Part shown: in pieces, positions 1 to 64,000 of the stretch
Layout of the letters: every line of letters starts with the position of its first letter
How positions within the stretch are numbered: the first letter of the stretch is position 1
Sequence record: PZ452579.1
Origin: a phage
Reading direction: 5' to 3' (one strand)
Length of the DNA stretch: 64,000 nt
Notes under the pieces: model-generated
Databases searched by the model: none
Seen by the model: only the letters and a program-made list of their open reading frames with translations
Told to the model about the DNA's origin: nothing
Position numbers and translations under genes: made by a program

Positions 1-145
1 ATTTCGTTCCATGCCGGAGGAACGAACTCTTCTTCACCGTGGATTTTATCTCGCTGAACAAATTCAATCTTTGAACTATCGTCAATAAACTTAACCAAGC
101 GGTGATTAGTGCTCATATCAATATCCTCTAAAAGACGTAGTTTCA
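1..145 (-). CDS. hypothetical protein, partial (N-terminal ~48 codons; 3' end beyond window start)
   Basis: ATG at 143-145 on minus strand opens MKLRLLEDIDMSTNHRLVKF... running off the window edge; not in ORF track (partial). Confidence 0.35.
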
Positions 146-1096
146 TTATAACACCTCAATGGCATTTCGTAAACCATCCGCTTTCGCATTCAGAGCTTTT
201 AACGATTTAGTCTGTTCTGCAATCTGGGCTTCGACTTCTTTCAGACGAGATTTGAGATATTCGCGTTCTTCTCTTAAGTTATCAACTTTTTCTACTTTAG
301 GTTCTTTAATAGGCTTAGGCTTAAACACATTAGGGTTCTTCAGTTTAATTTGAATTCGAGAACTGAATAACATTGAACCGTTATCTTCGATTTCGTCAAA
401 CATTTCAACAACATCCATAGTCTGTAACATCATGCGAAGTTTATAAGACAACGAACGAACGGTTTTGTTGCGCTTATTAATTTCTTCGGCTTTCATGGTA
501 CCGAGATTACGTGAGTAGTAATAAGGAACCTGGATATCAATTGATAATGATGCGTTACCATTACCGGTTGGTTTGAATACTGCAGTAACCCAATCTTTAA
601 CATGAACTTTATTTGTACGACCATCACCGCCTGTGAATAATTTACGAGAATGTTTAAAAAGCATATTCACTTGGTTATTGAATTCACAAGCAAATTTATC
701 AGCAAATTTAGTTTCAGGAATGGTAGAGAACCAATCAGCCAAATGAGTCTTTTTAACATCATTAACAATAGTGAATTCAACCAAATCGGTTTTAGATGTC
801 ACAGATTTAATAAAGTTCGGCTTCATAAAGTTTTTGATGTTATCACGAGCCACAGTAGAAGATAATAAACGAGAACGTTTGAACCATTGAAGCAGTGTCC
901 CTAATGAATGAGAATACGCATTTTGAGTATCTTTACAGATATGATTTTCTTGACCTGTGTATGTACCAAAATCACGAAGAATACCACTTACTACATCTCG
1001 GTGTTGAACATCAAATCCTAGTGCACCAGCAGCGCGCTGAGCATGAACGTTAGCGATAAGACCGGCAAAGTATTCAATGTAATGTGAACGTGTCAT
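146..1096 (-). CDS. hypothetical protein with C-terminal coiled-coil segment
   Basis: 316-aa ORF; promoter-like element and RBS upstream (1101-1154); heptad-like C-terminus (LKSRLKEVEAQIAEQTKSLKALNAKADGLRNAIEVL). Confidence 0.6.
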   Translation of the reverse strand: MTRSHYIEYFAGLIANVHAQRAAGALGFDVQHRDVVSGILRDFGTYTGQENHICKDTQNAYSHSLGTLLQWFKRSRLLSSTVARDNIKNFMKPNFIKSVTSKTDLVEFTIVNDVKKTHLADWFSTIPETKFADKFACEFNNQVNMLFKHSRKLFTGGDGRTNKVHVKDWVTAVFKPTGNGNASLSIDIQVPYYYSRNLGTMKAEEINKRNKTVRSLSYKLRMMLQTMDVVEMFDEIEDNGSMLFSSRIQIKLKNPNVFKPKPIKEPKVEKVDNLREEREYLKSRLKEVEAQIAEQTKSLKALNAKADGLRNAIEVL

Positions 1097-1124
1097 AATA
1101 TTTTCCTCTCGTTAAGATAGAAAG

Positions 1125-1154
1125 ATTATACTCCAACCATCCTTGGTTGTAAAC
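1125..1154 (-). promoter_or_regulatory. early-type promoter element (GTTTAC-N17/18-TATAAT on minus strand) with spacer inverted repeat
   Basis: Minus-strand GTTTAC and TATAAT about 18 nt apart; spacer palindrome CAACC/GGTTG; RBS follows. Confidence 0.55.
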
Positions 1155-1158
1155 TGAT

Positions 1159-2094
1159 TTATGATTTTAATGCATTCATTGCGTTAAAAAGTTTAGAGTA
1201 CTGCAACTGGAGCTTGGTAACTACTTGTTGAGCATCACGAAGCTTAGCTTGTGCTTTGTCAAGTTCAACAGACAGTTGGTCCATAGTGGCCTTGATTTGA
1301 TTATAATAGTAATCTTCAGCAGGAAGAAGACCGTTAGAGATTTCCAATTTAGTCGACGGTGAAGTGTATATAGATGGAGCAGTAGAATATGCACCTAGAA
1401 CTTCAGCATTGCCAATTGGGGTTGCAGTAATTGATGCTTCGAACGTTGCATTTTCCTTTTTAAGATTTTGATAGTATTCAGAGTCTTTGTGCCACCATGG
1501 CGCAGGAACCTTTTTACCAATAGATACACGAGCCTGGATAGCGATATGGCCCTTATTCTTGATAGGGTCGATAATATTAAGCTCACGAGAATAAATTGCT
1601 TTAATCTGGTGGATATTATCACCTAAAACTTCCAACGCTTGGTGGAATACACGAGCAACGTTATCATTCTTAGGTTTATACGTAAGAGTGAACTCGTTCT
1701 CACTGATAACCATGATTTCTAACTTATCGTAAGTATATTTCAAATGTTTCATGTTAATTGCTTGAGGACGAATACGAGAAGCAATGGCCATCAGATTGTT
1801 AAGGTTATTTCTGAACTGTTTAGCAAAATATTGTCCGTAACCGCCAATACAAAAATTACGAAGTTTCTGCTTGGCTAATAAACGGCTGAACTCACCATTT
1901 TTAATGAACTCTTTAACGGGTGTGTTAGTAACGCATTCAAATTGAGTAAACTTACGAGAAGTAATCCCATAATATGAACAGATTTCCTCAATCTCTTCAG
2001 GAGTCTTTACAGGCATACGGATGGGATTAGGTCCTGGGGTATATGCATTCGAGGTAAATTCTTTGATAAGTTCTCTACGTGTAATAGAAGCCAT
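1159..2094 (-). CDS. hypothetical protein, paralog of 2150..3145, C-terminal coiled coil
   Basis: 311-aa ORF; N-terminal and central blocks resemble the neighbour (ITRRELIKEF vs ITSDAVKHEI; GGYGQYFAKQFRNNLNNLMAIAS vs KGYGKSMADGIFSALNKLNVLSMI). Confidence 0.6.
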   Translation of the reverse strand: MASITRRELIKEFTSNAYTPGPNPIRMPVKTPEEIEEICSYYGITSRKFTQFECVTNTPVKEFIKNGEFSRLLAKQKLRNFCIGGYGQYFAKQFRNNLNNLMAIASRIRPQAINMKHLKYTYDKLEIMVISENEFTLTYKPKNDNVARVFHQALEVLGDNIHQIKAIYSRELNIIDPIKNKGHIAIQARVSIGKKVPAPWWHKDSEYYQNLKKENATFEASITATPIGNAEVLGAYSTAPSIYTSPSTKLEISNGLLPAEDYYYNQIKATMDQLSVELDKAQAKLRDAQQVVTKLQLQYSKLFNAMNALKS

Positions 2095-2120
2095 TTTATA
2101 TTCCTCATGTTGAAAAATTT

Positions 2121-2149
2121 ATTATACTACAACCATCCTTGGTTGTACA
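2121..2149 (-). promoter_or_regulatory. early-type promoter element (TGTACA-N17-TATAAT)
   Basis: Near-copy of the 1125-1154 element with a variant -35. Confidence 0.45.
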
Positions 2150-3145
2150 TCATTCCTTAAGAAGTTTTACTACTTGAATAAGATTAGCTCGTTCTGTTTT
2201 ATTTTTACCGTTTAAGCCTGCTAATCGTGAGATTTCATCGTCAGTCTGTTGAATAGTTACATTAAGTTCGTTAATCAAAGCTTCAAAGTATTTGATTTGC
2301 TCAGCATGTTTTGATTCAAATTTCTGAACCGGAATAACGTCTTGGTTCAGTTCATCAATAAGGTCTTTAAGAGCATCTTCTTGGTTGATATCATATTCAA
2401 CTTCTTTTATTTCTTCAGCGAGCTCGTCTTTATATCTAACATCTTTTAGTCCTGGAGCTGGACCTAAAATCTCTTCTTTAAGAGTACAAACATATCCAAT
2501 ACGATATCCAATGCCGTCTCGCTTGATATCAACTTCGTCGATAAATCCACAATGTTTAAGCCCGGAGCCAATTAGGTCAAAATATCCTTGACGACGTCCT
2601 TCAAACGTTACACGAACTACTAAGACGGTTTTGCCACCGACCTTTTGAAGCTCACATTTATAAAAGTCTGTTGAACCTGAATAACGTGGATGAGTTTTAA
2701 AGTTCATCTGACGATCTAGGCCCATTTGTAAGCGTGCTGATACGGCCAGAAAACGTGTTTGGTTCTCGTTAAGATGAGCAACAATCCATTTCAAAGGCAT
2801 TTTACCATGTTCACGACCGAACAAATCAGTACGTCCTAAATTACGCAGGATATTGTTAGAGTTAATCATCGACAGAACGTTAAGTTTATTCAGCGCGCTG
2901 AAGATTCCATCGGCCATTGATTTTCCGTAACCTTTACATGCTTTAATAAGCGCTCGCGGTAGATTAGTATAGATTTCAGACGGCATATGAAAATCAAATT
3001 TACTAACCAGTAATTGATGAACTTGGATAGCAATTTGTTCATAATTAAGTGCTCTGCGATCATTATGGTCTTTAAACCACACTTTAATCTGTGAAGCACA
3101 TAAACCGTTAATTTCATGTTTTACCGCATCAGATGTAATGCTCAT
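2150..3145 (-). CDS. hypothetical protein, paralog of 1159..2094, C-terminal coiled coil
   Basis: 331-aa ORF; shared blocks with neighbour; acidic/coiled C-terminus. Confidence 0.6.
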   Translation of the reverse strand: MSITSDAVKHEINGLCASQIKVWFKDHNDRRALNYEQIAIQVHQLLVSKFDFHMPSEIYTNLPRALIKACKGYGKSMADGIFSALNKLNVLSMINSNNILRNLGRTDLFGREHGKMPLKWIVAHLNENQTRFLAVSARLQMGLDRQMNFKTHPRYSGSTDFYKCELQKVGGKTVLVVRVTFEGRRQGYFDLIGSGLKHCGFIDEVDIKRDGIGYRIGYVCTLKEEILGPAPGLKDVRYKDELAEEIKEVEYDINQEDALKDLIDELNQDVIPVQKFESKHAEQIKYFEALINELNVTIQQTDDEISRLAGLNGKNKTERANLIQVVKLLKE

Positions 3146-3207
3146 AACTATTTCCTCAGATTGAATTGGAACTCAAAACCATTATAACCCGTCCTTGGGT
3201 AAAGCGT

Positions 3208-3735
3208 TTATGCGTGAACCGTCTTTAAACGTTCTTCAAATTTCCGAAGAGTACTAATACGTTCTGCTTTCTGTTTTGTATAGTTTGCAATACGTTCTGA
3301 AGTGAGAGCGTATCGTTCGTTTACTGTTTCTTTCATGAAGTCAGGGATTTCACGAGAAGCTTTAATTTCATCAAACTTATCGAGTACTGCCTGGTCTTCA
3401 GCGATTAAATTTTCGTACATCTCGATATCTTTCTTAATGAAGTCGATATCTTCCTGGGTTACTTTGGATAAACGAGATGCTTTATCCTTTTTGTACTGCT
3501 CGTTAGTTTCGCGAGACCAGAATAACGTACGTTTTTTGTTAGTGTTTTTGTAGACTTCCACAATTCCAACTGAATCGATGATAACAATCCAATTCCAGCG
3601 AGATTTGAAAATCTGACCTCCGTCCACGGTAATCTCGTTACCATAAGCAACGTCGTTAAAGAACTTGCTTTGTGCTTCAGATTTAAATTTACCGTCGTTA
3701 TAATTTACCAGGTTGAAAATATCTTTAGCGTTCAT
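3208..3735 (-). CDS. hypothetical protein
   Basis: 175-aa ORF; RBS (ggaggtaaaac) and early-promoter element immediately upstream. Confidence 0.55.
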   Translation of the reverse strand: MNAKDIFNLVNYNDGKFKSEAQSKFFNDVAYGNEITVDGGQIFKSRWNWIVIIDSVGIVEVYKNTNKKRTLFWSRETNEQYKKDKASRLSKVTQEDIDFIKKDIEMYENLIAEDQAVLDKFDEIKASREIPDFMKETVNERYALTSERIANYTKQKAERISTLRKFEERLKTVHA

Positions 3736-3751
3736 GTTTTACCTCCAGTAG

Positions 3752-3791
3752 TTGATAGGTCTATAATAACATAACCATAGACCTTGTAAAC
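3752..3791 (-). promoter_or_regulatory. early-type promoter with stem-loop enclosing the -10
   Basis: GTTTAC-N17-TATTAT; inverted repeat AGGTCTAT/ATAGACCT flanks the -10. Confidence 0.55.
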
Positions 3792-3793
3792 AA

Positions 3794-4081
3794 CTAAAAG
3801 AAACTTTTTTCGGTATTTTTTCCACTGAACCAAACCGACTTCGGTATTTTCTGTAATTTTTCAGATTTAAGTTTCTCTTCCTGTTCTTTCTTATATACAC
3901 CCTTGTCGTACTGGAGCATCTCTATGGCATTCTTTTGCAAACGATCTAAGGTAATTAAGGCTTTAGTTTTTCCTTTCAAGGAAGAGTCCTGGCGAACCTC
4001 CTCGCTATATTGCATCGTAGAACTAACCATACGATGAGCATAGAGTTCGACTGCGGCTTTAATTTTTTGCATAAAATCCAT
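3794..4081 (-). CDS. hypothetical protein
   Basis: 95-aa ORF; overlaps alternative-frame ORF 3976..4182, so the true frame is uncertain. Confidence 0.35.
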   Translation of the reverse strand: MDFMQKIKAAVELYAHRMVSSTMQYSEEVRQDSSLKGKTKALITLDRLQKNAIEMLQYDKGVYKKEQEEKLKSEKLQKIPKSVWFSGKNTEKSFF

Positions 4082-4219
4082 AACATATCCTCTTTGATTT
4101 GTACATCATTATTTTTAAATATTTCTATGCCCTCAGTAGGTTCCTGGTGTCCTTCTTTGAGGTAAGCCATATGATTATTCATCTTTATGGCTTTTGTTAC
4201 CTCAGAACTTCCTATAAGC

Positions 4220-4342
4220 TTATTTCAGTAAAGTAACTTCCGAGATTTCTTCCCAACCATCTTTATCAGTTGAAATAAAATCTGCTACATAAAGAGCCGT
4301 ACGTAATGATACATTGCGAAGACGAGATACGTTAGCCTTCAT
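4220..4342 (-). CDS. small hypothetical protein (about 40 aa), start overlaps stop of the ATPase gene (ATGA)
   Basis: ATG overlapping TGA stop of 4339..5190; MKANVSRLRNVSLRTALYVADFISTDKDGWEEISEVTLLK; below ORF-track length cut-off. Confidence 0.25.
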   Translation of the reverse strand: MKANVSRLRNVSLRTALYVADFISTDKDGWEEISEVTLLK

Positions 4343-5190
4343 CCAGGACAATGCTTTATACGTTTCTGCATCATGTCAGTAGATAATATTACATCTTCAA
4401 CTCGAACCATAATCTCTTCATTAGAGTGTACTCCAAGGTCCAAATACACTGAACGAGATACTAAAGCTTGAAGGTGGGGAGCAAGTTTCGAACCGCGTTC
4501 TAACTCTTTATCGATATCAACGTTTGTAATGAAAACAATAGTACCTTCAAACTCAAATTCTTTATCAATACCCTTATCATCGAGATAAGATGACGCAGTG
4601 CTCCAACAAACTTTGCGTTTATCTCCGGTATCTAATGCTGCTTTAAGAAGGTTCAAGATGTCCATATCTGAGAATACGTCAACGTCGTCGATTAAGAGAA
4701 CGCTGTCTGCATCACGGTTGAGCCAAAGTTGTTCGTAAAGGCCAATACCAGAGATTTTACCATTAATACTTTTGTATTTGATGAAACCATTATCATTAGC
4801 ATTATTAAGTGCTTTATCCAGAGAATACGTCTTACCAATACCGGCTGCACCTGAAATAATGAGTGAACGAATTTTGCCATCGATAATACCATTCGTCATC
4901 ATGTTCATTACTTTAAAGCGTTTGTTGATACGAGTTTTCATATCTTCAGTGCTTTCAACAACTGCAACTGGTGATGTCTCAACTCCTTCCATTACGATGT
5001 CTGATTTGAAGACCCATACTCCACGTTCAGAACCATCAATCATAACGAAAATTTTACCGTCACCTAAGTGGGAACATTCAGGATTAAGCTTTGCCGGGAA
5101 CCATGTCTTTGTGGCAACATAAGAACCAGAGATTTCGTTATTACGATAGATACCTTTTTTGATTTGAACGTTGAACATTTTATTCTCCAA
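4339..5190 (-). CDS. P-loop NTPase (AAA-like ATPase) with N-terminal extra domain
   Basis: 283-aa ORF; Walker A GAAGIGKT and Walker B-like LLIDDVD. Confidence 0.6.
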   Translation of the reverse strand: MENKMFNVQIKKGIYRNNEISGSYVATKTWFPAKLNPECSHLGDGKIFVMIDGSERGVWVFKSDIVMEGVETSPVAVVESTEDMKTRINKRFKVMNMMTNGIIDGKIRSLIISGAAGIGKTYSLDKALNNANDNGFIKYKSINGKISGIGLYEQLWLNRDADSVLLIDDVDVFSDMDILNLLKAALDTGDKRKVCWSTASSYLDDKGIDKEFEFEGTIVFITNVDIDKELERGSKLAPHLQALVSRSVYLDLGVHSNEEIMVRVEDVILSTDMMQKRIKHCPG

Positions 5191-5208
5191 ATTTACTCAT
5201 TTCGTTTC

Positions 5209-5246
5209 GATAGGTCTATAATAACATGTTTAAAGCAAAAGTAAAC
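5209..5246 (-). promoter_or_regulatory. early/middle-type promoter element (GTTTAC plus TGCTTTA box)
   Basis: GTTTAC-N17-TATTAT with MotA-box-like TGCTTTA in the spacer. Confidence 0.45.
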
Positions 5247-5248
5247 AA

Positions 5249-5467
5249 TTATTTGCGACGAGATTTTTTGGTAAGAGGTTGAAAGAACACTGCTTTACCA
5301 GCAGGAGTCAAAGTGACTCGTAATGCATTACCGATTCCCAAGGATGCTTTAACAAGACCTTTAGATTTCAGTTCACCGAATGCTTGACGTTGGTCTGCAT
5401 CACGAGTGTTAACCATAAGACCTTTATCACCAGCTTCACGAATCATTTCTAACATTTTGGTTTTCAT
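5249..5467 (-). CDS. small basic hypothetical protein
   Basis: 72-aa ORF with Lys/Arg-rich C-terminus; own promoter-like element upstream (5487-5526). Confidence 0.45.
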   Translation of the reverse strand: MKTKMLEMIREAGDKGLMVNTRDADQRQAFGELKSKGLVKASLGIGNALRVTLTPAGKAVFFQPLTKKSRRK

Positions 5468-5488
5468 TTTGTTTTCTCCTCTTGTTTT

Positions 5489-5526
5489 GATAGGTCTATA
5501 ATAACATATCCTAAAAGCATGTACAC
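5489..5526 (-). promoter_or_regulatory. middle-type promoter candidate (ATGCTTTTA box plus TATTAT)
   Basis: MotA-box-like ATGCTTTTA about 12 nt upstream of the -10; variant -35 GTGTAC. Confidence 0.4.
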
Positions 5527-5573
5527 TACTTTTTAAAAATATTTTGACCCCCTAAAGGGCCCGAAGGCCCTTA

Positions 5574-6572
5574 TCATTTATAATACGAATTGTGGTTTTC
5601 TAAGTAGACTTGCTCAAGGAAATCATCCCAGAAACTCATATCTACTTTTTGTTGCATACCGTTCTTAGCGGCTTGTTCTGATGCTTGTTCAACTTGTTCA
5701 ACTTGTTCAACGATATCTTCTAGGAATTCTTGCACAGTTTTAAACGTATGTTTACCAAGCTTAACATCGAGAATAAATGGAGCATCCTGAAGTGGGTAAA
5801 CCAGGTCGCCGGTTTTGTAAATTTCCAATAGTTGAAGTCCACCACGGCATGCATGACTCAATGCTTTCCAATCAATACCTTCATTGGCTTCTGCCTTACG
5901 AGCACGTTCACCGTAGTTCTCTTCAAGTTTAACCAGGATGGCATTGAACTCTTTGTTAGTTAACGTATCTTGGAATTTACGGTCCAACAGACTATAGAAT
6001 GTTTGCTTACCTGTTTTCTCGTTTTCAGTTTCAACCCATGAAGCAAATTCACCTATAGGCAGAACATTCTTCATATGTGATAAACGAATTACTGCACCGT
6101 TATCAAAGTATTGTCCCCATTCATTAGAACGTTTAAGGGCTTGACGAAGAACAGCCAGTCGAGAACCCTTGACACCGTATTTAGAAGCTTGCTTACGGAC
6201 ATACCCTAAATAAGATTTCATGTTAGTGGTATAGAAACGAGACCTGTTATCTTGAATATACTTCCATACATCAGGCAAATCAGATTTAACTACTAGACTT
6301 TGTGGAGTGTGAAGCATATCTAATGCGACGGTTTCACCATCCGCAGCTAGTTTAAAGAAATATTTGAGACTATACAACTCATGGTCTACGTCGTCTTTTG
6401 TGTTCTTAGAAGATGTGTTATTCGTGTTCTTGCTCATGTGTTCTTTAACGTTACCGGTCAAGATATCACGAGCATGAGGGACATAAATTTCTTTAAAATC
6501 GACGTCAGATTCAGGAGTAGACGTTCCATAAAGGTGGCTACCAAAGTAGCCTTTCATAATTGTTTTCATCAT
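5574..6572 (-). CDS. Pol-beta superfamily nucleotidyltransferase-like protein
   Basis: 332-aa ORF; N-terminal motif FGSHLYGTSTPESDVDF (GS-x10-DxD) typical of the nucleotidyltransferase fold; GC hairpin right after stop. Confidence 0.55.
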   Translation of the reverse strand: MMKTIMKGYFGSHLYGTSTPESDVDFKEIYVPHARDILTGNVKEHMSKNTNNTSSKNTKDDVDHELYSLKYFFKLAADGETVALDMLHTPQSLVVKSDLPDVWKYIQDNRSRFYTTNMKSYLGYVRKQASKYGVKGSRLAVLRQALKRSNEWGQYFDNGAVIRLSHMKNVLPIGEFASWVETENEKTGKQTFYSLLDRKFQDTLTNKEFNAILVKLEENYGERARKAEANEGIDWKALSHACRGGLQLLEIYKTGDLVYPLQDAPFILDVKLGKHTFKTVQEFLEDIVEQVEQVEQASEQAAKNGMQQKVDMSFWDDFLEQVYLENHNSYYK

Positions 6573-7042
6573 TTAGCCTTATATTCAATAACAGGACACA
6601 CTTTAGCTTTACGAGCTTTTAAAAATTCAACGATAATCGATTTCTTGGGTTGAATAGGCTCAAGTCCATTTTTGATTCGTTCTTCGTTTTGTACAATGAT
6701 CTCAATTTCTTTATTGAGCTTTCGGTCGTTATATTTGTCTAACAACCAGGAAGGACCAATTACCGCCCCGACAGCAATAAGAACCATTACTGATAATGTT
6801 AAAATGCCTATACCAATTGAAGCCGGAACTAATGTCCATAGACTACTAAAGACAAAGAATTTAATTAAAATTTCTTGGCCAATGATTGCGGCACCTGCTA
6901 AAGTTGCAAATCCAACAATTGAAACAGCTAATACCGGGAGAAACGTTTTCCAAAAATAAGCACACAACGTTTTCGGACGATTCCATGTACTATTGAACGC
7001 GGCATAAATTTTAAAGTGCCAAGAGTTTTCATTGATAATCAT
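6569..7042 (-). CDS. predicted membrane protein
   Basis: 157-aa ORF with two long hydrophobic segments; start overlaps previous gene. Confidence 0.5.
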   Translation of the reverse strand: MIINENSWHFKIYAAFNSTWNRPKTLCAYFWKTFLPVLAVSIVGFATLAGAAIIGQEILIKFFVFSSLWTLVPASIGIGILTLSVMVLIAVGAVIGPSWLLDKYNDRKLNKEIEIIVQNEERIKNGLEPIQPKKSIIVEFLKARKAKVCPVIEYKAK

Positions 7043-7051
7043 AATAATTCC

Positions 7052-7594
7052 TTATTTCAAAGTTGGGATAATAGAATCAAGATAAGCTTTAAGAGCAACT
7101 GCTTCATCTTTGTCTAATGTAATGATATGTTGACGAAGGTCATCAATTTGGCGAATAACTACGACATCACCGTCTTCATAAGAAGGATTAACTCCCAGGA
7201 CTGTTGTATAGTCAGGGCGGTCCTGATTTGTAATAAAAGCATTACGGCATTTAGCCCATTGAAGTTTGGCCTTTTTGGCTGTTTCAGATTCCATGAATTC
7301 TTTCACCTTAGCGACAAATGTTTTCCAATTATTAATAGAAAAACATTCATCTTCGGTTTCGATATTAACCCCACTATAAAGTCCGTGATAAAAACGAACT
7401 TGAAGGTCTTCATCAATGTTAATTACAGATGCATGACCGGGTGGATTGAGTTTCAAAATCTTGTCTAGTTCCATAGGAAGAATAGTAACAACATCATCTT
7501 CTTGCGTCAGAACGTACGCATAACCACGTTTTTCGATACATAAATCACCAAACAACTCAGTCGTTTCAATTACAGTTTTCATATTATTCACCAA
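7052..7594 (-). CDS. hypothetical protein
   Basis: 180-aa ORF. Confidence 0.5.
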   Translation of the reverse strand: MVNNMKTVIETTELFGDLCIEKRGYAYVLTQEDDVVTILPMELDKILKLNPPGHASVINIDEDLQVRFYHGLYSGVNIETEDECFSINNWKTFVAKVKEFMESETAKKAKLQWAKCRNAFITNQDRPDYTTVLGVNPSYEDGDVVVIRQIDDLRQHIITLDKDEAVALKAYLDSIIPTLK

Positions 7595-7694
7595 TTAAAG
7601 TTTCAACAAAATTCACCAAATCATTCTGACGAGCATCAATCTGATTTCTATAAAAATTAAATAAGATCCATCAATTTATTAGCTTGTTCACAGG

Positions 7695-7805
7695 TCATTT
7701 TACCATACTCGCTTCAATAAGATTCATTACACCATTTACCATGTTATACGTAAACATCGGATAATTGTATTGTACTACAACATAAGCAATAAGCAAAAGT
7801 TTCAT
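7695..7805 (-). CDS. small hydrophobic hypothetical peptide (36 aa)
   Basis: ATG with GGAG RBS; MKLLLIAYVVVQYNYPMFTYNMVNGVMNLIEASMVK; lies in a 270-nt gap; below ORF-track cut-off. Confidence 0.2.
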   Translation of the reverse strand: MKLLLIAYVVVQYNYPMFTYNMVNGVMNLIEASMVK

Positions 7806-7825
7806 TTTGTTCTCCGTTTGTTTTG

Positions 7826-7863
7826 GTAGGACTACTATAACATAGTCCTACCAAGATGTAAAC
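7826..7863 (-). promoter_or_regulatory. early-type promoter with perfect spacer palindrome
   Basis: GTTTAC-N18-TATAGT; palindrome GGTAGGACT...AGTCCTACC. Confidence 0.55.
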
Positions 7864-8099
7864 TACCGATTGTGTTTTAAATGTTGATAAAGTTCTTCAA
7901 CTTGTTTAGGGTCCAAAACAATTAAGTCATTTTCTTGGCGAAGATAAATCCATCCCTTATCCCCAGGGCCATTTTTACAAAACATCACTGCCGCCATATC
8001 ATCATCTTCAGCGCTTTCAGGTAAAAGTTCAAGTACACCGTCTTCAGATTTTCCAGTATAATCGTAAAGCATAATATCCTCACATAATCTCGTTAACAT
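7863..8099 (-). CDS. hypothetical protein
   Basis: 78-aa acidic ORF; promoter element at 7826-7863. Confidence 0.45.
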   Translation of the reverse strand: MLTRLCEDIMLYDYTGKSEDGVLELLPESAEDDDMAAVMFCKNGPGDKGWIYLRQENDLIVLDPKQVEELYQHLKHNR

Positions 8100-8298
8100 A
8101 CATTTGCAATTCAGTGTGCGTATCAGCCATCTTTTTCATTGCCTTATTGATATCGATATCACCGTCTTCACACCCGTGGGCATTTTCCCAATCGGATACA
8201 GCGTTAGCGTACTCTTCAATCAAAAACATTAACTTAGAAATTTTTTCTTTACGTGACATAACGTTCTCCTCTAGTAAGTAAGGTCTACTATAACACAA
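8080..8298 (-). CDS. hypothetical protein
   Basis: 72-aa ORF; promoter element and terminator hairpin upstream. Confidence 0.45.
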   Translation of the reverse strand: MCYSRPYLLEENVMSRKEKISKLMFLIEEYANAVSDWENAHGCEDGDIDINKAMKKMADTHTELQMYVNEIM

Positions 8299-8315
8299 CC
8301 TGAGGAGAAGTAAAC
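8281..8315 (-). promoter_or_regulatory. early-type promoter element
   Basis: GTTTAC-N17-TATAGT directly downstream of a terminator hairpin (minus strand). Confidence 0.5.
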
Positions 8316-8325
8316 TGCTAAATGC

Positions 8326-8354
8326 AAAAAAGCCCCAACCTTTCGGAAGGGGCT
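8326..8354 (-). terminator. intrinsic terminator (minus strand)
   Basis: AGCCCCTTCCGAAAGGTTGGGGC hairpin plus U-tract on minus strand, right after the stop of 8359..8916. Confidence 0.6.
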
Positions 8355-8358
8355 TTGA

Positions 8359-8916
8359 TTAGTTTTTGTAATATCGTAAAGGGTTGATATGGAATGAAAG
8401 CATTGCGCGTGGAATAGGACGACTCAAAAGACTCTTAAGTTTCCAACCACAGTAAACACGCAGATAAAATGTAATACCACCAACCTTAAGATAAGGTATA
8501 GCAGCGAATAATCCCCATGCAGACTCGTTCCAAACTAAAAGATATCCATGATGTGCCGGATCAGGAGATCCAGATTTAGTTTCGGCGTTGCCTTTATAGT
8601 GCCATTCTGATGAAGCTTCGCGACCTAAAACATGATACGAAAAATTATATGCTTTGTTGCGCCATAGCCAAGCTACGCGTTGAGCATATTTACCTATAAC
8701 AGGAATTTTACGTATTTTAGACCAACGTTCAACATGGCCGTGGTCACCATCGATAGGATTATCGTAAGTCATCATCCAGTCAAAGCCATAAGGTAGTTTA
8801 CCGGTTTTTTCACTATGGAATGGAACTACAAATGGTGCTAGAATAATTGCTAAAATCGCTGCGATCCAATCTATAGGAACAAGAACAACCCAACTTATGT
8901 ATTTTAAAAATTTCAT
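8359..8916 (-). CDS. hypothetical membrane-anchored protein
   Basis: 185-aa ORF with N-terminal hydrophobic segment; flanked by terminator hairpins. Confidence 0.5.
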   Translation of the reverse strand: MKFLKYISWVVLVPIDWIAAILAIILAPFVVPFHSEKTGKLPYGFDWMMTYDNPIDGDHGHVERWSKIRKIPVIGKYAQRVAWLWRNKAYNFSYHVLGREASSEWHYKGNAETKSGSPDPAHHGYLLVWNESAWGLFAAIPYLKVGGITFYLRVYCGWKLKSLLSRPIPRAMLSFHINPLRYYKN

Positions 8917-8949
8917 ATATCCTCTCTTAGTTTACAAGGATATTTATAC

Positions 8950-8976
8950 AAAAAGCCCCAACCTTTCGGAAGGGGC
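8950..8976 (-). terminator. intrinsic terminator (minus strand), identical copy
   Basis: Same hairpin plus U-tract after the rI stop. Confidence 0.6.
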
Positions 8977-8983
8977 AGGTAAA

Positions 8984-9286
8984 TTAGATAGATGTAGGCT
9001 CTAATTTTATTTTCATGAACTCGGCAAATTGTCTGGCAGTTTTTATGCCTTGTTCATGACATTCAAATGCATCATCACAGGGGCTATTTTTGTAATGCTT
9101 TGCCATATACTTATAAAATTTTTCAGAATTCTCAACATTTTGAATTTCGAACAAAGTATATACGTTTTTAATCCCTGATTCCATAAAGTTGTCAAAGTAC
9201 GGGTCGACATATGCAGTGCCAACGATAGGAGTTGTTGCTGCAAAAAACCCCAGCATCGCCACAATGGCTATCGCTCTTAAGGCCAT
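8984..9286 (-). CDS. rI: lysis inhibition regulator rI-like membrane protein
   Basis: 100-aa ORF; N-terminal signal-anchor; resembles T4 RI as I recall it; sits beside tk as in T4. Confidence 0.65.
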   Translation of the reverse strand: MALRAIAIVAMLGFFAATTPIVGTAYVDPYFDNFMESGIKNVYTLFEIQNVENSEKFYKYMAKHYKNSPCDDAFECHEQGIKTARQFAEFMKIKLEPTSI

Positions 9287-9298
9287 ATAGGCCTCCTG

Positions 9299-9511
9299 TT
9301 AATTTTGGCCAGTATTTATTTTTCGCCTTTGGACGGCCTTAACATCTGCGAGGTATTTTTCCAGCTTACGCTTACGAGTATAATCTGCTTTAGAACCAGT
9401 TTGACGGATATCCTCATTTAAATGAGAAATAGAATGTCCTAATTCTCTTCGGATTTCATCCAATTGGGTTACAGTAAGATTACGAAGTTGTCTTTCGTTT
9501 AATTGCTGCAT
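9299..9511 (-). CDS. hypothetical protein (position of T4 rI.1)
   Basis: 70-aa ORF between rI and tk. Confidence 0.4.
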
Positions 9512-9538
9512 ATATACCTCTTGGTTAGATATTAGTAT

Positions 9539-10120
9539 TTATAACAACCCTGTCAAATCATTCCAATGCTTCCGGCATAATGACACATATTTATCGGTAT
9601 CACCAATTTCAATTTGTCCGCCATCTATAATTGGAAGTCCATCTTCCGTGACTCTAGCTACCATTGTGGCTTTTTTACCGCAATGACAGACACCTTTAAG
9701 TTCAACAAGCTTATCGGCGATAGCCATTAATGCTTGAGAACCTTCAAATAGATTACCTTTAAAATCTGTTCGTAGCCCATATGCCATTACCGGCACATTG
9801 TATACGTCAACAATGCGACTAAGTTGATACACCTTTTCAGTAGTTAAGAACTGAGCTTCGTCAACAAATACACAGTGAATATCCTTTTGTGCTGCGGCCC
9901 ATTTATAGAATTCAAAGATATCCATGTCTTTTGTAATTATATTGGCATCCTGACGAATACCAATACGAGAGACTATTTCACCTTTTGAATCACGAGTATC
10001 AATAGCCGGTTTAAGAACTAATACACCCATGCCACGTTCTTTATAGTTATGTGCGGCGGTAAGTAATGAAGCAGACTTACCAGCGTTCATAGCGGCATAG
10101 GTAAAAATTAAACTAGCCAT
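9539..10120 (-). CDS. tk: thymidine kinase
   Basis: 193-aa ORF; P-loop AAMNAGKSASLL, Zn-ribbon Cys pairs (CHCG...CRKH); matches T4 Tk length. Confidence 0.9.
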   Translation of the reverse strand: MASLIFTYAAMNAGKSASLLTAAHNYKERGMGVLVLKPAIDTRDSKGEIVSRIGIRQDANIITKDMDIFEFYKWAAAQKDIHCVFVDEAQFLTTEKVYQLSRIVDVYNVPVMAYGLRTDFKGNLFEGSQALMAIADKLVELKGVCHCGKKATMVARVTEDGLPIIDGGQIEIGDTDKYVSLCRKHWNDLTGLL

Positions 10121-10129
10121 AAGAGCCCC

Positions 10130-10312
10130 TTATAGTGAATTCACATAGTCAATGAGTTCTTGTTCTTTCCTGTCAAATGATTCCATCAATGCTTGATATT
10201 CTTCATCTGTTAAAGGAGCATATTCATCGTACGCATTGGTGGCTGTTTGCTCATCCAATAGGTCATGGATAAGTTCGAACAGTTTAGTTTTCTCTTCTTT
10301 AGTCAATTTCAT
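10130..10312 (-). CDS. hypothetical protein
   Basis: 60-aa acidic ORF. Confidence 0.4.
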   Translation of the reverse strand: MKLTKEEKTKLFELIHDLLDEQTATNAYDEYAPLTDEEYQALMESFDRKEQELIDYVNSL

Positions 10313-10530
10313 TTAGGTTCACCTTCTTTAACGAAATCTGGGTAAGGGTAAAATCCTGAGTAAAACCCTTCACCTTTATGATTGCTACAACCTTTGTTCG
10401 AACAGTAACACCAATAATCAAAATCACAAGCCATTTCGTCATTGCATAAAGCAAAAACTACAGGCCATTCGCATTTTTCGCATTTAGCACCTGTAAGAAT
10501 TTTTGTTTGGCTCATAACAATGGTTCCCAA
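10309..10530 (-). CDS. Cys-rich hypothetical protein (putative metal-binding)
   Basis: 73-aa ORF with about 9 Cys (CEKCEW...C...C..C.C...C). Confidence 0.45.
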   Translation of the reverse strand: MGTIVMSQTKILTGAKCEKCEWPVVFALCNDEMACDFDYWCYCSNKGCSNHKGEGFYSGFYPYPDFVKEGEPK

Positions 10531-11009
10531 TCAACAATCACAATTTCTAGTTTAGTGGAATATGTATCTAAAATCTCTTCGATGACATCCCAATTTCCAC
10601 CACCGATACCTGCACCAATTCTTGGCATATAAATTACAGGCTTTGTTATCTTATTCTTTCCGAATTCATTTAATTCTATTATACAATTCATTAAAGCAGA
10701 GTACTCAAAATTAGGTCCCGGCTCAAACTGTGTATAAAGATTAAAGCAATAAGCTTTATGGGTCTTAAAATATTTTTCATAAACCGAATAAGTCCCGAGT
10801 TTAGACTCGTCTCCGAATTCGGTTTGAAGTTTATCGGCTTCCAGAATTTTTGGATAAGCCTTTGCTAATTGTCCTGCCACACCGGCGCCCATTGTATGAA
10901 AACAATTACACCCATGAGCAATATTATTACCTTTAGAAAACAGGGCGACAATATCGCCCTTGATATAGTTTTTAATCACTTGCTGCAAGTCCTCTAGTAT
11001 AAGAGTCAA
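10512..11009 (-). CDS. macro-domain-like protein (putative ADP-ribose binding/processing)
   Basis: 165-aa ORF; Gly-rich motifs NIAHGCNCFHTMGAGVAGQLA and PRIGAGIGGGNWDVI reminiscent of macro domains. Confidence 0.45.
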   Translation of the reverse strand: MTLILEDLQQVIKNYIKGDIVALFSKGNNIAHGCNCFHTMGAGVAGQLAKAYPKILEADKLQTEFGDESKLGTYSVYEKYFKTHKAYCFNLYTQFEPGPNFEYSALMNCIIELNEFGKNKITKPVIYMPRIGAGIGGGNWDVIEEILDTYSTKLEIVIVDWEPLL

Positions 11010-11319
11010 CTAGACGGTCCACCATAGAATTGCATGCTGCCTTATCTTTAGGTTCCGCCACCGAGCATTCTAATATTTGCCATTTTTTATAGTATCTTTT
11101 AATTAAGGTAGACGCCTTGAACCTACTAGACGCCCCATCTTTTTCTCCGTCTTTATATGCGTATAACAATTTTTGTGAAAAATCTACTTTACACTCTTGA
11201 CTTTTACCACAATAATCAGACGCCGTTCTGTTTGTATACTCCGTTACATCAGTATATGTAGTATTAGCAAGAGCGTTAAATGAAACCAAGCCAACTATTA
11301 AAGCCAACATTTTGGTCAT
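10972..11319 (-). CDS. hypothetical protein with N-terminal signal-peptide-like segment
   Basis: 115-aa ORF; hydrophobic N-terminus MTKMLALIVGLVSFNALA; 4 Cys. Confidence 0.45.
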   Translation of the reverse strand: MTKMLALIVGLVSFNALANTTYTDVTEYTNRTASDYCGKSQECKVDFSQKLLYAYKDGEKDGASSRFKASTLIKRYYKKWQILECSVAEPKDKAACNSMVDRLVDSYTRGLAASD

Positions 11320-11858
11320 TCTTTTATTTCCAGTAGTTTATTTGATTTAAGGTAATTAGCCTTTTCTAGGACTTCAGAAGCATATTTACTTCCAGCACTT
11401 GTCTTCCATCCCGCATTATATGAGGATATAGCTTTTCTTATATCCCCATTATGTATATTTAACCAATAAGAAAATTCGATATAAGCCCATCTGGCTGAAT
11501 TAGACCGCTTAGATAGCATTTTCTTAATTTGGGCATCAGTCATATTATAACCAAGCTGGTTAATTCTTTCCCTCATTGTTGGTAGATAGTTTTGGAACAT
11601 TCCATACGCATGGTGACCTTTCTTATCTTTAAGATTAATACCGGCAGATGATTCCTGCCATAGTATTGCGGCCATTATGTATCCAAGTCCTTTCTTATGC
11701 ATATTTTCATGCGTTTTAAATTTTCCATCCTTAGAAAACTGTTCCCCAAACTGATAAGCATAATTCAAGTTATCGAGTTGGACATTACTAAAAGTATGCT
11801 CGGAGCCATGTGCTGATAACGAAAGAGCAAATAGACCAGCGAGTAGTGCTTTTCTCAT
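11316..11858 (-). CDS. secreted lytic-transglycosylase-like (SLT-like) protein
   Basis: 180-aa ORF; Sec-type signal peptide MRKALLAGLFALSLSAHG; SLT-like motifs LWQESSAG and YGMFQ. Confidence 0.5.
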   Translation of the reverse strand: MRKALLAGLFALSLSAHGSEHTFSNVQLDNLNYAYQFGEQFSKDGKFKTHENMHKKGLGYIMAAILWQESSAGINLKDKKGHHAYGMFQNYLPTMRERINQLGYNMTDAQIKKMLSKRSNSARWAYIEFSYWLNIHNGDIRKAISSYNAGWKTSAGSKYASEVLEKANYLKSNKLLEIKE

Positions 11859-11866
11859 GTTTACCT

Positions 11867-12325
11867 CTAGATTTTAATCACTGCTTTAGAAGCTTTTCCT
11901 GGTAGTCGTTTACTGTTAATAATAGCCATTCTGCATTGAAGAGTCTTCATTTTGAATGCTGGATTTTCGCGACAAACTGTAAGTCCTAACCAAAGATTTC
12001 CATCAGTTATTTCTAAACGGCCTGGGCGATATTCGACACCTTCGACAAAATCTTCATCAACATCTGGACGTGCCGGCATTGATAAAAATTCTGCAACTTC
12101 TTTAACATGATTTTTTACTTTACGAAATAATTCAAAAACGTAATTCTCATCTATTTCTCTCTGGATGGCACGATCTAAGAGATGTTGAGAATACTTGATA
12201 TGAAAGCCTGGTAGTCCAAGAGACTTTGCAGCATCTTTTATACAGGCATTGATTTGACGAAACTCCGTTTCAAAGATTCGACGGAGTTTATTGCGACGGA
12301 TAAAAACTTCCGAATTGATAGTCAT
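11867..12325 (-). CDS. regB: RegB-like endoribonuclease
   Basis: 152-aa ORF; length and position match T4 regB; N-terminus resembles my recollection of T4 RegB. Confidence 0.6.
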   Translation of the reverse strand: MTINSEVFIRRNKLRRIFETEFRQINACIKDAAKSLGLPGFHIKYSQHLLDRAIQREIDENYVFELFRKVKNHVKEVAEFLSMPARPDVDEDFVEGVEYRPGRLEITDGNLWLGLTVCRENPAFKMKTLQCRMAIINSKRLPGKASKAVIKI

Positions 12326-12341
12326 TTTTATTTCTCCTCTA

Positions 12342-12382
12342 GTTGACAGGTCTATAATAACACAACTACTGGAGAAGTAAAC
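12342..12382 (-). promoter_or_regulatory. early-type promoter element upstream of regB
   Basis: GTTTAC-N17-TATTAT then AGACCTGTCAAC and RBS. Confidence 0.5.
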
Positions 12383-12386
12383 TACT

Positions 12387-12602
12387 TTATTGATAAAATG
12401 GAGTTAAAGCCCAAGATTCTTTAGATACCATATCGGCGAAATGCCTCATCTCTTCGATTTGGCGACGACGCTGGTCAGCATAGTCTTCTTCGCCTTCTTC
12501 CTTACAGTCTTCAAGGTCTTCTTCAAGATACTTTAAGTATTCACTACAAATTTTGTTGACCTTTTCTTGAAAGTCCAATAACCCAGTAATAGTAGAAGCC
12601 AT
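12387..12602 (-). CDS. hypothetical acidic protein
   Basis: 71-aa ORF. Confidence 0.4.
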   Translation of the reverse strand: MASTITGLLDFQEKVNKICSEYLKYLEEDLEDCKEEGEEDYADQRRRQIEEMRHFADMVSKESWALTPFYQ

Positions 12603-12868
12603 TAGTATTTTTCCTCAGGTCGAAATACTGCACGACACGCCCACATGCTGGCTTCTTTTAGATGTTGCTTAGCATACTTAAGAGCCTGCACTGCATCCAT
12701 ATCTTCTTTGGTTTGTTGCTCTGTTTCATTTTCTTTCAAGATATATGCTTCTTCAATCAGAGCATCAAACATCAATCCAAGACGGACTTCTGCATCTTTA
12801 ATAGCGTTCACTTTACCGATTTTATCGTCGGTATGTGGCTTGTAGCCTTTAATATCTTCAATCGACAT
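12602..12868 (-). CDS. hypothetical protein (start revised to internal ATG with RBS)
   Basis: Track ORF 12602..13036 overlaps 12858..13082; internal ATG at 12866-12868 preceded by GAGGAAA gives an 88-aa product. Confidence 0.4.
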   Translation of the reverse strand: MSIEDIKGYKPHTDDKIGKVNAIKDAEVRLGLMFDALIEEAYILKENETEQQTKEDMDAVQALKYAKQHLKEASMWACRAVFRPEEKY

Positions 12869-13082
12869 AAGGAATTTCCTCATCTGTGGCAAGGTCATAT
12901 TCGACCAATTGGATAGGCTCATTAATACCATATCCACGTACAGTGATATCAGTTGTCGGATAGTTTCCAGTAATATCACCCGTTCTAAATGCTTCAATGA
13001 ATGATTGCTCGCCTGAGCAACTAAACCAGGCGGCAAAACATTTTAAAACATCTTCAGACCCTTCTATAATCAATTTAGACAT
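12858..13082 (-). CDS. hypothetical protein
   Basis: 74-aa ORF; start overlaps stop of the GrcA-like gene. Confidence 0.4.
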   Translation of the reverse strand: MSKLIIEGSEDVLKCFAAWFSCSGEQSFIEAFRTGDITGNYPTTDITVRGYGINEPIQLVEYDLATDEEIPYVD

Positions 13083-13444
13083 TATAGACTCTCAGTAAAG
13101 GTACGAGCGATAACGTCGCGCTGCTGTTCTGGAGTCAGAGAGTTAAAGCGAACTGCATAACCGGATACACGGATGGTCAGCTGCGGATATTTTTCCGGAT
13201 GCTTAACTGCATCTTCCAGAGTTTCACGACGCAGAACGTTAACGTTCAGATGTTGACCACCTTCAATTTTAACTTTAGGTTGATGTTCAATTTCAATTTC
13301 ACGGGCATTCAAACCGTAGAAAATTTCCGGGTCTACAATAGCGTCTTCTTTAAAAGTCTTAGAGACAATAATCCGGGCTTGAGTGCCGTCTTCAAAATAA
13401 ATAGTGCCTTTATGTGCACCTTCAAGAATTTGATATGCTTTCAT
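13082..13444 (-). CDS. autonomous glycyl-radical cofactor (GrcA/YfiD-like) protein
   Basis: 120-aa ORF; C-terminus ...[60 protein letters not shown] carries the glycyl-radical RVSGYAV motif. Confidence 0.85.
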
Positions 13445-13450
13445 ATAACC

Positions 13451-13648
13451 TCAATTAGAAAATAAATTTATCCAAGTTTTTTCTTTAATCAAAAATGGGT
13501 CGGAATTAAACGCCATTAAACTTTGAGTGATTAATCCCTTAAATGGCCCATCAATAAATTCCATTTTGAAATGCGGAATACTAGTCATCAACCGTGCATT
13601 AGGAGCAGTACAAAGAACTTGCTGCCCTGCGAACGGACCTTTAGTCAA
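13451..13648 (-). CDS. hypothetical protein
   Basis: 65-aa ORF. Confidence 0.35.
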   Translation of the reverse strand: MTKGPFAGQQVLCTAPNARLMTSIPHFKMEFIDGPFKGLITQSLMAFNSDPFLIKEKTWINLFSN

Positions 13649-13755
13649 ACGATATCGTTTAGGTTTAAAATGGTAAATCTCATAATTTTCTACAAGGGCC
13701 CTTTTATTGCATACTGGGCTGTTATATCAATACTCAAAAACTTCAATAGTGGTCA

Positions 13756-14295
13756 TCATTGCATTCCAATCACAAAAAATTGAGGACGAGCATTACCGCC
13801 GATGCAATATTTGCTTTTGCAGCAGTGCTGTAATGTTTTAATGTGGACGTTGTAAATCTTATCCATATCAGGAGCTTTAATAGGCTCGTCAATTATATAC
13901 AGAATACGAGAAAGCGTTAATCCACGGAATTTAGAACCTTCATTGCCAATAAAACTACGAACAGAATCAGTAAATAAACGGAATCGAATATCATCGCTAG
14001 AATAACGAGAAAATTCTTTTTCAATGTTGCCAGCAGAAATTTTAGCATAAGCTGAAGTATTAGAAAGAACAATAACTGTTCCGCCATCATACAACCAATT
14101 AGCAGCAAAGTTAGTCACAGCAATTGATTTACCGGATTGACGTCCACCGTCTAAACGAAGTGTACAGTACTGTTTGAGTACGTCTTCAAACGGTGGGATA
14201 TAACCATTCTTACAAATTTCTTCTACTCTAGCATCAGAATGGTGTGTAAAAGCATTCATCAGGGATAGATAAGGACCAGTTAAAAATGTTCTCAT
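13756..14295 (-). CDS. hypothetical protein with Walker-A-like motif
   Basis: 179-aa ORF; DGGRQSGKS motif; weak promoter-like GTTTAC upstream. Confidence 0.5.
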   Translation of the reverse strand: MRTFLTGPYLSLMNAFTHHSDARVEEICKNGYIPPFEDVLKQYCTLRLDGGRQSGKSIAVTNFAANWLYDGGTVIVLSNTSAYAKISAGNIEKEFSRYSSDDIRFRLFTDSVRSFIGNEGSKFRGLTLSRILYIIDEPIKAPDMDKIYNVHIKTLQHCCKSKYCIGGNARPQFFVIGMQ

Positions 14296-14356
14296 TTAGT
14301 TTCTCTTTTAGGTTGGGGCCATTCCGTGGCACATGTTAGGTCCTTCGACTCGCTAT

Positions 14357-14394
14357 GTAAACCCATTACCGCATTGCGCTCGACCTTATTACAG
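14357..14394 (-). promoter_or_regulatory. weak early-type promoter candidate
   Basis: GTTTAC with poor -10 (TAACAT) upstream of 13756..14295. Confidence 0.3.
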
Positions 14395-14468
14395 GTTGGA
14401 AAAGGTACATCACTCAGAGGACTCGACGTTCATGAGGAGAGGTTGCGTTTCCCTTTATTAGGCAAGAA

Positions 14469-14798
14469 TTATACTCTAGGCTTTTGAGCTTGTTTGGTAT
14501 TGGATTCCCATGCGGCTTTGGTAATTTTGTTAGCGGCATAACCAAAGGCATTAGATAGAACACCTTTAGAGTTGAATACATCCAATCCAATAAGTACACC
14601 GGCTGTGTTAAATTTAGGAGCAAAGTACGCATTAGTTTTAGAAAGAGCTTTTTTCAATTCAGGGTCTTGAACCAAGCCATCAAAAACGCCTTTACTATTT
14701 ACTTTATATGTTACTTTGGGATTTTTACCTTCTTCGATAGCAGCTTTCTGTTCCGCAGATAATGTAACTTCAGTGATAAACTCTTGATACGTTTTCAT
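14469..14798 (-). CDS. internal-protein-like capsid-targeted protein
   Basis: 109-aa ORF beginning MKTYQEFITE (capsid-targeting sequence, predicted prohead-protease cut after Glu10). Confidence 0.75.
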   Translation of the reverse strand: MKTYQEFITEVTLSAEQKAAIEEGKNPKVTYKVNSKGVFDGLVQDPELKKALSKTNAYFAPKFNTAGVLIGLDVFNSKGVLSNAFGYAANKITKAAWESNTKQAQKPRV

Positions 14799-14823
14799 TT
14801 TGTTCCTATTGTTTTAATTTATG

Positions 14824-15138
14824 TTATTCTTTAGGGAAGTTTTTAGAGTATGCGTCATAAAGTTTATTACCGATGCGACGGAAGACTTTAGCTGCAAAAC
14901 GGTTTTCAGGGTTTTTAATCATGATTTGCATCATGTAAGTTCCTGCATCCGAAAGAGCTTCTTCGTAGTACCCATTAATTTCTTTAAGAGTCCTACGTTT
15001 ACCACCAGGACCATCAACAGTAATTTTCCATTTACCTGTAGAAGTGCGGCTCGGTGGCTCAACTTGTTCAATCCAAATATAACCACCTTCAACGCGTTGG
15101 TTGGCGGATTCTGCAATAAATTCTTTATATGTTTTCAT
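14824..15138 (-). CDS. internal-protein-like capsid-targeted protein
   Basis: 104-aa ORF beginning MKTYKEFIAE; promoter element upstream (15156-15199). Confidence 0.75.
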   Translation of the reverse strand: MKTYKEFIAESANQRVEGGYIWIEQVEPPSRTSTGKWKITVDGPGGKRRTLKEINGYYEEALSDAGTYMMQIMIKNPENRFAAKVFRRIGNKLYDAYSKNFPKE

Positions 15139-15155
15139 TTTTTGTTTCCTTGTTT

Positions 15156-15199
15156 GTTTTGATAGAGTAATTATACCATATTAATACTTAAGCGTAAAC
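15156..15199 (-). promoter_or_regulatory. early-type promoter element upstream of an ip-like gene
   Basis: GTTTAC-N17-GTATAAT then TACTCTATCAA. Confidence 0.5.
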
Positions 15200-15202
15200 A
15201 AT

Positions 15203-15463
15203 TTAAGCTTTACCGCCAGAAATAATTCCGAAGTTGTTAAAATCGTATCCAATATCGTCAACATCTACTTTAGGACTTACTACAACATAAGCAATTTCAC
15301 TACGTTTTGCATAGGTGTTGATTTCTTTACCATCGCCACCTAAGAAAGAATACCCATTACGTTTTAATGAGCCAAAGTCTTCCGCATCACCAATGAAAGC
15401 TTTAACTTTAAATTTGGGGTCTTTGGCATCTGCTTCAGCTATAAATTCTTGATACATTTTCAT
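15203..15463 (-). CDS. internal-protein-like capsid-targeted protein
   Basis: 86-aa ORF beginning MKMYQEFIAE. Confidence 0.7.
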   Translation of the reverse strand: MKMYQEFIAEADAKDPKFKVKAFIGDAEDFGSLKRNGYSFLGGDGKEINTYAKRSEIAYVVVSPKVDVDDIGYDFNNFGIISGGKA

Positions 15464-15469
15464 TTTTCC

Positions 15470-15883
15470 TTAGTAAATTGATTTACCATAGTATTTGTAC
15501 CAAGTCGGACGTTGAGCAATTTTTTCATCTAAGCGTGCTTGACTTATCGCAATGGACGCTTCGGACGGGACGTAATTATTACGAAATTCTACAGGGATGT
15601 CGGAAATATCCTGGACAGTCGTGTCCTTGATTTTGAAACCACGTTTCAAACATTCGGCGATTAGCTCGATTTGTCGTAAACGTAAAAATTCAAGTTTGTC
15701 GTAAAAGAATGTTACGTGACCTGTGCCTAAGATAAATGTTGGAGAGATTTTAAAATCCTTTACACGTTTACCGTTTTGAACATGTTTACGGACTGCACCA
15801 AATACGCGTGGTAATTCACGATACTCAGCCATAAGATGTTGGTCGGTCAGTTCAGAAACAAGTGTTAAATTGATACGGGTCAT
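15470..15883 (-). CDS. denV: endonuclease V (pyrimidine-dimer DNA glycosylase)
   Basis: [31 protein letters not shown]... closely matches T4 DenV; ATG at 15883 with GGAGG RBS (track ORF begins at upstream TTG). Confidence 0.9.
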
Positions 15884-15910
15884 AATTTCCTCCAAGTAGT
15901 TGATGAATGT

Positions 15911-15940
15911 ATAGTATCAAAACCCTTGGAGGAAGTAAAC
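15911..15940 (-). promoter_or_regulatory. early-type promoter element upstream of denV
   Basis: GTTTAC-N18-TACTAT; GGAGG RBS then denV ATG. Confidence 0.5.
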
Positions 15941-15941
15941 A

Positions 15942-16238
15942 CTATTTTTCTGAAGCGCCTGAAATATATTTTTCAAGTCGTTGCTTCATTAGCGAGCCGT
16001 TCTTAGCGATTTCTTCCGGTTTATCGCACATACGTAACAAGGCTTCAAGCTTAGCGATATCGCTGGTACGTTCAAATTTGCGAGTATCTATCTTACTAGC
16101 AAGTTCAGAAATACGTGCTAATAGACTTTCGGCTTCAACCAAAGCTGCACCTAGCTTAGTTGCAAATGTGTCAGTAGCTTCGTTAAGAATAGATTCTGAT
16201 AAAAATTCACTATATGTTTTCATATATACGCTTTCCAA
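15942..16238 (-). CDS. internal-protein-like capsid-targeted protein (ipII/ipIII position)
   Basis: 98-aa ORF beginning [10 protein letters not shown]; immediately downstream of gene e. Confidence 0.7.
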
Positions 16239-16708
16239 GTTCCTGTTTTAAATGTTGAGATTACGCGTTTCGCGCGATTAGGTGTCTGACGATACCATTT
16301 AGATTGGGCTAGATTTACTGCCGCCTCGTCCCAACGTTTCTGTTGAAGCATACGAAGAGAATTAGTAAAACCGGCGACGCCTGCTACACCCATTTGGAAG
16401 ACCATATTGACCAATGCACATCGACGAACCGCATCTAAAGAATCATATACCGGTTTAAGTTTAGCATTACCCAAGATTCCGCGAACGGCTTTATCAACGT
16501 CTTCATTAAATAGCTTTTCAGCCTCATCAAGGGTAATTGTACCGTTGCATTTACGTCCGATCATTCTGTCAAGTTCAGCTTTAGCTACGGCTAAAGACGG
16601 GTTCTTTGTTACTAAATGGCCTATGCCAATCGTCCAAAAGCCTTCAGTGTCTTTGTATAAAGTCAGTCTAAGACCTTCGTCATTACGAAGCATTTCAAAT
16701 ATATTCAT
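16220..16708 (-). CDS. e: endolysin (T4 lysozyme, gene e)
   Basis: [32 protein letters not shown]... closely matches T4 lysozyme; start taken at MNIFEM. Confidence 0.95.
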
Positions 16709-16742
16709 AATACCTCCCACGTTTATAGGAGGTATTTATTAC

Positions 16743-17201
16743 TTATAGGAGGGTAGTGAGCACCTTATATAATGATTTGCCCATTACATATTCCCATTGA
16801 GAAGGTTTAATTAAAGCGAATGCATCAAATTCAGGAATCTGTCGTCCGTCTGGGAATGTATGATAGGAATTACAAACACTGTTTCTGAATTGCTCGTGCT
16901 CTACAGGGATGGTATATTGGAACAGATGAATATTCTTATTGTCTGAGTAATGATGTTCACCTAGGTCTTTCAGGAAGGCAGGGTCATATTGTGTAAACCC
17001 AGTTTCTTCTTCGCATTCACGAATAGCGGCTTCAATAGGAGATTCGCCAGGTTCGACACGGCCTTTAGGAATATCCCACCGATGAGCTAATGCACCTTTA
17101 GGACGAGAACCAGTTACACGCCCCATGAATAATTCTTTATCTTCGGTAAGGAAAATAATACCGGCTGATAGTTCTTTCACTTTATTTTTCTTACTCATCA
17201 T
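16743..17201 (-). CDS. nudE: Nudix hydrolase
   Basis: 152-aa ORF; Nudix box GRVEPGESPIEAAIRECEEETGF; adjacent to e as T4 e.1. Confidence 0.85.
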   Translation of the reverse strand: MMSKKNKVKELSAGIIFLTEDKELFMGRVTGSRPKGALAHRWDIPKGRVEPGESPIEAAIRECEEETGFTQYDPAFLKDLGEHHYSDNKNIHLFQYTIPVEHEQFRNSVCNSYHTFPDGRQIPEFDAFALIKPSQWEYVMGKSLYKVLTTLL

Positions 17202-17442
17202 CTCGGTCCCATGATTTGGCCATTAATTCGGACATAAATTCTTCAATACGCGTTTCTTTAGATGGACTTTCACTATTAGAGACCGCAAGTTTGTAATCTG
17301 CAATAGGACAGAACATATCAAGGTCCATATTAAGGTCGTCTTTGATTTTTTCTTCTGACACATCTTTATCGTATGTGTACAGATAACTATCACATGATTC
17401 TGATTTAATGTAAATTGCTATACTCATCTCAAATTCCTGCAT
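17191..17442 (-). CDS. hypothetical acidic protein
   Basis: 83-aa ORF. Confidence 0.4.
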   Translation of the reverse strand: MQEFEMSIAIYIKSESCDSYLYTYDKDVSEEKIKDDLNMDLDMFCPIADYKLAVSNSESPSKETRIEEFMSELMAKSWDRDDE

Positions 17443-17903
17443 TCGGTAATAAAACGTTCAACTTCATTATTCTTGGCTTTTATCTTGTCTTTATGTTCTT
17501 GTAAACTACTTTTAACAAGATTAATAATGATGCCTACAGCACCTCCACCAATAATACCACCAATAATACTTACGATAGTAGATGCTAATACGATAGCGAT
17601 AATATCTAGTACAGCAAAGGCACTTACTTTAGTACTAAAAAACCATACCGACGGTACAAATATAATCCATCCTGTTATCCATTGACACTTATTGAAAAAC
17701 TTTTCAAGCTCAGCTTGAGTTGTTCGTATTACTTCATCGATAGGTTGATATCCATTAATGTATCTGTTCACGATAATACCTGCTGGCTGGTCGATTTTAA
17801 ATTCTTGGCAAATATGTTTCACTAAGTAGGATGGACATCCTGTCCAATCTACTGAATAATACGAAATACCTTCGTTGCCATCATCTATATTATTGTTAAT
17901 CAT
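17424..17903 (-). CDS. predicted membrane protein
   Basis: 159-aa ORF with long Gly/Ile-rich hydrophobic segments. Confidence 0.5.
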   Translation of the reverse strand: MINNNIDDGNEGISYYSVDWTGCPSYLVKHICQEFKIDQPAGIIVNRYINGYQPIDEVIRTTQAELEKFFNKCQWITGWIIFVPSVWFFSTKVSAFAVLDIIAIVLASTIVSIIGGIIGGGAVGIIINLVKSSLQEHKDKIKAKNNEVERFITECRNLR

Positions 17904-18589
17904 TACCAGCCTTCCATAGGGAATTCCAGATAAACTTGAGCGTTGACACGAATTTCATTGGTAATCTTTTTAACTCGGTCTGTATTACGAGATACACGCC
18001 CGAACCAACGCCATCCATTACTAATTGCACGAGAACCAGTGTGCCATGTTTGCCAATCAAACTGAAGAAGAGTACGGTCTGGAGCTTCCCATTTCTCTAG
18101 TTCGCCTTTTTCGATTTTTTCGAGGACTTCTTTGTGCCACTGACGATAGATAAGTTCGCCATCAGGAATCTGACTGAACTCTGCAGTTCCTGTTGCAAAA
18201 TGAGTAGGACACACATCAGCGTTAACAAGACCAAGAATATGTTCAGAATGGTAACGAGGGTTGTCATAATCAGGTTGTCCTGCAGTAATAAAGTGTTGAC
18301 CAACCGGAATATCCGGGCGTGGTACATCGTCATGGTGATATCCAGGAATAGCAGGGTACCAACCAGGCATCAGCATGTGGACTCGTGAATCAAATACAAC
18401 CTGGTCGGTGTTCCAATCATCCGGCAAGTTCATGATAAAGCTACGAGTAATTGGGCCGCCATTATCAAAAGCAAAATTCAAATCGCAGTTAAAGAACATA
18501 GGCTCGTTTTTAATCTGGTCGTTTTTAATCGCATGAGCAAAACCACCTACTGCACGAGCTTGACTATTAAACACTTTAGAACTATTCAT
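17903..18589 (-). CDS. hypothetical His-rich protein (possible metal-dependent enzyme)
   Basis: 228-aa ORF; His clusters (GYHHDD, HSEH, WHTGSR). Confidence 0.5.
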   Translation of the reverse strand: MNSSKVFNSQARAVGGFAHAIKNDQIKNEPMFFNCDLNFAFDNGGPITRSFIMNLPDDWNTDQVVFDSRVHMLMPGWYPAIPGYHHDDVPRPDIPVGQHFITAGQPDYDNPRYHSEHILGLVNADVCPTHFATGTAEFSQIPDGELIYRQWHKEVLEKIEKGELEKWEAPDRTLLQFDWQTWHTGSRAISNGWRWFGRVSRNTDRVKKITNEIRVNAQVYLEFPMEGW

Positions 18590-18590
18590 A

Positions 18591-18896
18591 TTATTTTCCT
18601 CGACATTCTTTAATGAAATTTTCTAGATTGGTAGATTCAATAGCTTTTTTACGAGCTTCTGCGTGTTCTTCTTCAGACAATTTACGTTTATAATTGACCC
18701 AGACATTATGGTCGAAACTAGTCGTGGCATATAATAACAAAGCTCCGACGAATAATAAAAACGGTGATAAGAATACAAAACCAGGAACACCATCCATACT
18801 GTAAGCCTTTTGTAATACTGCAACAGAAAGAGTTGCGTAAAAAAGTGATGCAAATATTGTTAAAAGACCAATTCGGTTGGTTTCGCCTAATTTCAT
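18591..18896 (-). CDS. predicted membrane protein
   Basis: 101-aa ORF with two hydrophobic helices. Confidence 0.5.
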   Translation of the reverse strand: MKLGETNRIGLLTIFASLFYATLSVAVLQKAYSMDGVPGFVFLSPFLLFVGALLLYATTSFDHNVWVNYKRKLSEEEHAEARKKAIESTNLENFIKECRGK

Positions 18897-18917
18897 AATA
18901 TTCTCCTCATGTTTTAA

Positions 18918-18954
18918 TAGGACTACTATAACATAATCCTATAATTGTGTAAAC
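18918..18954 (-). promoter_or_regulatory. early-type promoter element with near-palindromic spacer
   Basis: GTTTAC-N18-TATAGT; ATAGGACT...AATCCTAT. Confidence 0.5.
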
Positions 18955-18966
18955 AGTTTTGCGAAA

Positions 18967-19923
18967 TTATTTGAAAGGTTTTACCATATGGAAATTTTGT
19001 TTGAAACGTTTGACGTAATCGTCATGTCCTAAGCTTTGGTACATACTTACTACTTTGCTGTAGTTTTCCCAGGCATACTCACGGAACCAACCGGAGGTGA
19101 TGCTTGTACAGACTTTTTCCAATGCCATCATGAAACTGGCTTCAGGGTTAATTTTAAAGTCATTAGGAATTTGAGAACGTTCTAATGCTAGTACACATGA
19201 TTCTTCGTATACACCAGCCAGTTTAATCATTTCCGGTAACGATTCGAACTTCTCGCGTGAGGTCATGACTTCAGAACCGTCTTTCATATAAAATGTATAC
19301 GCTGGACGGTCTGTTAGTGCAATGGCTTCGTGAATAGTATCATGGTCATATGTATAGATGTCATCTTTAAAGAACGCACTTTTAGAAGTGTCAAGAACTG
19401 GGTGAGCATAGTTCAAGGTTTCTTTCTGGCGTTTCAGCATAATTTCAGTAAGTTCATCGTTCAGTGTAACACCTTTACCACGAAGATACTGAATATGGTT
19501 CATAGTCTTTAAAAAGAATGGATTATTTTTCTTGAAACGATGAGACATCTTAATTGCAAGACATATCTCAGGAGTTGCCCAGTAAAACCCGTTCAAACGG
19601 TCTTTAGTCAAATTTTTCTTGGCGTATTTTAAAAGGTCATAAGAAGACGTGAAATCTTCGGGAGTGAGTTCACCAACTAATTCACGGACATTAGTGATTG
19701 CCGGAACAATATATGCTTCAAAATGAGTTTCGCGTCCATTATGGAAGCATTTGAAAACTTGGACATCAGGGTTATCTTGGTGGACATATACACCCATCAT
19801 TTGATTTTTGAATGCATTCCAAGAACATTGGTCCGCAATAAAGTCCCAGTCACTATTTTTGATAGCGCTAGAATCAATAAGACCATGATAGTGAAGTGCA
19901 CGAGAACCAATAACTAACATCAT
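18967..19923 (-). CDS. hypothetical protein
   Basis: 318-aa ORF; N-terminal IGSRAL...SDWDF loosely resembles a nucleotidyltransferase motif. Confidence 0.5.
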   Translation of the reverse strand: MMLVIGSRALHYHGLIDSSAIKNSDWDFIADQCSWNAFKNQMMGVYVHQDNPDVQVFKCFHNGRETHFEAYIVPAITNVRELVGELTPEDFTSSYDLLKYAKKNLTKDRLNGFYWATPEICLAIKMSHRFKKNNPFFLKTMNHIQYLRGKGVTLNDELTEIMLKRQKETLNYAHPVLDTSKSAFFKDDIYTYDHDTIHEAIALTDRPAYTFYMKDGSEVMTSREKFESLPEMIKLAGVYEESCVLALERSQIPNDFKINPEASFMMALEKVCTSITSGWFREYAWENYSKVVSMYQSLGHDDYVKRFKQNFHMVKPFK

Positions 19924-19951
19924 AATATTTTCCTCGGATTAATTCATTAAC

Positions 19952-20203
19952 TTAAATTTCACGACATGCGATATTATATTCATCCCAGAGGTCATCATGT
20001 GAAGCCTCTACCAATGGAACGATTGTACCGTTTATGTCTTCATTATAAGGGCAAATTGTACAGTGCGCATCTTCGAATCGGATGCCTTTGTGTTCAGATT
20101 TTTTATAACGCATATCGAATATCTTTGCAAACTTTTCACGAGTAATGGTTTTAGCAACCACTTCGGTTCCAATACTTTCGTAATAAATCATTGTGGACTC
20201 CAT
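19952..20203 (-). CDS. hypothetical protein
   Basis: 83-aa ORF with Cys/His residues. Confidence 0.45.
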   Translation of the reverse strand: MESTMIYYESIGTEVVAKTITREKFAKIFDMRYKKSEHKGIRFEDAHCTICPYNEDINGTIVPLVEASHDDLWDEYNIACREI

Positions 20204-20211
20204 TTAATTTG

Positions 20212-20249
20212 ATAGGACTACTATAACATAGCCCTATCTTGTTGTAAAC
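20212..20249 (-). promoter_or_regulatory. early-type promoter element with near-palindromic spacer
   Basis: GTTTAC-N18-TATAGT; GATAGGAC...GCCCTATC. Confidence 0.5.
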
Positions 20250-20253
20250 TGTT

Positions 20254-20451
20254 TTAGCAAGAATAACTAGATGATACCCAGCCTTGAACAGTAATACTAT
20301 TATTTGATAACGAGATTGCGTCCTGGAGATTCAGACCTGCGTTATCTTCAATCCATAATGTAACTTCTTCGCGTTCTTCTGTTGCAATTTGGAACAGGTT
20401 TTCCAGAGCAGCTACTGCCGTACGTACAGCACAATCTAATTCACGAGACAT
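20254..20451 (-). CDS. hypothetical protein
   Basis: 65-aa ORF. Confidence 0.4.
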   Translation of the reverse strand: MSRELDCAVRTAVAALENLFQIATEEREEVTLWIEDNAGLNLQDAISLSNNSITVQGWVSSSYSC

Positions 20452-20460
20452 ATGGTTTCC

Positions 20461-20733
20461 TTAGCAAGTGTGAGAAGATGCAACCCAACCGCCATCTTCA
20501 AGGCTCAAGTTGTAGTCGTATTGGTAAACGTCAGCCCATTCAGCATAGCCGTTTTTTGTACAACGTTCAAGATCGGCTTTAAGATGTCCGGGTGAATGAT
20601 AGGTTCCACCCATACCATAAGCTGGATACAAGTCGAATGTTGTGTTTTGTTTATCAGCAATTTCTTTGGCGGCCTCAATAGCTGCATAGATTTTTGCTAC
20701 AGCTTCAGCCAGTTCGGTTTGTTCTTTAGACAT
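20461..20733 (-). CDS. hypothetical protein, paralog of 20743..21048 (C-terminal WVxSSxxC)
   Basis: 90-aa ORF; shares the neighbour's layout and C-terminus. Confidence 0.5.
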   Translation of the reverse strand: MSKEQTELAEAVAKIYAAIEAAKEIADKQNTTFDLYPAYGMGGTYHSPGHLKADLERCTKNGYAEWADVYQYDYNLSLEDGGWVASSHTC

Positions 20734-20742
20734 AATAATTCC

Positions 20743-21048
20743 TTAGCACAACGCAGAAGACGAAACCCAAGCACCTTCAGTAATAACGTAACCATTACCT
20801 TCACGCTTAACATCGCCACCATTATTTTCAATTTCATCTTTCATCCACTGGGATACGATTTCACCCTTAGGATAATAAGTACGACCGCTACCATAATCAC
20901 CTACAGAAAATGATACGGCATATTGGTCTGCGATCTTTGTTGCTTCTTCTTCGATACGTTCAGCTTGATTCAGAAGTTTATAAATTGCATCTGAAGCGGA
21001 TTTGGCATCATTAAACTCTGGCACTTTAATTTCAATAATCTTACTCAT
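20743..21048 (-). CDS. hypothetical protein, paralog of 20461..20733 (C-terminal WVxSSxxC)
   Basis: 101-aa ORF; ends AWVSSSALC versus WVASSHTC in the neighbour. Confidence 0.5.
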   Translation of the reverse strand: MSKIIEIKVPEFNDAKSASDAIYKLLNQAERIEEEATKIADQYAVSFSVGDYGSGRTYYPKGEIVSQWMKDEIENNGGDVKREGNGYVITEGAWVSSSALC

Positions 21049-21089
21049 TTTCTACATTCCTTAATAAAGTTTTCGATTGTTTCATTTTC

Positions 21090-21137
21090 ACGTTTAGCTA
21101 GGAGTTCATTATAACTAATCATTTGAGAAGCGTAAAC
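21090..21137 (-). promoter_or_regulatory. early-type promoter element
   Basis: GTTTAC-N18-TATAAT upstream of 20743..21048. Confidence 0.5.
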
Positions 21138-21146
21138 AGCATAAAT

Positions 21147-21569
21147 TCAGTTCAGGCTTTTGCATCTTATCTCCTTAACGAATTCCATGGCTTCGTCATA
21201 TTCATACTTTTTAACAGCTTCATCATACTGAGCTTGGGCTTTTGCACATTGAATTTTCCATTCGCGTACTCGAGCTCTATAATGACGTCCTTGGTACCAA
21301 TATCCCACCCAATTAATAGGCATTAATAAAAATGGCACAATAAACGACCCGGCTATAATAAGTAAAAACACTGCATCAGACGATATAACTTCACTAGAAT
21401 CTAAAACAGCTCCTATAATCATAAGGATTAAAAATGCTAAAGCTAAAATAGGGCCAAATAGTACTTCGTTTGGGATTAATTTACGTTTGTATTCGTATGC
21501 CCAGGGCTTAATTGGCATGTACAGGGTTGGCTTTGACATATTCTCTACATTCCATAATAAATTGCTCAA
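21147..21569 (-). CDS. predicted membrane protein
   Basis: 140-aa ORF with two transmembrane-like segments. Confidence 0.5.
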   Translation of the reverse strand: MSNLLWNVENMSKPTLYMPIKPWAYEYKRKLIPNEVLFGPILALAFLILMIIGAVLDSSEVISSDAVFLLIIAGSFIVPFLLMPINWVGYWYQGRHYRARVREWKIQCAKAQAQYDEAVKKYEYDEAMEFVKEIRCKSLN

Positions 21570-22131
21570 GGATTAAATTGTTAGTGAAATTAGGACTAAC
21601 AACCATAGTTTCATAAAGCGCATCAATAGCACTTAAAGCATCAACTCTTTTAAGCAAAGGCTTGCCTTCATACATAGTTTCAGAATCGATGATTAACGTA
21701 AAGTAATATTTTTTATTATCGACTAGAACTTCTGTATCAATATAAAACATATTAGACCTCAGAAGCTTATCTCTAAAACCATAATAATCTTTAGAGCGTT
21801 CGCTGATATATTCCCATTCAGTGTTTAAACAACAAACAGACCATGTAGGAGCAACGAAATCGGTGAATCTAATATCATGGTCTGCAACTAGTTTAGCAAT
21901 AGCTCCGATATCATGAATCATAATACCTGGGGCTAATAAAGATTTTCTGCTATGGCTAGCCGTTTTCTCAGTAGTCTCATAAGAAGACGACCAGTACCAT
22001 TTACGTCCAGTTGCAACATATCGTAATGAATCAACTAAAGACGTAGGTGGATTTACCTTATCTCGGAACTCTTCGAACATTGAGTCAATATCATTATTTT
22101 GGTTTCGCATGTTAACTCCTTTATTATCCAA
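21508..22131 (-). CDS. hypothetical protein
   Basis: 207-aa ORF; overlaps the next gene by about 60 nt, so the true start may be an internal Met. Confidence 0.45.
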   Translation of the reverse strand: MDNKGVNMRNQNNDIDSMFEEFRDKVNPPTSLVDSLRYVATGRKWYWSSSYETTEKTASHSRKSLLAPGIMIHDIGAIAKLVADHDIRFTDFVAPTWSVCCLNTEWEYISERSKDYYGFRDKLLRSNMFYIDTEVLVDNKKYYFTLIIDSETMYEGKPLLKRVDALSAIDALYETMVVSPNFTNNLILEQFIMECREYVKANPVHAN

Positions 22132-22159
22132 AAGGAGGACCGGAGTCCTCCGTATTATT

Positions 22160-22768
22160 TTATTTCAAAGAGTTAATATATTCTTGTACATCAGCAGAAG
22201 TGGTTTCGACACCGGCTGGAGTGCCATTGAACGTTTCAACACGAGTCAGAGTGTCTTCGATATCAACCTTAGTCAGTGCAGCGATTTCAATTACATCATC
22301 AGCCGTAGAGATACCAAGGGCATTGGCTGCTCGAGTTTCACGAATGTATTCGAGTTTGATTGCCAGGTTCTGACGAGCATCGTCAAGTTCAACCACCTTA
22401 CGAGCAATTTCAATTCGCATAGCGGCATACCCGTCAGCTTTTGTATTAAGTTGTTCGGCAGTTCGACGATACAGAAGACCAAGCTTAGCATGCATGGTAA
22501 CATCTTGTCCTTCGGCCAGGAGCTTACGAATTTCACGTTCCTTAGAAGCGGCTTGCTTGTTCTTTTCATTAACAAGTTCGCGAATACGTTTTTCTTCATT
22601 AATAGATTTAACAGAAGCCGTTTTTAGTTCTTTGATTTGGGTAATCAACTTATCTGCAGCTGCGTTATACTGTTCTTCGACAGTCAGATTTTTAGCCATA
22701 GCAGTACCCAGTTTAGTGCGGATGAATTCAACAAGTTTCTTCAGTGTGTTCATATTATTACCTTTCAA
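22160..22768 (-). CDS. coiled-coil protein, PspA/IM30-like (tentative)
   Basis: 202-aa ORF, largely alpha-helical with charged heptad-like repeats. Confidence 0.4.
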
Positions 22769-22785
22769 TTGGTGGTTTATTATCC

Positions 22786-22821
22786 AACGAGAGCATTATA
22801 CTCTGCTCTCAAGAGTTTGTA
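22786..22821 (-). promoter_or_regulatory. early-type promoter element with palindrome around the -10
   Basis: ATTTAC-N18-TATAAT; GAGAGC...GCTCTC flanks the -10. Confidence 0.45.
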
Positions 22822-22823
22822 AA

Positions 22824-23051
22824 TTATTTTTTAATCAAATTGACATAAAACTTGGCGTCTTCGGGGTGCATGCCTTCGCAGTATTCTTCAACCATGAACT
22901 TCTTAATAGCTTCATAAGGACCACTCAGATTAAGCTCAGTTGTCCAGAACTTGGAATCTTGGGCTGAATCGATACGAACTTCAGGGTGGCGGTTGCGAAT
23001 AACTTCTTCAGTGTATTCATAATCAACGACATCAATACTAACTTTAGCCAT
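22824..23051 (-). CDS. hypothetical protein
   Basis: 75-aa ORF. Confidence 0.45.
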   Translation of the reverse strand: MAKVSIDVVDYEYTEEVIRNRHPEVRIDSAQDSKFWTTELNLSGPYEAIKKFMVEEYCEGMHPEDAKFYVNLIKK

Positions 23052-23067
23052 TTTGTTTTCCTCTTGA

Positions 23068-23109
23068 TTTGATGTGATTACTATAACATAAACTTACTTA
23101 GATGTAAAT
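23068..23109 (-). promoter_or_regulatory. early-type promoter element
   Basis: ATTTAC-N-TATAGT element of the TTGATGTGATTACTATAACATA type. Confidence 0.4.
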
Positions 23110-23262
23110 TATTTCAACGTCACCTTTAGCTGCTTTATAACCTTCAGCCCAAGATACAACAGAGTTTTTATCTGAGGATTCAAATTCAGGCATTGGACTT
23201 TCACCAATATTCACACAATATGTTTCTTCATTTTCATCGAACCAAATAATTAAAGTAGTCAT
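23098..23262 (-). CDS. small hypothetical protein (54 aa)
   Basis: ATG with GAGGAG RBS and early-promoter element upstream; MTTLIIWFDENEETYCVNIGESPMPEFESSDKNSVVSWAEGYKAAKGDVEIIYI; below ORF-track cut-off. Confidence 0.4.
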   Translation of the reverse strand: MTTLIIWFDENEETYCVNIGESPMPEFESSDKNSVVSWAEGYKAAKGDVEIIYI

Positions 23263-23280
23263 TTTGTTTACTCCTCTGTA

Positions 23281-23322
23281 GTTGATAAGTCTATAGTATC
23301 ACCATCCTTGGTGCTTGTACAT
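23281..23322 (-). promoter_or_regulatory. early-type promoter element (near-copy of 60301-60336)
   Basis: Shares the block GTTTACTCCTCTGTAGTTGATAAGTCTATAGTATCAC with the element near gene 24; spacer palindrome CACCA/TGGTG. Confidence 0.5.
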
Positions 23323-23330
23323 CATTATTT

Positions 23331-23663
23331 TTAATTTTTCCAACTTAACAACTTGTAGTGTCCTTCATTCATACGTGGTTTATCCCAAGAAATACTAATA
23401 TATGATTCGCTGTCAATAGAAGTCGCCGGGTTTTTCTCTACCGTAAGACCTTCACTTTCCAGCCATTCAATAGTATTTGCGCATAAATCTGAAGAACACC
23501 TAATCGGAAACCGGCAAGATTTTTCACCTTTAGCTGCAGTGTTATACATCTTTTCTAAAATACGCTTTTGCACGTTTTTAAAAATAGTTTCAGCAGATTC
23601 TTCAGATTTTTTATTCAGTTCAGTGTAAAGACTCATAACATTCTTCTCATTAATAGGGCTCAT
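23331..23663 (-). CDS. hypothetical protein
   Basis: 110-aa ORF. Confidence 0.45.
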   Translation of the reverse strand: MSPINEKNVMSLYTELNKKSEESAETIFKNVQKRILEKMYNTAAKGEKSCRFPIRCSSDLCANTIEWLESEGLTVEKNPATSIDSESYISISWDKPRMNEGHYKLLSWKN

Positions 23664-23693
23664 AATATCTCAATCATAAGCCCATGTACGCGT

Positions 23694-23969
23694 TTATTTC
23701 ATATTATCGAAATATTCTTCAGCGATTTCGTCATTATCATGGTAAACTTTAGAAGACAGTTTAACATAACCTTCTGCGGTGAACATATTAATCACAACCT
23801 TTATAGTATACCACTGTCCGTCTTCATTACCCATTACTGCGTAAGTTTCAAACATCGGATGGTCAGGTCCAATAACTTTAATATCATTCACCGTACGACC
23901 AAAATCTTCTGGAACGCATTTCATAAAGAAGTTGAACAGTTCACCGTAATTATCCATTTCATTCTCCAA
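23694..23969 (-). CDS. hypothetical protein
   Basis: 91-aa ORF; promoter element upstream. Confidence 0.45.
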   Translation of the reverse strand: MENEMDNYGELFNFFMKCVPEDFGRTVNDIKVIGPDHPMFETYAVMGNEDGQWYTIKVVINMFTAEGYVKLSSKVYHDNDEIAEEYFDNMK

Positions 23970-23984
23970 GTTTTTTCTGTATCG

Positions 23985-24027
23985 GTAGTTGATAGTTGTA
24001 TAGTACCACGGAAGAACAGGGATGTAA
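23985..24027 (-). promoter_or_regulatory. early-type promoter element
   Basis: GTTTAC-N-TACTAT. Confidence 0.45.
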
Positions 24028-24159
24028 ACAGTTTTGTGAAAAAATTTTTAAAAAGTTTTGGGGAATTCTAGGGCAGGGAGAGGAAATTAAAAGGTAGGAT
24101 AATATATTATAAAGGGTTAAACTAAATGATGCCTAGAGAGGCCCGGAAAGGCCTAGATA

Positions 24160-24188
24160 CCAAAAAGCCCTATCATTTAGATAGGGAT
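24160..24188 (-). terminator. intrinsic terminator after the 187-aa ip-like gene
   Basis: Hairpin CCCTATC-TAAATGA-TAGGG followed by CTTTTT on minus strand; A-run on plus side. Confidence 0.55.
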
Positions 24189-24194
24189 TTAAAA

Positions 24195-24758
24195 TTATTT
24201 ACCTAGTTTAGTTATTATAGCTTCGGCAGCAGCTTTTAGCTTAGATGCAGTGTTAATACGATTTTTAATTTCAGTATACGCATCGCCAAGAACATCAAGG
24301 CTATCAGAATAAACACTTACACTATTGCGTTCGCTATTTGAAATAGAACCTTTAGTTTTACGATCAAAATCAGTGTACACGTCTTGAAGATCACGGGCTG
24401 CCTTCTTTGCATCATCCAATGCATCAAGAGCTTTATTCAAAGCATTGACATATTTTTTAGTGTCAAACATATTCTTAGAAATTTTAACAGGTGCACGTTC
24501 AGGAGTAGCTAAGGCGGATTTAGGAACCTGCGTGCCAGATGCCAGTTTCTTAGAAATTTTGAAAAACGCTTTATTGAAACTATTTTCTTGTCTCATCGTA
24601 AAAGAACTAGTATCGATGTTATACATTTCAATAGCTTTAGCTTTCCACTTAAGAAAATCGCCGCGGTCTTTTGGATCCAAGTGGAAGAATACTTTAGTAA
24701 GATCTGCTTCAGATGGTAATTTTGCTGCTTCGGTTAAAAATTCGGCATAGGTTTTCAT
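24195..24758 (-). CDS. internal-protein-like capsid-targeted protein (IPIII-sized)
   Basis: 187-aa ORF beginning MKTYAEFLTE; terminator hairpin downstream. Confidence 0.7.
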   Translation of the reverse strand: MKTYAEFLTEAAKLPSEADLTKVFFHLDPKDRGDFLKWKAKAIEMYNIDTSSFTMRQENSFNKAFFKISKKLASGTQVPKSALATPERAPVKISKNMFDTKKYVNALNKALDALDDAKKAARDLQDVYTDFDRKTKGSISNSERNSVSVYSDSLDVLGDAYTEIKNRINTASKLKAAAEAIITKLGK

Positions 24759-24848
24759 TTAAAATCCTTGAAATAATTTATCGGTTGGTTATTAATTATT
24801 TATTACTTTGTTATTATCAGTAACAGCATTCTCTGAGTGATTCAAACT

Positions 24849-24876
24849 AAAAAGCCCCAACCTTTCGGAAGGGGCT
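24849..24876 (-). terminator. intrinsic terminator (minus strand), identical copy, closing the tRNA/RNA region
   Basis: Same hairpin plus U-tract on minus strand. Confidence 0.65.
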
Positions 24877-25187
24877 AAGCCTTGCGGCAACCTTGTCGGG
24901 GTTCCACCTGCTAAGGCAAGTGTTTGTACGAAACGCCGGGATTCGAACCCGGTTATTAAGTAGTTGACGCTACTCAATATTTTTAAAAGGCCATATCTCG
25001 ACCATATCCGAACGTTCCGTCAAAAACGCTACTCGGCTTACGGCAAAGATATTTCCTCGAATCGATAATTCTGTGCGCCGTTTCTGCTGTGATGTAATGG
25101 GATATTAACAAATCGTAAAGATTTATTAAGACCAGTCCTTACTCAGGGAACATCAGTCCGACGACTTACCGGTAGCGACCCGGCTTC
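24877..25187 (-). ncRNA. structured non-coding region with tRNA-like 3' domain (candidate small stable RNA or degenerate tRNA)
   Basis: About 310 nt without convincing ORF between a CDS stop and a terminator; contains T-arm-like CCGGG-TTCGAAT-CCCGG (about 24936-24952) plus possible acceptor pairing, but no canonical D/anticodon arms found by hand. Confidence 0.3.
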
Positions 25188-25532
25188 TTATTTTGACATA
25201 TCATCAATTTGCTCTCGACGCCGACGCCATAGATTAATCGCTTCATTAACACATTCGGCGTTTGGTATATGACGGCAATAATATAATGATTCACGTTTCT
25301 GGAACCGATGTTGCAATGGTATTTCGTTTAAAAGGTCTTTACGGTCAAAGTATTCAAAACTAGTTAACCCAGAACGGTTTTTAATGAACTTCCAATGTCC
25401 AAATTCATTTTGAACATAGATGTAATCGGCATGCTGATACAGCGAATTAATCAATCGATGAGAAATAACTGTGTCATATTCGTTAAAATAAAACGTTAAA
25501 TCATGAACTACCAGATAAATATTGCCTTTCAT
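25188..25532 (-). CDS. hypothetical protein
   Basis: Track ORF 25188..25580 starts at a TTG inside tRNA-Arg; ATG at 25530-25532 with GTGAGGA RBS gives 114 aa (MKGNIYLVVHD...). Confidence 0.5.
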   Translation of the reverse strand: MKGNIYLVVHDLTFYFNEYDTVISHRLINSLYQHADYIYVQNEFGHWKFIKNRSGLTSFEYFDRKDLLNEIPLQHRFQKRESLYYCRHIPNAECVNEAINLWRRRREQIDDMSK

Positions 25533-25550
25533 ATTTTCCTCACTTAAAGT

Positions 25551-25627
<77 letters not shown>

Positions 25628-25633
25628 AATATA

Positions 25634-25707
25634 TGACCCAGACCAGATTCGAACTGGTAACCTTTCCCTTATGAGGGGACTGCTGCTAACCATTGAGCTA
25701 CAGGGCC
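25634..25707 (-). tRNA. tRNA with anticodon CAU (Ile2/Met type), no encoded CCA
   Basis: Hand-folded: acceptor GGCCCTG/CTGGGTC (one U-U mismatch), anticodon loop CUCAUAA, T-arm ACCAG-TTCGAAT-CTGGT; 6 nt upstream of tRNA-Arg. Confidence 0.65.
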
Positions 25708-25786
25708 TAAATAACTTTCTATTATGAAAGGCACTTTAGAGTACCTTTGGTAATAGAGGGTATTAATTAATAATAACACATAATTC

Positions 25787-26302
25787 TTAAAGCAAATCAA
25801 TCATTTTAACAGTTGGCAAAACGATTTCTTCTTCAATATAAGCAAATTCAACACATTCAACTACACGCAAGAAATCATAATCATAATATTCAGAAGCATG
25901 GCCAAGAATATCAATGAGACCTTCTGATACCAAATATCCATTCTCACGGAACAGGTCGAATACACGCGATTCGTCTTCTTCAGATTTATCGCCAAGGTCA
26001 ACTTCAATACCAAAGACCTTTTTAATGAATTCCGGCTGGAGCTGGTCAGAGAACAGTCCTTCAACCAGATATTCGTAGATAATAAGCGAGCAACGACCGA
26101 ATGGCATATTACCACAGTAACGTTCAGCTTTAGTGCTAGAATGACGACTCTTAAATTTCTTCAAAAGATATTTAAACTGTTGGAGCTCATGCTCTTCTAC
26201 ACCAAACAACGTTTTAGTTTTATAGTTGTCGCCGTCATTTTCCCAAGTAGTGACATCAATTACGTAACCCTTAGGAATTGTACTGCCTAAACAAATATTC
26301 AT
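25787..26302 (-). CDS. hypothetical acidic protein
   Basis: 171-aa ORF upstream of the tRNA pair. Confidence 0.5.
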   Translation of the reverse strand: MNICLGSTIPKGYVIDVTTWENDGDNYKTKTLFGVEEHELQQFKYLLKKFKSRHSSTKAERYCGNMPFGRCSLIIYEYLVEGLFSDQLQPEFIKKVFGIEVDLGDKSEEDESRVFDLFRENGYLVSEGLIDILGHASEYYDYDFLRVVECVEFAYIEEEIVLPTVKMIDLL

Positions 26303-26306
26303 TTAC

Positions 26307-26597
26307 TCACCGTACCATATTAATGTAATTATATTCAATGCAACGTAATTTCAAAGGATTCTTGAAAATATCATATTCAAGAGGGCCTTTTTCTGTTTCA
26401 ATAAAGAAATCAAAGTTAACTGTGTTAAATTTATCGTCTTCACAGAGTAATTTAACTTGCGAAGATGAACGGTCGATATAAACCTTTTCAACCTCAAAGT
26501 TAGTCAGAATACCATAGTCATTAACTAGTGCTTTAGCTGCACGTTGATCGCTTTCATATCCATTCTCGACAGATTTTACTTTAGCATAAAGAATCAT
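26307..26597 (-). CDS. hypothetical protein
   Basis: 96-aa ORF. Confidence 0.45.
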   Translation of the reverse strand: MILYAKVKSVENGYESDQRAAKALVNDYGILTNFEVEKVYIDRSSSQVKLLCEDDKFNTVNFDFFIETEKGPLEYDIFKNPLKLRCIEYNYINMVR

Positions 26598-26956
26598 GAA
26601 TGTTCCACCACTTCAAAGGTATGAGCATCAACAATATGATACCAGTCAAAATTTTCTTCTGCGTTTTTATAAATTTCGCGAAGAGCCTCAACAGTTTTTC
26701 CTGTAGCAACAAGGTCGTCAATACCACCAAGAGGATAACAGTCATAACCAGCAAACAGAAGGAAATTAATAGTTTCTGTAGGTTCTGGATGCAGAACTCC
26801 GTTATCGTCTACCACTTCAAAGAAAGTGTAAGAAGGAGTACAAGTTTTAATCCAAGCCCATGCTTGAGCCGCTGAATCAAATGGTCTGCGTATCAAACGA
26901 CAATCAGAGTCTTTAGAAGGATTTGCTTCAAAATCTGCATATACATGATATTTCAT
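26594..26956 (-). CDS. hypothetical protein
   Basis: 120-aa ORF; start/stop overlaps with neighbours. Confidence 0.45.
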   Translation of the reverse strand: MKYHVYADFEANPSKDSDCRLIRRPFDSAAQAWAWIKTCTPSYTFFEVVDDNGVLHPEPTETINFLLFAGYDCYPLGGIDDLVATGKTVEALREIYKNAEENFDWYHIVDAHTFEVVEHS

Positions 26957-27163
26957 TTACTCACCTTTTGCAATTTTATCCATAACAATAGCGATTAAAC
27001 CGATTAGAAATGCTACTACCAATGAGATAGAATTTTCTGTTGTTGTCAGTAGTCCACAAATGAATCCTACAAACATCGAAAAACTAAAAGCCATTGAAGC
27101 AATTACTACAGCAACATTACGAATCAGTTCAGCGCGTTTCATTTTATTTCTCCATTTACTCAT
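26957..27163 (-). CDS. small predicted membrane protein
   Basis: 68-aa ORF with two hydrophobic helices. Confidence 0.45.
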   Translation of the reverse strand: MSKWRNKMKRAELIRNVAVVIASMAFSFSMFVGFICGLLTTTENSISLVVAFLIGLIAIVMDKIAKGE

Positions 27164-27165
27164 TT

Positions 27166-27210
27166 GTTTTGATAGGACTACTATAACATATCCATATAGG
27201 CTTGTATACC
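27166..27210 (-). promoter_or_regulatory. early-type promoter element
   Basis: Conserved block TTGATAGGACTACTATAACATA with variant -35. Confidence 0.45.
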
Positions 27211-27211
27211 T

Positions 27212-27487
27212 TTATTTCAAATATATTGCGTATTTTTTATAGCCACCAGGCTCGTGTCGAAGACCTTTATCATTCGCAAAACGTTGAATGTTATTGAACT
27301 GATTTTCATCAAGTTCGGATGTGTCAAATATAAAAAAGTTTCGTTTGTTACCAAGCGTGATATGCGGAGTTAAGTCAATGTTATACAAATTAAGAATATC
27401 AGCAATAACCTGATTGACTGCTTTGTTAATTTTCACACCAGACGATTCTGAGATGAATTCGTTGAAAGTTTTCATTTTAGGTTCCAT
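27212..27487 (-). CDS. internal-protein-like capsid-targeted protein
   Basis: 91-aa ORF beginning MKTFNEFISE; promoter element upstream. Confidence 0.7.
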   Translation of the reverse strand: MEPKMKTFNEFISESSGVKINKAVNQVIADILNLYNIDLTPHITLGNKRNFFIFDTSELDENQFNNIQRFANDKGLRHEPGGYKKYAIYLK

Positions 27488-27496
27488 TTGGTTGTT

Positions 27497-27536
27497 TTGA
27501 TAGGACTACTATAACATAGTCCTACCATGATGTAAA
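27497..27536 (-). promoter_or_regulatory. early-type promoter with perfect spacer palindrome
   Basis: GTTTAC-N18-TATAGT; TAGGACTA...TAGTCCTA; near-identical to the 7826-7863 element. Confidence 0.55.
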
Positions 27537-27848
27537 CTATTTTATGCCTTTAGATGAAATAGTATTCTGGCGTTTGACCCCAGTTTGTGAAAAATCATGG
27601 TTATCAATTTGGTCAACTCGCATAACACCAAACGCAGATTTAATTTTGGCCTTTGAACCTTTTTTGATACTAATTACCATATAAGTATCATTTTTCTTAT
27701 ATTCGAAATTTGATACTTCAACGCCTTGATTAGAAATTGACTTAATAATAGCATTAGCGTATTCATCATCTAACGGGCCGTTAGTGTTAATAACAAAATT
27801 TTTATCCGCTTTAGTAGCTTCCGCGATGAATTCTTGATAGGTTTTCAT
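27537..27848 (-). CDS. ipI: internal protein I-like capsid-targeted protein
   Basis: 103-aa ORF beginning MKTYQEFIAE; adjacent to 57B as ipI in T4. Confidence 0.75.
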   Translation of the reverse strand: MKTYQEFIAEATKADKNFVINTNGPLDDEYANAIIKSISNQGVEVSNFEYKKNDTYMVISIKKGSKAKIKSAFGVMRVDQIDNHDFSQTGVKRQNTISSKGIK

Positions 27849-27870
27849 TTTATTTCCTTGAGGTTGTTTA

Positions 27871-27911
27871 TTTGATAGGATGATAGTAACACACCATCAT
27901 CCTTATGTAAA
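27871..27911 (-). promoter_or_regulatory. early-type promoter with spacer palindrome, upstream of ipI
   Basis: GTTTAC-N18-TACTAT; GGATGAT...ATCATCC. Confidence 0.5.
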
Positions 27912-27925
27912 CTGTTTTGTGAAAA

Positions 27926-28611
<686 letters not shown>

Positions 28612-28615
28612 TTTA

Positions 28616-29350
28616 TTACCTTAAGATTTTTTCAATTTTAGAATAAAGCTCTTCTAACGAGCCGTCGTTTGTAATAACTAAGTCGCCTTCTTCAATAGGC
28701 AACCCAGCTTCTGTAATATGTTTATCAGTGGATTCCGTACCAGAGCGAACCACATGAATAACTGTAGCACCCATCGCTCTAGCGGTTTCCATTTCATGGA
28801 CTTGGCGTGTATCGGTTACAACATAGTAATCAAAATCACTTCCAATATAATCCATATAGTTTAATGCAAAAAGTTTAACCCAATACATACGGTCAAATAA
28901 ATTAACGACAACATCCGTACCGAGGGCTTGCATAAGACGGCGGATTGACCATGTGTCGTTGATATTATTTATAGCTTCACGCAGGGCTTCATACGGTTTA
29001 ATATCTAGATATGAATACCTACCTTCTAATGATGATAATACTTTAACATTATTAATTGGTAAATATTGACTTTGTAAATAAATTAGCGCTTCTTCCAATA
29101 ATTCAATAACATCCAACTTATTGAGATTTAATGGTGTTTCACGGTCATATCCAACACCTTCAAAGTATTCATATTTCAACTCGGTGAATACATCAGGGTT
29201 TTCGGCATGTCTACGTCCCCAGGCTATTGCTAGAGCGTCTTTAATCGGATATGCCAATTGGTATTTTACGGATTTAAAGTTTGAATTGATGTAATCAGCA
29301 GTAGTGTCTTTACCACTACGTTTGATGCCGCTTAAAAAGATTAGCTCCAT
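28616..29350 (-). CDS. 1: deoxynucleoside monophosphate kinase (gene 1)
   Basis: MELIFLSGIKRSGKDTTADYI...; P-loop; closely resembles T4 gp1. Confidence 0.9.
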   Translation of the reverse strand: MELIFLSGIKRSGKDTTADYINSNFKSVKYQLAYPIKDALAIAWGRRHAENPDVFTELKYEYFEGVGYDRETPLNLNKLDVIELLEEALIYLQSQYLPINNVKVLSSLEGRYSYLDIKPYEALREAINNINDTWSIRRLMQALGTDVVVNLFDRMYWVKLFALNYMDYIGSDFDYYVVTDTRQVHEMETARAMGATVIHVVRSGTESTDKHITEAGLPIEEGDLVITNDGSLEELYSKIEKILR

Positions 29351-29403
29351 AGGTTTTCCTCATATAATTTATGAGTGATTATAACATACGGAGCTAGAAG
29401 CGA

Positions 29404-29988
29404 TTAACGCAAGGAAGGGTGTCTAGAAATGGATTTAGATTCGACCGCTTGACGTGGTTGTTGAGATACAATGACTTCGCCATCCTTTTCTATCGTCATA
29501 TACGCATAGTGAATAGTTGCTACGCACGTAACGGCAGGGTCGGAGTCTTCAGTGTAACTAAATTCAATTTCGCTCAAATCGGAAATCCATGGTTTATAGA
29601 AATTTGCCGTCAAAACTACTTCAGTCTTATTGTTGTTTAAAATGTGCAAAGTAACAAACTCAGGACCATCGGAGTGGGCCGTATTATGTCCGGTTATATA
29701 GTTATTAGTGCTGAGCATCCATTTATACATGTTCATCCAGGACGTCATGTCTTCATCAACTATAAATCGTACAACAAAAGGGTCATATTCAAATGTGGTG
29801 CCTGCACGCATTGCACGTCCTAACCCCATTGTGCCTGTCACAGTTTCAACAACAGGAATTCTCACACCTGGCAATGGAGCTGTTTGGGCATTGAGCACAA
29901 AACCTGAAGTTCGTGTACTATCCGGGATATCCACAACAAAGTTTGTTATATTTGTTTGGTTAAAAATCTGTCTCGTTGGACGAGTCAT
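29404..29988 (-). CDS. 3: tail completion / sheath stabiliser protein gp3 (tentative)
   Basis: Position between genes 1 and 2 as in T4; start taken at MTRPTRQ; identity by synteny only. Confidence 0.55.
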   Translation of the reverse strand: MTRPTRQIFNQTNITNFVVDIPDSTRTSGFVLNAQTAPLPGVRIPVVETVTGTMGLGRAMRAGTTFEYDPFVVRFIVDEDMTSWMNMYKWMLSTNNYITGHNTAHSDGPEFVTLHILNNNKTEVVLTANFYKPWISDLSEIEFSYTEDSDPAVTCVATIHYAYMTIEKDGEVIVSQQPRQAVESKSISRHPSLR

Positions 29989-30091
29989 AAGCACCTCAAA
30001 AACGCTTTAATAAAAATGCAGTATAATGGTTTTAGGTCTCTTCCATTAATCTGGTTCAACAGAATATCAAGAAGAACGGAAGAGAATAGAA

Positions 30092-30913
30092 TTAAGATTT
30101 CCAAACAGTATTCGCAGAGAAACGTTTTCCTTTTGACATAAACTGCTGAGTAGGTAACATGATTATGTTAGCCCAGTCTTTAGGAGCTATTTCTGTTATT
30201 GTTCCTCTAATGTGGCCTGGCAGGTATGCTTTAATCATTTTGTCAGCACCTTGAAATCCTTTCACCTTGCTCCAGTCTATCTTCAACTTTGTGTTATTAG
30301 TAATAGTAGTTGTGCTAGCATATTGCTTCAGCAATTCTTCAAGAAACTGTTGTCGTGCTTTAGGTGGGATATAGTGCAAGTTTAACCCGTACATCAAATT
30401 ATGTTTACCTAATCCTAAATAAATAATCAAAGGATATCGGTCCCAGTATGGCAGAGTATCTTTATGTTTAGCATCATACACGTAAGTATAAATTTTGCCT
30501 GGCGCAGGCTTGACTACTTTATGACCTTTTACACTTTTCTTAATTGTTTCAACAAACCACTTAGATGATTTGTTGTTTACTGCTGCGCCTTCATTTCTAA
30601 TCTTTTCTCGTATTGAACTGCGAAACGAGTTTATCATCAGAAGTTGACGTTCTTGCTTATTGAGTTTATTTTTAGGTTTAGATTCAAGCGTTTCAATTTT
30701 CTGTGCAGTCTTAATAGATGATGCATATCTAGACATTGCAGATGTAAACGACGAGTATTTTATTCCTTTTGATTCTGCAAATGCTTTTGCAGTGATTCCT
30801 TTCTCTTTAGCTTTCTTGTATTCTAATCCTATCTCAATCCATTTTCTTTCATTCATAGACTGAGCAATCTTAGGGGCTTGTACGCCTTCAGATATAATTT
30901 GGAATATGCTCAT
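30092..30913 (-). CDS. 2: DNA end-protector protein gp2 (tentative)
   Basis: 273-aa basic ORF, size and position match T4 gp2. Confidence 0.6.
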
Positions 30914-30915
30914 AA

Positions 30916-31365
30916 TTACCCCTTGTATCCGAGTTTTCTAAGACCATCTTCAGTTAGAACTCGAAATTTTATATTTCTCTTTTCAGCAACAGCTGAGGCA
31001 GCTTTCCATTTGTCACAGTTCACAGACCAGGTATATATTTCATTCATATAACGTTTCTTTGCTGCGGTAGTAAGATTTGCAGGCTTAATAGGTGGTTGAG
31101 TTTCTTTCTTTGGTTTTATTTCTACAAAGAACTCTTGACCTGATGCATCTTTCATCCATATATCCATAAAGTATCGACGTTTTTTACCTTCTGCGTTACA
31201 GAAATATGGAATTACTGCTGTTTCGCTGCCCCATGCAATAATTTCTGGATTTTTATCTAACCATTCGAAAAAGAATTTTTCCCAGTTTGAACGATACGTT
31301 ATTTTGGTATGGTCTCCACGGTATTTTTTTAAATTTTTTGGGACCCATTTACCAGAGTAGGCCAT
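30916..31365 (-). CDS. 4: head completion protein gp4
   Basis: ATG at 31363-31365 with AAGGAGG RBS; [18 protein letters not shown]...; track ORF starts further upstream. Confidence 0.7.
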
Positions 31366-31376
31366 GTTGTCCTCCT

Positions 31377-31384
31377 TATAAATA
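31377..31384 (+). promoter_or_regulatory. late promoter (TATAAATA) for gene 53
   Basis: TATAAATA 50 nt upstream of the gene 53 start, in the divergent gene 4 / gene 53 spacer. Confidence 0.6.
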
Positions 31385-31426
31385 GTATTATTATTTATAC
31401 CAATTTCATATTGGAAGGAGACTATC

Positions 31427-32002
31427 TTGTTATTTACATTCTTCGACCCAATAGGATATAGTGCTAAAACCATTAATAAGAATGCACCTACTATTCCTAT
31501 GACAGACATATTTCGTAATTATAAAGAGTACTTTAAACGTGTTGCGACCAACTATAGATTACAAACTTATTATATTAAAGGTTCTCCACGCCCAGAAGAA
31601 CTAGCAAATATCATTTATGGTAATCCACAATTATACTGGGTCCTTTTGATGTGTAATGATAATTATGATCCGTATTATGGATGGATTACATCTCAGGAAG
31701 CGGCGTATCAGGCATCTATTCAGAAGTATGCAAATGCAGGTGGAGACCAAATTCTTTATCATATTAACGAAAAACGCGAGAAATTTTATAACTTAGTTTC
31801 ATATCCAGATGAGCCATTAGTATGGTATGATAAAGGCGATAAAGCTCGTAAGTATCCACAATATAAAGGACCTTTAGCTGCAGTAGATACTTATGAAGCG
31901 GCTGTACTAGATAACGAAAAACTTCGTAAAATAAAAATTGTTGCAAAAGAAGATATAAACTCGTTTATCACAGATTTGATTCGTGAGATGGAGATTGCAT
32001 AA
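31427..32002 (+). CDS. 53: baseplate wedge protein gp53
   Basis: 191-aa ORF MLFTFFDPIGYSAK...; apparent TTG start with AAGGAG RBS; first gene of the late module. Confidence 0.85.
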   Translation: MLFTFFDPIGYSAKTINKNAPTIPMTDIFRNYKEYFKRVATNYRLQTYYIKGSPRPEELANIIYGNPQLYWVLLMCNDNYDPYYGWITSQEAAYQASIQKYANAGGDQILYHINEKREKFYNLVSYPDEPLVWYDKGDKARKYPQYKGPLAAVDTYEAAVLDNEKLRKIKIVAKEDINSFITDLIREMEIA

Positions 32003-33735
32003 TGGAAATGATTAGTAGTAGCCTTAATTGGTTTGTGGGTGTTGTTGAAGACAGAATGGACCCATTGAAACAAGGGCGTGTTCGAGTACGAGTCGTAGGC
32101 CTGCATCCAGCACAGAGAGCACAAGGTGATGTACAAGGTATTCCTACAGAAAAACTTCCATGGATGACTGTTATTCAACCTATTACATCTGCATCAATGT
32201 CGGGTATTGGTGGTTCTGTTACAGGCCCTGTTGAAGGAACTCGAGTATATGGTCATTTCTTAGACAAATGGAAAACAAACGGGATTGTACTTGGTACATA
32301 CGGCGGAATAGTACGTGAAAAGCCTAATAGACTTGAAGGTTTTTCAGACCCGACAGGCCAGTATCCGCGACGTTTAGGTAATGATACGAATGTATTAAAC
32401 CAAGGTGGTGAAGCTGGTTATTATTCGAACTCTAACGTAATTCAAGATAACAACTTGGATTATGGTATAAACCCAGACGATACAGATTTAGCAAATATTC
32501 CAGAAGATGATGACCCTAATTTTACAATAACAGAAATGTTACGTCGTGATGAAGGTCTTCGTGATAAAGTGTATTGGGACCATCTAGGGTATCCTACAGT
32601 AGGTATTGGACACCTTATCGTAATGGAAAAGACCCGAGACATGACTCGAATTAATAAATTGTTATCCGATCAAGTAGGGCGTGAAGTAACAGGAAATCCC
32701 GGGACTATTACATTAGAAGAAGCAACAGCTCTATTTGAGAAGGACCTTGCTAAGATGCAGAAAGACATTCGTTCTAATTCTAAAGTAGGTCCTGTTTATG
32801 CTAAAATGAACAGGTCTCGCCAAATGGCATTAGAAAACATGTGCTTCCAAATGGGCGTTGGCGGTGTAGCAAAATTCAATACTATGCTTAAAGCAATGGC
32901 CACAGGCGATTGGAAAACCGCATACAAATCCGGACGCGATTCGTTATGGTTCCAACAGACTAAAGGGCGTGCTTCACGTGTAACAACAATTATTTTAACC
33001 GGTAACATGGAATCATACGGTGTTCCTGTTAAAACACCGCCTTCACCAGGAGTTGGTGCCGATTTAGTTACTAGAAATACCGATCCAGAAGACCCGGCTG
33101 GTCCTCCTGTTCCGTTAGATTCACGTATCCTTTTTAAAGAACCGGAATCAAGTTATCGTGGTGAGTATCCATACGTTCATGCTATGGAAACAGAAAGTGG
33201 TCATATCCAAGAATTTGACGATACTCCAGGTAGTGAACGTTATCGCTTAGTTCATCCAACAGGGTCATATGAGGAAGTTTCTCCGTCTGGTCGTCGCACT
33301 CGTAAAACTGTAGAAGACCTTTTTGACATCACTAATGGTGATGGGAATTTCCTGGTTTCTGGTGATAAACTTGTTAACGTTGGTGCTAACGAAATATATT
33401 ATAACATGGCAGACCGCCTCCATCAAATAGACGGCAACGACACAATCTTTATTCGTGGCAACCAAGTTAAAACTGTTGAAGGTGATGGAACTCTTTACGT
33501 TAAGGGCAATATCAAAATAGTCGTTGACGGGAATGCAGATATTCTTGTTAAAGGCGATGCTAAAACTCAAGTTGAAGGGAATCATGACTATACTGTCAAT
33601 GGTAATGTTAAATGGACGGTTAATGGTAATGTTGATATGACTGTTGCTGGTAATTGGACAGAGACAATGTCTACAATGAGCTCAATAGCTTCAGGACAAT
33701 ATACTGTCGACGGGTCTCGTATTGATATTGGGTAA
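32002..33735 (+). CDS. 5: baseplate hub / cell-puncturing protein with lysozyme domain gp5
   Basis: 577-aa ORF; N-terminus and size match T4 gp5; internal lysozyme-like segment. Confidence 0.95.
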   Translation: MEMISSSLNWFVGVVEDRMDPLKQGRVRVRVVGLHPAQRAQGDVQGIPTEKLPWMTVIQPITSASMSGIGGSVTGPVEGTRVYGHFLDKWKTNGIVLGTYGGIVREKPNRLEGFSDPTGQYPRRLGNDTNVLNQGGEAGYYSNSNVIQDNNLDYGINPDDTDLANIPEDDDPNFTITEMLRRDEGLRDKVYWDHLGYPTVGIGHLIVMEKTRDMTRINKLLSDQVGREVTGNPGTITLEEATALFEKDLAKMQKDIRSNSKVGPVYAKMNRSRQMALENMCFQMGVGGVAKFNTMLKAMATGDWKTAYKSGRDSLWFQQTKGRASRVTTIILTGNMESYGVPVKTPPSPGVGADLVTRNTDPEDPAGPPVPLDSRILFKEPESSYRGEYPYVHAMETESGHIQEFDDTPGSERYRLVHPTGSYEEVSPSGRRTRKTVEDLFDITNGDGNFLVSGDKLVNVGANEIYYNMADRLHQIDGNDTIFIRGNQVKTVEGDGTLYVKGNIKIVVDGNADILVKGDAKTQVEGNHDYTVNGNVKWTVNGNVDMTVAGNWTETMSTMSSIASGQYTVDGSRIDIG

Positions 33736-33738
33736 TAT

Positions 33739-34254
33739 ATGGCACAAATACTTCCTTTAAATACCGACTTAGGAGAAGACATGGAAGGGGCGTCTATTGA
33801 CGTCCTTTTTACTCCACAGTTAGAAACTACCGAAACTTTGGTGTCAATAAATATAATAGATTATGAACCAGCACAAGGCATTACGGTGGACGGTAATCAC
33901 TTATATGGAACATATGAAAGCGTATTTAGCTTTTCTTCAGATGCATTGAAATATCGATTAAACGATGATTTTAAAACTGCATCTTCATGGGAAGATTTAC
34001 CGCAAGACCAAAGCACTCAACTATATTTGTGGAGAGCTCCTCAGAACCTCCGTAAAGTATTTAGTTATACGGTTGAAATGATTTATAACTACCAAGAAGA
34101 AAGTTCATCGGGCGGTTCTAGAAGTGACTCTGGTACAGAACCTCCACCGGCTCCAGTACAAAAAACTCTTACTAAGGTTTATACAAAAACTATAGTAGGA
34201 AATTGGAGCAAATGGGCTCATCAATTACGAAACTATGTTTATGTGAGGCCGTGA
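33739..34254 (+). CDS. 5.1: gp5.1-like protein
   Basis: 171-aa ORF between genes 5 and 5.4. Confidence 0.6.
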
Positions 34255-34256
34255 AA

Positions 34257-34550
34257 ATGTCTGGCTTAAGTTACGACAAGTGCGTTACAACAGGTCATGA
34301 AGCATGGCCTCCTACTGTAATAAATGCTTCCCAATCTAAAGTGTTCACTGGCGGTATTCCTGTTCTTGTAGCAGGAGACCAAATAACACCTCATACAGAA
34401 ATTAAAAAACCGTACGAGACTCATGGAGGTGTTACTGAACCTCGTACATCTAAAGTATATGTCACAGGTAAAAAGGCCGTTCAAATGGCTGACCCAATTT
34501 CATGCGGGGATACTGTTTCTCAGGCCTCGTCAAAAGTCTTTATAAAATAG
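34257..34550 (+). CDS. 5.4: PAAR-repeat spike-tip protein gp5.4
   Basis: ATG at 34257 right after the 5.1 stop; about 97 aa ([21 protein letters not shown]...). Confidence 0.8.
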
Positions 34551-34558
34551 GAATTAAA

Positions 34559-36529
34559 ATGGCAAACACTCCTGTAAATTATCAGTTAGTCAGAACGGCG
34601 AATGCTATTCCCGAAATTTTTATCGGGGGCACATTTGCCGAAATTAAAACAAACATAATCGAATGGCTCAATGGACAGAACGAATTTCTTGATTATGATT
34701 TTGAAGGTTCGCGTTTAAACGTATTGTGTGACCTTTTAGCATATAATACTCTTTATATCCAACAGTTCAGTAATAGTGCAGTGTATGAAAGCTTTATGCG
34801 TACTGCTAACTTGCGCAGTTCCGTTGTACAAGCGGCTCAGGATAATGGATATCTGCCTGCATCTAAATCAGCAGCACAAACAGAAATTATGCTCACATGT
34901 ACGGATGCATTAAATAGAAACTATATCACTATTCCACGTGGTACTCGTTTCCTGGCGTATGCTAAAGGTACTTCTGTAAATCCATATAACTTTGTTTCCA
35001 CCGAAGACGTCATTGTAGTTAAAGACAAAAATAATCAATATTTCCCACGTCTTAGGTTAGCTCAGGGACGTATTGTTCGTACTGAATTAACATTTGATAA
35101 ATTAAAACCTATCATTATTCGTGATAAGAACATTGACCGTAATTTGGTTAAATTGTATGTTGACGGAGCAGAATGGATTAACTGGACTCGCAAATCGATG
35201 GTTCATGCTGGTTCTACTTCAACCATTTATTATATGCGAGAAACTGTTGATGGGAACACTGAATTTTATTTTGGTGAAGGTGAAATCTCTATTAACACAT
35301 CAGAAGGTGCTTTAACATCTAACTACATTGGCGGCCTTAAACCTGTCCAGGGTTCTAAAATCGTAATTGAATATATTTCTACTAATGGTGCTGAAGCAAA
35401 TGGTGCAGTAGGATTCTCTTATGCTGATACATTAGCTAATATCACAGTTATTGGAATTAATGAAAACCCAAGTAATAACCCTGACTTCGTTGGTGCGGAT
35501 GGCGGTGGCGACCCTGAAGATATTGAACGTATCCGTGAATTAGGTACAATTAAACGTGAAACTCAACAACGATGTGTGACTGCGACAGATTACGACACAT
35601 TCGTCTCTGAACGATTTGGTTCTATTATTCAAGCGGTTCAGACATTTACGGATTCATCTAAGCCTGGGTACGCATTTATTGCTGCTAAACCTAAGTCTGG
35701 GTTATATTTGACTTCCGTCCAACGAGATGATATTAAAAATTATCTTAATGAGTATAACTTAGGGACGATAACTCCTGTTGTTATTTCTCCTGATTATTTG
35801 TTTATTAAAATGAATATTCGCGTTACGTATGCATTGAACAAATTACAAGAATCTGAACAATGGTTAGAAGGCCAAATTATTAATAAAATCGACCGGTATT
35901 ATATTGAAGACGTGGAAATTTTTAACTCGTCATTCGCAAAATCTAAAATGCTAACGTATGTCGATGACGCAGATATTTCTATCATTGGTTCGTCTGCGAC
36001 TATTCAAATGGTTCGCGAGGTACAGAACTTCTACAAAACACCTGAAACAGGTATTAAATACAATAACCAGATTAAAGATAGAACATTAGAATCTAACGTG
36101 TTTTCATTTGATAGTTTACGCGTTGACCCTGAAACGGAAGCTACTATTAAATATGACGTTCGCATTGTAGGTTCAGATAGAAATGACCGTGGCATTGGAC
36201 AAGTTATCATTGGTCCGTTTGCAGATGGCGACGTTATAGAAAATGCTTATATTCAACCATATACTGGTGACGATTTTAATAAACTTCATGTTACGGACGG
36301 AAGAAACAAATATTACTCTATAGGTGAAGTAAATTATCCGGCTGATTCAATTTATTGGAATATAGCTAAAATTGATTTAACTTCTGATAGGTTTGAAGTT
36401 CAAACTATTGAACTCTATTCAGACCCAGCTGATGATGTTATCTTTACTAAAGACGGGTCATTAATTGTATTTGAAAATGACTTACGTCCGCAATATTTAA
36501 CCATAGATTTGGAGCCTATTTCACAATGA
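34559..36529 (+). CDS. 6: baseplate wedge protein gp6
   Basis: ATG at 34559 (MANTPVNYQL...), about 656 aa; T4 order and size. Confidence 0.95.
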   Translation: MANTPVNYQLVRTANAIPEIFIGGTFAEIKTNIIEWLNGQNEFLDYDFEGSRLNVLCDLLAYNTLYIQQFSNSAVYESFMRTANLRSSVVQAAQDNGYLPASKSAAQTEIMLTCTDALNRNYITIPRGTRFLAYAKGTSVNPYNFVSTEDVIVVKDKNNQYFPRLRLAQGRIVRTELTFDKLKPIIIRDKNIDRNLVKLYVDGAEWINWTRKSMVHAGSTSTIYYMRETVDGNTEFYFGEGEISINTSEGALTSNYIGGLKPVQGSKIVIEYISTNGAEANGAVGFSYADTLANITVIGINENPSNNPDFVGADGGGDPEDIERIRELGTIKRETQQRCVTATDYDTFVSERFGSIIQAVQTFTDSSKPGYAFIAAKPKSGLYLTSVQRDDIKNYLNEYNLGTITPVVISPDYLFIKMNIRVTYALNKLQESEQWLEGQIINKIDRYYIEDVEIFNSSFAKSKMLTYVDDADISIIGSSATIQMVREVQNFYKTPETGIKYNNQIKDRTLESNVFSFDSLRVDPETEATIKYDVRIVGSDRNDRGIGQVIIGPFADGDVIENAYIQPYTGDDFNKLHVTDGRNKYYSIGEVNYPADSIYWNIAKIDLTSDRFEVQTIELYSDPADDVIFTKDGSLIVFENDLRPQYLTIDLEPISQ

Positions 36530-39500
36530 CAGTAAAAGCGCCAGCAGTCACGAGTCTCAGATTATCTAAATTGTCCGCAAACCAAGTTCAAATTCGCTGG
36601 GATGAGGTTGGCGCTAATTTCTACTATTTTGTGGAAATAGCTGAGACCAAAACAGCTAACGGGGAAGTAATTCCCCGTAATAGCTATAGATGGACTAATT
36701 TAGGATATACCGCTGATAACAATTTCTTTGAGTCTGGTTTAAATTCATTAACAACATATATGATGCGTGTGGCTACAGCAGCGGAGGGATTTGAGCAGTC
36801 TGATTGGAGATACACCGAAGAGTTTGAAACATTTGAAATAAACGCTTATACATTCCAACATATGATTGAAATGCAATTAGCTAACGAGTTTATTTCTGAA
36901 AAATTTACAAAAAATAATACCAACTACGTTGATTTTAATAATGACACGATCATGGCAGCACTGATGAGCGAGTCGTTCCAATTTAGTCCTGCATACACCG
37001 ATGTGTCATCGATTAGAAATTTTATAATTGGTGAAAATCAGTATCATGAAATCCAGGGGCATATCCAGGACGTATGTAAAGATATAAATCGAGTATATCT
37101 AATGGAATCTGAAGGAATTCTTTACCTTTTTGAAAGATTCCAACCTATTGTAAAAGTGTCTAATGATAAAGGCCAAACATGGAAAGCGGTTAAATTGCTT
37201 AATGACCGTGTAGGATATCCACTTTCACGAACTGTATATTACCAATCAGAATATACGACGTATTTGCTCGGCTATGATAAGATTTTTTACGGGCGTAAAT
37301 CATCCGATATTCGTTGGTCTGCTGATGATGTTCGTTTCAGTTCACAAGATGTAACATTTGCTAAAATCGGGGACCGATTAAATTTAGGTTTTGATGTAGA
37401 GATTTTCGGTACATACGCGTCATTACCAGGAAACGTATCACGTATTGCAGAAGCTATTACTTGTAATGATGACTATGTTTATATTGCGGCCAGAGATAAA
37501 GTTCGCTTCGTTAAAACCAGTAACGCTCCTATTGATTCAGATCCATTATCTCCAACCTATTCCGAACGGTTGTTTGAACCTGAGACGTTTACAATAACAG
37601 GCAACCCTAAAGCAGTTTGTTATAAAATGGATTCTGTTGGTGGAAGAATATTCGCTCTTATTATTGGTGAAGTCGAAAACGTTAATGACGACCCAAGAAC
37701 AAAGCCTATTTTAGATTCCGTTGATAAAGGTGTATACGTTTTAGACCATGACGCTGGAACATTTAAAAGGATATTTGGTAATACCGAAGAAGAACGCCGT
37801 CGTATAGAACCGGCTTTCACCAATATGTCTACTGATGGTGTTGAGCTTTATATCTCTTCTAGTAATTTTAAATTTTTAGAATCTGATATTGTTGACGACC
37901 CAGAAACGCAATCTAAGTATGGACTTTTAAGAGCAGTTAAGTATGAATATCCTAGAGAATGGCTCGCAGATAAACATTACCATATGATGATTTTCGCATC
38001 AAACGAAGAAAGTAATTGGGAAACTTTTTCACCAACTCCTATGCAGTATTATGCAGAACCTTTCTTTAGTTATTCTAGAAAATCAGGCACACGTTCTTGG
38101 ATTAATAACTCTGATAGAGCGGTAGTGATTTATTCTGATTTGCTTTACACAAAGGTAGTGGAAAGCCACCCTAGCACTTCACCTGATCGTAAAGTTCATG
38201 AATACTGGAATGATGGCGATTGTAAGATTGTTATGCCGAATATAGAATTCACTGGATTTAAAAAATACGCATCTGGTATGTTGTTTTATAAATCGTCAGG
38301 TGAAATAATTTCATATTACGATTTTAGTTATCGTGTTAGAGATAACGTTTCTATAATTTGGAAGCCCACTAACGTATTTTTGACCGCCTCATTACAAAAC
38401 CAAGAAAAAGAAACTTCTTGGGTTCCTGTTGAAGAGACAGGTCTAGCTGACCCGGATTTACGCCCATTACTCACTACAATGATGCCAGAGTCTTATCTGT
38501 TGGATAATACAAACTTTGAAGCATTTTGTGAAGCGTATATTCAATATCTTTCTGATGGATACGGGACTCATTATAATAACTTATTGAATTTGATTAAAAA
38601 TAAATACCCACGAGAAGAACACGCATGGGAATATCTTTGGTCTGAAATTTATAAACGGAACATTTATTTGAATGCTGAGAAACGTGATTTAGTTTCTAGG
38701 TTCTTTGAGTCCAGAAGTTATGATTTTTATTCTACTAAAGGAACTGAAGCGTCGTATAAGTTTTTGTTTAAAGTTCTTTATAACGAAGACGTTGAAGTGG
38801 AAATTGAGTCATCTGCTGGAACAGAGTACGATATCATAATTCAATCTGATTCTATAAGTGAAGATTTGGTTGGACAAACTATATACACCGCTACAGGTAG
38901 ATGTAATGTTACATATTTAGAAAGAAGCTATTCTAAAGGTAAATTACAATGGACTGTGACTATTCATAACCTTTTAGGTAGGCTTTTAGTCGGTCAAGAA
39001 GTAAAAGCCGAAAGACTAGCAGATTTTGAAGGTGAAATAGTTCGCGGTATTAAAGGTAAAGAACTTGCCCAAAACACTATCGATTATTTTAATCGTGGTA
39101 GAGCTTATTACGTCATGAAAATAAAGTCAAATCTTCCATCCTCTCGTTGGAAATCTGACGTACTACGTTTTGTACATCCGGTAGGATTTGGATTTATTGC
39201 AATAACCTTATTAACAATGTTTATTAATACAGGATTAACGCTTAAACATGTTGAAACTATTATTAATAAATATAAAAATTATAAGTGGGATTCCGGACTA
39301 CCTACGGAATATGCAGACCGCGTCGCTCGTTTAGACCCTCAAGGTAATGTAGAATTCAATCCTGTTACAGGTGAAGTAATTTATGATGCCGGTCCTTATG
39401 CCGGTATCGAATACCCTTTACCTGTAAATTATAACGAAGAAAATGATAACTCTATTTTCCAAGGACAATTACCGTCCGAACGACGCAAGCCAATGAGCCC

Positions 39501-39624
39501 ATTATTTGATGCATCAGGTACAACGTTCTCTAGATTTAGAGAGCTTGTTAATGAAAGATTGTTAGATAACGTGGGAAATCCTAGAGACCCGATTAATCCA
39601 CCACAGGTTAAATTAGATGAATGA
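36526..39624 (+). CDS. 7: baseplate wedge protein gp7
   Basis: 1032-aa ORF, identical in length to T4 gp7; start overlaps gene 6 stop. Confidence 0.95.
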   Translation: MTVKAPAVTSLRLSKLSANQVQIRWDEVGANFYYFVEIAETKTANGEVIPRNSYRWTNLGYTADNNFFESGLNSLTTYMMRVATAAEGFEQSDWRYTEEFETFEINAYTFQHMIEMQLANEFISEKFTKNNTNYVDFNNDTIMAALMSESFQFSPAYTDVSSIRNFIIGENQYHEIQGHIQDVCKDINRVYLMESEGILYLFERFQPIVKVSNDKGQTWKAVKLLNDRVGYPLSRTVYYQSEYTTYLLGYDKIFYGRKSSDIRWSADDVRFSSQDVTFAKIGDRLNLGFDVEIFGTYASLPGNVSRIAEAITCNDDYVYIAARDKVRFVKTSNAPIDSDPLSPTYSERLFEPETFTITGNPKAVCYKMDSVGGRIFALIIGEVENVNDDPRTKPILDSVDKGVYVLDHDAGTFKRIFGNTEEERRRIEPAFTNMSTDGVELYISSSNFKFLESDIVDDPETQSKYGLLRAVKYEYPREWLADKHYHMMIFASNEESNWETFSPTPMQYYAEPFFSYSRKSGTRSWINNSDRAVVIYSDLLYTKVVESHPSTSPDRKVHEYWNDGDCKIVMPNIEFTGFKKYASGMLFYKSSGEIISYYDFSYRVRDNVSIIWKPTNVFLTASLQNQEKETSWVPVEETGLADPDLRPLLTTMMPESYLLDNTNFEAFCEAYIQYLSDGYGTHYNNLLNLIKNKYPREEHAWEYLWSEIYKRNIYLNAEKRDLVSRFFESRSYDFYSTKGTEASYKFLFKVLYNEDVEVEIESSAGTEYDIIIQSDSISEDLVGQTIYTATGRCNVTYLERSYSKGKLQWTVTIHNLLGRLLVGQEVKAERLADFEGEIVRGIKGKELAQNTIDYFNRGRAYYVMKIKSNLPSSRWKSDVLRFVHPVGFGFIAITLLTMFINTGLTLKHVETIINKYKNYKWDSGLPTEYADRVARLDPQGNVEFNPVTGEVIYDAGPYAGIEYPLPVNYNEENDNSIFQGQLPSERRKPMSPLFDASGTTFSRFRELVNERLLDNVGNPRDPINPPQVKLDE

Positions 39625-40621
39625 TTCAAGTGTTGTCTATCGTTCGATAGTTACTTCAAAATTTAGAACTGAAAAAATGTTGAATTTCTACAATTCAATA
39701 GGTGATGGTGATAATAAAAACACCATCTTTATAACGTTTGGTCGGTCTGAACCATGGGCTGCTAATGAAAATGAGGTGGGCTTCGCCCCACCGTATCCAA
39801 CAGACTCGGTTTTAGGTGTAACAGATATGTGGACTAACATGATGGGTTTAGTTAAAGTTATCCCATCTATGTTAGACTCGGTTATTCCTAGACGTGACTG
39901 GGGAGATATTCGTTATCCGGACCCTTATACATTCAAAATAAATGATATAGTCGTATGTAATACAGCCCCATATAATGCCACTGAAGTCGGAGCTGGATGG
40001 TTAGTATACCGTTGCGTAGATGTTCCTGATGTTGGGATGTGTTCTATTGAGTCTCTCGACAACAAAGAAGAATGTCTTAAATTAGGTGGTAAATGGACTC
40101 CGTCTGTTAGGTCTTTAACCCCTCCTGAAGGCCGTGGAGATGCTGAAGGGATTATCGAAGTTGGTGATGGATATATATGGGAGTATCTTTATGAGATTCC
40201 ACCTGATGTGTCTATAAACCGATGTACTAATGAATATATAGTCGTTCCATGGCCGGAAGAAGTTAAAGAAGACCCTGCTCGTTGGGGATATGAAAACAAT
40301 CTAACCTGGCAACAAGATGATTTTGGCCTTGTGTATAGAGTTAAAGCAAACATAATTCGTTTTAAAGCCTATTTAGACTCAGTTTATTTCCCTAATGCAG
40401 CACTGCCTGGTAATAAAGGATTTAGACAAATTTCTATTATCACAAACCCCTTGGAAGCTAAACTCCGTCCTAATGACCCTAATATAAAAGCTGAAAAGGA
40501 TTATTATGACCCTAGAGATTTACAGCGTCATTCTGGTGAAATGATTTATATGGAAAACCGTCCACCTATTATTATGGCAATGGACCAAACCGAAGAGATC
40601 AATATTTTGTTTATGTTCTAA
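39617..40621 (+). CDS. 8: baseplate wedge protein gp8
   Basis: 334-aa ORF, same length as T4 gp8. Confidence 0.95.
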   Translation: MNDSSVVYRSIVTSKFRTEKMLNFYNSIGDGDNKNTIFITFGRSEPWAANENEVGFAPPYPTDSVLGVTDMWTNMMGLVKVIPSMLDSVIPRRDWGDIRYPDPYTFKINDIVVCNTAPYNATEVGAGWLVYRCVDVPDVGMCSIESLDNKEECLKLGGKWTPSVRSLTPPEGRGDAEGIIEVGDGYIWEYLYEIPPDVSINRCTNEYIVVPWPEEVKEDPARWGYENNLTWQQDDFGLVYRVKANIIRFKAYLDSVYFPNAALPGNKGFRQISIITNPLEAKLRPNDPNIKAEKDYYDPRDLQRHSGEMIYMENRPPIIMAMDQTEEINILFMF

Positions 40622-40625
40622 TTTA

Positions 40626-40646
40626 GGGAGACTTCGGTCTCCCTTT
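40626..40646 (+). terminator. intrinsic terminator after gene 8
   Basis: Hairpin GGGAGACTTCGGTCTCCC followed by TTT. Confidence 0.6.
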
Positions 40647-40650
40647 CGTG

Positions 40651-40658
40651 TATAAATA
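40651..40658 (+). promoter_or_regulatory. late promoter (TATAAATA) for gene 9
   Basis: TATAAATA 33 nt upstream of the gene 9 ATG, just after a terminator hairpin. Confidence 0.65.
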
Positions 40659-40683
40659 TTATAAACTATTAAGGATTAGCCAC

Positions 40684-41547
40684 ATGTATATTCAAACTCC
40701 AAAACAATTGATTGACGTTGGCGAAATTGGTAACGCTTCTACAGGCGATATCCTTTTTGACGGCGGTGTTAAAATAAACAATGATATAAATGCTATTTAC
40801 AATGCGTTTGGTGACCAACGAAAAATGGCAACTGCTAATGGTACAGGACCAAATGGACAAATAATCCATGCCACTGGATACTACCAAAAAGGAGGTCCTA
40901 CTGATTATTTCACCCCTGTTCCAGTAGGAAGTAGACACGACATAGATGCTTCTACCGGTGGTGTTATTGTTACTGTTGCTAGAGGTGAACTCGGCGATTC
41001 CGTGGAATTTATAAATTCAAACGGGTCAATTTCGGTAAACAACCCATTAAGTATCCAAGCATTAGATTCTATTAAAGGTGTTGCAGGTAATTTAGTTATA
41101 ACCACACCTTATACTAAAGTTACTCTTCGTTGTATTTCTTCTGGTGCAGGCGGTTCAATATGGGATTATTCTACAGAAAGTATGTTTAGTCATACCGAAA
41201 TTCCTGTAGACGGGACATGGAATATTATTTCAGACTATGTCAATATTCCTCTATTTTATAAAACTGAATATAATGCTGCTAAACTTTTGGTTACATGCCA
41301 ATCTGCCAACGGCAGAAAAATTAAATCATGCGAAATAAATATTCTAATAGATACAATTAATTCAAGAGTTATTTCAACCGAATACGCAGTGATGCGCGTT
41401 GGTAATGATAACGAAGAAGATGAAATTGCGAATATTAGTTTTTCGATAATTAACAATTTTGCCACTATGACAGTTTCTTCACATATAAATGGTCTTCGAG
41501 TGGCAGCTAAAGTTATTTCAACTCAGAAAATTAGGGTCGCTCAATAA
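40684..41547 (+). CDS. 9: baseplate wedge / long-tail-fibre socket protein gp9
   Basis: ATG at 40684 (MYIQTPKQLIDVG...) with AAGGA RBS; 288 aa as T4 gp9. Confidence 0.95.
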   Translation: MYIQTPKQLIDVGEIGNASTGDILFDGGVKINNDINAIYNAFGDQRKMATANGTGPNGQIIHATGYYQKGGPTDYFTPVPVGSRHDIDASTGGVIVTVARGELGDSVEFINSNGSISVNNPLSIQALDSIKGVAGNLVITTPYTKVTLRCISSGAGGSIWDYSTESMFSHTEIPVDGTWNIISDYVNIPLFYKTEYNAAKLLVTCQSANGRKIKSCEINILIDTINSRVISTEYAVMRVGNDNEEDEIANISFSIINNFATMTVSSHINGLRVAAKVISTQKIRVAQ

Positions 41548-43361
41548 TGAAACAAAATATTAAAATTGGGAACGTCGTTGATGACGGACAAGGCGATTAC
41601 CTTCGTCGTGGTGGTGCAAAAATTAATGAAAACTTTGATGAGTTGTATTATGAATTAGGCGATGGCGAAGTTCCATATTCCGCTGGTGCCTGGAAAACAT
41701 ACCATTCTTCAGATGGACTTAATTTAGCTGCTGAATGGGGTAAATCATACGCAATTGATACTTCAACAGGGCGTGTTTCTATAAATTTACCTAAAGGAAC
41801 AGTGGAAGATTATAATAAAGTAATTAGAGCCCGTGATGTATTCGCCACATGGAATATTAACCCTGTAACATTAATTGCTGCCAGTGGTGATACTATTAAA
41901 GGTTCTTCTAGCCCAGTAGAAATCAATGTGCAGTTTTCAGACTTAGAATTAGTTTACTGTTCTCCTGGGCGCTGGGAATACGTTAAAAATAAACAAATAG
42001 ACAAAATTACTAGTTCTGATATTAGTAGTGTAGCTCGTAAAGAATTTTTAGTCGAAGTTCAAGGTCAAACTGATTTTCTTGATGTATTTGGGTCTGTTTC
42101 TTATAATGTGAATAATATCCGTGTAAAACATCGTGGTAACGAATTATACTACGGTGATGCGTTCAGTGACAATAGTGACTTTGGTTCTCCAGGAGCTAAT
42201 CCTGGAGAAATCGTTGCATTAGATGGTAAAAACATCCGTTTAAGACAACCATGTAATATTGGCGACACCGTACAAATTGAAACCTTTTTGGATGGGATTA
42301 CACAATTACGCAGTTCTTATTCTCGCCGCCAAATACGTATTTTAGATTCGAAATTAACAACCCGTCCTTCCTTAGAAGGAAGTGTATATGTCGCTGATTT
42401 GTCAACTTTGAAATCTATTCCTTTTTCGGCATTTGGAGTTAATCCTTCAGAACCGGTCAATACTAATTCTTTAGAAGTTCGTTTTAATGGTATTCTTCAA
42501 GAATTAGCTGGTACTGTTGGTTTACCTATGTTCAGATGTGAAGGTGCTGATGCAGAAACTTCTACCGAGTGTTCAGCTTTAGGTGGGACTTGGGTTACAT
42601 CTAACACCGATTATTCTATTGAATATGATGATAACGATGCAACTATTGCACGTGCTTTAGTCTTTGACCGTAAGTTTGAAGACCAAGACATTATTGATAT
42701 TACATGGTTTAATAACGATTTAGGCACTTTATTAAGTATCGATGACATTTTAGATACAACTGATGAAAGGTATGTCGCACAAGGTGCAACCGTAAATGTG
42801 ACCGGCGATGTGGCTTTGACCGATTTCAATAATATCGGATGGCCTAATGTAGAATCTGTTCCGGCATATAGCAGGGAATTCTCATCTATTGCAAATATTT
42901 TTAACACTATTTACCCTGTCGGTACTATTTACGAAAATGCAGTGAACCCTAATAACCCAGCCACGTATTTAGGATTTGGTTCTTGGAAATTATGGGGACA
43001 AGGAAAAGTATTAGTTGGATGGAACGACGATATTAGCGATCCTAATTTTGCATTAAATAATAACGACCTTGATTCTAGCGGGAATCCTACACATACCGCC
43101 GGTGGAACAGTCGGAACAACGTCTAACACACTAACTAATTCTGATTTACCTCCTACTCAAACTGACGAGAAAGTTCTTATTTCCGATGAGAACGGTACAA
43201 TTATTATTGGTGGCTGTCAATACGACCCTGATGCAGAAGGTCCTATATACACCAAATACCGTGAAGGCCACGCCACAACGAATAGTACACACGTACCGCC
43301 TCAAGCCGTAAATAATATTCAACCGTCAATTACCGTATACCGTTGGGTAAGGATTGCATAA
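41547..43361 (+). CDS. 10: baseplate wedge protein gp10
   Basis: 604-aa ORF; stop overlaps gene 11 start (TAATG). Confidence 0.95.
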
Positions 43362-44020
43362 TGACCGTACTTAATACTAAAGCGGGAGTAATATCCCGCG
43401 AAGCAGATTTTTTAGGATTTAGAAAAAATCCTACTCAAATTGATATTTTAAACAACCAAGGCGTAGGTTCTGTAACCATTTCTCAATTGGCAAAAGGATT
43501 CTACGATGATAACGTAGAATCTGCAATAAACGATGTTCATAATATTGCTAGAGCAGATGTAGGAACAGTTACAATTAACACCTCAGGTGTATCTCCTGAA
43601 GGAACTTCACAGGTAGATTATTGGTCCTTTAGTGGAAGTGTAACTGACCCTAGTTTGCCCGATGGAAGCCCTGTTATTGTAAAAGTTTACGGGCTTCCTG
43701 TTAATGCTACTGTAGGTATGACAGCCGACGAATTTGTTGTACAATTACGTACTACTCTCCGGAATGCGATTTCCGACCAATTGGCTATTGCAGAGTATAA
43801 AGATGACCCTACTGTTGGGACTAAATTACAAATAACATATTTAGATAACCAAAGACACGTACTCCCAACGTATTCCTCTTATGGTATCACGGTTTCTCAA
43901 GAAATAGTGTCTCAGGCTAAGTCCGGGTACGGCACTTGGAATTTACTAGGTGCGCAAACCATTACTCTTGACAGCCATACTTCACCTACAACCTTTTATT
44001 ATTTTGTGAGAACCGCATGA
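43361..44020 (+). CDS. 11: baseplate wedge / short-tail-fibre attachment protein gp11
   Basis: ATG at 43361 ([20 protein letters not shown]...), 219 aa as T4 gp11. Confidence 0.95.
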
Positions 44021-45567
44021 GTAACAATACATATCAACACGTTTCGAACGAATCAGTATATGTTGAATTTGACCCGGTAGGGTCAAATTTTGATAGTTCA
44101 ATAACCAATGTCCAGGCAGCCTTAGCCTCAATTAGCGCATATGGTGTTAAAGGTGTTCCGGACGCAAGCGAAGCAGAAAAAGGTGTAATTCAATTAGCGA
44201 CAGAACAAGAAGTTCTTGATGGATTTAATAGTACTAAAGCCGTTACACCCGCCACATTAAATGCAAGACTTCAGTATCCAAATGCGTCAGAAACACAATA
44301 CGGCGTAACTAAATATGCAACACAAGAGGAGGCCATTGCTGGCACTTTAGACACTGTTTCTATTACTCCGCTTAAATTAAACCAAACTATTGATAACACG
44401 TTCTCTACTCGTTATTCAACAGAAACAACTAACGGTGTTATTAAAATTGCAACTCAAACCGCTGCACTTGCCGGGTCTGATGACACCACAGCAATGACTC
44501 CGCTTAAAACGCAGCAATTAGCAATAAAATTAATTTCTCAAATAGCTCCTAATAACGACCCGGCTTCAGAATCTATTACCGGTGTTGTGCGTTTAGCTAC
44601 GGTGGCTCAAACACGTCAAGGAACTCTTCGCGAAGGATATGCAATTTCCCCGTATACCTTTATGAATTCTGTTGCAACACAAGAATATAAAGGTGTTATA
44701 CGTATAGGAACACAAGCGGAAATTAATAGTAATTTGGGAGATGTTGCTGTAACAGGTGAAACGCTAAATGGTAGAGGAGCTACCGGTTCTATGCGTGGAG
44801 TCGTAAAATTAACGACGCAGGCCGGTGTTGCACCCGAAGGCGATAGCTCTGGAGCATTAGCATGGAACGCAGATGTAATTAATACACGCGGTGGACAAAC
44901 TATTAATGGTTCTTTAAATTTAGATCACCTCACCGCAAATGGAATTTGGTCGCGTGGCGGAATGTGGAAAAACGGTGACCAGCCAGTTGCAACAGAGAGA
45001 TATGCATCTGAACGTGTTCCTGTTGGAACAATTCAAATGTTCGCAGGTGATAGCGCTCCTCCAGGTTGGGTTTTATGTCATGGCGGGACCATTTCTGGAG
45101 ACCAATTTCCGGACTATCGAAATGTGGTTGGAACAAGATTTGGCGGTGATTGGAATAATCCTGGAATTCCGGATATGCGCGGCCTTTTTGTTAGAGGAGC
45201 TGGTACTGGCAGTCATATTTTAAATAATCGTGGCCAAGACGGCTATGGAAAGGATAGATTAGGTGTAGGATGTGACGGCATGCATGTTGGTGGTGTCCAA
45301 GCACAACAAATGTCATATCATAAACATGCCGGTGGATGGGGCGAATACTCACGTCATGAGGCACCGTTCGGAGCATCCGTATATCAAGGTTATTTGGGTA
45401 CTAGAAAATACTCTGATTGGGATAACGCATCATATTTCACAAATGACGGCTTCGAATTAGGTGGTCACCGCGACGCAACAGGCACTCTTAACCGTGAAGG
45501 ACTTATCGGATATGAGACTCGTCCATGGAATATATCTTTAAATTATATTATTAAAGTCCATTACTAA
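44017..45567 (+). CDS. 12: short tail fibre protein gp12
   Basis: 516-aa ORF; start overlaps gene 11 stop (ATGA). Confidence 0.95.
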
Positions 45568-45576
45568 GGGTAAAAA

Positions 45577-47019
45577 ATGATCGAATTAAAAAGTCTACCA
45601 TATGTTGATGGCCCTCCTGACGAGGGTCAAAAACGTTTAAACTGGATTAAAAATTCAGAAGAAATAACTGGTGCTGACACGTTATATGGTTCTGAAGGAG
45701 TAATGAACCGTCCAATAACAGAAGTTCAACGAAATGTGGAAACAATTAACGATAACGTTAAGACTATCGCAGAATCTTTAGATACCGCTAATGCCGATAT
45801 TGCCACAATTAAAGGTATCTTGGATGTTTCTGGTGACGTAGATGCTTTAGCACAAATTGGACATAACACTGATGATATTGAAGTATTAAAACATACTGTA
45901 AATTCACACGGTGTTGATATTTTAAACACTGAAGAAAAACTAGATGATACTATTGCTAATATCGGAGTAGTTAATCCGGAAACAGATTCAGTGTATCGTA
46001 CGGTGCGTAACGACCTTCTTTGGATTAAAACCGAATTAGGGCAATATACTGGACAAGATATTAATGGTGTCCCGACCGAAGGTAATGAAAGCACCGGGAT
46101 GAAACGACGTATTATTACTAACAGCTCAGTGTTGGTTGACCAAGGCGTTCGTTTAACCGAGTTGGAAAATAAATTTGCCGATTCTGATGTTGGGGCTCTG
46201 ACAACTGAAGTTGAAAACCTCCGCCAAGAAATGGGTCCTAGACCATCGTTAACAGTACCGGTTTACACTCGTTTATCTGGTATTGATTCATCCATTTCTA
46301 TCCAAACTAGAGATATTGCGGCATTAAAAGATTTTGTTGGATATCCTAATTCAACCGCTATTAAAACTCAAGTCGAGGCCAATCGTCTTTCTATATCAAC
46401 AATAAATTCAGACATTAACTCGCCTGGCGGTATTAAACCACGTTTGACAACGTTAGAAACTACTATAGGCTCTCCAGATTTACCAACTACTCTTCAGGGT
46501 AAGATCAAATTAAATACCGATTCCATTTCAGGTATTAACACAGTTTTAGGTGTTGATTCTTCTAGTGGTTTACGTTTTAACGTAGCATGGCTTAATCAGG
46601 TGGTTGGCGTTGATTCAAATGGTGGACAACCTGAACCGGCTGGTTCGCTTTTATATAGGACTCGTATTCTTGAAACTGGTGTTACTGACCTAGGCAATAA
46701 CATTCAAAACGTTCAAACCGAATTGGGAACTAATTCGTCCGGTATTAAAGGACAAGTGACTAGTTTAAATAAACTTATAAGCGGCACCAACCCAAACGGT
46801 CAAACCATAGAAGAACGTGGTATATTGCCAACAGTTAAAAACCATGACACGACAATTACGGATTTAACTACGCGTGTTACCACTTTAGAAACAGACCTTG
46901 CTGCAGCAGAAGCAGAAATTCAGGCCCTTAAAGAGGCTGGATATATCGAAGATGCTCCTTCAGACGGTAAATTCTATGTTCGTAAAGATGGTGCTTGGGT
47001 TGAACTTCCTACAGCTTAA
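45577..47019 (+). CDS. wac: fibritin (whisker/neck)
   Basis: 480-aa ORF with coiled-coil repeats and C-terminal foldon-like GYIEDAPSDGKFYVRKDGAWVELP. Confidence 0.95.
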   Translation: MIELKSLPYVDGPPDEGQKRLNWIKNSEEITGADTLYGSEGVMNRPITEVQRNVETINDNVKTIAESLDTANADIATIKGILDVSGDVDALAQIGHNTDDIEVLKHTVNSHGVDILNTEEKLDDTIANIGVVNPETDSVYRTVRNDLLWIKTELGQYTGQDINGVPTEGNESTGMKRRIITNSSVLVDQGVRLTELENKFADSDVGALTTEVENLRQEMGPRPSLTVPVYTRLSGIDSSISIQTRDIAALKDFVGYPNSTAIKTQVEANRLSISTINSDINSPGGIKPRLTTLETTIGSPDLPTTLQGKIKLNTDSISGINTVLGVDSSSGLRFNVAWLNQVVGVDSNGGQPEPAGSLLYRTRILETGVTDLGNNIQNVQTELGTNSSGIKGQVTSLNKLISGTNPNGQTIEERGILPTVKNHDTTITDLTTRVTTLETDLAAAEAEIQALKEAGYIEDAPSDGKFYVRKDGAWVELPTA

Positions 47020-47051
47020 TGAAAAGGGCCTTCGGGCCCTAAAGGATTTAT

Positions 47052-47978
47052 ATGTCAGGTTATAATGCACAAAACCCTAAAGAATTAAAGGATGTAATAT
47101 TACGTCGTTTAGGCGCTCCTATTGTAAATGTTGAATTAACTGCAGACCAAATTTATGATTGTATTTCACGGGCGTTAGAACTTTATGGCGAATATCATTT
47201 TGACGGATTGAATAAAGGTTTTCACGTATTTTTTGTTGATGACGAAGAAAAATATCGTCATGGTGTGTTTGATATGCGTGGTTCTAATGTATTTGCTGTA
47301 ACAAGAATTATAAGAACAAACGTTGGCTCTATTACTTCAATGGACGGTAATGCAACTTATCCTTGGTTCACTGATTTCCTTTTAGGAATGGCAGGTGTTT
47401 CTGGTGGCATGGGTAGTAATTGTGGTAAATTCTATGGACCGAACGCTTTTGGCGCTGACCTTGGGTATTATTCTCAATTAGTATCTTATATGGGTATGCT
47501 TCAAGATATGATTGCTCCTCTTCCAGATTTTTGGTTTAACTCCGCAAACGAACAATTAAAAGTAATGGGTAACTTTAGACAGAAAGATGTCATTATTGTT
47601 GAATCGTACGTTCGTTCTTATATTGAGACCCATAAGATGGTAGGAAATACAGTAGGTTATGGGCAGGTCGGTCCTCGTGATTCATGGTCTATTTCTGAGC
47701 GGTATGACAACCCGGACCATAATTTGGTCGGACGACGAGTTGGTGAAGATCCTGCAACTAAACAAGGCGCATATAACAACCGCTGGGTTAAAGATTATGC
47801 GTCTGCATTAGCTAAAGAGCTTAATGGACAAATTCTTGCTAAACATCAAGGTATGATGTTACCTGGTGGTGTCACTGTTGACGGTGTTCGATTAATTGAA
47901 GAAGCCCGTTTAGAGAAAGAAGCTTTACGAGAAGAGTTATATTTACTGGACCCTCCTGCAGGTATTTTGGTAGGTTAA
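47052..47978 (+). CDS. 13: neck protein gp13
   Basis: 308-aa ORF; T4 order and size. Confidence 0.95.
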
Positions 47979-47979
47979 T

Positions 47980-48744
47980 ATGGCAACTTATGATAAAAAT
48001 CTTTTCGCCAAGCTAGAAAATCGTGGTGGGTATTCTCAGACAAATGAGACCGAAATCCTCAATCCATTTGTCAATTTTAATAACTATGAGAATAGTCAGA
48101 CATTAGCCGATGTTCTAGTGGCAGAAAGCATACAGATGCGCGGTATTGAATGTTTTTATGTTCCACGTGAATATGTTGCTGTGGACCTTATCTTTGGTGA
48201 GGACCTTAAAAATAAATTTACTAAAGCATGGAAATTTGCTGCATATCTGAACTCATTTGAAGGTTATGAAGGAGCGAAATCGTTCTTCAGCAACTTCGGA
48301 ATGCAAGTTCAAGACGAAGTTACATTATCTATTAACCCAGGTCTTTTCAAACACCAGGTCAACAATCAGGAGCCCAAGGAAGGTGATTTAATATACTTCC
48401 CAATGGACAACAGTTTGTTTGAGATTAACTGGGTTGAACCATATGACCCATTCTATCAAGTAGGTAAAAATGCGATTCGTAAAATTACTGCAGGCAAGTT
48501 TATTTACTCTGGTGAAGAAATCAATCCAGTGCTTCAGAAAAATGAAGGTATCAATATACCTGAATTTAGTGACTTGGAACTTAACCCTGTTAGAAATCTT
48601 GACGGTATCCATGACATTAATATCGATGAATATTCTGAAGTTGAGCAAATCAATTCAGAGGCAAGTGAATACGTTGAACCATATGTAGTAGTTAACAACC
48701 GTGGTAGACAAAATTCACCATTTGACGATGGGTTTATGAATTAA
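47980..48744 (+). CDS. 14: neck protein gp14
   Basis: 254-aa ORF; T4 order and size. Confidence 0.95.
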
Positions 48745-48793
48745 TAAATAAATAAGATAAAGCAAACACCGGTCGAAAGGCCGGTTAGGAGAA

Positions 48794-49618
48794 ATGATGT
48801 TTGGTTATTTTTACAACTCGTCGTTCAGGCGATATATCACAATGATGGGCGATTTGTTTTCAAATATCCAAGTTAACCGTCAATTGTCTACAGGCAATAA
48901 ATTAATTAGAGTTCCTATTACGTATGCATCTAAAGAGCACTTTATGATGAAACTTAATAAATGGACCTCTATAAACTCACAAGAAGATGTGGCTAAAGTC
49001 GAAACTATTCTACCACGTATAAATCTCCAAATGGTAGATTTCGTTTATAATCCGACTTTTAAAACGAATATATTGAATAACTCTCTTTTGAGTAAATCGA
49101 CTAAGGATATTGTAGACCAATACAACCCATCACCAATTAAAATGATTTTTGAACTGAGCATCTTTACTCGTTATGAAGATGATATGTTCCAAATCGTTGA
49201 GCAAATTATTCCATATTTTCAGCCGCATTTTAATACGACTATGATTGAGCAGTATGGACAGGATATTCCATTTGAAAGGGATATTAAAGTCGTATGGATG
49301 GCAGCAGCAATGGATGAACAGATAGACGGTGATAATTTATCCCGTCGACGTTTAGAGTGGTCATTAACATTTGAAGTAAATGGATGGATGTATCCTCCGG
49401 TAGGCGCAGCTGAAGGCCTTATTAAAACGACTTATCTTGATTTTCATGCTAATGAACGAGACCTTCAAACAGCCGCCAGCGTTTTTGAATCAGTTGATAC
49501 AGAAATTAAACCGAGAGACGTTGAAGCACAAGATTGGAATGGTGAAGTTGAACAAACTTATACTCACGATATTCCAATCCCGACTCCACCAACCCCTCCT
49601 GGTCCTAGAAAACAATAA
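48794..49618 (+). CDS. 15: tail sheath stabiliser / tail terminator gp15
   Basis: 274-aa ORF (MMFGYFYNSSFRRY...). Confidence 0.95.
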   Translation: MMFGYFYNSSFRRYITMMGDLFSNIQVNRQLSTGNKLIRVPITYASKEHFMMKLNKWTSINSQEDVAKVETILPRINLQMVDFVYNPTFKTNILNNSLLSKSTKDIVDQYNPSPIKMIFELSIFTRYEDDMFQIVEQIIPYFQPHFNTTMIEQYGQDIPFERDIKVVWMAAAMDEQIDGDNLSRRRLEWSLTFEVNGWMYPPVGAAEGLIKTTYLDFHANERDLQTAASVFESVDTEIKPRDVEAQDWNGEVEQTYTHDIPIPTPPTPPGPRKQ

Positions 49619-51944
<2,326 letters not shown>

Positions 51945-51971
51945 AAATAAAGCAAATTAAGAGGAATTAAA

Positions 51972-53954
51972 ATGGCACTTCTCTCTCCGGGCGTTGAGCT
52001 CAAAGAAACTACCGTACAGAGTACGGTAGTTAATAACTCCACTGGTACTGCTGCCCTGGCTGGAAAATTCCAATGGGGACCTGCATTCCAGATTAAACAA
52101 ATCACCGATGAAGTTGCGTTGGTTGATATGTTTGGTACTCCTAACACAGACACCGCAGATTATTTCATGTCTGCTATGAACTTCCTTCAATATGGTAATG
52201 ATCTTCGTGTTGTACGCGCTGTTGATCGTGATACTGCTAAGAACTCATCTCCTGTGGCAGGAAACATTAATTTTACTATTTCTTCGGCTGGCACCAACTA
52301 CAGAGTCGGTGATAAAGTTGTAGTTAAATATTCTACAGATATTATCGAACCAGACGGTGAAGTTACTTCAGTTGATTCTGACGGTAAAATTTTGAATATC
52401 TTTATTCCTTCAGGTAAAATTATCGCTAAAGCGAAAGAAATCGGCGAATATCCTGAATTAGGTTCAAACTGGACCGCAGAAATGTCTGGGTCTTCTTCTG
52501 GTCTGTCTGCAGTAATTACTATTGATTCCGTTATAATGGATTCTGGTATTCTGTTGACTGAAGTTGAAACTTCAGAAGAAGCTATTACTTCTCTAACTTT
52601 CCAAGAATCTATTAAAAAATATGGTGTCCCAGGTGTAGTTGCTCTTTATCCAGGTGAACTTGGAGACCAGCTCGAAATTGAAATCGTATCTAAAGCAGAC
52701 TATGACAAAGGTGCTTCAGCCCAGTTAAAAATTTATCCTGATGGTGGCACTCGTTATTCTACTGCTAAAGCAATCTTTGGGTACGGTCCACAGACTGATG
52801 ACCAATATGCAATTATCGTTCGTCGCAACGACGCGGTAGTCCAGAGCGTAGTTCTTTCTACTAAACGTGGTGAACGAGATATTTATGGTAGCAATATCTT
52901 CATTGATGATTTCTTTGCTAAAGGCGCAAGCAATTATATTTTCGCTACGGCGCAAGGTTGGCCAAAAGGTTTCTCTGGTGTAATCAAACTGAATGGTGGC
53001 TTATCATCTAATGAAACGGTTGAAGCCGGTGATTTAATGGAAGCTTGGGATTTGTTTGCTGACCGTGAATCGGTTAATGCGCAGTTGTTTATTGCCGGTT
53101 CTTGTGCAGGTGAATCTTTAGAAGTTGCTTCTACAGTTCAGAAACATGTTGTAGCAATTGGTGATTCTCGTCAAGATTGCTTGGTTCTTTGCTCGCCTCC
53201 ACGTGCAGCTGTAGTTGGTATTCCTGTTAATCGTGCAGTTGATAATCTGGTTGATTGGCGTACAGCGTCAGGAACTTACACTGATAATAACTTTAATATA
53301 AGTTCTACTTATGCTGCTATTGATGGTAACTATAAATATCAATATGACAAATATAACGATGTGAATCGTTGGGTTCCATTAGCTGCTGATATCGCCGGTC
53401 TTTGTGCTCGAACAGACAATATTTCTCAGCCTTGGATGTCTCCAGCCGGTTATAACCGTGGACAAATTCTTAACGTTATTAAGCTTGCAATTGAAACTCG
53501 TCAAGCACAACGAGATCGTTTGTATCAGGAAGCTATTAACCCTGTTACTGGTACCGGTGGTGATGGATATGTTCTGTATGGTGATAAAACTGCCACTTCT
53601 GTTCCTTCGCCATTTGACCGTATTAACGTACGTCGTTTGTTTAACATGGTTAAAACGAACATTGGTTCGGCATCCAAATATCGCCTATTTGAATTGAACA
53701 ACGCATTTACCCGTTCTTCTTTCCGTACAGAGACTTCTCAATATCTACAGGGTATTAAAGCTCTTGGTGGTGTATATAACTTTAAAGTTGTTTGTGATAC
53801 TACCAATAACACCCCAGCAGTTATCGACCGTAATGAATTTGTAGCTACTTTCTACTTACAACCTGCCCGCTCGATAAATTATATTACGTTGAACTTTGTA
53901 GCAACAGCAACTGGCGCTGATTTCGACGAACTGATTGGTGCTGTAGGTGGCTAA
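51972..53954 (+). CDS. 18: tail sheath protein gp18
   Basis: 660-aa ORF MALLSPGVELKETTVQ...; late promoter TATAAATA 35 nt upstream. Confidence 0.97.
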   Translation: MALLSPGVELKETTVQSTVVNNSTGTAALAGKFQWGPAFQIKQITDEVALVDMFGTPNTDTADYFMSAMNFLQYGNDLRVVRAVDRDTAKNSSPVAGNINFTISSAGTNYRVGDKVVVKYSTDIIEPDGEVTSVDSDGKILNIFIPSGKIIAKAKEIGEYPELGSNWTAEMSGSSSGLSAVITIDSVIMDSGILLTEVETSEEAITSLTFQESIKKYGVPGVVALYPGELGDQLEIEIVSKADYDKGASAQLKIYPDGGTRYSTAKAIFGYGPQTDDQYAIIVRRNDAVVQSVVLSTKRGERDIYGSNIFIDDFFAKGASNYIFATAQGWPKGFSGVIKLNGGLSSNETVEAGDLMEAWDLFADRESVNAQLFIAGSCAGESLEVASTVQKHVVAIGDSRQDCLVLCSPPRAAVVGIPVNRAVDNLVDWRTASGTYTDNNFNISSTYAAIDGNYKYQYDKYNDVNRWVPLAADIAGLCARTDNISQPWMSPAGYNRGQILNVIKLAIETRQAQRDRLYQEAINPVTGTGGDGYVLYGDKTATSVPSPFDRINVRRLFNMVKTNIGSASKYRLFELNNAFTRSSFRTETSQYLQGIKALGGVYNFKVVCDTTNNTPAVIDRNEFVATFYLQPARSINYITLNFVATATGADFDELIGAVGG

Positions 53955-53986
53955 TAAGACGCCTGATGGGCTATTTCGGTAGCCCA

Positions 53987-53994
53987 TATAAATA
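53987..53994 (+). promoter_or_regulatory. late promoter (TATAAATA) for gene 19
   Basis: TATAAATA 80 nt upstream of the gene 19 ATG, preceded by a GC hairpin. Confidence 0.6.
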
Positions 53995-54066
53995 TACTAT
54001 ATCGTTTAAAAATTAATTCTATGGGCATCCGGTTAATCCTAAGCCCATATTACTACAGAGGCTAAT

Positions 54067-54558
54067 ATGTTTGTAGATGACGTAACTCGTGCCTTCGAAT
54101 CTGGTGATTTCGCTCGCCCTAACCTGTTCGAAGTAGAAATCTCTTATCTTGGGCAAAACTTTAGCTTCCAGTGTCGTGCTACTGCTCTTCCTGCTGCGAT
54201 CGTTGAAAAGGTTCCTGTTTCTTATATGAACCGTAAAATTAACGTGGCCGGTGACCGTACATTCGATGATTGGACTATTACAGTAATGAACGACGATGCT
54301 CATAGTATTCGTCAGAAATTCGTTGATTGGCAAGGTATTGCAGCAGGACAAGGTAATGAAATTACCGGTGGTAAACCTGCTGAATATAAAAAGTCTGCTA
54401 TCGTTCGTCAATTTGCTCGTGATGCTAAAACTGTCACTAAAGAAGTTGAAATTGTTGGCTTGTGGCCTACTAACGTTGGCGAAGTATCTCTTGACTGGGA
54501 CAGCAATAACGAGATTGAAACGTTCGAAGTAACTCTTGCTCTTGATTGGTGGGAATAA
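54067..54558 (+). CDS. 19: tail tube protein gp19
   Basis: 163-aa ORF MFVDDVTRAFESGDF... Confidence 0.97.
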   Translation: MFVDDVTRAFESGDFARPNLFEVEISYLGQNFSFQCRATALPAAIVEKVPVSYMNRKINVAGDRTFDDWTITVMNDDAHSIRQKFVDWQGIAAGQGNEITGGKPAEYKKSAIVRQFARDAKTVTKEVEIVGLWPTNVGEVSLDWDSNNEIETFEVTLALDWWE

Positions 54559-54606
54559 TCTTGTTGGGGAGAAATCCCCAGCTTCCCGTGATGACGGAGA
54601 AGTCCA

Positions 54607-54614
54607 TATAAATA
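54607..54614 (+). promoter_or_regulatory. late promoter (TATAAATA) for gene 20
   Basis: TATAAATA 36 nt upstream of the gene 20 ATG. Confidence 0.65.
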
Positions 54615-54642
54615 TAACTATAATTCCCATTCGGAGAATACA

Positions 54643-56214
54643 ATGAAATTTAATATCTTAAGTTTGTTTGCTCCATGGGCAAAAATGGACGAACGTGATT
54701 ACAAAGACCAAGAAAAAGAAAATTTAGAATCGATCACCTCACCAAAATTAGACGACGGCGCTAAAGAATACGAAGTATCTGAAAATGAAGCACAGCAAAC
54801 ATATAATGCTATGTTTCAGAGAATGTTCGGTAGCCAAGAACCAGGGCTCAAATCAACGCGTGAATTAATCGATACGTATCGAAATTTGATGACGAACTAT
54901 GAAGTGGATAATGCAGTCTCTGAAATAGTTTCCGATGCTATCGTATATGAAGATGATACAGAAGTCGTTTCTATAAATTTAGACAACACAAAATTTAGTC
55001 CAAATATCAAATCAATGATGTTGGATGAATTTAACGAAGTGTTAAATCATTTATCTTTCCAACGTAAAGGTTCAGATCATTTTAGACGTTGGTATGTGGA
55101 TTCTCGAATTTTCTTCCATAAAATTATTGACCCTAAACGCCCTAAAGAAGGTATTAAAGAGCTTCGTCGTTTAGACCCACGTCAAGTTCAATATGTCCGT
55201 GAAGTTATTACAACCACTGAAGCCGGTGTTAAAATAGTCAAGGGTTATAAAGAATATTTCATTTATGACACATCACACGAATCTTATGCTTGTGATGGTC
55301 GCATATATGAAGCTGGCACAAAAATAAAAATCCCTAAAGCCGCGATTGTTTATGCCCATTCTGGTTTAGTTGATTGTTGTGGTAAAAATATCATTGGTTA
55401 TTTGCATCGGGCTATTAAGCCGGCGAACCAATTAAAACTTCTTGAAGATGCCGTCGTAATTTATCGTATTACTCGTGCTCCTGATCGTCGTGTATGGTAC
55501 GTTGATACAGGTAATATGCCTTCAAGAAAAGCAGCAGAACATATGCAACATGTTATGAATACGATGAAAAACCGTATTGCATATGATGCTACTACAGGCA
55601 AGATTAAAAACCAGCAGCATATTATGTCGATGACCGAAGATTATTGGTTACAGCGACGTGATGGTAAAGCAGTAACAGAAGTTGACACATTACCAGGTGC
55701 AGATAATACTGGAAATATGGAAGATGTACGTTGGTTCCGTAATGCGCTTTATATGGCTTTACGTATTCCTATTACCCGTATTCCAAGTGACCAAGGTGGT
55801 ATACAGTTTGATGCTGGTACTTCTATTACACGAGATGAATTGTCATTTGGTAAATTTATTCGTGAGCTGCAACATAAATTTGAAGAGATATTCCTAGACC
55901 CGCTTAAAACTAATTTAATTCTTAAAGGAATTATTACAGAAGATGAGTGGAATGATGAAATAAATAATATTAAGATAAAATTTCATCGGGATAGTTATTT
56001 CTCGGAATTAAAGGATGCTGAGATTCTGGAGCGTCGCATTAATATGCTTCAGATGGCCGAACCATTTATTGGTAAATATATTTCTCACAGAACAGCTATG
56101 AAAGATATTCTTCAGATGTCTGATGAGGAAATTGAACAAGAGGCTAAGCAAATTGAAGAAGAGTCGAAAGAGGCTCGTTTCCAAGACCCCGACCAAGAAC
56201 AAGAGGATTTTTAA
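54643..56214 (+). CDS. 20: portal vertex protein gp20
   Basis: 523-aa [23 protein letters not shown]... Confidence 0.97.
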
Positions 56215-56451
56215 ATGGACGATTTAATTCAAGCTATTAAATCAAACGACCTCGTTGCTACTCGAAAGTTTTTTGAAAGTGCAATGGCAGAAAAAACGGT
56301 TCGTTTGATTGAAGCACGCAAAGCAGAAATCGCTTCTCAATTTTTGATTGAAGGCGAAGAACCTGAAGAAGAAAAGAAAGCTAAAGCTTCGGAAGACGAC
56401 GCTGATGAAGGCGATGACGACGAAGACGAAGATGATGAGGACGATGAATAA
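56215..56451 (+). CDS. 67: prohead core protein gp67
   Basis: 78-aa ORF with poly-acidic C-terminus ([18 protein letters not shown]). Confidence 0.9.
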
Positions 56452-56876
56452 TGTATCTTATCCCTGAATCTTATGAATTGGTACTCGAAAATGTCGAAGC
56501 ACTTATTCCTGAAGCACAGGGCCGAATCGATGCATTGTCTTCTGCTCTCGATATTGACGATATAAATACTATTATCGAGAACATGCTTGAAACTGAAACG
56601 GATTTAGCTGTTGCAATGGCTTCCATTATTAATGAAGAACAGTTAAATGAGTTTATCGTTAAACATGTTTCTTCTCGTGGTGAAGTCACCCGCACTAAAG
56701 ACCGTAAAACTCGTGAACGTAACGCGTTCCAAACCACTGGTCTTTCTAAAGCAAAACGTAGACAAATCGCTCGTAAGGTCGTTAAAGCTAAAAAAGCTAA
56801 CCCTTCAGGCCAAGTTAAAGGCTTGCGTAAGCGTAAAAAGGCTCTTAAACGTCGTAAAGCATTAGGATTAAGCTAA
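56451..56876 (+). CDS. 68: prohead core protein gp68
   Basis: 141-aa ORF with basic C-terminus; T4 order. Confidence 0.9.
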
Positions 56877-57517
56877 TGAATAAACCCGAGTTACTTATTG
56901 AAACTTGGGGTCAACCCGGTGAGATTATTGATGGCGTTCCAATGTTGGAATCTCATGATGGAAAAGATTCTGGCTTAAAACCAGGGCTTTATATAGAAGG
57001 TATTTTTCTTCAGGCAGAGGTTGTTAACCGAAATAAACGTTTATATCCTAAACGCGTTTTGGAAAAAGCAGTAAGTGACTATATTAAAGAACAAGTCGCA
57101 ACCAAACAAGCCCTTGGAGAATTAAACCATCCACCTCGCGCAAATGTTGACCCTATGCAAGCCGCTATCATTATTGAAGATATGTGGTGGAAAGGAAACG
57201 ATGTATATGGGCGCGCTAGAATTATTGAAGGCGACCATGGTCCCGGCGATAAATTAGCTGCTAATATACGAGCTGGTTGGATTCCAGGTGTTTCCTCTCG
57301 TGGTCTTGGTTCTTTAACCGACACCAATAAAGGGTACCGTATCGTGAACGAAGGATTTAAATTAACCGTCGGCGTAGATGCCGTATGGGGACCTTCTGCT
57401 CCAGATGCTTGGGTTACTCCTAAACAAATATCAGAATCAGAAAATTCGGTGGAAATCACCAAAAACAGTGCTGACGAAGCATTTAAAGCTCTCGCAGAGA
57501 GTTTAAAAGCATTATAA
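56876..57517 (+). CDS. 21: prohead core protease gp21
   Basis: 213-aa [19 protein letters not shown]... Confidence 0.95.
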   Translation: MNKPELLIETWGQPGEIIDGVPMLESHDGKDSGLKPGLYIEGIFLQAEVVNRNKRLYPKRVLEKAVSDYIKEQVATKQALGELNHPPRANVDPMQAAIIIEDMWWKGNDVYGRARIIEGDHGPGDKLAANIRAGWIPGVSSRGLGSLTDTNKGYRIVNEGFKLTVGVDAVWGPSAPDAWVTPKQISESENSVEITKNSADEAFKALAESLKAL

Positions 57518-57550
57518 ATAATAATGTAATCTAAACCACAGGACACTAAA

Positions 57551-58363
57551 ATGATCAAAGAACAACTTTTGAAAGAAGCTCAGAATATCGAGACTTCAGT
57601 TGCTCTTAATAGTGTTTTCGAATCAGTAGAACTGTCTCCGGACGTTAAAGCTAATTTCAGCACTGTATTCGAAGCCACCGTTAAGCAGGAAGCAGTCAAA
57701 CTGGCTGAATCTCATATCAAAGCCATCGCCGAAAAAGCCGAAGAAGAAGTTGAAAAGGCTAAAGAAGATGCTGAAGAGAAAGCTGATAAAAAATTGGCTG
57801 AACAAGCTTCTAAATTCCTGGACCATCTTGCAAAAGAATGGCTCGCAGAAAACCAAATCGCAGTTGATAAAGGCATTAAAGCTGATTTGTTCGAATCCAT
57901 GCTTGGTGGTCTGAAAGAACTGTTTGTTGAACATAACGTTGTTGTTCCAGAAGAATCTGTAGATGTTGTAGCAGAAATGGAAGAAGAGCTGGCCGAACAT
58001 AAAGAAGAAACCGCTCGTTTGTTCGAAGAAGTTACCAAACGTGATGCATATATCAATTACGTTCAGCGTGAAACCGCTATTAATGAAAGCGTGAAAGACC
58101 TGACTGAATCTCAGAAAGAAAAAGTTATTGACCTGGTTGAAGGTATGGATTATTCTGACGCATTTGGTACTAAGTTAACTGCTATTGTAGAAATGGTTAA
58201 AGGTTCTACTAAAGAAGAAGCCGCTATTACCGAAAGTATAAATACAGTTGACAATGACGCTGCCGGTCTTAATTTTGTTGCCGAAGCAGTTGACACTACC
58301 ACAACTCAGGTAGAACAGAATTCTAATGTAAGTTTATATGCGAAAGTCGCATCTCGTTTCTAA
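57551..58363 (+). CDS. 22: prohead core scaffold protein gp22
   Basis: 270-aa acidic alpha-helical ORF MIKEQLLKEAQNIE... Confidence 0.95.
   Translation: MIKEQLLKEAQNIETSVALNSVFESVELSPDVKANFSTVFEATVKQEAVKLAESHIKAIAEKAEEEVEKAKEDAEEKADKKLAEQASKFLDHLAKEWLAENQIAVDKGIKADLFESMLGGLKELFVEHNVVVPEESVDVVAEMEEELAEHKEETARLFEEVTKRDAYINYVQRETAINESVKDLTESQKEKVIDLVEGMDYSDAFGTKLTAIVEMVKGSTKEEAAITESINTVDNDAAGLNFVAEAVDTTTTQVEQNSNVSLYAKVASRF
58237..58244 (+). promoter_or_regulatory. candidate late promoter inside gene 22
   Basis: TATAAATA 144 nt upstream of the gene 23 ATG, within the gene 22 coding region. Confidence 0.4.
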
Positions 58364-58380
58364 TTTAAAGGTTAACACAA

Positions 58381-59949
58381 ATGACTACTATCAAAACTAA
58401 AGCTCAGCTCGTAGACAAATGGAAAGAACTGCTGGAAGGTGAAGGCCTGCCGGAAATCGCTAATAGCAAGCAGGCTATTATCGCTAAAATCTTCGAAAAC
58501 CAGGAAAAAGATTTCGAAGTATCCCCTGAATATAAAGACGAGAAAATCGCTCAGGCATTTGGTTCTTTCTTGACCGAAGCTGAAATTGGTGGTGACCACG
58601 GTTATAATGCTCAGAACATCGCAGCAGGTCAAACCTCTGGTGCAGTAACCCAAATTGGGCCGGCAGTTATGGGTATGGTTCGTCGTGCTATTCCTAATCT
58701 GATCGCTTTTGATATTTGTGGTGTTCAGCCTATGAACAGCCCTACCGGTCAGGTATTTGCTCTCCGTGCAGTATATGGTAAAGACCCTATCGCTGCTGGC
58801 GCTAAAGAAGCTTTCCATCCGATGTATGCTCCGGATGCAATGTTCTCTGGTCAGGGCGCTGCTAAGAAATTCCCAGCGCTGGCTGCTAGCACACAAACTA
58901 AAGTAGGTGATATTTATACTCACTTCTTCCAGGAAACTGGTACTGTATATCTGCAAGCTTCTGCTCAAGTAACAATTAGTTCAAGTGCTGATGATGCAGC
59001 TAAATTAGATGCAGAAATTATCAAACAAATGGAAGCTGGCGCACTGGTAGAAATCGCTGAAGGTATGGCTACTTCTATCGCTGAACTTCAGGAAGGCTTC
59101 AATGGTTCTACCGACAACCCGTGGAACGAAATGGGCTTCCGTATCGACAAACAAGTTATTGAAGCTAAATCTCGTCAGCTGAAAGCAGCTTACTCCATCG
59201 AATTGGCACAAGACCTCCGTGCAGTACACGGTATGGATGCTGATGCTGAACTGAGTGGTATTCTTGCTACTGAAATTATGCTGGAAATCAACCGTGAAGT
59301 TGTTGACTGGATTAACTACTCCGCTCAGGTTGGTAAATCCGGTATGACTAATATCGTTGGTTCTAAAGCTGGTGTATTTGACTTCCAGGACCCGATTGAT
59401 ATCCGTGGTGCTCGTTGGGCCGGTGAAAGCTTTAAAGCTCTGTTGTTCCAGATTGATAAAGAAGCAGTTGAAATTGCTCGTCAAACCGGTCGTGGTGAAG
59501 GTAACTTCATTATCGCTTCCCGTAACGTAGTTAACGTACTGGCTTCAGTTGATACTGGTATTTCTTACGCTGCACAGGGCCTGGCTTCTGGTTTTAATAC
59601 CGACACTACTAAGTCTGTATTTGCCGGTGTACTTGGTGGTAAATACCGCGTATACATCGACCAGTATGCTAAACAGGATTACTTCACCGTTGGTTACAAA
59701 GGCGCTAACGAAATGGATGCAGGTATTTACTATGCTCCTTACGTTGCACTTACCCCACTGCGTGGTTCCGATCCTAAGAACTTCCAGCCGGTAATGGGCT
59801 TTAAAACTCGTTATGGTATCGGTGTTAACCCGTTTGCTGAAAGTTCCCTGCAGGCTCCAGGTGCTCGCATCCAGTCCGGTATGCCGTCTATCCTGAACAG
59901 CCTTGGTAAGAACGCTTACTTTAGACGCGTCTACGTTAAAGGAATTTAA
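58381..59949 (+). CDS. 23: major capsid protein gp23
   Basis: 522-aa ORF; near-identical over long stretches to T4 gp23 as recalled. Confidence 0.98.
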   Translation: MTTIKTKAQLVDKWKELLEGEGLPEIANSKQAIIAKIFENQEKDFEVSPEYKDEKIAQAFGSFLTEAEIGGDHGYNAQNIAAGQTSGAVTQIGPAVMGMVRRAIPNLIAFDICGVQPMNSPTGQVFALRAVYGKDPIAAGAKEAFHPMYAPDAMFSGQGAAKKFPALAASTQTKVGDIYTHFFQETGTVYLQASAQVTISSSADDAAKLDAEIIKQMEAGALVEIAEGMATSIAELQEGFNGSTDNPWNEMGFRIDKQVIEAKSRQLKAAYSIELAQDLRAVHGMDADAELSGILATEIMLEINREVVDWINYSAQVGKSGMTNIVGSKAGVFDFQDPIDIRGARWAGESFKALLFQIDKEAVEIARQTGRGEGNFIIASRNVVNVLASVDTGISYAAQGLASGFNTDTTKSVFAGVLGGKYRVYIDQYAKQDYFTVGYKGANEMDAGIYYAPYVALTPLRGSDPKNFQPVMGFKTRYGIGVNPFAESSLQAPGARIQSGMPSILNSLGKNAYFRRVYVKGI

Positions 59950-59978
59950 TGCTTTAACGTTAAAATACATAACCTTAT

Positions 59979-60008
59979 GGGAGACTTCGGTCTCCCATTT
60001 TTGGTTTT
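59979..60008 (+). terminator. intrinsic terminator after gene 23
   Basis: Identical hairpin GGGAGACTTCGGTCTCCC followed by ATTTTTGGTTTT. Confidence 0.75.
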
Positions 60009-60276
60009 ATTTCTGCGCAATTTTGATGTAAGTTTTCAAAATATTTTGCCAATTAGGCATACCTTCTTGGACATATGCCGGAGAACCGTCTTTGTTTTTG
60101 AATGATGCAAGTTTATCAGTGGCCCAATAACCTTTAGCTCGAGCTTCAGAATCAACTTTCATCCATACTTTGTTGAAGGCATTACCATTAACTTTTGCAC
60201 CATATTTTTCTACTAACTTAACTGCTTCAGCTTCCAGAACTTTTAAAGTATCTCGTAAGAAACGTGCTTTAGTCAT
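60007..60276 (-). CDS. hypothetical protein encoded antisense to the late module, between genes 23 and 24
   Basis: 89-aa ORF (MTKARFLRDTLKVLEAEAVKLVEKYG...); GAGGAG RBS and early-promoter element at 60301-60336. Confidence 0.55.
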   Translation of the reverse strand: MTKARFLRDTLKVLEAEAVKLVEKYGAKVNGNAFNKVWMKVDSEARAKGYWATDKLASFKNKDGSPAYVQEGMPNWQNILKTYIKIAQK

Positions 60277-60300
60277 TTTGTTTACTCCTCTGTAGTTGAT

Positions 60301-60336
60301 AAGTCTATAGTATCACATACCAAATACGTTGTAAAC
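60301..60336 (-). promoter_or_regulatory. early-type promoter element driving the antisense ORF between genes 23 and 24
   Basis: GTTTAC-N18-TACTAT/TATAGA plus GAGGAG RBS. Confidence 0.5.
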
Positions 60337-60342
60337 AATCTT

Positions 60343-60350
60343 TATAAATA
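60343..60350 (+). promoter_or_regulatory. late promoter (TATAAATA) for gene 24
   Basis: TATAAATA 35 nt upstream of the gene 24 ATG. Confidence 0.65.
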
Positions 60351-60377
60351 ATCTATATCACATAAGGAAAAAATGCA

Positions 60378-61658
60378 ATGAGTAAAATCCAAAAATTATT
60401 GCGTGAATCTACAACGTCTACTAGCAACTCAATTGGTCGCCCAAATCTCGTTGCTTTGACTCGCGCTACGACTAAATTAATATATTCTGACATTGTAGCA
60501 ACACAAAGAACTAATCAACCTGTTGCTGCTTTTTATGGTATCAAATATCTTAACCCAGATAACGAATTCACATTTAAAACTGGTGCTACTTATGCGGGTG
60601 AAGCTGGATATGTAGACCGAGAAAAAATTACTGATCTCACAGAAGAATCAAAAGTCGCACTAAATAAAGGCGATTTTTTCAAATATAATAATATCGTCTA
60701 TAAAGTGTTAGAAGATACACCATTTGCAGATATTCAAGAAAGTGATCTAGAATTAGCTCTTCAGATTGCAGTCGTTCATTTAAAGGTACGGTTGTTTTCA
60801 GATGCAGCGGTAACAAGCAAATTTGAAAGCTCTGGTAGCGAAATTTCTGATGCAAGATTCCAGATTAATAAATGGCAAACTTCAGTCAAATCTCGTAAAC
60901 TTAAAACCGGCCTCACGGTTGAATTAGCGCAAGATTTGGAAGCGAATGGATTTGATGCCCCTAACTTCTTAGAAGATTTGCTTGCAACTGAAATGGCAGA
61001 TGAAATTAATAAAGATATTCTTCAGTCTTTAATTACTGTATCGAAACGTTATAAAGTTACTGGAATTACTGACACCGGATTTATTGACTTGAGCTATGCA
61101 TCCGCTCCAGAAGCAGGTCGTTCATTATATCGAATGGTGTGTGAAATGGTATCACACATTCAAAAAGAGACAACTTATACTGCAACGTTTTGTGTAGCCT
61201 CAGCTCGTGCAGCTGCTATTCTTGCTGCTTCTGGTTGGTTAAAACATAAGCCAGAAGATGACAAGTATCTTTCACAAAATGCTTATGGATTCTTGGCAAA
61301 TGGGTTACCTCTTTACTGCGATACCAACAGTCCGTTAGATTATGTTGTTGTGGGTGTTGTAGAAAATATCGGCGAAAAAGAAATTGTAGGGTCCATCTTT
61401 TATGCTCCATACACTGAAGGAGTAGATTTAGATGACCCGGAACATGTTGGTGCATTTAAAGTTGTAGTTGATCCAGAAAGCTTGCAACCGTCTATCGGAT
61501 TATTGGTTAGATATGCTTTATCAGCAAATCCTTACACAGTAGCAAAAGATGAAAAAGAAGCGAGAATAATTGATGGCGGGGACATGGATAAAATGGCAGG
61601 ACGTTCAGACTTGTCTGTTTTACTCGGTGTTAAATTGCCTAAAATTATTATAGATTAA
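60378..61658 (+). CDS. 24: capsid vertex protein gp24
   Basis: 426-aa ORF MSKIQKLLRESTTSTSNSIGRPNL...; late promoter 35 nt upstream. Confidence 0.97.
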   Translation: MSKIQKLLRESTTSTSNSIGRPNLVALTRATTKLIYSDIVATQRTNQPVAAFYGIKYLNPDNEFTFKTGATYAGEAGYVDREKITDLTEESKVALNKGDFFKYNNIVYKVLEDTPFADIQESDLELALQIAVVHLKVRLFSDAAVTSKFESSGSEISDARFQINKWQTSVKSRKLKTGLTVELAQDLEANGFDAPNFLEDLLATEMADEINKDILQSLITVSKRYKVTGITDTGFIDLSYASAPEAGRSLYRMVCEMVSHIQKETTYTATFCVASARAAAILAASGWLKHKPEDDKYLSQNAYGFLANGLPLYCDTNSPLDYVVVGVVENIGEKEIVGSIFYAPYTEGVDLDDPEHVGAFKVVVDPESLQPSIGLLVRYALSANPYTVAKDEKEARIIDGGDMDKMAGRSDLSVLLGVKLPKIIID

Positions 61659-61659
61659 T

Positions 61660-61685
61660 AAAAAGGGACCGTAAGGTCCCTTTTT
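61660..61685. terminator. bidirectional intrinsic terminator between gene 24 and rnlB
   Basis: AAAAA-GGGACC-GTAA-GGTCCC-TTTTT between convergent genes. Confidence 0.8.
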
Positions 61686-61687
61686 CG

Positions 61688-62686
61688 TTATGATACTAAT
61701 TCAATCCATGCAGGACGCAGAACATCTTGCACCATTCGGACTAATTCTTTCTTAACAAGATTCGGATTATCAGATGATGTTAATACAATACCTTCACGAG
61801 AAGTTTCTTCCAGAATATCTTGAACAGTCAATCCCATCACTTTGCCAAAATCTTTTGGCGTTACAGTCCCAATCTTAGAAATCACATTATTAACACGATT
61901 TAATGTAACATAACAAGCTAGAACATCAAGCAAGTTTTTGTCAATTTCGGTTAATGGAACCTGAGTTTTAATAGGCTTATCAGACTTTTTCTTTTCACTG
62001 AATTTAGAGTTCTTGCACTTAATAGCTACACGAGTACCGTTTGGCAACCATTTAGGGAAACAAGGCTTCAGAACATAACCTTCTGCCGTATTATCGCCAA
62101 TAACATTAGCATCAAATACACAATTATTTGCTTCTACAAGGTCTTCTGACGCAGTAGCATTATAAGCGGCTAAGACAGAATCAAGGTCATTTGGAATCAT
62201 GATAAGAGAATCAAATGTTCCACGACCAAGCATTGGTGCCATTTTAAAACCTAATTCATTACAGAAATCTTGCATTTCGTAATCGGTCAAATACGTATTA
62301 TCACCACTTTCTGTATTGATAAGGATATCGAACACATAAAAATCTTTTTCACCGTAGTCAACACCTTTCTGGATTCCACCACCAGCGAATTCACCGAATA
62401 CTTGATATGATACGGCTCGAGCTGTGTACATGAATTCCTGAACGGCTTTAATAGCTTTATCATACTTCTTGAGTACGATTTCATAACCATAAAAATCTTC
62501 TGCTGGAAGAATAGGGCCTGTGCGCTTGGCGCATGTGACGTTGTCACGTTCAATTATTAACGAGAAGTTGGTCCCGTGGATTTTCTCACGTGCTACCCAA
62601 ACACCAGTAGTCAAACCATTAGTGTAGAGTTTTTCAATAAACTTAGAGTTGTAGTGGTTTTCAAGACTGCTGTATTTCTTAAACAT
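61688..62686 (-). CDS. rnlB: RNA ligase 2
   Basis: 332-aa ORF; adenylation motif KIHGTNF; closely resembles T4 Rnl2 as recalled. Confidence 0.9.
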
Positions 62687-62805
62687 AAATCACCATTATA
62701 AATAATAATATCAAAATAATTAGCAGAGACTCTATCTCTGACCAGATGTTTAATTTGAATGGATAGAACCTAGATTCATTATACCATCAAAAAATGTAAA
62801 GCATA

Positions 62806-63057
62806 CTAGAACTTGATTTCTATCCAGTGCCCATCACGCTGGTCGTGATTAATTTTATACTGAAAGCCATTATCACGTAACCACTGCCCGACTTGCTCGG
62901 TGATAGTTAAATCATTCTTTGATGGATAGTACGTGAATTGTGTCTGACCTTTGTCAGCAGCTTTCTCTGCTATTACTGAGAAGTTAGTAATAAAATCACT
63001 CAACAAATTGGCTTTAGTGGCCAGAGCCCTTTCTCTTAATTCCTGTGCAAAACTCAT
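62806..63057 (-). CDS. hypothetical protein (T4 24.2 position)
   Basis: 83-aa ORF. Confidence 0.5.
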   Translation of the reverse strand: MSFAQELRERALATKANLLSDFITNFSVIAEKAADKGQTQFTYYPSKNDLTITEQVGQWLRDNGFQYKINHDQRDGHWIEIKF

Positions 63058-63260
63058 TTCTTCACCTTTTTATTAATCAGACGTTTACGGTATACAACCT
63101 TTTCTTTTGCTTTAAACTTTGACCGAGCTGTCTCGGCTTTAGTCCATAGTAATCCAACTTCTTTAGGTTGTAAACCGATTTTTTGAGCAATTTCTACGAA
63201 TGAAAATCCCGCCTCATGTAATGTATAAACTTCAACTTCAGCTCTCATAATCAATCCCAT
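63054..63260 (-). CDS. hypothetical basic protein (T4 24.3 position)
   Basis: 68-aa ORF with Lys/Arg-rich C-terminus. Confidence 0.5.
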   Translation of the reverse strand: MGLIMRAEVEVYTLHEAGFSFVEIAQKIGLQPKEVGLLWTKAETARSKFKAKEKVVYRKRLINKKVKK

Positions 63261-63349
63261 ATTATTTGGTTTGTGCCATTATATACATCAATCTCAAGTT
63301 GTGTTTTGTATGCTTTAAAAACGAAGAAAGGGGCCGAAGCCCCTTACGA

Positions 63350-64000
63350 TTATGGATATGTATAGATGATACCAGTTTCCAAAGCAGTTTTATGGATGAT
63401 GTATCCATTACGTGATTCTTGAACATCAACTTCTGGGTAGTCTTTCATCATCTTCTGAAGAGTGTAACGATGCAGGTAGTATTTACTATCTGGATCTTCA
63501 GTTTTCCAATCTTTACCTTCTTCAGTCATTTTTTGGATTTCATCCATAACCCACCAACCGCACCAGATGTAAGCTGAAGTACGATGTGGAAGAGGATGAA
63601 CATAAGGTAATTCACCTTCTGGCTCTGGAACAACTTTATCAGTTACCTGAACTTGACCTTCTGCTGTAATAGTTTTGCTATCATAATCAGTAGCAGTAAC
63701 AGTTGCAGTAACTTCAATAGTTTGACTTCCAATAGATGAGGTATCAACGGTATATACATTAGTTGACCCTTCTACAGGAGAAGAATCTTTCTTCCATGAA
63801 TACGCAATTTGCGCTTCTTCTGGAGCATCAGTGACATTAGCGGTAAATGTAGCTGAAGCATCTTGCTGAACGTTAATAGAAGGAGGAGTCAATGTAACCT
63901 GTGGATTCATTGTCTTCTTATTAACCGTTAATGATACTTCATTAGAAGTAACTTCCTTTGCATCATAATCTGCCGCGGTTACTTGGGCTACGCATTTAAT
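63350..64000 (-). CDS. hoc: outer capsid protein Hoc, 3' portion (5' end beyond window)
   Basis: C-terminal 186 aa resemble T4 Hoc (…PYVHPLPHRTSAYIWCGWWVMDEIQKM…); track start at 63910 is an internal Met; frame stays open to the window edge. Confidence 0.85.
   Translation of the reverse strand: MKCVAQVTAADYDAKEVTSNEVSLTVNKKTMNPQVTLTPPSINVQQDASATFTANVTDAPEEAQIAYSWKKDSSPVEGSTNVYTVDTSSIGSQTIEVTATVTATDYDSKTITAEGQVQVTDKVVPEPEGELPYVHPLPHRTSAYIWCGWWVMDEIQKMTEEGKDWKTEDPDSKYYLHRYTLQKMMKDYPEVDVQESRNGYIIHKTALETGIIYTYP

Follow-up and report, generated by a model that had tools for sequence, protein, structure and literature searches.

Three tandem open reading frames (ORFs) of an RB69-like T-even phage (Mosigvirus; PZ452579.1), analyzed within a 64,000-nt stretch referred to here as the window, are, as judged from sequence, the Mosigvirus versions of T4 nrdC.3, nrdC.5, and nrdC.6. 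Because they clearly match genes of the T4 nrdC-mobD region, they are known, mostly uncharacterized genes and not new ones. Profile comparison through an intermediate family, but not pairwise alignment, shows that they are deeply diverged tandem paralogs. The proposed NrdC.3-6 superfamily unites the PF26897, PF26899, and DUF7235 families and also takes in three PHROGs of other genera (26858, 12512, and 31182), whereas databases treat NrdC.3/4, NrdC.6, and DUF7235 as unrelated. The best explanation overall, which we regard as somewhat probable, is that these orthologs of nrdC.3, nrdC.5, and nrdC.6 arose by expansion of one ancestral gene and encode early, non-enzymatic, oligomeric anti-defense binders.

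Identity of the three genes

A preliminary description of this DNA proposed three tandem ORFs of about 310-330 aa, and their exact coordinates and lengths (316, 311, and 331 aa) are confirmed. ORF1 (146..1096, minus strand, 316 aa) is the ortholog of T4 NrdC.3 (UniProt Y04O, 36.3 kDa), with 55-57% identity (E 7e-121). Its residues 1-316 match phrog_1435 (E 1.3e-102), all its homologs carry the precomputed Pfam family PF26897, and proteins of this type are already annotated as Y04O-like. In sister phages, nrdC.2 directly follows the ORF1 ortholog, which is the slot of the NrdC.3/NrdC.4 family in T4; nrdC.4 is absent from this window. ORF3 (2150..3145, minus strand, 331 aa) is the ortholog of T4 NrdC.6 (UniProt Y05B, 31.7 kDa). 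It shares about 33% identity with T4 and RB32 nrdC.6 over 92% of the protein (E 1e-19) and matches phrog_2257 (E 5.9e-126), and its homologs carry the precomputed family PF26899. In the gene order, ORF3 is flanked by nrdC.8 (nrdC.7 in T4) on its upstream side and by nrdC.5 on its downstream side. The T4 counterparts, NrdC.3/NrdC.4 (PHROG 1435) and NrdC.6 (PHROG 2257), are uncharacterized early-region ORFs.

ORF2 (1159..2094, minus strand, 311 aa) is an RB69-type NrdC.5 that belongs to Pfam DUF7235 (PF23882) and PHROG 2351, a family that includes T4 NrdC.5; its RB69 counterpart carries the name NrdC.5. The DUF7235 model, whose gathering score is 30 bits, scores 382.7 bits against ORF2 and aligns residues 15-310 with model positions 1-307, that is, over its full length. 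The corresponding scores are 420.6 bits for T4 NrdC.5 and 395.9 bits for L009, an intermediate form. ORF1 and ORF3 have no DUF7235 match at E<=0.1 and fall outside this Pfam family, and T4 NrdC.5 is related to them only via the intermediate profile described below. In addition to the full-length Pfam model, ORF2 and T4 NrdC.5 share their position between nrdC.6 and nrdC.4/3, size, architecture, and similar tail endings (KLFNAMNALKS and KLNNALNALN, respectively). However, the two proteins are only 23-31% identical, and ORF2 belongs to a distinct subtype, confined to Mosigvirus, with putative anti-Dsr1 activity. The T4-type and RB69-type families match each other by hhalign (95%, E 4e-8), and L009 bridges them at E 7e-16 and 4e-12. 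Domain matches between the types are confined to 109-170 and 264-341.

The NrdC.5 family is the one branch with genetic data. Expression of nrdC.5 enables a T4 deletion clone to plate again on dsr1+ MG1655 (Srikant, Guegler & Laub, eLife 2022, PMC9391042). Dsr1, a SIR2 NADase defense, has a TPR sensor for which the major capsid protein is the trigger (PMC12803255). The possible host-interaction role suggested in the preliminary description is thereby backed, and its statement that no function could be recognized is outdated for this family. The literature searched contained no publication on the molecular mechanism of T4 NrdC.5. For ORF2, anti-Dsr1 activity is only putative because of the 23-31% identity and because T4 NrdC.5 stays below database-wide significance in an exhaustive profile search. 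ORF2 could be a true DUF7235 member with a different specificity, directed at another Dsr1 allele or another sensor, to which the term anti-Dsr1 is not transferable. We regard this as possible but less likely than not. It fits with the low identity, with the confinement of the ORF2 subtype to Mosigvirus and its isolation in sequence space, and with T4 and RB69 types that have diverged much more in the body than in the tail. There is also a precedent in TifA, whose homologs differ in their power to inhibit their target (PMC9391042). Nevertheless, the syntenic position is kept, L009 links both types, and all three forms fit one curated Pfam model over its full length.

Conservation and plasticity of the array

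All three ORFs are conserved in phage records (654 for the NrdC.3 family, 742 for the NrdC.6 family, and 133 for the ORF2 subtype), and dN/dS between sister phages is 0.12-0.21, indicating purifying selection. Together, these observations identify ORF1-ORF3 as real genes. The suggestion that the family evolves rapidly therefore fails between sister phages and holds only between genera, where the three ORFs are 31-59% identical to T4 as compared with 78-83% for NrdC.8/.10/.11. The region is variable, as had been proposed. Copy number ranges from 1 to 4, with a single copy at 11 loci of other T4-like genera and 3-4 copies in T4-like loci, and the order in multi-copy T4-like loci is fixed (6-5-(4)-3). 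The single-copy gene of the other genera sits immediately upstream of nrdC.2, in the same slot as the array. Natural deletions and fusions of array genes are frequent; the sole fusion junction seen, in P0033, lies within coding sequence at an 'FN..VN' microhomology. Evolved T4 remains viable after losing these genes (PMC9391042), which, together with the natural deletions and fusions, is the basis for reading them as accessory.

These patterns bear on whether the family has a common role. Even if the genes form one superfamily, ORF1 and ORF3 could encode early host-takeover or regulatory binders of host or phage housekeeping targets, with counter-defense restricted to the NrdC.5 branch. Functional data exist for nrdC.5 only, and none were found for NrdC.3, NrdC.4, or NrdC.6 in the literature searched. 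In addition, dN/dS for ORF1 and ORF3 (0.12-0.13) is near that of the neighbor NrdC.8 (0.10), with no signature of an ongoing arms race, and the ORF2 subtype occurs in far fewer records than NrdC.3 or NrdC.6. However, dispensability, repeated deletion in natural isolates, and copy number that varies between genera are typical of host-range and counter-defense genes. The same is true of their placement among other accessory genes of a hyperplastic region and of their extreme inter-genus divergence relative to neighbors. On balance, a family lacking a common anti-defense role seems somewhat unlikely.

A proposed superfamily seen through an intermediate family

The preliminary description held that ORF2 and ORF3 share N-terminal and central sequence blocks and that ORF1 is the outlier. 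Neither claim is borne out. ORF2 and ORF3 compared directly give E=0.15 by BLASTP and a probability of 0.2-0.3% by hhalign, and no direct comparison of ORF3 or its family with the ORF1 or ORF2 side is significant. The best direct link to the ORF2 family is instead that of the ORF1 family (hhalign 71%, E 3.7e-5). Within T4, NrdC.3 and NrdC.4 are clear paralogs (hhalign 96.9%, E 1e-10).

The three families are connected by a single-copy protein family, termed the hub, that is found at the corresponding slot of other T4-like genera. It is represented by 7 sequences and low-Neff profiles. With hhalign, the hub matches the NrdC.3/4 family at 94.8% (E 5e-8, 211 columns), the NrdC.5 family at 96.6% (E 5e-10, 236 columns), and the NrdC.6 family at 94.2% (E 1e-7, 195 columns). 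All three alignments are colinear up to the final residue. When the window proteins are placed first, the values are 96.1%, 97.1%, and 95.1% for ORF1, ORF2, and ORF3, respectively. The body alone links the hub to NrdC.3/4 (76%, E 2e-5) and NrdC.6 (74%, E 3e-5), whereas the NrdC.5 body is weak against both the hub (4.4%, E 0.009) and NrdC.3/4 (15%). Tails alone match the hub at 53% for NrdC.3/4, 96.5% (E 8e-10) for NrdC.5, and 58% for NrdC.6. The NrdC.5-hub link is thus carried mainly by the tail.

Controls remained far below these values. Unrelated neighbor families gave at most 3.5% over the full length, 1.9% for the body, and 3.9% for the tail. The 98 control pairs of full-length profiles did not exceed 1.5%, and reversed alignments, which keep the coiled-coil character, did not exceed 1.3%, with 0.6% as the maximum in the colinear comparison of the families with the hub. 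The neighbors NrdC.8 and NrdC.11, which have coiled-coil tails, never match the array families. Cross-matches in PHROGs independently point the same way as the hub alignments: residues 64-316 of T4 NrdC.4 match phrog_26858 (E 2e-4), and hub residues 151-336 match the NrdC.6 PHROG (E 8e-6). In iterative HMMER searches of 520 sequences from the 7 hub seeds, round 1 recovered the NrdC.4, NrdC.5, and NrdC.6 families, and NrdC.3 followed in round 2. None of the approximately 400 other ORFs matched even at E<=10.

A single intermediate family of 7 sequences carries the superfamily relationship, since the direct comparisons of ORF3 are not significant; Pfam and PHROGs keep the three as separate families. 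The preliminary description had named two outcomes as contrary to paralogy, a lack of significant pairwise similarity and clear matches to T4 nrdC-mobD genes. Taken literally, both were observed. The idea of tandem divergent paralogs nonetheless survives through the hub, while the pattern of relatedness given for it was wrong.

Promoter-like elements

Each ORF is preceded by a GAGGAA ribosome-binding site and a putative promoter element, in agreement with the preliminary description, which had assigned one to each. Upstream of ORF1, an early-promoter-like element (1125..1153, minus strand) reads TTTACA-N17-TATAAT, with 11/12 consensus matches and a spacer hairpin (AACCA-AGGA-TGGTT). The early-promoter-like element upstream of ORF2 (2121..2149, minus strand) reads TGTACA-N17-TATAAT and has the same hairpin spacer. 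These two elements have a core that is identical at 22/23 nt (0 expected by chance) and are conserved in Mosigvirus loci. T4 nrdC.3 and nrdC.4 have analogous upstream elements. Upstream of ORF3, the sequence GCTTTA-N13-TATAAT (3181..3205, minus strand), with an ACCC-AAGGAC-GGGT spacer, resembles a middle-type (MotA-box-like) or early promoter. The MotA-box reading is based on the T4 middle-promoter consensus, in which a TGCTT box lies about 12 nt upstream of the -10 box (PMC4122927). A promoter scan overall found no enrichment over shuffles (10 found vs 13.7 expected), and the case for these elements is made by where they lie, how well they match, and the 22/23-nt identity rather than by the scan.

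The arrangement resembles the PeSL and PmSL promoter-stem-loop cassettes (Arbiol et al. 2010, PMC2839356; Comeau et al. 2014, PMC4122927), in which each gene has its own early (TTTACW-N17-TAYWAT) or Mot-box promoter and a short stem-loop within a plastic region of ORF gain and loss. The element upstream of ORF1 matches the PeSL early consensus, and the one upstream of ORF2 nearly does. Unlike PeSL stem-loops, which adjoin the promoter, the array hairpins lie inside the promoter spacer.

Proposed shared architecture

By eye, the proteins resemble one another in a MASIT or MSIT start, in a single helix motif at the center (DKFACEFNNQVNMLFKHSRKL in ORF1, QYFAKQFRNNLNNLMAIASRI in ORF2, and KWIVAHLNENQTRFLAVSARL in ORF3), and in the way the C-terminus ends. 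The central helical block of ORF1 (641..883, minus strand, residues 72-152) contains the helices 'FKRSRLLS...NF' and FADKFACEFNNQVNMLFKHSRKL and is covered by the body-only hub match. In ORF2, the hub alignment and MAFFT place the block at 1771..1893 (minus strand, residues 68-108), with EFSRLLAKQKLRNF followed by the motif named above. That of ORF3 (2729..2902, minus strand, residues 82-139) contains LNVLSMINSNNILRNL and LKWIVAHLNENQTRFLAVSARLQ, and the body-only hub match spans residues 81-171. MAFFT aligns the second helix of the block across all three families. Central helices are predicted at residues 76-90 and 128-154 of ORF1 and 69-83 and 86-108 of ORF2.

The preliminary description had also noted coiled-coil C-termini, and a heptad-periodic helix of 30-55 residues does end each ORF according to a heuristic score and, for ORF1 and ORF2, AF2. 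To count, a predicted continuous helix had to show hydrophobic heptad periodicity across 4 or more heptads. The coiled-coil-type helix of ORF1 (149..298, minus strand, residues 267-316) ends in GLRNAIEVL and is in register with the hub C-terminus. The heptad helix of ORF2 (1162..1323, minus strand, residues 258-311) opens with LLPAE and ends in KLFNAMNALKS. The helical tail of ORF3 (2153..2338, minus strand, residues 270-331) opens with VIPVQ, is broken at GLNGKNK, and ends in NLIQVVKLLKE; it aligns with the hub tail in register (19-59 to 19-59). Reversed controls for the tails gave 1.3%, 0.9%, and 1.1% for ORF1, ORF2, and ORF3, respectively. Heptad scores of at least 1.0, from a home-made heuristic and not COILS or MARCOIL, cover residues 267-315 in ORF1, 259-310 in ORF2, and 281-311 in ORF3. 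AF2 predicts tail helices at 275-315 in ORF1 (pLDDT about 56-70) and 258-310 in ORF2 (pLDDT 60-73).

Between core and tail, ORF2 has a hypervariable, probably disordered linker (1324..1431, minus strand, residues 222-257). Identities in its blocks are 0.55-0.69, as compared with at least 0.95 elsewhere, residues 233-247 are the least conserved segment, and indels fall within the linker. AF2 gives no secondary structure for residues 236-257 (pLDDT about 25). A common core fold was not seen with the two AF2 models, both of which are poor (pLDDT 41 and 54), and fold searches gave nothing consistent. In the proposed common architecture, the N-terminal helical region is variable and is followed by a conserved helix pair and an alpha/beta core; a hypervariable linker then leads to a heptad helix of about 45 residues whose ending is conserved.

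Alternatively, the three could be unrelated ORFans, arrayed by cassette shuffling instead of duplication, whose only common features are a coiled-coil tail due to recombination or convergence and a central motif due to chance. The lack of significant direct similarity, the separate Pfam and PHROG families, and the concentration of the NrdC.5 cross-family signal in the tail would fit, and T4-type genomes do shuffle promoter-flanked cassettes (PMC2839356, PMC4122927). However, NrdC.3/4 and NrdC.6 match the hub on the same central block by their bodies alone, the colinear alignments extend over 195-236 columns while reversed controls collapse, and the coiled-coil tails of NrdC.8 and NrdC.11 yield nothing. 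The predicted order of secondary structure is alike in ORF1 and ORF2, and the promoter cassettes are similar, down to compensatory hairpin changes. Unrelated origins are thus improbable. That the array proteins are enzymes, acting for example on NAD+ or its breakdown products to account for SIR2 NADase resistance, has parallels in NARP1, NARP2, and NARP3, enzymatic phage answers to NAD+-depleting defenses, but is very improbable given that, apart from the initiator Met/Thr, every residue invariant in all three families is hydrophobic and none is polar, that no enzyme-family match was found in Pfam, NCBIfam, PHROGs, or PDB sequences, and that a long coiled-coil tail with a hypervariable linker is atypical of metabolic enzymes.

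Proposed function and implications

The favored explanation, expansion of one ancestral gene into anti-defense binders, would begin with a gene of about 320 aa that stayed single-copy in other T4-like genera and reached 3-4 copies in T4, RB69, and related lineages. Each duplicate would have retained its own cassette of promoter and ribosome-binding site. The products would be early, non-essential, non-enzymatic binders. The early reading is based on the promoter-like cassettes and on the description of nrdC.5 as an early gene (PMC9391042), and the non-enzymatic reading on the missing invariant polar residue and enzyme matches. With only poor structural models, the mechanism that follows is an inference. 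The tail is the predicted oligomerization part, and the diverged body would bind and neutralize host defense proteins, with a specificity that differs per paralog and with putative anti-defense roles for ORF1 and ORF3. Members of the NrdC.5 family may bind Dsr1 directly and occupy it ahead of the late-made capsid protein, in the way that DSAD1 acts on DSR2. DSAD1, from Bacillus phages, binds the sensor region of DSR2, a SIR2-domain NADase, and competes with its late structural-protein trigger (PMC10981675, PMC11087589, PMC10973363). The likeness to the NrdC.5 family would lie in the proposed mechanism only, and DSAD1 targets DSR2, not Dsr1.

By analogy, the nrdC.3-nrdC.6 array may be a cluster comparable to the T4 anti-toxin-antitoxin island (dmd, tifA, adfA), in which small non-essential early genes in one region each act against a different host defense (PMC9391042). 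However, the genes of that island are mutually unrelated, whereas the array is a paralog family with a known target for one member only. A broader and rather doubtful proposal is that the whole array and the single-copy slot gene are diversifying oligomeric 'sensor plugs', each of which would pre-emptively block a different host pattern-recognition sensor, such as the Dsr1/Avs7-type TPR sensors, that responds to late structural proteins.

While the genes themselves were already known, the relationship uniting them is new, as is the testable hypothesis that it provides. If the sensor-plug proposal is true, T-even phages would enlarge their counter-defense repertoire through tandem duplication of a gene along with its promoter cassette, and NrdC.3, NrdC.4, and NrdC.6 would add three new anti-defense specificities and a new anti-defense fold in the best-studied phage.

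Identity of the Three Genes

The window comes from a Mosigvirus (RB69-like T-even) genome. Identity of its bases 1-6000 to many such phages is 95-96.5%, and the annotation of the sister phage S143_2 puts the three-gene region between nrdC and mobD. ORF1 (146-1096, 316 aa), ORF2 (1159-2094, 311 aa), and ORF3 (2150-3145, 331 aa) all lie on the minus strand, exactly where the preliminary description placed them. They are real genes. Matches were found by tblastn in 654, 133, and 742 phage records, respectively, and dN/dS between the window and S143_2 is 0.13, 0.21, and 0.12.

ORF1 and ORF3 have orthologs in T4: NrdC.3 for ORF1 (55-57% identity, E 7e-121; PHROG 1435, precomputed Pfam family PF26897) and NrdC.6 for ORF3 (~33% identity across 92% of its length; PHROG 2257, PF26899). 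ORF2 is the gene named NrdC.5 in RB69. It matches the Pfam family DUF7235 (PF23882) over its full length (383 bits). The same model captures T4 NrdC.5 at 421 bits and, at 396 bits, an intermediate form encoded at locus L009, and profiles of T4-type and RB69-type NrdC.5 match with 95% probability. The corresponding slot of T4 comprises nrdC.6,.5,.4, and.3; of these four, the window lacks nrdC.4. The preliminary description named clear matches to known T4 genes of the nrdC-mobD region as one outcome that would refute it; NrdC.3, NrdC.5, and NrdC.6 are formally such matches, and the three genes are not new. All three are already known as annotated hypothetical genes of T-even phages, and the NrdC.5 family has a published role. 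PDB sequence searches and NCBIfam returned no relatives, and the PDB searches no solved structure for any relative. The literature searched yielded nothing on the Pfam accessions or on newer nrdC.5 work.

Direct Comparisons and Family Grouping

Are ORF1, ORF2, and ORF3 NEVERTHELESS paralogs? Sequence profiles indicate that they are very probably paralogs, deeply diverged. Direct comparison gives little. Pairwise BLASTP of the three proteins is not significant (E 0.15, 2.8, and 0.24), formally the other outcome that the preliminary description set as its refutation, and hhalign of shallow family profiles found nothing significant. Both nulls were set aside as insufficient for or against homology. 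When the ORF2 profile was run exhaustively with hmmsearch over 1.84 billion representatives, it recovered its own cluster only, with no bridging sequences.

Eighteen viral contigs were fetched, anchored on the conserved neighbor NrdC.10, and every ORF in them was classified. Three solid groups emerged: NrdC.3 with NrdC.4, the three NrdC.5 types (94-97% by hhalign), and NrdC.6 alone. NrdC.3 and NrdC.4 are paralogs, aligning over 225 columns (hhalign 96.9%, E 1e-10). A link between NrdC.3 and NrdC.5 in single-linkage phmmer clustering at E<1e-40 was an artefactual bridge through the fusion protein P0033 and was removed. At this stage, the best between-group link reached 4.9%, against ≤1.5% in 98 control pairs.

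A Hub Family Links the Groups

The key lead came from a PHROG scan. A 338-aa protein in the same slot of another genus (PHROG 26858) cross-matches two of the window families' PHROGs, that of NrdC.6 at E 8e-6, along body as well as tail, and that of NrdC.5 at E 4e-6, and residues 64-316 of T4 NrdC.4 match PHROG 26858 (E 2e-4). This hub family was gathered from Kanagawavirus, Mosugukvirus, and Marfavirus phages, each with one such protein of 309-338 aa immediately upstream of nrdC.2, into a profile of seven sequences. Against it, hhalign gave 94.8% for NrdC.3/4 (E 5e-8, 211 columns), 96.6% for NrdC.5 (E 5e-10, 236 columns), and 94.2% for NrdC.6 (E 1e-7, 195 columns). With the window proteins as reference sequences, the values were 96.1%, 97.1%, and 95.1%, respectively. 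The alignments of all three families to the hub are colinear and reach the last residue. NrdC.3/4 and NrdC.5 match directly at 71%, while unrelated neighbor families stayed at ≤3.5% in every comparison.

The paralog family of the preliminary description is thereby supported through the hub profile, in a different pattern of relatedness. ORF2 and ORF3, described as the closest pair with ORF1 as the odd one, are directly the least similar (0.3%), and ORF1 is no outlier. What is new here is the sequence evidence that would join NrdC.3/4, NrdC.5, NrdC.6, and the single-copy slot genes (PHROGs 26858, 12512, and 31182) in one expanded superfamily.

Controls for Coiled-Coil Bias

To control for coiled-coil bias, bodies and tails were compared separately. 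With the last 60 residues cut off, NrdC.3/4 (76%) and NrdC.6 (74%) still match the same central block of the hub (E 2-3e-5). The body of NrdC.5 matches weakly (4.4%, E 0.009), in the same place as the other families. Tails alone gave 53% for NrdC.3/4, 96.5% for NrdC.5, and 58% for NrdC.6, in register with the C-terminus, whereas no other protein's tail, not even that of the coiled-coil-like NrdC.8, exceeded 3.9%. Reversing the hub alignment, which keeps composition and heptad periodicity, reduced all scores to ≤1.3%.

An independent iterative HMMER search seeded with only the seven hub proteins recovered 20 of 21 RB69-type NrdC.5, all five T4-type NrdC.5, 11 of 13 NrdC.6, and four of five NrdC.4 sequences in round one; NrdC.3 followed in round two. 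None of ~400 unrelated ORFs matched, even at E≤10. A mobile coiled-coil module had been suggested by two "tail-only" tblastn matches (H105 and H145); both are deletion remnants, and the idea was abandoned.

Copy Number, Loss, and Divergence

Other genera carry one family member per genome (11 loci), whereas T4-like, RB69-like, and L009 loci have three or four, always in the order 6-5-(4)-3. This pattern fits a lineage-specific tandem expansion. Two slot proteins of other genera, X13 (~260 aa) and X22 (374 aa), fall outside the family. In single-member genera, a conserved ~260-aa protein (PHROG 4750) precedes the family member by one to three small ORFs (L007 12819-13589, L014 13037-13819, L027 4458-5243, L028 4080-4853, and similar loci); hhalign found no relationship between it and the family (≤0.4%).

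Losses of family members are frequent. In ACG-C40 (L023 4305-4713), the stretch from the nrdC.5 start up to the nrdC.3 tail is gone, so that NrdC.5 is reduced to a 72-aa stub and NrdC.3 to a tail that is not annotated. Pinarejo (L024 4436-4649) lacks nrdC.6 and keeps the NrdC.6 tail alone, and nrdC.4 is split into two ORFs at L010 14394-15426. In the naturally occurring fusion protein P0033, from Yersinia phage fPS-65-type contigs, residues 146-272 of NrdC.5 are joined in frame to residues ~143-308 of NrdC.3. Comparison with the T4 locus (L004 5974-6996 and 3934-4860) places its junction at an "FN..VN" microhomology common to both genes, with nrdC.4 removed.

Identity to T4 is 59% for ORF1, 31% for ORF2, and 33% for ORF3, compared with 78-83% for the neighbors NrdC.8, NrdC.10, and NrdC.11.

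Architecture

Two helices are common to all families. The first, "F(K).SRLL(S/A)......NF", spans residues 72-90 of ORF1, 68-81 of ORF2, and ~88-103 of ORF3; the second, "F(A)..F(N)....N.L....(A)SR", spans 131-152, 88-108, and 118-139, respectively. A putative alpha/beta core and a variable linker also recur in all families. The linker is the least conserved segment in the ORF2 (residues 233-247) and ORF3 (residues 232-246) families. A proline motif (LLPAE in ORF2, VIPVQ in ORF3, LVPAE in the hub) opens the C-terminal heptad helix, which ends in "...L..A(I/M/L)..L(K)". Across the three families, only the initiator Met, one Thr, one Phe, and three Leu are invariant, which argues against a shared catalytic site, an argument whose force is lessened by alignment uncertainty.

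AF2 models of ORF1 with the superfamily alignment (pLDDT 54) and of ORF2 with its own family alignment (pLDDT 41) are too weak for a fold assignment. The order of elements is the same in both poor models: helices, long helix, beta-beta(-beta), alpha, beta-beta, linker, and tail helix. In a Foldseek search of BFVD, the ORF1 model matched strongly only its own family. With the same weak model, three proteins (304-370 aa) of T4-like phages further removed matched over their full length at low TM: A0A023W506 of Serratia phage PS2 (E 5e-4), E5E4A2 of Acinetobacter phage Acj61 (E 2e-3), and A0A2D1GM86 of Salmonella phage Melville (E 0.12). On these model-based matches, the three proteins may also belong to the family.

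Promoter Cassettes

A separate promoter-like cassette precedes each of the three genes, in line with the preliminary description. The elements, all on the minus strand and with a spacer hairpin, lie at 1125-1153, 2121-2149, and 3181-3205. The ORF1 and ORF2 promoter cores share 22 of 23 nt, though the genes themselves have become unalignable. The hairpin has a 4-5 bp stem and an AGGA loop. Among five promoters, those of the window and those upstream of nrdC.4 and nrdC.3 in T4 (L004), the stems vary by compensatory changes: AACCA/TGGTT (twice), ACCC/GGGT, CCACA/TGTGG, and AGCCA/TGGCT. The hairpin would be transcribed solely in read-through RNA; it may affect promoter strength or the processing of RNA, or may serve as a recombination site. 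The cassettes are similar, not identical, to the PeSL cassettes of T4-type hyperplastic regions. A further promoter-like element, TTTACG-N17-TATAAT with a TG ahead of the -10 box, lies at 145-173 (minus) across the final codons of ORF1 and presumably serves the downstream nrdC.2 homolog, itself cut by the window start.

Neighboring Genes

The upstream neighbors NrdC.10 and NrdC.11 (4339-6572, minus) show 78-80% identity to T4, far above the conservation of the paralog array. NrdC.10 has a weak AAA/STAND-like P-loop match, and NrdC.11 is an RlaP-type nucleotidyltransferase of the DNA polymerase beta family (PF10127, E 2e-12). The two may form a functional pair. Relative to phiE142, the gene for the AAA-like ATPase NrdC.10 (4220-5190, minus) has a 22-bp deletion (junction ~4366/4367) flanked by short direct repeats, GCAGAAACGT...GCTGAAACGT. 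The deletion shifts the frame and thus splits the gene into a truncated 283-aa ORF (4339-5190) and an orphan 43-aa ORF (4220-4351) with the normal C-terminus. The split gene is a pseudogene, unless the deletion is an error of sequencing.

Putative Function and Implications

Functional data for the whole family come from T4 nrdC.5 only. An evolved T4 clone with deletions did not plate on ECOR17, and deleting dsr1 in ECOR17 restored plating; plasmid-borne dsr1 protected MG1655, and nrdC.5 expression restored infection (PMC9391042). According to a 2026 preprint (PMC12803255), the TPR sensor of E. coli Dsr1 is homologous to the Avs7 sensor, and the trigger of Dsr1 is the phage major capsid protein. 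The literature searched contains no published mechanism for NrdC.5.

As the best-supported proposal, we infer that the family consists of early, dispensable, non-enzymatic binding proteins with an anti-defense role. The tail would mediate their oligomerization, and the diverged body would neutralize host defense proteins. The family of ORF2, which is 23-31% identical to T4 NrdC.5, would act on Dsr1 ahead of the late capsid trigger, by analogy with DSAD1 and DSR2. ORF1 and ORF3 are candidate counter-defense proteins. The observations of the preliminary description hold in part, and its suggestion of a rapidly evolving, possibly host-interacting family gains partial support.

In Pfam and PHROGs, NrdC.3/4, NrdC.5 (DUF7235), and NrdC.6 stand as unrelated families, and the value of this work is the link between them. 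A role is known for NrdC.5 alone among them: it defeats the SIR2 defense Dsr1. If they form one family, three more T4 genes of unknown function become specific, cheaply testable counter-defense candidates, as do their counterparts in many therapeutic-candidate coliphages. The finding would also bear on host-range prediction for T4-like phages, because the copies carried vary among natural isolates. If true, the array would also illustrate cleanly how tandem duplication followed by divergence yields counter-defense diversity.

Follow-up and report, generated by a model that had tools for sequence, protein, structure and literature searches.

[quoted passage not shown]

The window analysed here is a 64,000-nucleotide stretch of phage DNA (PZ452579.1) that shares 96.7% identity with RB69 and follows the gene order of the T4 early region from nrdC to 57A, where the cassettes described below are located. 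On sequence grounds, its source is an RB69-like T4-type phage (Mosigvirus). The motif GTTTAC-N16-19-TANNNT yielded 21 matches versus 4.3 expected, a number reached in 0/100 shuffles, and 17 of the 21 are minus-strand matches located from 145 to 27912. Once one or two mismatches in the -35 hexamer were tolerated, about 21 credible cassettes were identified in minus-strand intergenic positions between 1,125 and 27,911, the region covered by the original prediction. The motif family proposed there was borne out, whereas its occurrence in "nearly every" minus-strand spacer was overstated (about 20–22 of the 36 minus-strand gaps within that region that measure 25 nt or more). Each cassette combines an A-rich upstream tract, GTTTAC-N17/18-TAnnnT, a TG-extended -10, a CTATCAA start region and a ribosome-binding site. 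Among 23 promoters, the -35 is GTTTAC in 16, the spacer has a length of 18 nt (17 promoters) or 17 nt (the other six), TG occupies -15/-14 in 17, and the consensus 3' of the -10 reads ..cCTATCaA; the 25 nt upstream of the promoters are 73% A+T versus a background of 63%. Early promoters were predicted earlier for RB69 (Nolan 2006), and all cassettes in the region align with these Pe predictions, in agreement with the early-promoter claim; by this orthology, the repeated elements can be identified as already-predicted early promoters of RB69 type. The start of transcription is predicted to lie about 7 nt 3' of the -10, based on sigma-70 geometry and on the RB69 model, whose end lies 7 nt past the -10. 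The recurring block TTGATAGGACTACTATAACATA was recovered as originally described at 7823, 18914, 20209, 27169 and 27497 with 0–1 mismatch (the coordinates first given were at most 4 nt off), and it was further found at 3752, 5487 and 23069 with 3 mismatches, none being expected in either case.

All promoters discussed below lie on the minus strand and are named by their higher coordinate. No meaningful stem was found at eight of them (174, 5246, 5526, 15199, 21137, 23109, 23322 and 27209), and structure is therefore dispensable for promoter activity. These eight include the promoters of nrdC.10 (5218..5246), of the RB69ORF102c homologue (GTGTAC-17-TATTAT, 5498..5526), of an internal-protein-like gene with the N-terminus MKTYKEFIAE (15170..15199) and of frd.3 (ATTTAC, 23080..23109), together with a promoter of the same type just outside the region that overlaps the 3' end of nrdC.3 upstream of nrdC.2 (145..174). 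The promoter at 23293..23322 (ATGTAC-18-TACTAT; RB69 Pe:72567) has a small spacer hairpin, CACCA/TGGTG, and the one at 27180..27209 (GTATAC) retains the conserved right arm without a complementary left arm, while relatives carry GTTTAC and an intact hairpin at the same place. The perfect GTTTAC-18-TATAAT at 21108..21137 corresponds to the RB69 prediction with the lowest score (Pe:70143, 4.9), which lies within the e.3 coding sequence in RB69; it has neither a CTATCAA block nor a nearby ribosome-binding site, and its promoter function is doubtful. At the nrdC.3 promoter (GTTTAC-18-TATAAT, 1125..1154; RB69 Pe:51019), a small hairpin, AACCA/TGGTT (1148-1144/1139-1135), falls entirely within the spacer, and a similar spacer hairpin, CAACCA/TGGTTG, is present at 2121..2150 (ATGTAC-18-TATAAT; RB69 Pe:52042).

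The remaining promoters carry stems that fall into two classes. In class A (7863, 18954, 20249, 22824, 23691, 27537, 27912 and the inner helix of 3791), the -10 sits within a compact local hairpin, and the Shine–Dalgarno sequence (SD) remains free. At 7823..7863, a 12-bp stem TTGGTAGGACTA/TAGTCCTACCAA (7854-7843/7834-7823) closes an 8-nt loop that contains most of the -10, the SD GGAG is free and the shuffle z is -5.7. Hairpins with one G·U pair each were identified at 18917..18954 (ATAGGATTA/TAGTCCTAT), at 20211..20249 (GATAGGGCTA/TAGTCCTATC) and, ahead of an internal-protein-like gene, at 27498..27537, where the 11-bp stem TGGTAGGACTA/TAGTCCTATCA (27527-27517/27508-27498) again surrounds the -10; the two repeats singled out in the original prediction, at 7863 and 27537, were thereby confirmed. 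Another internal-protein-like gene (MKTYQEFIAE) is preceded by the hairpin AGGATGATGGT/ACTATCATCCT at 27877..27912. The e.6 promoter (ATTTAC, 22789..22824) forms GAGAGCA/TGCTCTC, and across three lineages the stems surrounding the -10 of e.6 promoters are equivalent in position but unrelated in sequence, the other two being GGCTCAT/ATGAGCC and GTGTAGGAG/CTCCTACAC. The weak promoter at 23656..23691 (GCGTAC-18-TATTAT; RB69 Pe:72936, score 10.8) has the hairpin GGGCTTAT/ATGAGCCC, which resembles that of the T4 e.7 promoter; stems around the -10 are also found at the T4 ipI, ipII, ipIII and e.7 promoters.

In class B (8315, regB 12382, denV 15940 and, in part, nrdC.8 3791 and e.8 24029), the spacer right after the -35 is an anti-SD arm; this pairing with the SD of the next gene in a subset of the repeats was absent from the original prediction. 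At 8264..8315, TTCTCCTC in the spacer (8309-8302) pairs with the SD sequence GAGGAGAA (8271-8264), and the computed fraction of unpaired SD is 0.01 in read-through RNA versus 0.65 in the promoter's own transcript. At the regB promoter (12332..12382), TTCTCCAGTAGTTG (12376-12363) pairs with CAACTAGAGGAGAA (12345-12332), which includes the regB SD, over 14 bp that are perfect in RB69 and other close relatives (unpaired SD 0.00 versus 0.50). The denV promoter (15887..15940) likewise pairs TTCCTCCAAG (15934-15925) perfectly with the SD-containing CTTGGAGGAA (15896-15887; 0.00 versus 0.57). For these three, the SD accessibility of read-through RNA was below that of nearly all shuffled-upstream controls. 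The nrdC.8 promoter (3757..3791) combines a class A hairpin AGGTCTAT/ATAGACCT (3784-3777/3764-3757) around the -10 with an outer pairing between sequence 5' of the -35 and CAACTACTGGAGG that reduces predicted SD accessibility, to a level equalled or undercut by 4% of the shuffled upstream sequences. At the e.8 promoter (23962..24029), the spacer TTCTTCC can pair with a distant SD, GGAGAA, which is masked in modelled read-through RNA. [quoted passage not shown]

The embedded inverted repeats are real and under selection. With the promoter hexamers kept fixed during shuffling, the minimum free energy (MFE) of 13 of 21 promoter segments ranked among the lowest 5% of values from shuffles of the same segment (mean z -2.0, p = 2e-4), and 7 of 21 fell below the 5th percentile of random genomic 62-mers. 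When the left half of each promoter was fused to the right half of another and folded, self pairs averaged -11.5 kcal/mol versus -9.1 for cross pairs, a result reached in 1/20000 permutations. Among 31 non-redundant promoters, which include a few related lineages, helix mismatches were G·T in 15 cases and A·C in 2 (p = 0.002, both types given equal penalty), which places selection on the sense strand, most likely at the RNA level; the sense versus antisense MFE of whole segments differed marginally (p = 0.065).

Pairing that is kept while the sequence varies, as the original prediction held, was seen among paralogues and more strongly among orthologues of distant T4-like phages. In the orthologous regB, denV and nrdC.8 promoters of IMG/VR T4-like contigs and T4, substitutions in the arm that follows GTTTAC are matched by changes in the SD-flanking bases (TTCTCCTCTAGTTG/CAACTAGAGGAGAA, TTTTCCTCTTGACTG/CAGTTAAGAGGAGAA, ATCTCCGTTTG/CAAACGGAGAT and TTCTCCTGTAGATG/CATCTACAGGAGAA), over lineages whose proteins are only 40–80% identical. 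On helix-anchored registers set in the present analysis, self duplexes of 16 T4-like lineages including T4 averaged -16.7 kcal/mol versus -10.9 for cross duplexes (0/20000), 79.5% of helix cells were paired versus 63% with shuffled partners (0/5000), and inner helix columns displayed 3–4 pair types. RNAalifold recovered no consensus structure from plain MAFFT alignments, owing to misalignment of the SD columns. The denV promoters of some lineages have their anti-SD arm shifted to the -10/discriminator (TAGTGTTCTC/GAGAACACTA), still 5' of the predicted +1.

The explanation we favour, and consider probable while leaving real room for others, is that these are sigma-70 early promoters furnished with RNA helix arms, with SD gating in class B, a hairpin in class A and cores that provide recombination homology. 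Each promoter would be packed in an intergenic cassette of 50–70 nt in which an A-rich UP tract precedes GTTTAC, followed by a spacer of 17/18 nt, a -10 with a TGn extension, an AUCAA start region, the SD and ATG. A sigma-70-dependent early promoter would have variable bases only in the spacer and just after the -10, and the phage may have placed its helix arms there. Since the start is predicted about 7 nt after the -10, the 5' arm would never be part of the promoter's own transcript, and the helix would therefore form only in RNA reading through from an upstream promoter. In class B, the pairing would mask the ribosome-binding site of such read-through RNA and presumably shield its GGAG from RegB, while RNA from the own promoter would be open, so that translation would be tied to the firing of the gene's own early promoter. 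As precedents, T4 e, soc, 49 and I-TevI have a promoter within a hairpin that masks the ribosome-binding site, and RegB is blocked by secondary structure. The role of class A is uncertain and constitutes the weakest step of the explanation; its hairpins would most likely be structural elements of read-through RNA, perhaps as 3'-end protectors after leader cleavage or as insulators against pairing of the promoter sequence with the SD.

The stem-loops might alternatively terminate or attenuate upstream transcription, so that a cassette ends one unit and starts the next, as proposed for PeSLs. The stem stabilities of -13 to -21 kcal/mol would suit this role, the drop in lacZ expression caused by one RB49 PeSL stem-loop was similar in size to that caused by the rrnB T1 terminator (Arbiol 2010), and several of the TransTerm terminators published for RB43 and RB49 lie inside predicted early-promoter intervals. 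We nevertheless regard it as unlikely, and the suggestion that the repeats could double as terminators was not upheld: the stem tails (AACAAACG, AAACAACC, ATCAAATA and similar) have no T-run, and a terminator scan flagged none of the embedded stems. Canonical terminators with a GC-rich hairpin and a T-run are instead separate and upstream of the -35 of four promoters, at 5561-5546 (just upstream of 5526), 8354-8327 (upstream of 8315), 22151-22134 and 24186-24168 (upstream of e.8 24029). The published TransTerm terminators of RB69 are also upstream of promoters, none overlapping a predicted promoter in the region, and the ARNold-annotated terminators of PhAPEC2 are likewise separate. The geometry of class B, with loops of 17–45 nt and the SD within the helix, is not terminator-like.

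Comparison with related genomes further supported the proposed role in module shuffling. Phage ChristianSchoenbein lacks the ORF at 5249-5467, which lies between 5526 (upstream partner) and 5246 (downstream partner), and carries a hybrid of these two promoters in which the crossover maps to the 19 nt common to both, showing that two adjacent cassettes recombined and deleted the intervening ORF. Further breakpoints fall exactly at cassette edges, at 21137 (where a 250-bp deletion in the window abuts the -35), 23073 (the predicted +1 of frd.3 23109 and an indel breakpoint in two relatives), 27209 (where homology with relatives stops at the -35), 27826 and 15110. The likeness to PeSL cassettes drawn in the original prediction is also supported: the elements are PeSL-type promoter/stem-loop cassettes, a concept already published, and the present findings are a modest twist on this known kind, for which we found no description in the literature. 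Their near-identical cores of 20–45 nt could serve as recombination homology through which small genes between them are added or removed.

These breakpoints would also fit an action at the DNA level, with RNA folding incidental, in which cruciforms or single-strand hairpins are cut (e.g. by endonuclease VII) or stall replication and make the cassettes recombination hot spots, or in which promoter melting is tuned. Crossovers of RB49 mini-circles were mapped inside or adjoining the stem-loop, and since no DNA mismatch destabilises less than G·T, the 15:2 bias is also compatible with a hairpin formed by the non-template strand. A cruciform, however, requires both strands to fold, which that bias opposes, and the hybrid junction falls within the -10/start block common to two stemless promoters, so homology alone is enough. 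Moreover, class B arms lie 17–45 nt apart, one of them being the SD, and spacer–SD covariation across genera is readily explained at the RNA level, with no evident explanation at the DNA level. We give this reading a slightly smaller chance still than termination.

Pairing as a functionless by-product, either of recent duplication of a shared quasi-palindromic core or of template-switch repair that keeps the arms complementary, appears very improbable. A 22-nt block is nearly identical in five class A copies, which are clearly paralogous, eight promoters do without stems, and the left arm of 27209 has been lost without any sign of purging; yet the same position is taken by stems unrelated in sequence at 3791, 22824, 23691 and 27912 and in orthologous promoters of distant phages, the chimera test gave its result although it is conservative toward shared paralogy, and the class B covariation among orthologues by itself largely refutes this account. 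That the palindromes are operators, at which a dimeric phage or host protein shuts off early promoters, is scarcely credible given the diversity of the arms, which differ completely between cassettes and lineages with pairing kept and no common recognition sequence, are spaced 4 to 45 nt apart and are missing from many early promoters, even though the repeats are centred on the -10 and reviews leave the mechanism of T4 early-promoter shut-off unsettled.

Far outside the region, a promoter of the same type was identified at 60307..60336, whose -35 GTTTAC can pair with a GTAAAC located just 3' of the SD.

The minus-strand early region, as given by the RB69 annotation (nrdC.3, tk, vs, regB, denV, e, e.x, two tRNAs, ipI and 57B/57A), occupies positions 1-31000 of the window, with a strand switch to late genes after ~31 kb. 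RB69 matched positions 1-25000 at 96.7% identity over 96% of the length, and many other Mosigvirus genomes also match. The pattern GTTTAC-N16-19-TANNNT was found 21 times in the window against 4.3 expected, with 17 matches on the minus strand between 145 and 27912, while the strict TATAAT form was found four times against 0.19 expected. Relaxing the -35 and reading all intergenic gaps added minus-strand cassettes at 2150-2121, 23322-23293 and 23691-23662, giving ~21 credible cassettes between 1125 and 27911, in line with the 20 or more of the original prediction. Its statement that nearly every minus-strand intergenic spacer carries such an element was too strong, since only ~20-22 of the 36 gaps of at least 25 nt do so. 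Two motif occurrences were not accepted as family members: 14362-14333, where the start block is absent, and 63175-63146, which lacks the start block and has no RBS nearby. The cassette consensus consists of an A-rich tract, GTTTAC, a spacer of 18 nt (17 in six cases), TAtaaT and ..cCTATCaA, and the cassettes end in a Shine-Dalgarno (SD) sequence and start codon, with many of the downstream genes being RB69ORFxxx hypotheticals or internal-protein-like. An extended -10 (TG at -15/-14) was present in 17 of 23 promoters, and the 25 nt upstream of the -35 contained 73% A+T (A 41%) compared with a background of 63% (A 33%). The recurring 22-nt block pointed out earlier was recovered at 7823, 18914, 20209, 27169 and 27497 with at most one mismatch, together with three more copies with three mismatches, where none was expected.

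These features agree with the published T4 early promoter class (UP / GTTTAC -35 / TGn / -10) in consensus, spacing, A-rich upstream tract and C-rich positions -3 to -1. For RB69 itself, 58 early promoters were predicted and their coordinates listed (Nolan et al. 2006, Virol J 3:30, Additional file 3). The 21 predicted promoters of this region were cut from the RB69 locus and aligned to the window, where each fell on a cassette, mostly at 90-100% identity. The promoter family has therefore been published before, and the window differs from RB69 by a few cassette gains and losses. The promoters of T4 regB, denV, nrdC.8 and ipI-III have the same layout, and that of T4 regB is described as 'a typical early promoter' in a T4 review. 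The original reading as early promoters is thus supported: the elements are the putative early promoters to be expected in an RB69-type phage, and since the reference genome already has them as predictions, they have little effect on annotation. The terms stem-loop, hairpin and inverted repeat do not occur in Nolan et al. (2006). Upstream of nrdC.6, the segment 3146-3207 contains CTTTAC, only 12 nt (ccaaggacgggt) and TATAAT; three other promoters have a related spacer hairpin, ACCAAGGATGGT, and the segment resembles a cassette that has decayed through loss of spacer bases. The segment 29351-29403, which precedes the homologue of gene 1 (dNMP kinase), carries tatgTTATAAT with GCTTC at about -30 and may represent a middle promoter of the MotA type instead of an early promoter.

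The inverted repeats embedded in these promoters were commoner than in shuffled sequence, and the view that they are no more frequent than chance fails because of three controls: own shuffles, random 62-mers and chimeras. Using 62-nt segments with both hexamers fixed, 13 of the 21 promoter segments fell in the lowest 5% of their own shuffles (mean z = -2.0, p = 2e-4), and 7 of 21 lay under the 5th percentile of random same-strand 62-mers. In the chimeras, which control for pairing made by the consensus, the -35 and spacer of promoter i were joined to the -10 and 40 nt of promoter j; self combinations averaged -11.5 kcal/mol and cross combinations -9.1, with 1 of 20000 permutations reaching the observed mean. 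Eight cassettes had no stable stem-loop, and three promoters (1154, 2150 and 23322) had only a 4-6 bp hairpin within the spacer.

The stems fell into two geometries. In class A, a local hairpin surrounds the -10, with one arm in the spacer, the other running from the last -10 base or just past it, and a loop of 5-12 nt. Class A stems were found on the minus strand at 7863, 18954, 20249 and 27537 (GGACTA-type), 3791 (GGTCTAT), 27912 (AGGATGAT), 22824 (GAGAGCA) and 23691 (GGGCTTAT). The e.6 promoters of three lineages carry unrelated stems at the same position, and the T4 ipI, ipII, ipIII and e.7 promoters are built like class A. The fixed position may reflect the fact that spacer and discriminator are the sole free bases of a 50-70 nt intergenic cassette. 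The SD of class A cassettes was as open as, or more open than, in shuffled-upstream controls, and candidate roles for the stem are 3'-end protection, insulation or attenuation. A scan of IMG/VR with GTTTAC-N13-TATGTTATAGT returned 41 stretches, mostly from unrelated phages and too thin for a paralogue covariation alignment; its T4-like matches displayed GGGCTA/TAGCCC versus GGACTA/TAGTCC. In the same scan, five contigs unrelated to T4 (L006, L009, L014, L016 and L022) contained sites with complementary arms around the -10, e.g. TAAATAT...ATGTTTA, so the promoter-in-hairpin layout may extend beyond T4-like phages. In the window promoter 27209 (27180-27209), the -35 reads GTATAC and the spacer has lost its complementarity to the conserved right arm; the orthologue in phage ST2 (locus L044, ~34600-34660) combines GTTTAC with a perfect hairpin, GATAGGACTA/TAGTCCTATC. 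The window copy appears to be degenerating or recombinant.

In class B, 8-14 nt directly after GTTTAC pair with the SD region 17-45 nt downstream. This geometry was found on the minus strand at 8315 (TTCTCCTC/GAGGAGAA), at 12382 upstream of regB (TTCTCCAGTAGTTG/CAACTAGAGGAGAA), at 15940 upstream of denV (TTCCTCCAAG/CTTGGAGGAA) and probably at 24029 (e.8). SD accessibility was calculated by partition-function folding of two RNAs, the read-through form (from 60 nt before the -35 to +33) and the transcript predicted to start at the cassette's own promoter; in the controls, shuffling was confined to the sequence upstream of +1. The SD of 8315 was unpaired at 0.01 in the read-through RNA and 0.65 in the own transcript (5% of shuffled controls at or below native), that of regB at 0.00 and 0.50 (0%), that of denV at 0.00 and 0.57 (0%), and that of 3791 at 0.10 and 0.23 (4%). 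In these predicted foldings, the SD lay within a helix of the long RNA for 8315, 12382 and 15940 (unpaired ≤0.01) and partly so for 3791 and 24029; the 18954, 2149 and 1154 promoters were borderline, with ~10% of shuffled controls at or below native. Over the whole promoter set, SD masking was not significant (Wilcoxon p = 0.11); masking is therefore the property of a subset, and the reading in which all stems gate translation was dropped.

Orthologous regB, denV, nrdC.8 and e.6 loci were collected from IMG/VR T4-like contigs and from T4 itself. Five Mosigvirus loci from close relatives had too few stem substitutions for covariation, and distant T4-like loci were used because such relatives are too similar to inform. 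The regB helix was the one exception: its 14 bp are perfectly paired in RB69 and in further close relatives. Among the orthologues, the flanking bases of both arms change together around a CUCC/GGAG core. In some denV lineages, the SD partner has shifted from the spacer to the -10/discriminator (TAGTGTTCTC/GAGAACACTA), still upstream of +1, and nrdC.8, class A in the window, is class B in the T4-type and in a third lineage. By geometry, the 5' arm lay upstream of the inferred +1 in 16 of 16 lineages, either in the spacer or at the -10/discriminator. When the regB and denV leaders were aligned with MAFFT, RNAalifold returned no structure because the SD columns were misregistered, and helix-anchored counts and a duplex permutation were used in its place. 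Across the 16 lineages, self duplexes averaged -16.7 kcal/mol against -10.9 for cross duplexes (0 of 20000 permutations), while in the helix-anchored register 79.5% of helix cells pair compared with 63% with shuffled partners (0 of 5000), the inner helix columns displaying three to four pair types. Both approaches revealed compensatory change in the class B helix. The claim that pairing is kept while sequence varies is thus upheld at two levels, by self versus cross pairing among paralogues and by covarying arms among distant orthologues.

The strand on which the helices are maintained was assessed from their mismatches. The main helix of 31 non-redundant promoters was located with a score that penalizes G·T and A·C equally, and the internal mismatches were then typed, yielding 15 G·T, 2 A·C and 4 others (binomial p = 0.002); therefore the helix is better on the mRNA-sense strand. 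Comparison of whole-segment sense and antisense MFE gave a marginal difference (p = 0.065). The mismatch bias points to selection on the mRNA-sense strand at the RNA level, and a hairpin in the non-template DNA strand is a possible alternative reading of the same stems. For the reading at the RNA level, a close precedent exists. In T4 e, soc, 49 and I-TevI, transcripts from upstream promoters fold so that the SD or AUG is buried in a helix, and a promoter lies within the 5' arm of that helix; because of this position, its transcripts lack the arm and they alone are translated. The class B cassettes share this geometry exactly, with the difference that the internal promoter of e, soc, 49 and I-TevI is a late one that delays translation, whereas that of class B is of the early type. 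An early internal promoter would limit translation to the gene's own early transcripts.

According to this mechanism, regB, denV, nrdC.8 and a few others would be translated essentially from their own early transcripts, and read-through RNA would carry class B genes in masked form. Such masked RNA would also be RegB-resistant, since RegB is blocked by secondary structure, and gating of this kind would make sense for regB because its synthesis is known to be tightly limited. We put forward only tentatively, and consider rather doubtful, the general form of this proposal, namely that in T4-like phages at large, T4 included, the spacer of some early promoters (regB, denV, nrdC.8, probably e.8, and others) also acts as an anti-SD arm within a conserved, covarying RNA switch that sorts own transcripts (translatable and RegB-sensitive) from delayed-early and middle read-through transcripts (masked and RegB-resistant). 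If true, the switch would limit production of these proteins to the opening minutes of infection, mirroring in time the late-gene hairpins of e, soc and 49. The predicted restriction of RBS masking to read-through RNA for regB, denV and nrdC.8 would offer a testable reason why dense early-promoter arrays persist in already-transcribed regions, and a way to limit translation to the immediate-early window. No description of the early-promoter version for these three genes was found in the T4 reviews consulted or in the two papers on promoter-early stem-loop (PeSL) cassettes. The kind of element is known and its set of members in an RB69-type phage is new; the predicted anti-SD arms in early-promoter spacers, conserved across T4-like phages, are under-described.

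A PeSL combines a strong early promoter with a stem-loop, an SD and an ATG; the stems lie between the -35 and -10 or over the -10, and G·T pairs in them were noted. PeSLs occur in hyperplastic regions by small ORFs or internal-protein genes, where inter-cassette recombination adds or removes genes (Arbiol et al. 2010; Comeau et al. 2014). They were described in RB49/phi1, PST/T4 and nt-1/KVP40, the latter two pairs being the extension by Comeau et al. (2014), and neither paper mentions RB69. The original prediction had likened the window elements to such cassettes, and the likeness held: they share the composite, the stem positions, the G·T pairs, the hyperplastic setting and the recombination, with a stem-loop at the promoter beyond chance, SD and ATG at the 3' end, and cassettes at indel boundaries. 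The differences are that the RB49 stems are G-run/C-run and called terminators, whereas the window stems have no U-tracts and terminators are separate; that the PST/T4 stems are shown 'just upstream of the promoter'; and that a subset of window stems pairs with the SD, while translation and ribosomes are absent from both PeSL papers.

The suggested role in module shuffling was likewise supported by comparison with five Mosigvirus loci, where BLAST revealed ~30 distinct breakpoints. ChristianSchoenbein lacks window positions 5237-5472, and its junction is a hybrid of the upstream half of promoter 5526 and the downstream half of promoter 5246, with the crossover within the shared ATGTTATTATAGACCTATC and the loss of the 72-codon ORF 5249-5467 between them. 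This junction is a clean natural case of cassette-mediated gene loss, which bears on accessory-gene diversification in therapeutic T4-like phages. Other breakpoints coincided with cassette edges, at 21137 (-35), 23073 (+1), 27209 (-35), and 27826 and 15110, the last two just past the conserved MKTYxEFI N-terminus of internal-protein-like genes. Conserved flanks of polymorphic internal-protein loci in T-even phages were described by Repoila et al. (1994), as cited by Arbiol et al. (2010); relative to that cited description, window cassettes 15199, 27537 and 27912 precede MKTYxEFI genes, and homology breaks after the N-terminus (15110 and 27826) or at the promoter (27209). The window breakpoints, as aligned, match both the PeSL recombination model and these internal-protein observations.

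Several minor features were also noted. Seven genes begin with a MKTYQEFIAE-type start (14767-14811, 15107-15151, 15432-15476, 16192-16236, 24720-24781, 27444-27488 and 27817-27861), and several indel breakpoints fall directly past it. We take this N-terminus to be the capsid-targeting leader of T4 internal proteins, so the window bears a large, variable internal-protein-like set. At 21137-21149, ~250 bp of e.3 are missing compared with RB69 (locus L002, 24272-24523) and four other relatives, leaving e.3 truncated or fused. Directly adjoining the deletion is a perfect GTTTAC-18-TATAAT match, which in RB69 lies within the e.3 coding sequence. Two minus-strand tRNA genes were identified by Rfam at 25554-25627 and 25634-25707. 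RB69 is annotated with two (Arg, Met), and relatives with two or three of differing identity (Arg/Asn/Met, Arg/Ile), which makes the tRNA cluster, by this comparison, another variable spot.

The suggestion that the embedded stems could double as terminators was not borne out at the sequence level. The stems are followed by A-rich leaders with no T-run (0-2 T in the next 8 nt), and a terminator scan flagged none of them, so that an intrinsic (Rho-independent) terminator, i.e. a GC-rich stem directly followed by a U-tract, was rejected. Separate GC-rich hairpins with T-runs lie just upstream of four promoters, at 5561-5546, 8354-8327, 22151-22134 and 24186-24168. The published RB69 TransTerm calls of the region coincide with these separate hairpins, none being inside a predicted promoter, and the ARNold terminators of PhAPEC2 also lie apart from promoters; in RB43 and RB49, several TransTerm terminators are inside promoter intervals. 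A double role as terminator is thus unsupported for this phage and may apply to RB49-type PeSLs, and since the 'terminator' label misfits this phage group, operon predictions should not take the stems as transcript ends. A protein operator as the reading of the repeats was rejected, and a known RNA family was ruled out by a scan of positions 1-32000 with Rfam 15 at gathering score, which returned only the two tRNAs and no curated family fitting the stems.

The terminators themselves recur as well. Near-exact repeats of a 28-nt terminator hairpin, AAAAAGCCCCAACCTTTCGGAAGGGGCT, lie at 8327-8354, 8950-8977 and 24849-24876, with a 71% copy at 24162-24189. Between the first two copies is a 595-bp insertion (8355-8949) found in none of the five relatives compared; it contains one ORF (8359-8916, DUF7338, E = 1e-61), and at the third copy (24849-24876) relatives have an extra ~520 bp cassette that the window lacks. 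Judged from these alignments, terminators, like promoters, seem to serve as cassette-exchange junctions.

Follow-up and report, generated by a model that had tools for sequence, protein, structure and literature searches.

The window (the whole 64,000-nucleotide stretch of phage DNA analyzed here, from record PZ452579.1) is Tequatrovirus sequence. An open reading frame (ORF) on its minus strand, 10512..11009, contains both of the glycine-rich motifs, NIAHGCNCFHTMGAGVAGQLA and PRIGAGIGGGNWDVI, that a first-pass annotation made from the letters alone had read as resembling macro domains and had placed in the tk-regB interval. The ORF and its placement stand, and the position can be given more exactly as the segment from vs to a cysteine-rich ORF in the tk.2 position (Table 1).

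Table 1 Genes, translation signals and macro-domain elements at the tk.4 locus (positions in the window)
Feature	Position	Strand	Basis or remark
tk	9539..10120		
Cys-rich 68-aa ORF, tk.2 position	10309..10515	-	directly adjoins the tk.4 ortholog
ATGA overlap, tk.4 stop/start of next ORF	10512..10515	-	sequence; laid out alike in the JK45 annotation
tk.4/adfM ortholog CDS, single macro domain, 155 aa	10512..10979	-	TGA stop 10514..10512
Macro loop 2, diphosphate-binding, residues 119-133, PRIGAGIGGGNWDVI	10581..10625	-	alignments
CAG codon, Gln84	10728..10730	-	catalytic-Lys column (joint alignment; HMMER profile alignment to TARG1)
Macro loop 1, residues 19-39, NIAHGCNCFHTMGAGVAGQLA; H22, N25, GxG motif	10863..10925	-	alignments to BT1257, SCO6735, TARG1, DarG
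GTG start codon (probable), overlaps vs TAA stop (GTGATTAA)	10977..10979	-	sequence; homologs and annotated orthologs begin there
GAGGA, Shine-Dalgarno-like, 10 nt upstream of GTG	10990..10994	-	sequence; putative role
vs	10972..11319		upstream neighbor of the tk.4 ortholog
vs.1 ortholog	11316-11858	-	
regB ortholog	11867-12325	-	assigned by comparison with T4

The 5′ end of the ORF as first annotated had to be revised. Position 11009 is simply the first TTG past the upstream stop codon, and we ruled this TTG out as the start in favor of the GTG at 10979, which agrees better with homologs, annotated orthologs and local signals. Alignments of homologs from other phages, obtained with tblastn, start at residue 11 of the longer ORF, and the orthologous coding sequence (CDS) is 468 nt long in the annotations of JK45 and T4 alike. 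Because these observations coincide with the overlap of the GTG and the vs stop and with the spacing from the GAGGA, the real CDS is most likely the GTG-initiated, 155-residue frame listed in Table 1.

The tk.4 ortholog lies within a long leftward array of non-structural genes that are tightly packed and co-directional, its start overlapping the vs stop and its TGA overlapping the next ATG; the ATGA stop/start overlap is an arrangement characteristic of translationally coupled genes. We found no support for a promoter or terminator of its own, since such sites are not above their frequency in shuffled sequence: between 9400 and 12700, we counted 9 sigma-70-like sites (11.7±3.6 in shuffled sequence) and 3 terminator-like sites (2.1±1.6), with no excess of either. 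At 10942-10960 on the minus strand, less than 40 nt into the tk.4 CDS, an 8-bp GC-rich hairpin does precede a T-rich run (AGGGCGATATTGTCGCCCT GTTTTCT). As terminator-like sites are not enriched, this hairpin is probably due to chance.

By sequence and position, the gene is orthologous to T4 tk.4 (adfM). A 2.9-kb stretch around it matches Tequatrovirus genomes from Escherichia and Shigella (among them ST2, JK45 and the O157 typing phages) at ~98% identity, and in their records it is labeled ‘macro domain protein’, ‘macro domain-containing protein’ or ‘phosphatase’; the T4 gene at the equivalent position is tk.4, annotated ‘phosphatase; contains A1pp phosphatase motif’. T4 Tk.4 (NP_049723) and the window protein align without gaps over 155/155 residues at 85% identity, are encoded at the same position beside vs, and share the same invariant residues, including Gln84. 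The gene order, vs followed by tk.4, small ORFs and tk, matches that of T4 and JK45. Compared across the interval, the tk.4 product is the best-conserved protein between the window phage and T4, ahead of vs.1 (82%), tk (81%), regB (78%), vs (67%), rI (53%) and vs.3 (40%). The 24 substitutions that separate it from T4 Tk.4 all spare the columns that are invariant, or almost so, in the family alignment. They include Ala32 in loop 1 (Ser in T4) and Gly127 in loop 2 (Lys in T4), and at both positions it is the window allele that agrees with the consensus of the family. For residue 127, in the diphosphate loop, this means that T4 Tk.4 has a lysine (IGKGNW) found in 5 of 120 homologs, and the window allele the glycine found in 108 of them.

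The surroundings differ from T4 in several small genes, and public annotation of the interval is inconsistent. In T4 and JK45, tk.3 (a 213-nt ORF) separates the tk.2-position ORF from tk.4; the window lacks it, and tblastn found neither tk.3 nor a T4-type tk.1 anywhere in the window. The cysteine-rich 68-aa ORF, which contains MSQTKILTGAKCEKCEW...CYCSNKGC... and may bind zinc, recurs in JK45 at 100% identity and is unmatched in the T4 tk-vs locus. The JK45 record MK962757 gives the name ‘Endoribonuclease RegB’ to the vs.1 ortholog, the true regB ortholog being the next gene; for vs.1, a match to the SLT transglycosylase domain has been reported (PMC1524935). Elsewhere in the window are orthologs of the T4 Nudix hydrolase gene e.1 (16746-17198, minus strand) and of 57B/acb1 (27929-28381, minus strand), each 98% identical to its JK45 counterpart, the latter being an anti-CBASS nuclease named in the HIDEN-SEQ preprint discussed below (bioRxiv 10.1101/2025.11.20.689424). 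Together with tk.4, several nucleotide- or ADP-ribose (ADPr)-directed genes are found within one 20-kb non-structural stretch.

Profile and structure-database matches identify the window protein as a stand-alone macro domain of the ALC1/TARG1-like class. It matches Pfam Macro (PF01661) with 28.1 bits, above the gathering cut-off of 22 bits (E = 2.2e-6, profile positions 2-117 of 118), and PHROG 335 (‘phosphatase’) at 7e-67. Sequence searches of the PDB returned BT1257 (6e-11) and yeast Poa1p (1e-8), along with SCO6735, TARG1 and DarG; with a 63-sequence profile, PDB matches strengthened to between 1e-16 and 1e-12 (TARG1 2e-16). The best Foldseek match is human TARG1/OARD1 (4J5S, E = 3.5e-10), and the protein is predicted to adopt the three-layer alpha/beta/alpha macro fold. 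Its loops MGAGVAG and IGAGIGGG align with those of TARG1, DarG, BT1257 and SCO6735 and are conserved in 120 homologs. On the Pfam, PDB and profile matches, the resemblance first noticed in the glycine-rich motifs is not a chance one; a different fold would have overturned it, and the fold is macro. The nearest structural neighbors are TARG1, DarG, Poa1p and SCO6735/BT1257, not the MacroD, PARG or viral X-domain types. A tblastn search of 50,697 phage records found members of the family in 2,801, most of them large myoviruses of Escherichia, Klebsiella, Salmonella, Pseudomonas, Vibrio and Acinetobacter, which fits the ~41% share of myoviruses reported to carry a macro domain (PMC9503650).

The active site departs from those of TARG1 and DarG at the catalytic-lysine column. 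Where TARG1 (K84), T. aquaticus DarG (K80), PhiKZ gp104 (K78) and M. tuberculosis DarG (in its FPTK motif) have lysine, the window protein and T4 Tk.4 have Gln84, within a common N-L-Y-T-Q. This glutamine is kept in all 120 cluster representatives of the family, in which N80, Y82, G33, A35, D49 and G62 are just as invariant. In loop 1, all or nearly all of the 120 homologs keep H22, G23, N25, C26, G31 and G33, with H22 and N25 aligning with SCO6735 H24 and N27, and N25 also with DarG N22; in loop 2, P119, I121, G122 and G124 are invariant, and Gly126 stands at the position of TARG1 Asp125. The placement of Q84, H22 and N25 in the pocket follows from sequence and profile alignment to solved structures rather than from measured superposition.

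A glutamine at this column (motif NMIGQ) is shared by BT1257 of Bacteroides (2AFC/2FG1) and SCO6735 of Streptomyces coelicolor (PDB 5E3B), where it is Gln85 by residue count in the PDB-alignment sequence. Both are cellular rather than phage proteins and only 22-30% identical to the window protein, and the type they represent combines this glutamine with an H-x-x-N motif; Q84, H22 and N25 of the window protein align with Q85, H24 and N27 of SCO6735. SCO6735 strips thymidine-linked ADPr off DNA and protects cells against DarT; Q85A and Q85E each abolish its activity completely, and the mechanism proposed for it is water-mediated and lysine-independent (PMC9411070). The likeness is not complete, as the phage proteins lack a 6-residue insert in the SCO6735 mobile loop (a gap in the alignment) and also its DNA-positioning Lys34 and Lys89, which are Ala32 and Gly88 in the window protein. 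Human TARG1/OARD1 likewise reverses thymidine-linked ADPr, and where it has a Lys84/Asp125 dyad the window protein has Gln84 and Gly126.

Both the macro-domain identity of tk.4 (2006) and its role against DarTG2 (2025) are already known. That tk.4 orthologs match A1pp/macro was reported in a comparative genomics study (PMC1524935). In November 2025, HIDEN-SEQ, a transposon sequencing approach, was reported for a T4 insertion library on a DarTG2-expressing host: tk.4 was the single significant match, a clean tk.4 knock-out sensitized T4 to DarTG2, and the gene was renamed adfM, for anti-DarT factor macrodomain; the authors infer that AdfM removes ADP-ribose from DNA and write that hydrolysis ‘seems likely’ (bioRxiv 10.1101/2025.11.20.689424). 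These genetics, from a preprint and on phage T4 rather than the window phage, amount essentially to the plating experiment that the first-pass annotation had proposed. Our literature search for ‘tk.4’ returned the 2006 study, a stock comparison and the HIDEN-SEQ preprint, and no biochemical study of Tk.4. The sole point here that goes beyond the literature consulted is that an invariant Gln84 replaces the DarG/TARG1 catalytic lysine in the T-even enzyme.

DarT2 ADP-ribosylates thymidine in TNTC motifs of single-stranded DNA, and the DarG macrodomain reverses the modification (PMC11825919, PMC13309987). Given this chemistry and the need for tk.4 in T4 on DarTG2 hosts, we consider it likely that the window gene encodes an eraser of DarT2 marks which counters DarTG2 by Gln-type hydrolysis of ADPr-DNA, and we infer both that the 85%-identical window allele has the role of T4 Tk.4 and that it acts by hydrolysis. 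DarT2 attaches ADP-ribose to the N3 of thymidine in single-stranded TNTC and thereby stops the phage from replicating its DNA. Held between the two glycine-rich loops of the macrodomain, the ADP-ribose would be released by hydrolysis of the ribose-thymine bond, restoring normal DNA, and as an orphan eraser the macrodomain would clear the marks from replicating phage DNA. The chemistry would probably be lysine-independent and water-mediated, as proposed for SCO6735, and not the lysine mechanism of DarG and TARG1, because Gln84 takes the place of the catalytic lysine and Gly126 that of the TARG1 aspartate.

Protection need not require hydrolysis, since catalytically dead SCO6735 still inhibits DarT through binding; the Q85A mutant does so by interaction to an extent exceeding that of DarG or TARG1 (PMC9411070), and neither ICP1 AdfB nor T-even AdfA uses hydrolysis to counter DarT (PMC11481870; PMC13309987). 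The window protein could thus owe its protective effect chiefly to stoichiometric mimicry of an antitoxin, binding DarT2 and blocking it, which we regard as unlikely. H22, N25, Q84 and both glycine loops are invariant or nearly so in homologs that are just 38-60% identical, and such conservation of the pocket suits ligand binding and catalysis better than a toxin-specific interface. The spread of the family over 2,801 phage records and many host genera also speaks against a mimic of this kind.

The historical ‘A1pp phosphatase’ annotation corresponds to another proposal, that the substrates are small ADP-ribose derivatives (ADP-ribose-1′′-phosphate, O-acetyl-ADP-ribose or ADPr-based immune signals) and not nucleic acid; Poa1p acts on ADP-ribose-1′′-phosphate. 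Poa1p is a close structural neighbor with which the window protein has an H-x-C-N-C motif in common, and the residues mutated in its structures, His23 and Ser30, correspond to the conserved His22 and to Thr29, in an alignment that covers just residues 14-106 (E = 1e-8). However, Poa1p has a serine at the invariant Gln84 position of the alignment, the ‘phosphatase’ name derives from a domain match and no assay, and the sole significant conditional phenotype reported for T4 tk.4 concerns DarTG2, a DNA modifier. We therefore find small substrates quite improbable, even though Iyer and colleagues argued for small ADPr derivatives as the usual targets of phage macro domains (PMC9503650); a side activity on such molecules would be compatible with the DNA role.

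It is very unlikely that the protein acts chiefly on ADP-ribosylated RNA (carrying, for instance, uracil-N3-ADPr) instead of DNA, given that our literature search found no bacterial anti-phage system that writes U-ADPr. SCO6735, TARG1 and DarG each reverse uracil-linked ADPr on single-stranded RNA (PMC13036486), and because they do, such an activity is possible as an extra function. Against RNA as the main substrate, SCO6735 is inactive on 2′-OH RNA ADPr, and on phosphate-linked RNA ADPr one paper is inconsistent (inactive in its results, active in its discussion). A role against an ADP-ribosylating defense, as first suggested for the macro domain, is borne out genetically for T4 tk.4 and DarTG2. 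The other suggestion, that the protein erases the ADP-ribose or RNA-ADPr marks of the phage’s own Alt, ModA and ModB and so tunes or recycles them, is hardly credible, as these enzymes modify arginine and TARG1-class macrodomains are not known to cleave arginine-linked ADPr; in its favor is that T-even phages encode three ADP-ribosyltransferases (PMC9503650).

The window protein is not a DarG copy, because the catalytic lysine is replaced by the invariant Gln84, as in SCO6735. It scores 31.9 bits against the NCBIfam DarG equivalog model (NF048014), far below the cut-off of 250, and 33.2 bits against the PADLOC DarG model, for which PhiKZ gp104 reaches 132.9 bits. With such weak scores and the lysine gone (Lys80 in the T. 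aquaticus structures 5M31/5M3E; M. tuberculosis DarG is 5M3I), classification as a strict DarG homolog was rejected. Unlike DarG, the 155-aa window protein is a single domain without the C-terminal DarT-binding domain, and no darT adjoins the gene, whose neighbors are vs and the cysteine-rich ORF.

PhiKZ gp104 is also a stand-alone phage macrodomain that counters DarTG2, and it has been demonstrated to hydrolyze ADPr off a TNTC substrate (Cell Rep 2026, PMC13309987). It belongs to a different, DarG-like lineage with Lys78 where the window protein has Gln84; BLAST aligned the two proteins only in a 23-residue local match. PhiKZ gp104 further differs in being imported into the phage nucleus. T4 Tk.4 and PhiKZ gp104 were each named ‘AdfM’ in 2025-2026, a clash of nomenclature between different lineages with different catalytic residues, which suggests that the two ‘AdfM’ proteins are mechanistically different.

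A tentative evolutionary reading, which we think quite possible, is that T-even AdfM represents an independent phage recruitment of a lysine-less, Gln-type, ALC1-like macrodomain whose active-site chemistry is nearer to SCO6735/BT1257 than to DarG; the AdfM of PhiKZ-like phages, Lys-type and DarG-derived, would then be a separate family. If true, anti-DarT2 erasers were acquired by phages at least two times, with different chemistry. By analogy with SCO6735 and TARG1, the T-even enzyme might also have a wider substrate range, including uracil-ADPr RNA and acidic-residue protein ADPr, and might counter more than DarTG2.

The Gln-for-Lys site separates T-even AdfM from both DarG and PhiKZ-type AdfM, and the invariant Gln84 can be tested simply by mutation (Q84A). 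Defense by DarT toxins that ADP-ribosylate phage DNA is widespread among bacteria, and phage-borne erasers help to decide host range. The T4-like phage described here carries the known tk.4/adfM gene intact, which predicts plating on DarTG2 hosts.

Follow-up and report, generated by a model that had tools for sequence, protein, structure and literature searches.

The window analysed here is the whole stretch of 64,000 nucleotides of phage DNA (PZ452579.1), and the two genes of interest lie on its minus strand in what is a Mosigvirus, an RB69-like relative of T4. The longer gene, vs.1 (11316..11858), encodes a 180-residue precursor with a predicted mature form of 162 residues (18.8 kDa, pI 9.5) that resembles periplasmic SLT/GH23 lytic transglycosylases. 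The shorter gene, vs (10972..11319), encodes a 115-residue precursor of 12.9 kDa whose predicted mature form has 97 residues (10,992 Da, pI 8.3). An earlier note on this DNA gave the coordinates of both open reading frames correctly and described the 115-residue ORF as upstream; that ORF has the lower plus-strand coordinates, yet it lies downstream of vs.1 on the coding strand. The pair is flanked on the vs.1 side by regB (11867..12325, minus strand; Pfam REGB_T4, E 8e-69) and on the vs side by tk.4, a macro-domain gene (10512..11009, minus strand). The antiholin gene rI (8984..9286) is found 1.7 kb from the pair.

Both ORFs can be assigned with confidence as orthologues of the T4 genes vs.1 and vs. 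The Vs.1 protein of the window is 81% identical to that of T2, from which T4 Vs.1 is separated by a single residue, and it corresponds to T4 Vs.1 (Y06E_BPT4, P13311; PHROG 600) in length, position between regB and vs, signal peptide and motifs, with no difference of substance. Vs is 67% identical to T2 Vs, which is itself identical to T4 Vs, and is orthologous to T4 Vs, or tau (P13310; PHROG 1256), by both sequence and position. It matches phrog_1256 'valyl tRNA synthetase modifier' (E 5e-35), and its homologues carry the precomputed Pfam family PF26829 ValRS_modifier. The position of the ORF had already been likened to that of T4 vs in the earlier note, and the ORF proves to be the vs orthologue itself. 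The surrounding DNA is 98% identical to that of Mosigvirus phages such as ST2, JS09, APCEc01 and SCS57, and GenBank already holds annotated copies of vs.1 and vs that are 98-100% identical; deposited phage genomes encode proteins 100% identical to the window Vs. Records for Mosigvirus label Vs.1 as 'transglycosylase SLT domain-containing protein' and Vs as 'valyl-tRNA synthetase modifier'. Five other T4-like genera or groups (T2/T4, Kanagawavirus, Marfavirus, Gaprivervirus and Dhakavirus) share the order regB-vs.1-vs-tk.4-tk. The two genes are conserved accessory genes of the T4 core, and both they and the SLT prediction for Vs.1 were already known. The SLT similarity of six vs.1 orthologues was published by Nolan et al. 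in 2006, who cite earlier PSI-BLAST results for T4 vs.1 (PMC1524935).

The stop codon of vs.1 and the start codon of vs share a four-base ATGA overlap (11316..11319, minus strand), an arrangement associated with translational coupling. Only a weak Shine-Dalgarno-like sequence precedes vs, and overlap or tight abutment of the two genes is conserved in relatives. The Shine-Dalgarno sequence of vs.1, GAGG (11864..11867, minus strand), precedes the ATG by 5 nt and directly adjoins the stop codon of regB, which leaves no space for a separate promoter and indicates that vs.1 is co-transcribed with regB. Upstream of regB, a consensus scan picked out a candidate sigma-70 or T4-early-like promoter (12354..12381, minus strand; TTTACT, 16 nt, TG-TATTAT) from which regB-vs.1-vs-tk.4 could be transcribed; in the promoter and terminator scan of this region, the number of sites was at or below that expected from shuffling. 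For T4, the supplement of PMC9697503 places vs and vs.1 in the class "early RNA, middle protein" and records mass-spectrometric detection of both products.

Vs.1 carries the three motifs that are characteristic of the SLT domain. LWQESSAG (residues 66-73; 11640..11663, minus strand) contains Glu69 (codon 11652-11654, GAA), the predicted catalytic acid within the E-S motif of the family 1 lytic transglycosylases, and YGMFQ (residues 85-89; 11592..11606, minus strand) corresponds to SLT motif II (G-L-M-Q). These two had been singled out as lytic-transglycosylase-like, a view borne out by the invariance of their key residues, and a third motif can be added to them, SYNAG (residues 146-150; 11409..11423, minus strand), which corresponds to SLT motif III (A-Y-N-x-G). 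In an alignment of 64 family members Glu69, Gly86, Gln89, Asn90, Tyr147 and Gly150 are invariant, and Phe88 and Asn148 are conserved in at least 90% of the sequences. In an alignment with the g-type lysozyme 3gxk, Glu69 falls on the Glu of its RES motif, the catalytic residue of that enzyme, and SYNAG on the AYNTG of g-type lysozyme.

The earlier note had looked to profile searches for the SLT fold. The window protein by itself scores 18.5 bits against Pfam PF01464 SLT (E 0.0015), which is below the gathering threshold of 21.3, while 57 of the 64 diverse homologues match this family at E<=0.01, the best at 1.3e-7; the Vs.1 family is therefore a divergent branch of the SLT superfamily and no chance match. 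Searches of PDB sequences with Vs.1 and Vs, both as single sequences and as profiles, returned nothing significant, the best matches being an antibody light chain, a metacaspase and an SLH domain, with g-type lysozyme appearing at E 0.8; neither protein has a match in NCBIfam. At the level of structure, Vs.1 has the lysozyme-like alpha-helical catalytic fold. Its structure matches include MltF (12.3), Pseudomonas aeruginosa Slt (11.7), Escherichia coli Slt70 (11.1), g-type lysozyme (11.0), MltC (10.8), EtgA (10.1) and MltE (9.6), with phiKZ gp144, phi6 P5 and T7 gp16 further down the list, and Foldseek gave consistent results. The model has in addition an N-terminal helix-hairpin (residues 7-40). 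No second conserved acidic residue follows Glu69 in the alignment, Asp78 not being conserved, and this pattern leans towards a transglycosylase rather than a hydrolase. Vs.1 has the fold and the catalytic apparatus of the superfamily; that it is active, and that it acts as a transglycosylase rather than as a hydrolase, is inferred from these features. A biochemical test of T4 Vs.1 function was not found in the literature searched.

Compared with the family 1 lytic transglycosylases and other GH23 enzymes (Slt70, MltC, MltE, MltF, Slt, EtgA and goose-type lysozyme), to which it is 13-19% identical, Vs.1 is a bare domain of 162 residues with no lipid anchor, LysM or superhelical domain. The same fold occurs in the phage proteins phiKZ gp144, phi6 P5, the N-terminal domain of T7 gp16 and Kayvirus Tgl. 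The first three work at entry or lysis, as virion proteins or endolysins, whereas Vs.1 is produced from early RNA in the course of infection and is not known as a virion component. Tgl is a secreted lytic-transglycosylase-like enzyme (PMC7150955); like Tgl, Vs.1 would use the Sec system of the host and no holin to reach the wall.

A Sec signal peptide is predicted for both proteins. The N-terminus of Vs.1 reads MRKALLAGLFALSLSAHG|SEHTF, with the signal peptide comprising residues 1-18 (11805..11858, minus strand) and cleavage predicted at AHG|SE, and that of Vs reads MTKMLALIVGLVSFNALA|NTTY, again with residues 1-18 (11266..11319, minus strand) and a predicted cleavage site of ALA|NT. These assignments come from heuristic scoring with a rule of our own, which requires a positive n-region, an uncharged h-region of 10-15 residues and small-x-small residues at -3/-1. 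In both Vs and Vs.1 the n-region is positive, the hydrophobic core is uncharged and some 12-13 residues long, and a small-x-small site lies at 18/19. Among the 142 ATG-initiated ORFs of at least 60 residues in all six frames of the whole window, the rule passes four: vs, vs.1, rI and a plus-strand ORF opposite all examined genes, which is probably spurious. The signals of vs and vs.1 thus exceed what chance would be expected to give. The rI product, a known periplasmic antiholin, serves as a positive control for the filter from the same window. Of 118 full-length Vs.1 homologues, 114 show the signal features and the remaining four look like truncated gene calls, and the Sec signal peptide that the earlier note ascribed to 11316-11858 is upheld by these counts. 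The same holds for its reading of the 115-residue ORF as starting with a signal-peptide-like segment, since every full-length Vs homologue with an intact N-terminus has these features, including T4 Vs (MTKILVLCIGLISFSASASA|DTSY, cleavage at ASA|DT) and the most distant Vs relatives found. It can be stated with confidence that Vs.1 combines the fold of an SLT enzyme with a Sec signal and that Vs bears a conserved export signal; export of the two proteins to the periplasm is the prediction that the heuristic rule makes from them. The searchable literature yielded no paper mentioning a Vs signal peptide, and the SignalP table of Nolan et al. covers novel ORFs only and so leaves vs and vs.1 outside it (PMC1524935).

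Two further properties of the N-terminal segment of Vs bear on its function. Identity to the window protein is 38% in the signal segment of Vs as against 51% in the mature core, and such drift is the pattern expected if selection sees the physical properties of the segment alone. In addition, one clade of Vs proteins has a lipobox, LSGC (ALSGC|K), in place of the cleavage site. A cytoplasmic isoform of Vs lacking the signal peptide and arising by internal initiation was also considered. There is no in-frame ATG, GTG or TTG between codons 12-50 of the window gene or codons 6-72 of the T4 gene, and therefore no start codon from which such an isoform could be made, so this candidate is ruled out.

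It is conceivable, though highly improbable, that the two N-termini are not cleaved and instead serve as membrane anchors or as SAR-type (signal-anchor-release) domains that tether Vs and Vs.1 or release them conditionally. In keeping with this idea, Ala, Gly and Ser are abundant in the hydrophobic core of Vs.1 (ALLAGLFALSLSA), and a Vs homologue from a Pseudomonas phage (L013) has a longer and less canonical N-terminus. The cores of about a dozen residues are too short to span the membrane, however, and it is for this reason that anchor domains are judged unlikely; moreover, the small-x-small sites follow the cores at a conserved distance. The history of T4 RI provides arguments in both directions, as an uncleaved SAR domain was for a long time attributed to RI, which has since been shown to possess a signal peptide that can be cleaved (PMC8385771).

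The mature part of Vs, modelled with AF2 without its N-terminal segment, is a four-helix bundle of 11 kDa predicted with high confidence (pLDDT 92.4; helices at 2-19, 23-46, 51-67 and 72-95), for which there was no informative structural match. Four cysteines (Cys37, 43, 85 and 96 of the precursor; 11032..11211, minus strand) are arranged in pairs at the helix-loop-helix turns. They are invariant in 38 sequences and are present in the most distant homologues as well, and they would probably form two disulfides that staple the helical hairpins. Stapling of this kind is a common trait of proteins outside the cytoplasm. Within Vs, conservation is highest in MVDRLVDSYTRGL (10987..11025, minus strand), which makes up the C-terminal half of helix 4; it is nearly invariant, remains recognisable as ...L..Y..GL in the most distant homologues, and is a candidate interaction surface. 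The family is restricted in its distribution. A word-indexed search gave 43 clusters at 90% identity, and an exhaustive HMMER search with the Vs profile found eight proteins among 1.84 billion representatives; the matches with a traceable source all came from T4-like phages, and no cellular homologue of Vs was found in that exhaustive search.

The features described above are difficult to reconcile with the name that Vs carries, as the cytoplasmic binding of valyl-tRNA synthetase (ValRS) that defines T4 Vs, or tau, conflicts with export features found throughout the family. The annotation could nevertheless be right: Vs would then be the tau peptide that binds cytoplasmic ValRS in vivo, its N-terminus would be unused or only partly used for export or would have some other role, its adjacency to vs.1 would reflect T4 synteny, and Vs.1 would act alone. 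Every database uses the modifier name, and classical T4 genetics, in which the vs locus was tied to the behaviour of ValRS in vivo in valS(ts) hosts, favours action in the cytoplasm. Selection and mapping of vs mutants relied on how these hosts behaved, and purified tau reconstitutes the modified ValRS in vitro. Tau was reported to be about 10 kDa in size, a value that agrees no less well with the processed form of 11.0 kDa than with the 13.1 kDa precursor of T4, and if tau is the product of the vs ORF it could well have travelled by the Sec route. Against a cytoplasmic role stand the retention across the family of an n-h-c signal peptide with an AXA site despite its sequence drift, the lipobox of one clade, which would be senseless in a cytoplasmic protein, and the two invariant pairs of cysteines at the helix turns. 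The confident folding of mature Vs in a model that omits the N-terminal segment and the absence of an internal start codon point the same way, as does the finding that N-terminally His-tagged T4 Vs formed inclusion bodies when it was expressed in the cytoplasm (PMC8076793). Taking these observations together, the annotated function is considered somewhat unlikely to be the correct account of Vs.

Data on the phenotypes of the T4 genes come from a recent transposon screen, HIDEN-SEQ, in which vs and vs.1 were both non-essential (bioRxiv 10.1101/2025.11.20.689424). Insertions in the two genes were similarly costly: in the table of the LB-versus-M9 competition, the liquid LB control has read means of 26.6 for vs and 22.6 for vs.1, about 10-fold under those of the neighbouring genes tk.4 (289.6) and regB (178.6). 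The similar cost fits a shared pathway; alternatively, insertions in vs.1 could be polar on vs, whose translation is coupled to that of vs.1. When M9 was compared with LB, vs was the most depleted gene of T4 (log2FC -2.19, adjusted p 0), and vs.1 had a log2FC of -0.87 (p 0.0055, adjusted p 0.155); a clean vs deletion confirmed a defect specific to minimal medium (bioRxiv 10.1101/2025.11.20.689424). Minimal medium is where amino acids are made and charged, which speaks for the ValRS annotation, and the defect of the deletion fits a translation-related role equally well. The authors of the screen describe the role of ValRS modification as unknown (bioRxiv 10.1101/2025.11.20.689424).

On balance it appears probable, if only just, that the periplasm is where both proteins act and that a functional tie links Vs with Vs.1. 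In the scheme proposed here, vs.1 and vs would be transcribed with regB and the translation of vs would be coupled to that of vs.1 through the ATGA overlap. Both precursors would carry signal peptides for signal peptidase I and pass through Sec to the periplasm. Vs.1 would be a small soluble SLT/GH23 enzyme whose Glu69 serves to cleave peptidoglycan at the MurNAc-GlcNAc bond, most likely by a lytic transglycosylase reaction, while Vs would mature to an 11 kDa four-helix bundle, probably with two disulfides, and serve as a binding partner or modulator of Vs.1. The pair might loosen or remodel the sacculus during infection, an effect that would count most in slow-growing cells, whose wall is more cross-linked. 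The transglycosylase motif of T7 gp16 is likewise needed only in slowly growing, more cross-linked cells. As for the proposal in the earlier note that the two ORFs encode periplasmic, peptidoglycan-active proteins made early, it is supported in part, agreeing with the SLT fold, the predicted export and the early-RNA class of the T4 genes; the activity of Vs.1 and the part played by Vs are predictions.

Small periplasmic proteins with cleavable signal peptides, as is predicted for Vs, have precedents in T4 in Spackle (gp61.3) and RI (PMC7650644, PMC8385771). Both are exported proteins made before lysis, Spackle targeting the gp5 lysozyme and RI the holin T, and neither has any similarity to Vs in sequence or fold. 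By analogy with the action of Spackle on gp5, or with PliG and Tsi3, Vs could be exported and yet be an inhibitor or immunity protein, one that restrains Vs.1 or blocks a lysozyme or transglycosylase of the host or of a superinfecting phage. The Vs fold was compared with those of known periplasmic inhibitors of lysozymes and transglycosylases (Ivy, MliC/PliC, PliG, Spackle and Tsi3), and no similarity was found. An inhibitory role for Vs is regarded as improbable.

A more far-reaching version of the preferred periplasmic reading, which is possible and is put forward tentatively, is that Vs in the infected cell is no cytoplasmic modifier of ValRS but an exported, disulfide-stapled partner of the periplasmic transglycosylase Vs.1. 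Already on the preferred reading the ValRS-modifier label would miss the main site of Vs action. On the more far-reaching version the label might have arisen if a basic periplasmic protein of 11 kDa met ValRS only after cell breakage, or if the wrong ORF was matched to the genetic vs locus, and the minimal-medium defect of T4 vs mutants would be a cell-envelope phenotype. The name 'valyl-tRNA synthetase modifier' stands in contradiction to a family whose every member looks exported, with lipid anchoring in one clade; it is 50 years old, has spread to hundreds of phage genomes and now designates a Pfam family. The searchable literature yielded no discussion of how the predicted export of Vs clashes with the function that textbooks give it. 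Knowledge of the compartment in which Vs acts would redirect the work that follows the 2025 minimal-medium screen, and would be relevant, too, to the question of why a lytic phage should export an enzyme that cuts the wall well ahead of lysis.

A collaboration between Vs and Vs.1 is suggested by the adjacency of their genes, which persists among T4-like phages that have diverged widely. Viral contigs were scanned for relatives of Vs.1, and the 80 loci obtained, ranging from 99% to 31% identity, represent 67 distinct Vs.1 sequences. Vs or a recognisable Vs-like ORF was directly adjacent to vs.1 for 46 of these sequences; 39 of the adjacent cases were profile-positive (two of them truncated) and seven were recognised by the signal peptide, the four cysteines and the C-terminal motif. 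For a further 7 of the 67 a profile-positive Vs was located within about 1.5 kb of vs.1. The remaining 14 had no vs near vs.1 and belong mostly to the most divergent group, and the existence of phages that have Vs.1 without vs is a point in favour of the ValRS annotation. The pair was intact in a contig in which the upstream neighbour is not regB. Since gene order is conserved in general among T4-like phages, adjacency is weak evidence for a physical partnership. Several of the divergent phages have a third ORF with a signal peptide after vs, at the position that is occupied by tk.4 in the window.

The gene directly downstream of vs in the window is tk.4 (10512-11009, minus strand), whose product matches the Pfam Macro family (E 2e-6). 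Its T4 orthologue has lately received the name adfM and encodes an anti-DarT2 factor, for which removal of ADP-ribose from DNA is the proposed activity (bioRxiv 10.1101/2025.11.20.689424). In several divergent T4-like contigs, vs is followed not by tk.4 but by another ORF with a signal peptide, 135-147 aa long (L008 778-1185, L009 4324-4743, L010 3339-3752 and L013 3371-3814). These four ORFs have no Pfam match, and they have in common a conserved C-terminus (...YATY...) and the cleavage context ...A|WEK/WET/WDK. With vs.1 and vs ahead of it, each completes a run of three predicted exported proteins.

Some distant T4-like phages keep Vs.1, at 31-44% identity, with no vs nearby (locus L012, 2501-3554; L067; and L074-L093), and therefore Vs.1 can exist without Vs. 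In L012, a macro-domain gene lies directly after vs.1.

In one clade of Vs homologues (L037, L039, L043, L046 and L063, at about 2995-3321, and L009, 4001-4327) the signal peptidase I site is replaced by a lipoprotein box (ALSGC|K), which implies that the so-called ValRS modifier would be anchored to lipid in this clade. The vs gene of the Dhakavirus vB_EcoM_005 (L007 1393-1650) carries an in-frame internal deletion that leaves 85 aa and removes the first of the cysteine pairs. In one metagenomic contig the gene is split by a frameshift (L046 2995-3192). The full 115-codon ORF of phage PEi26 (L004 1501-1848) is intact, and its annotation covers only the last 54 codons.

On the other side of tk.4, the window lacks about 204 bp (L001 2618-2821) that are present in its closest relatives, such as vB_EcoM_SCS57. 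The missing segment corresponds to exactly one hypothetical ORF of 70 aa, located between tk.4 and an ORF for a 68-aa zinc-binding protein (10309..10515 in the window). The junction at 10512-10516 has a 5-bp overlap, which suggests that the segment was lost through a microhomology deletion.

Besides vs and vs.1, the only real gene in the 64-kb window to pass the heuristic signal-peptide filter is the orthologue of the rI antiholin gene (8984-9286, minus strand), which is annotated in relatives as 'lysis inhibition regulator' and served as the positive control for the filter. An ORF of 120 aa in the early-gene block of vs.1 and vs (13082-13444, minus strand) was matched by position to a gene annotated in relatives as vs.6 or 'autonomous glycyl radical cofactor GrcA'.
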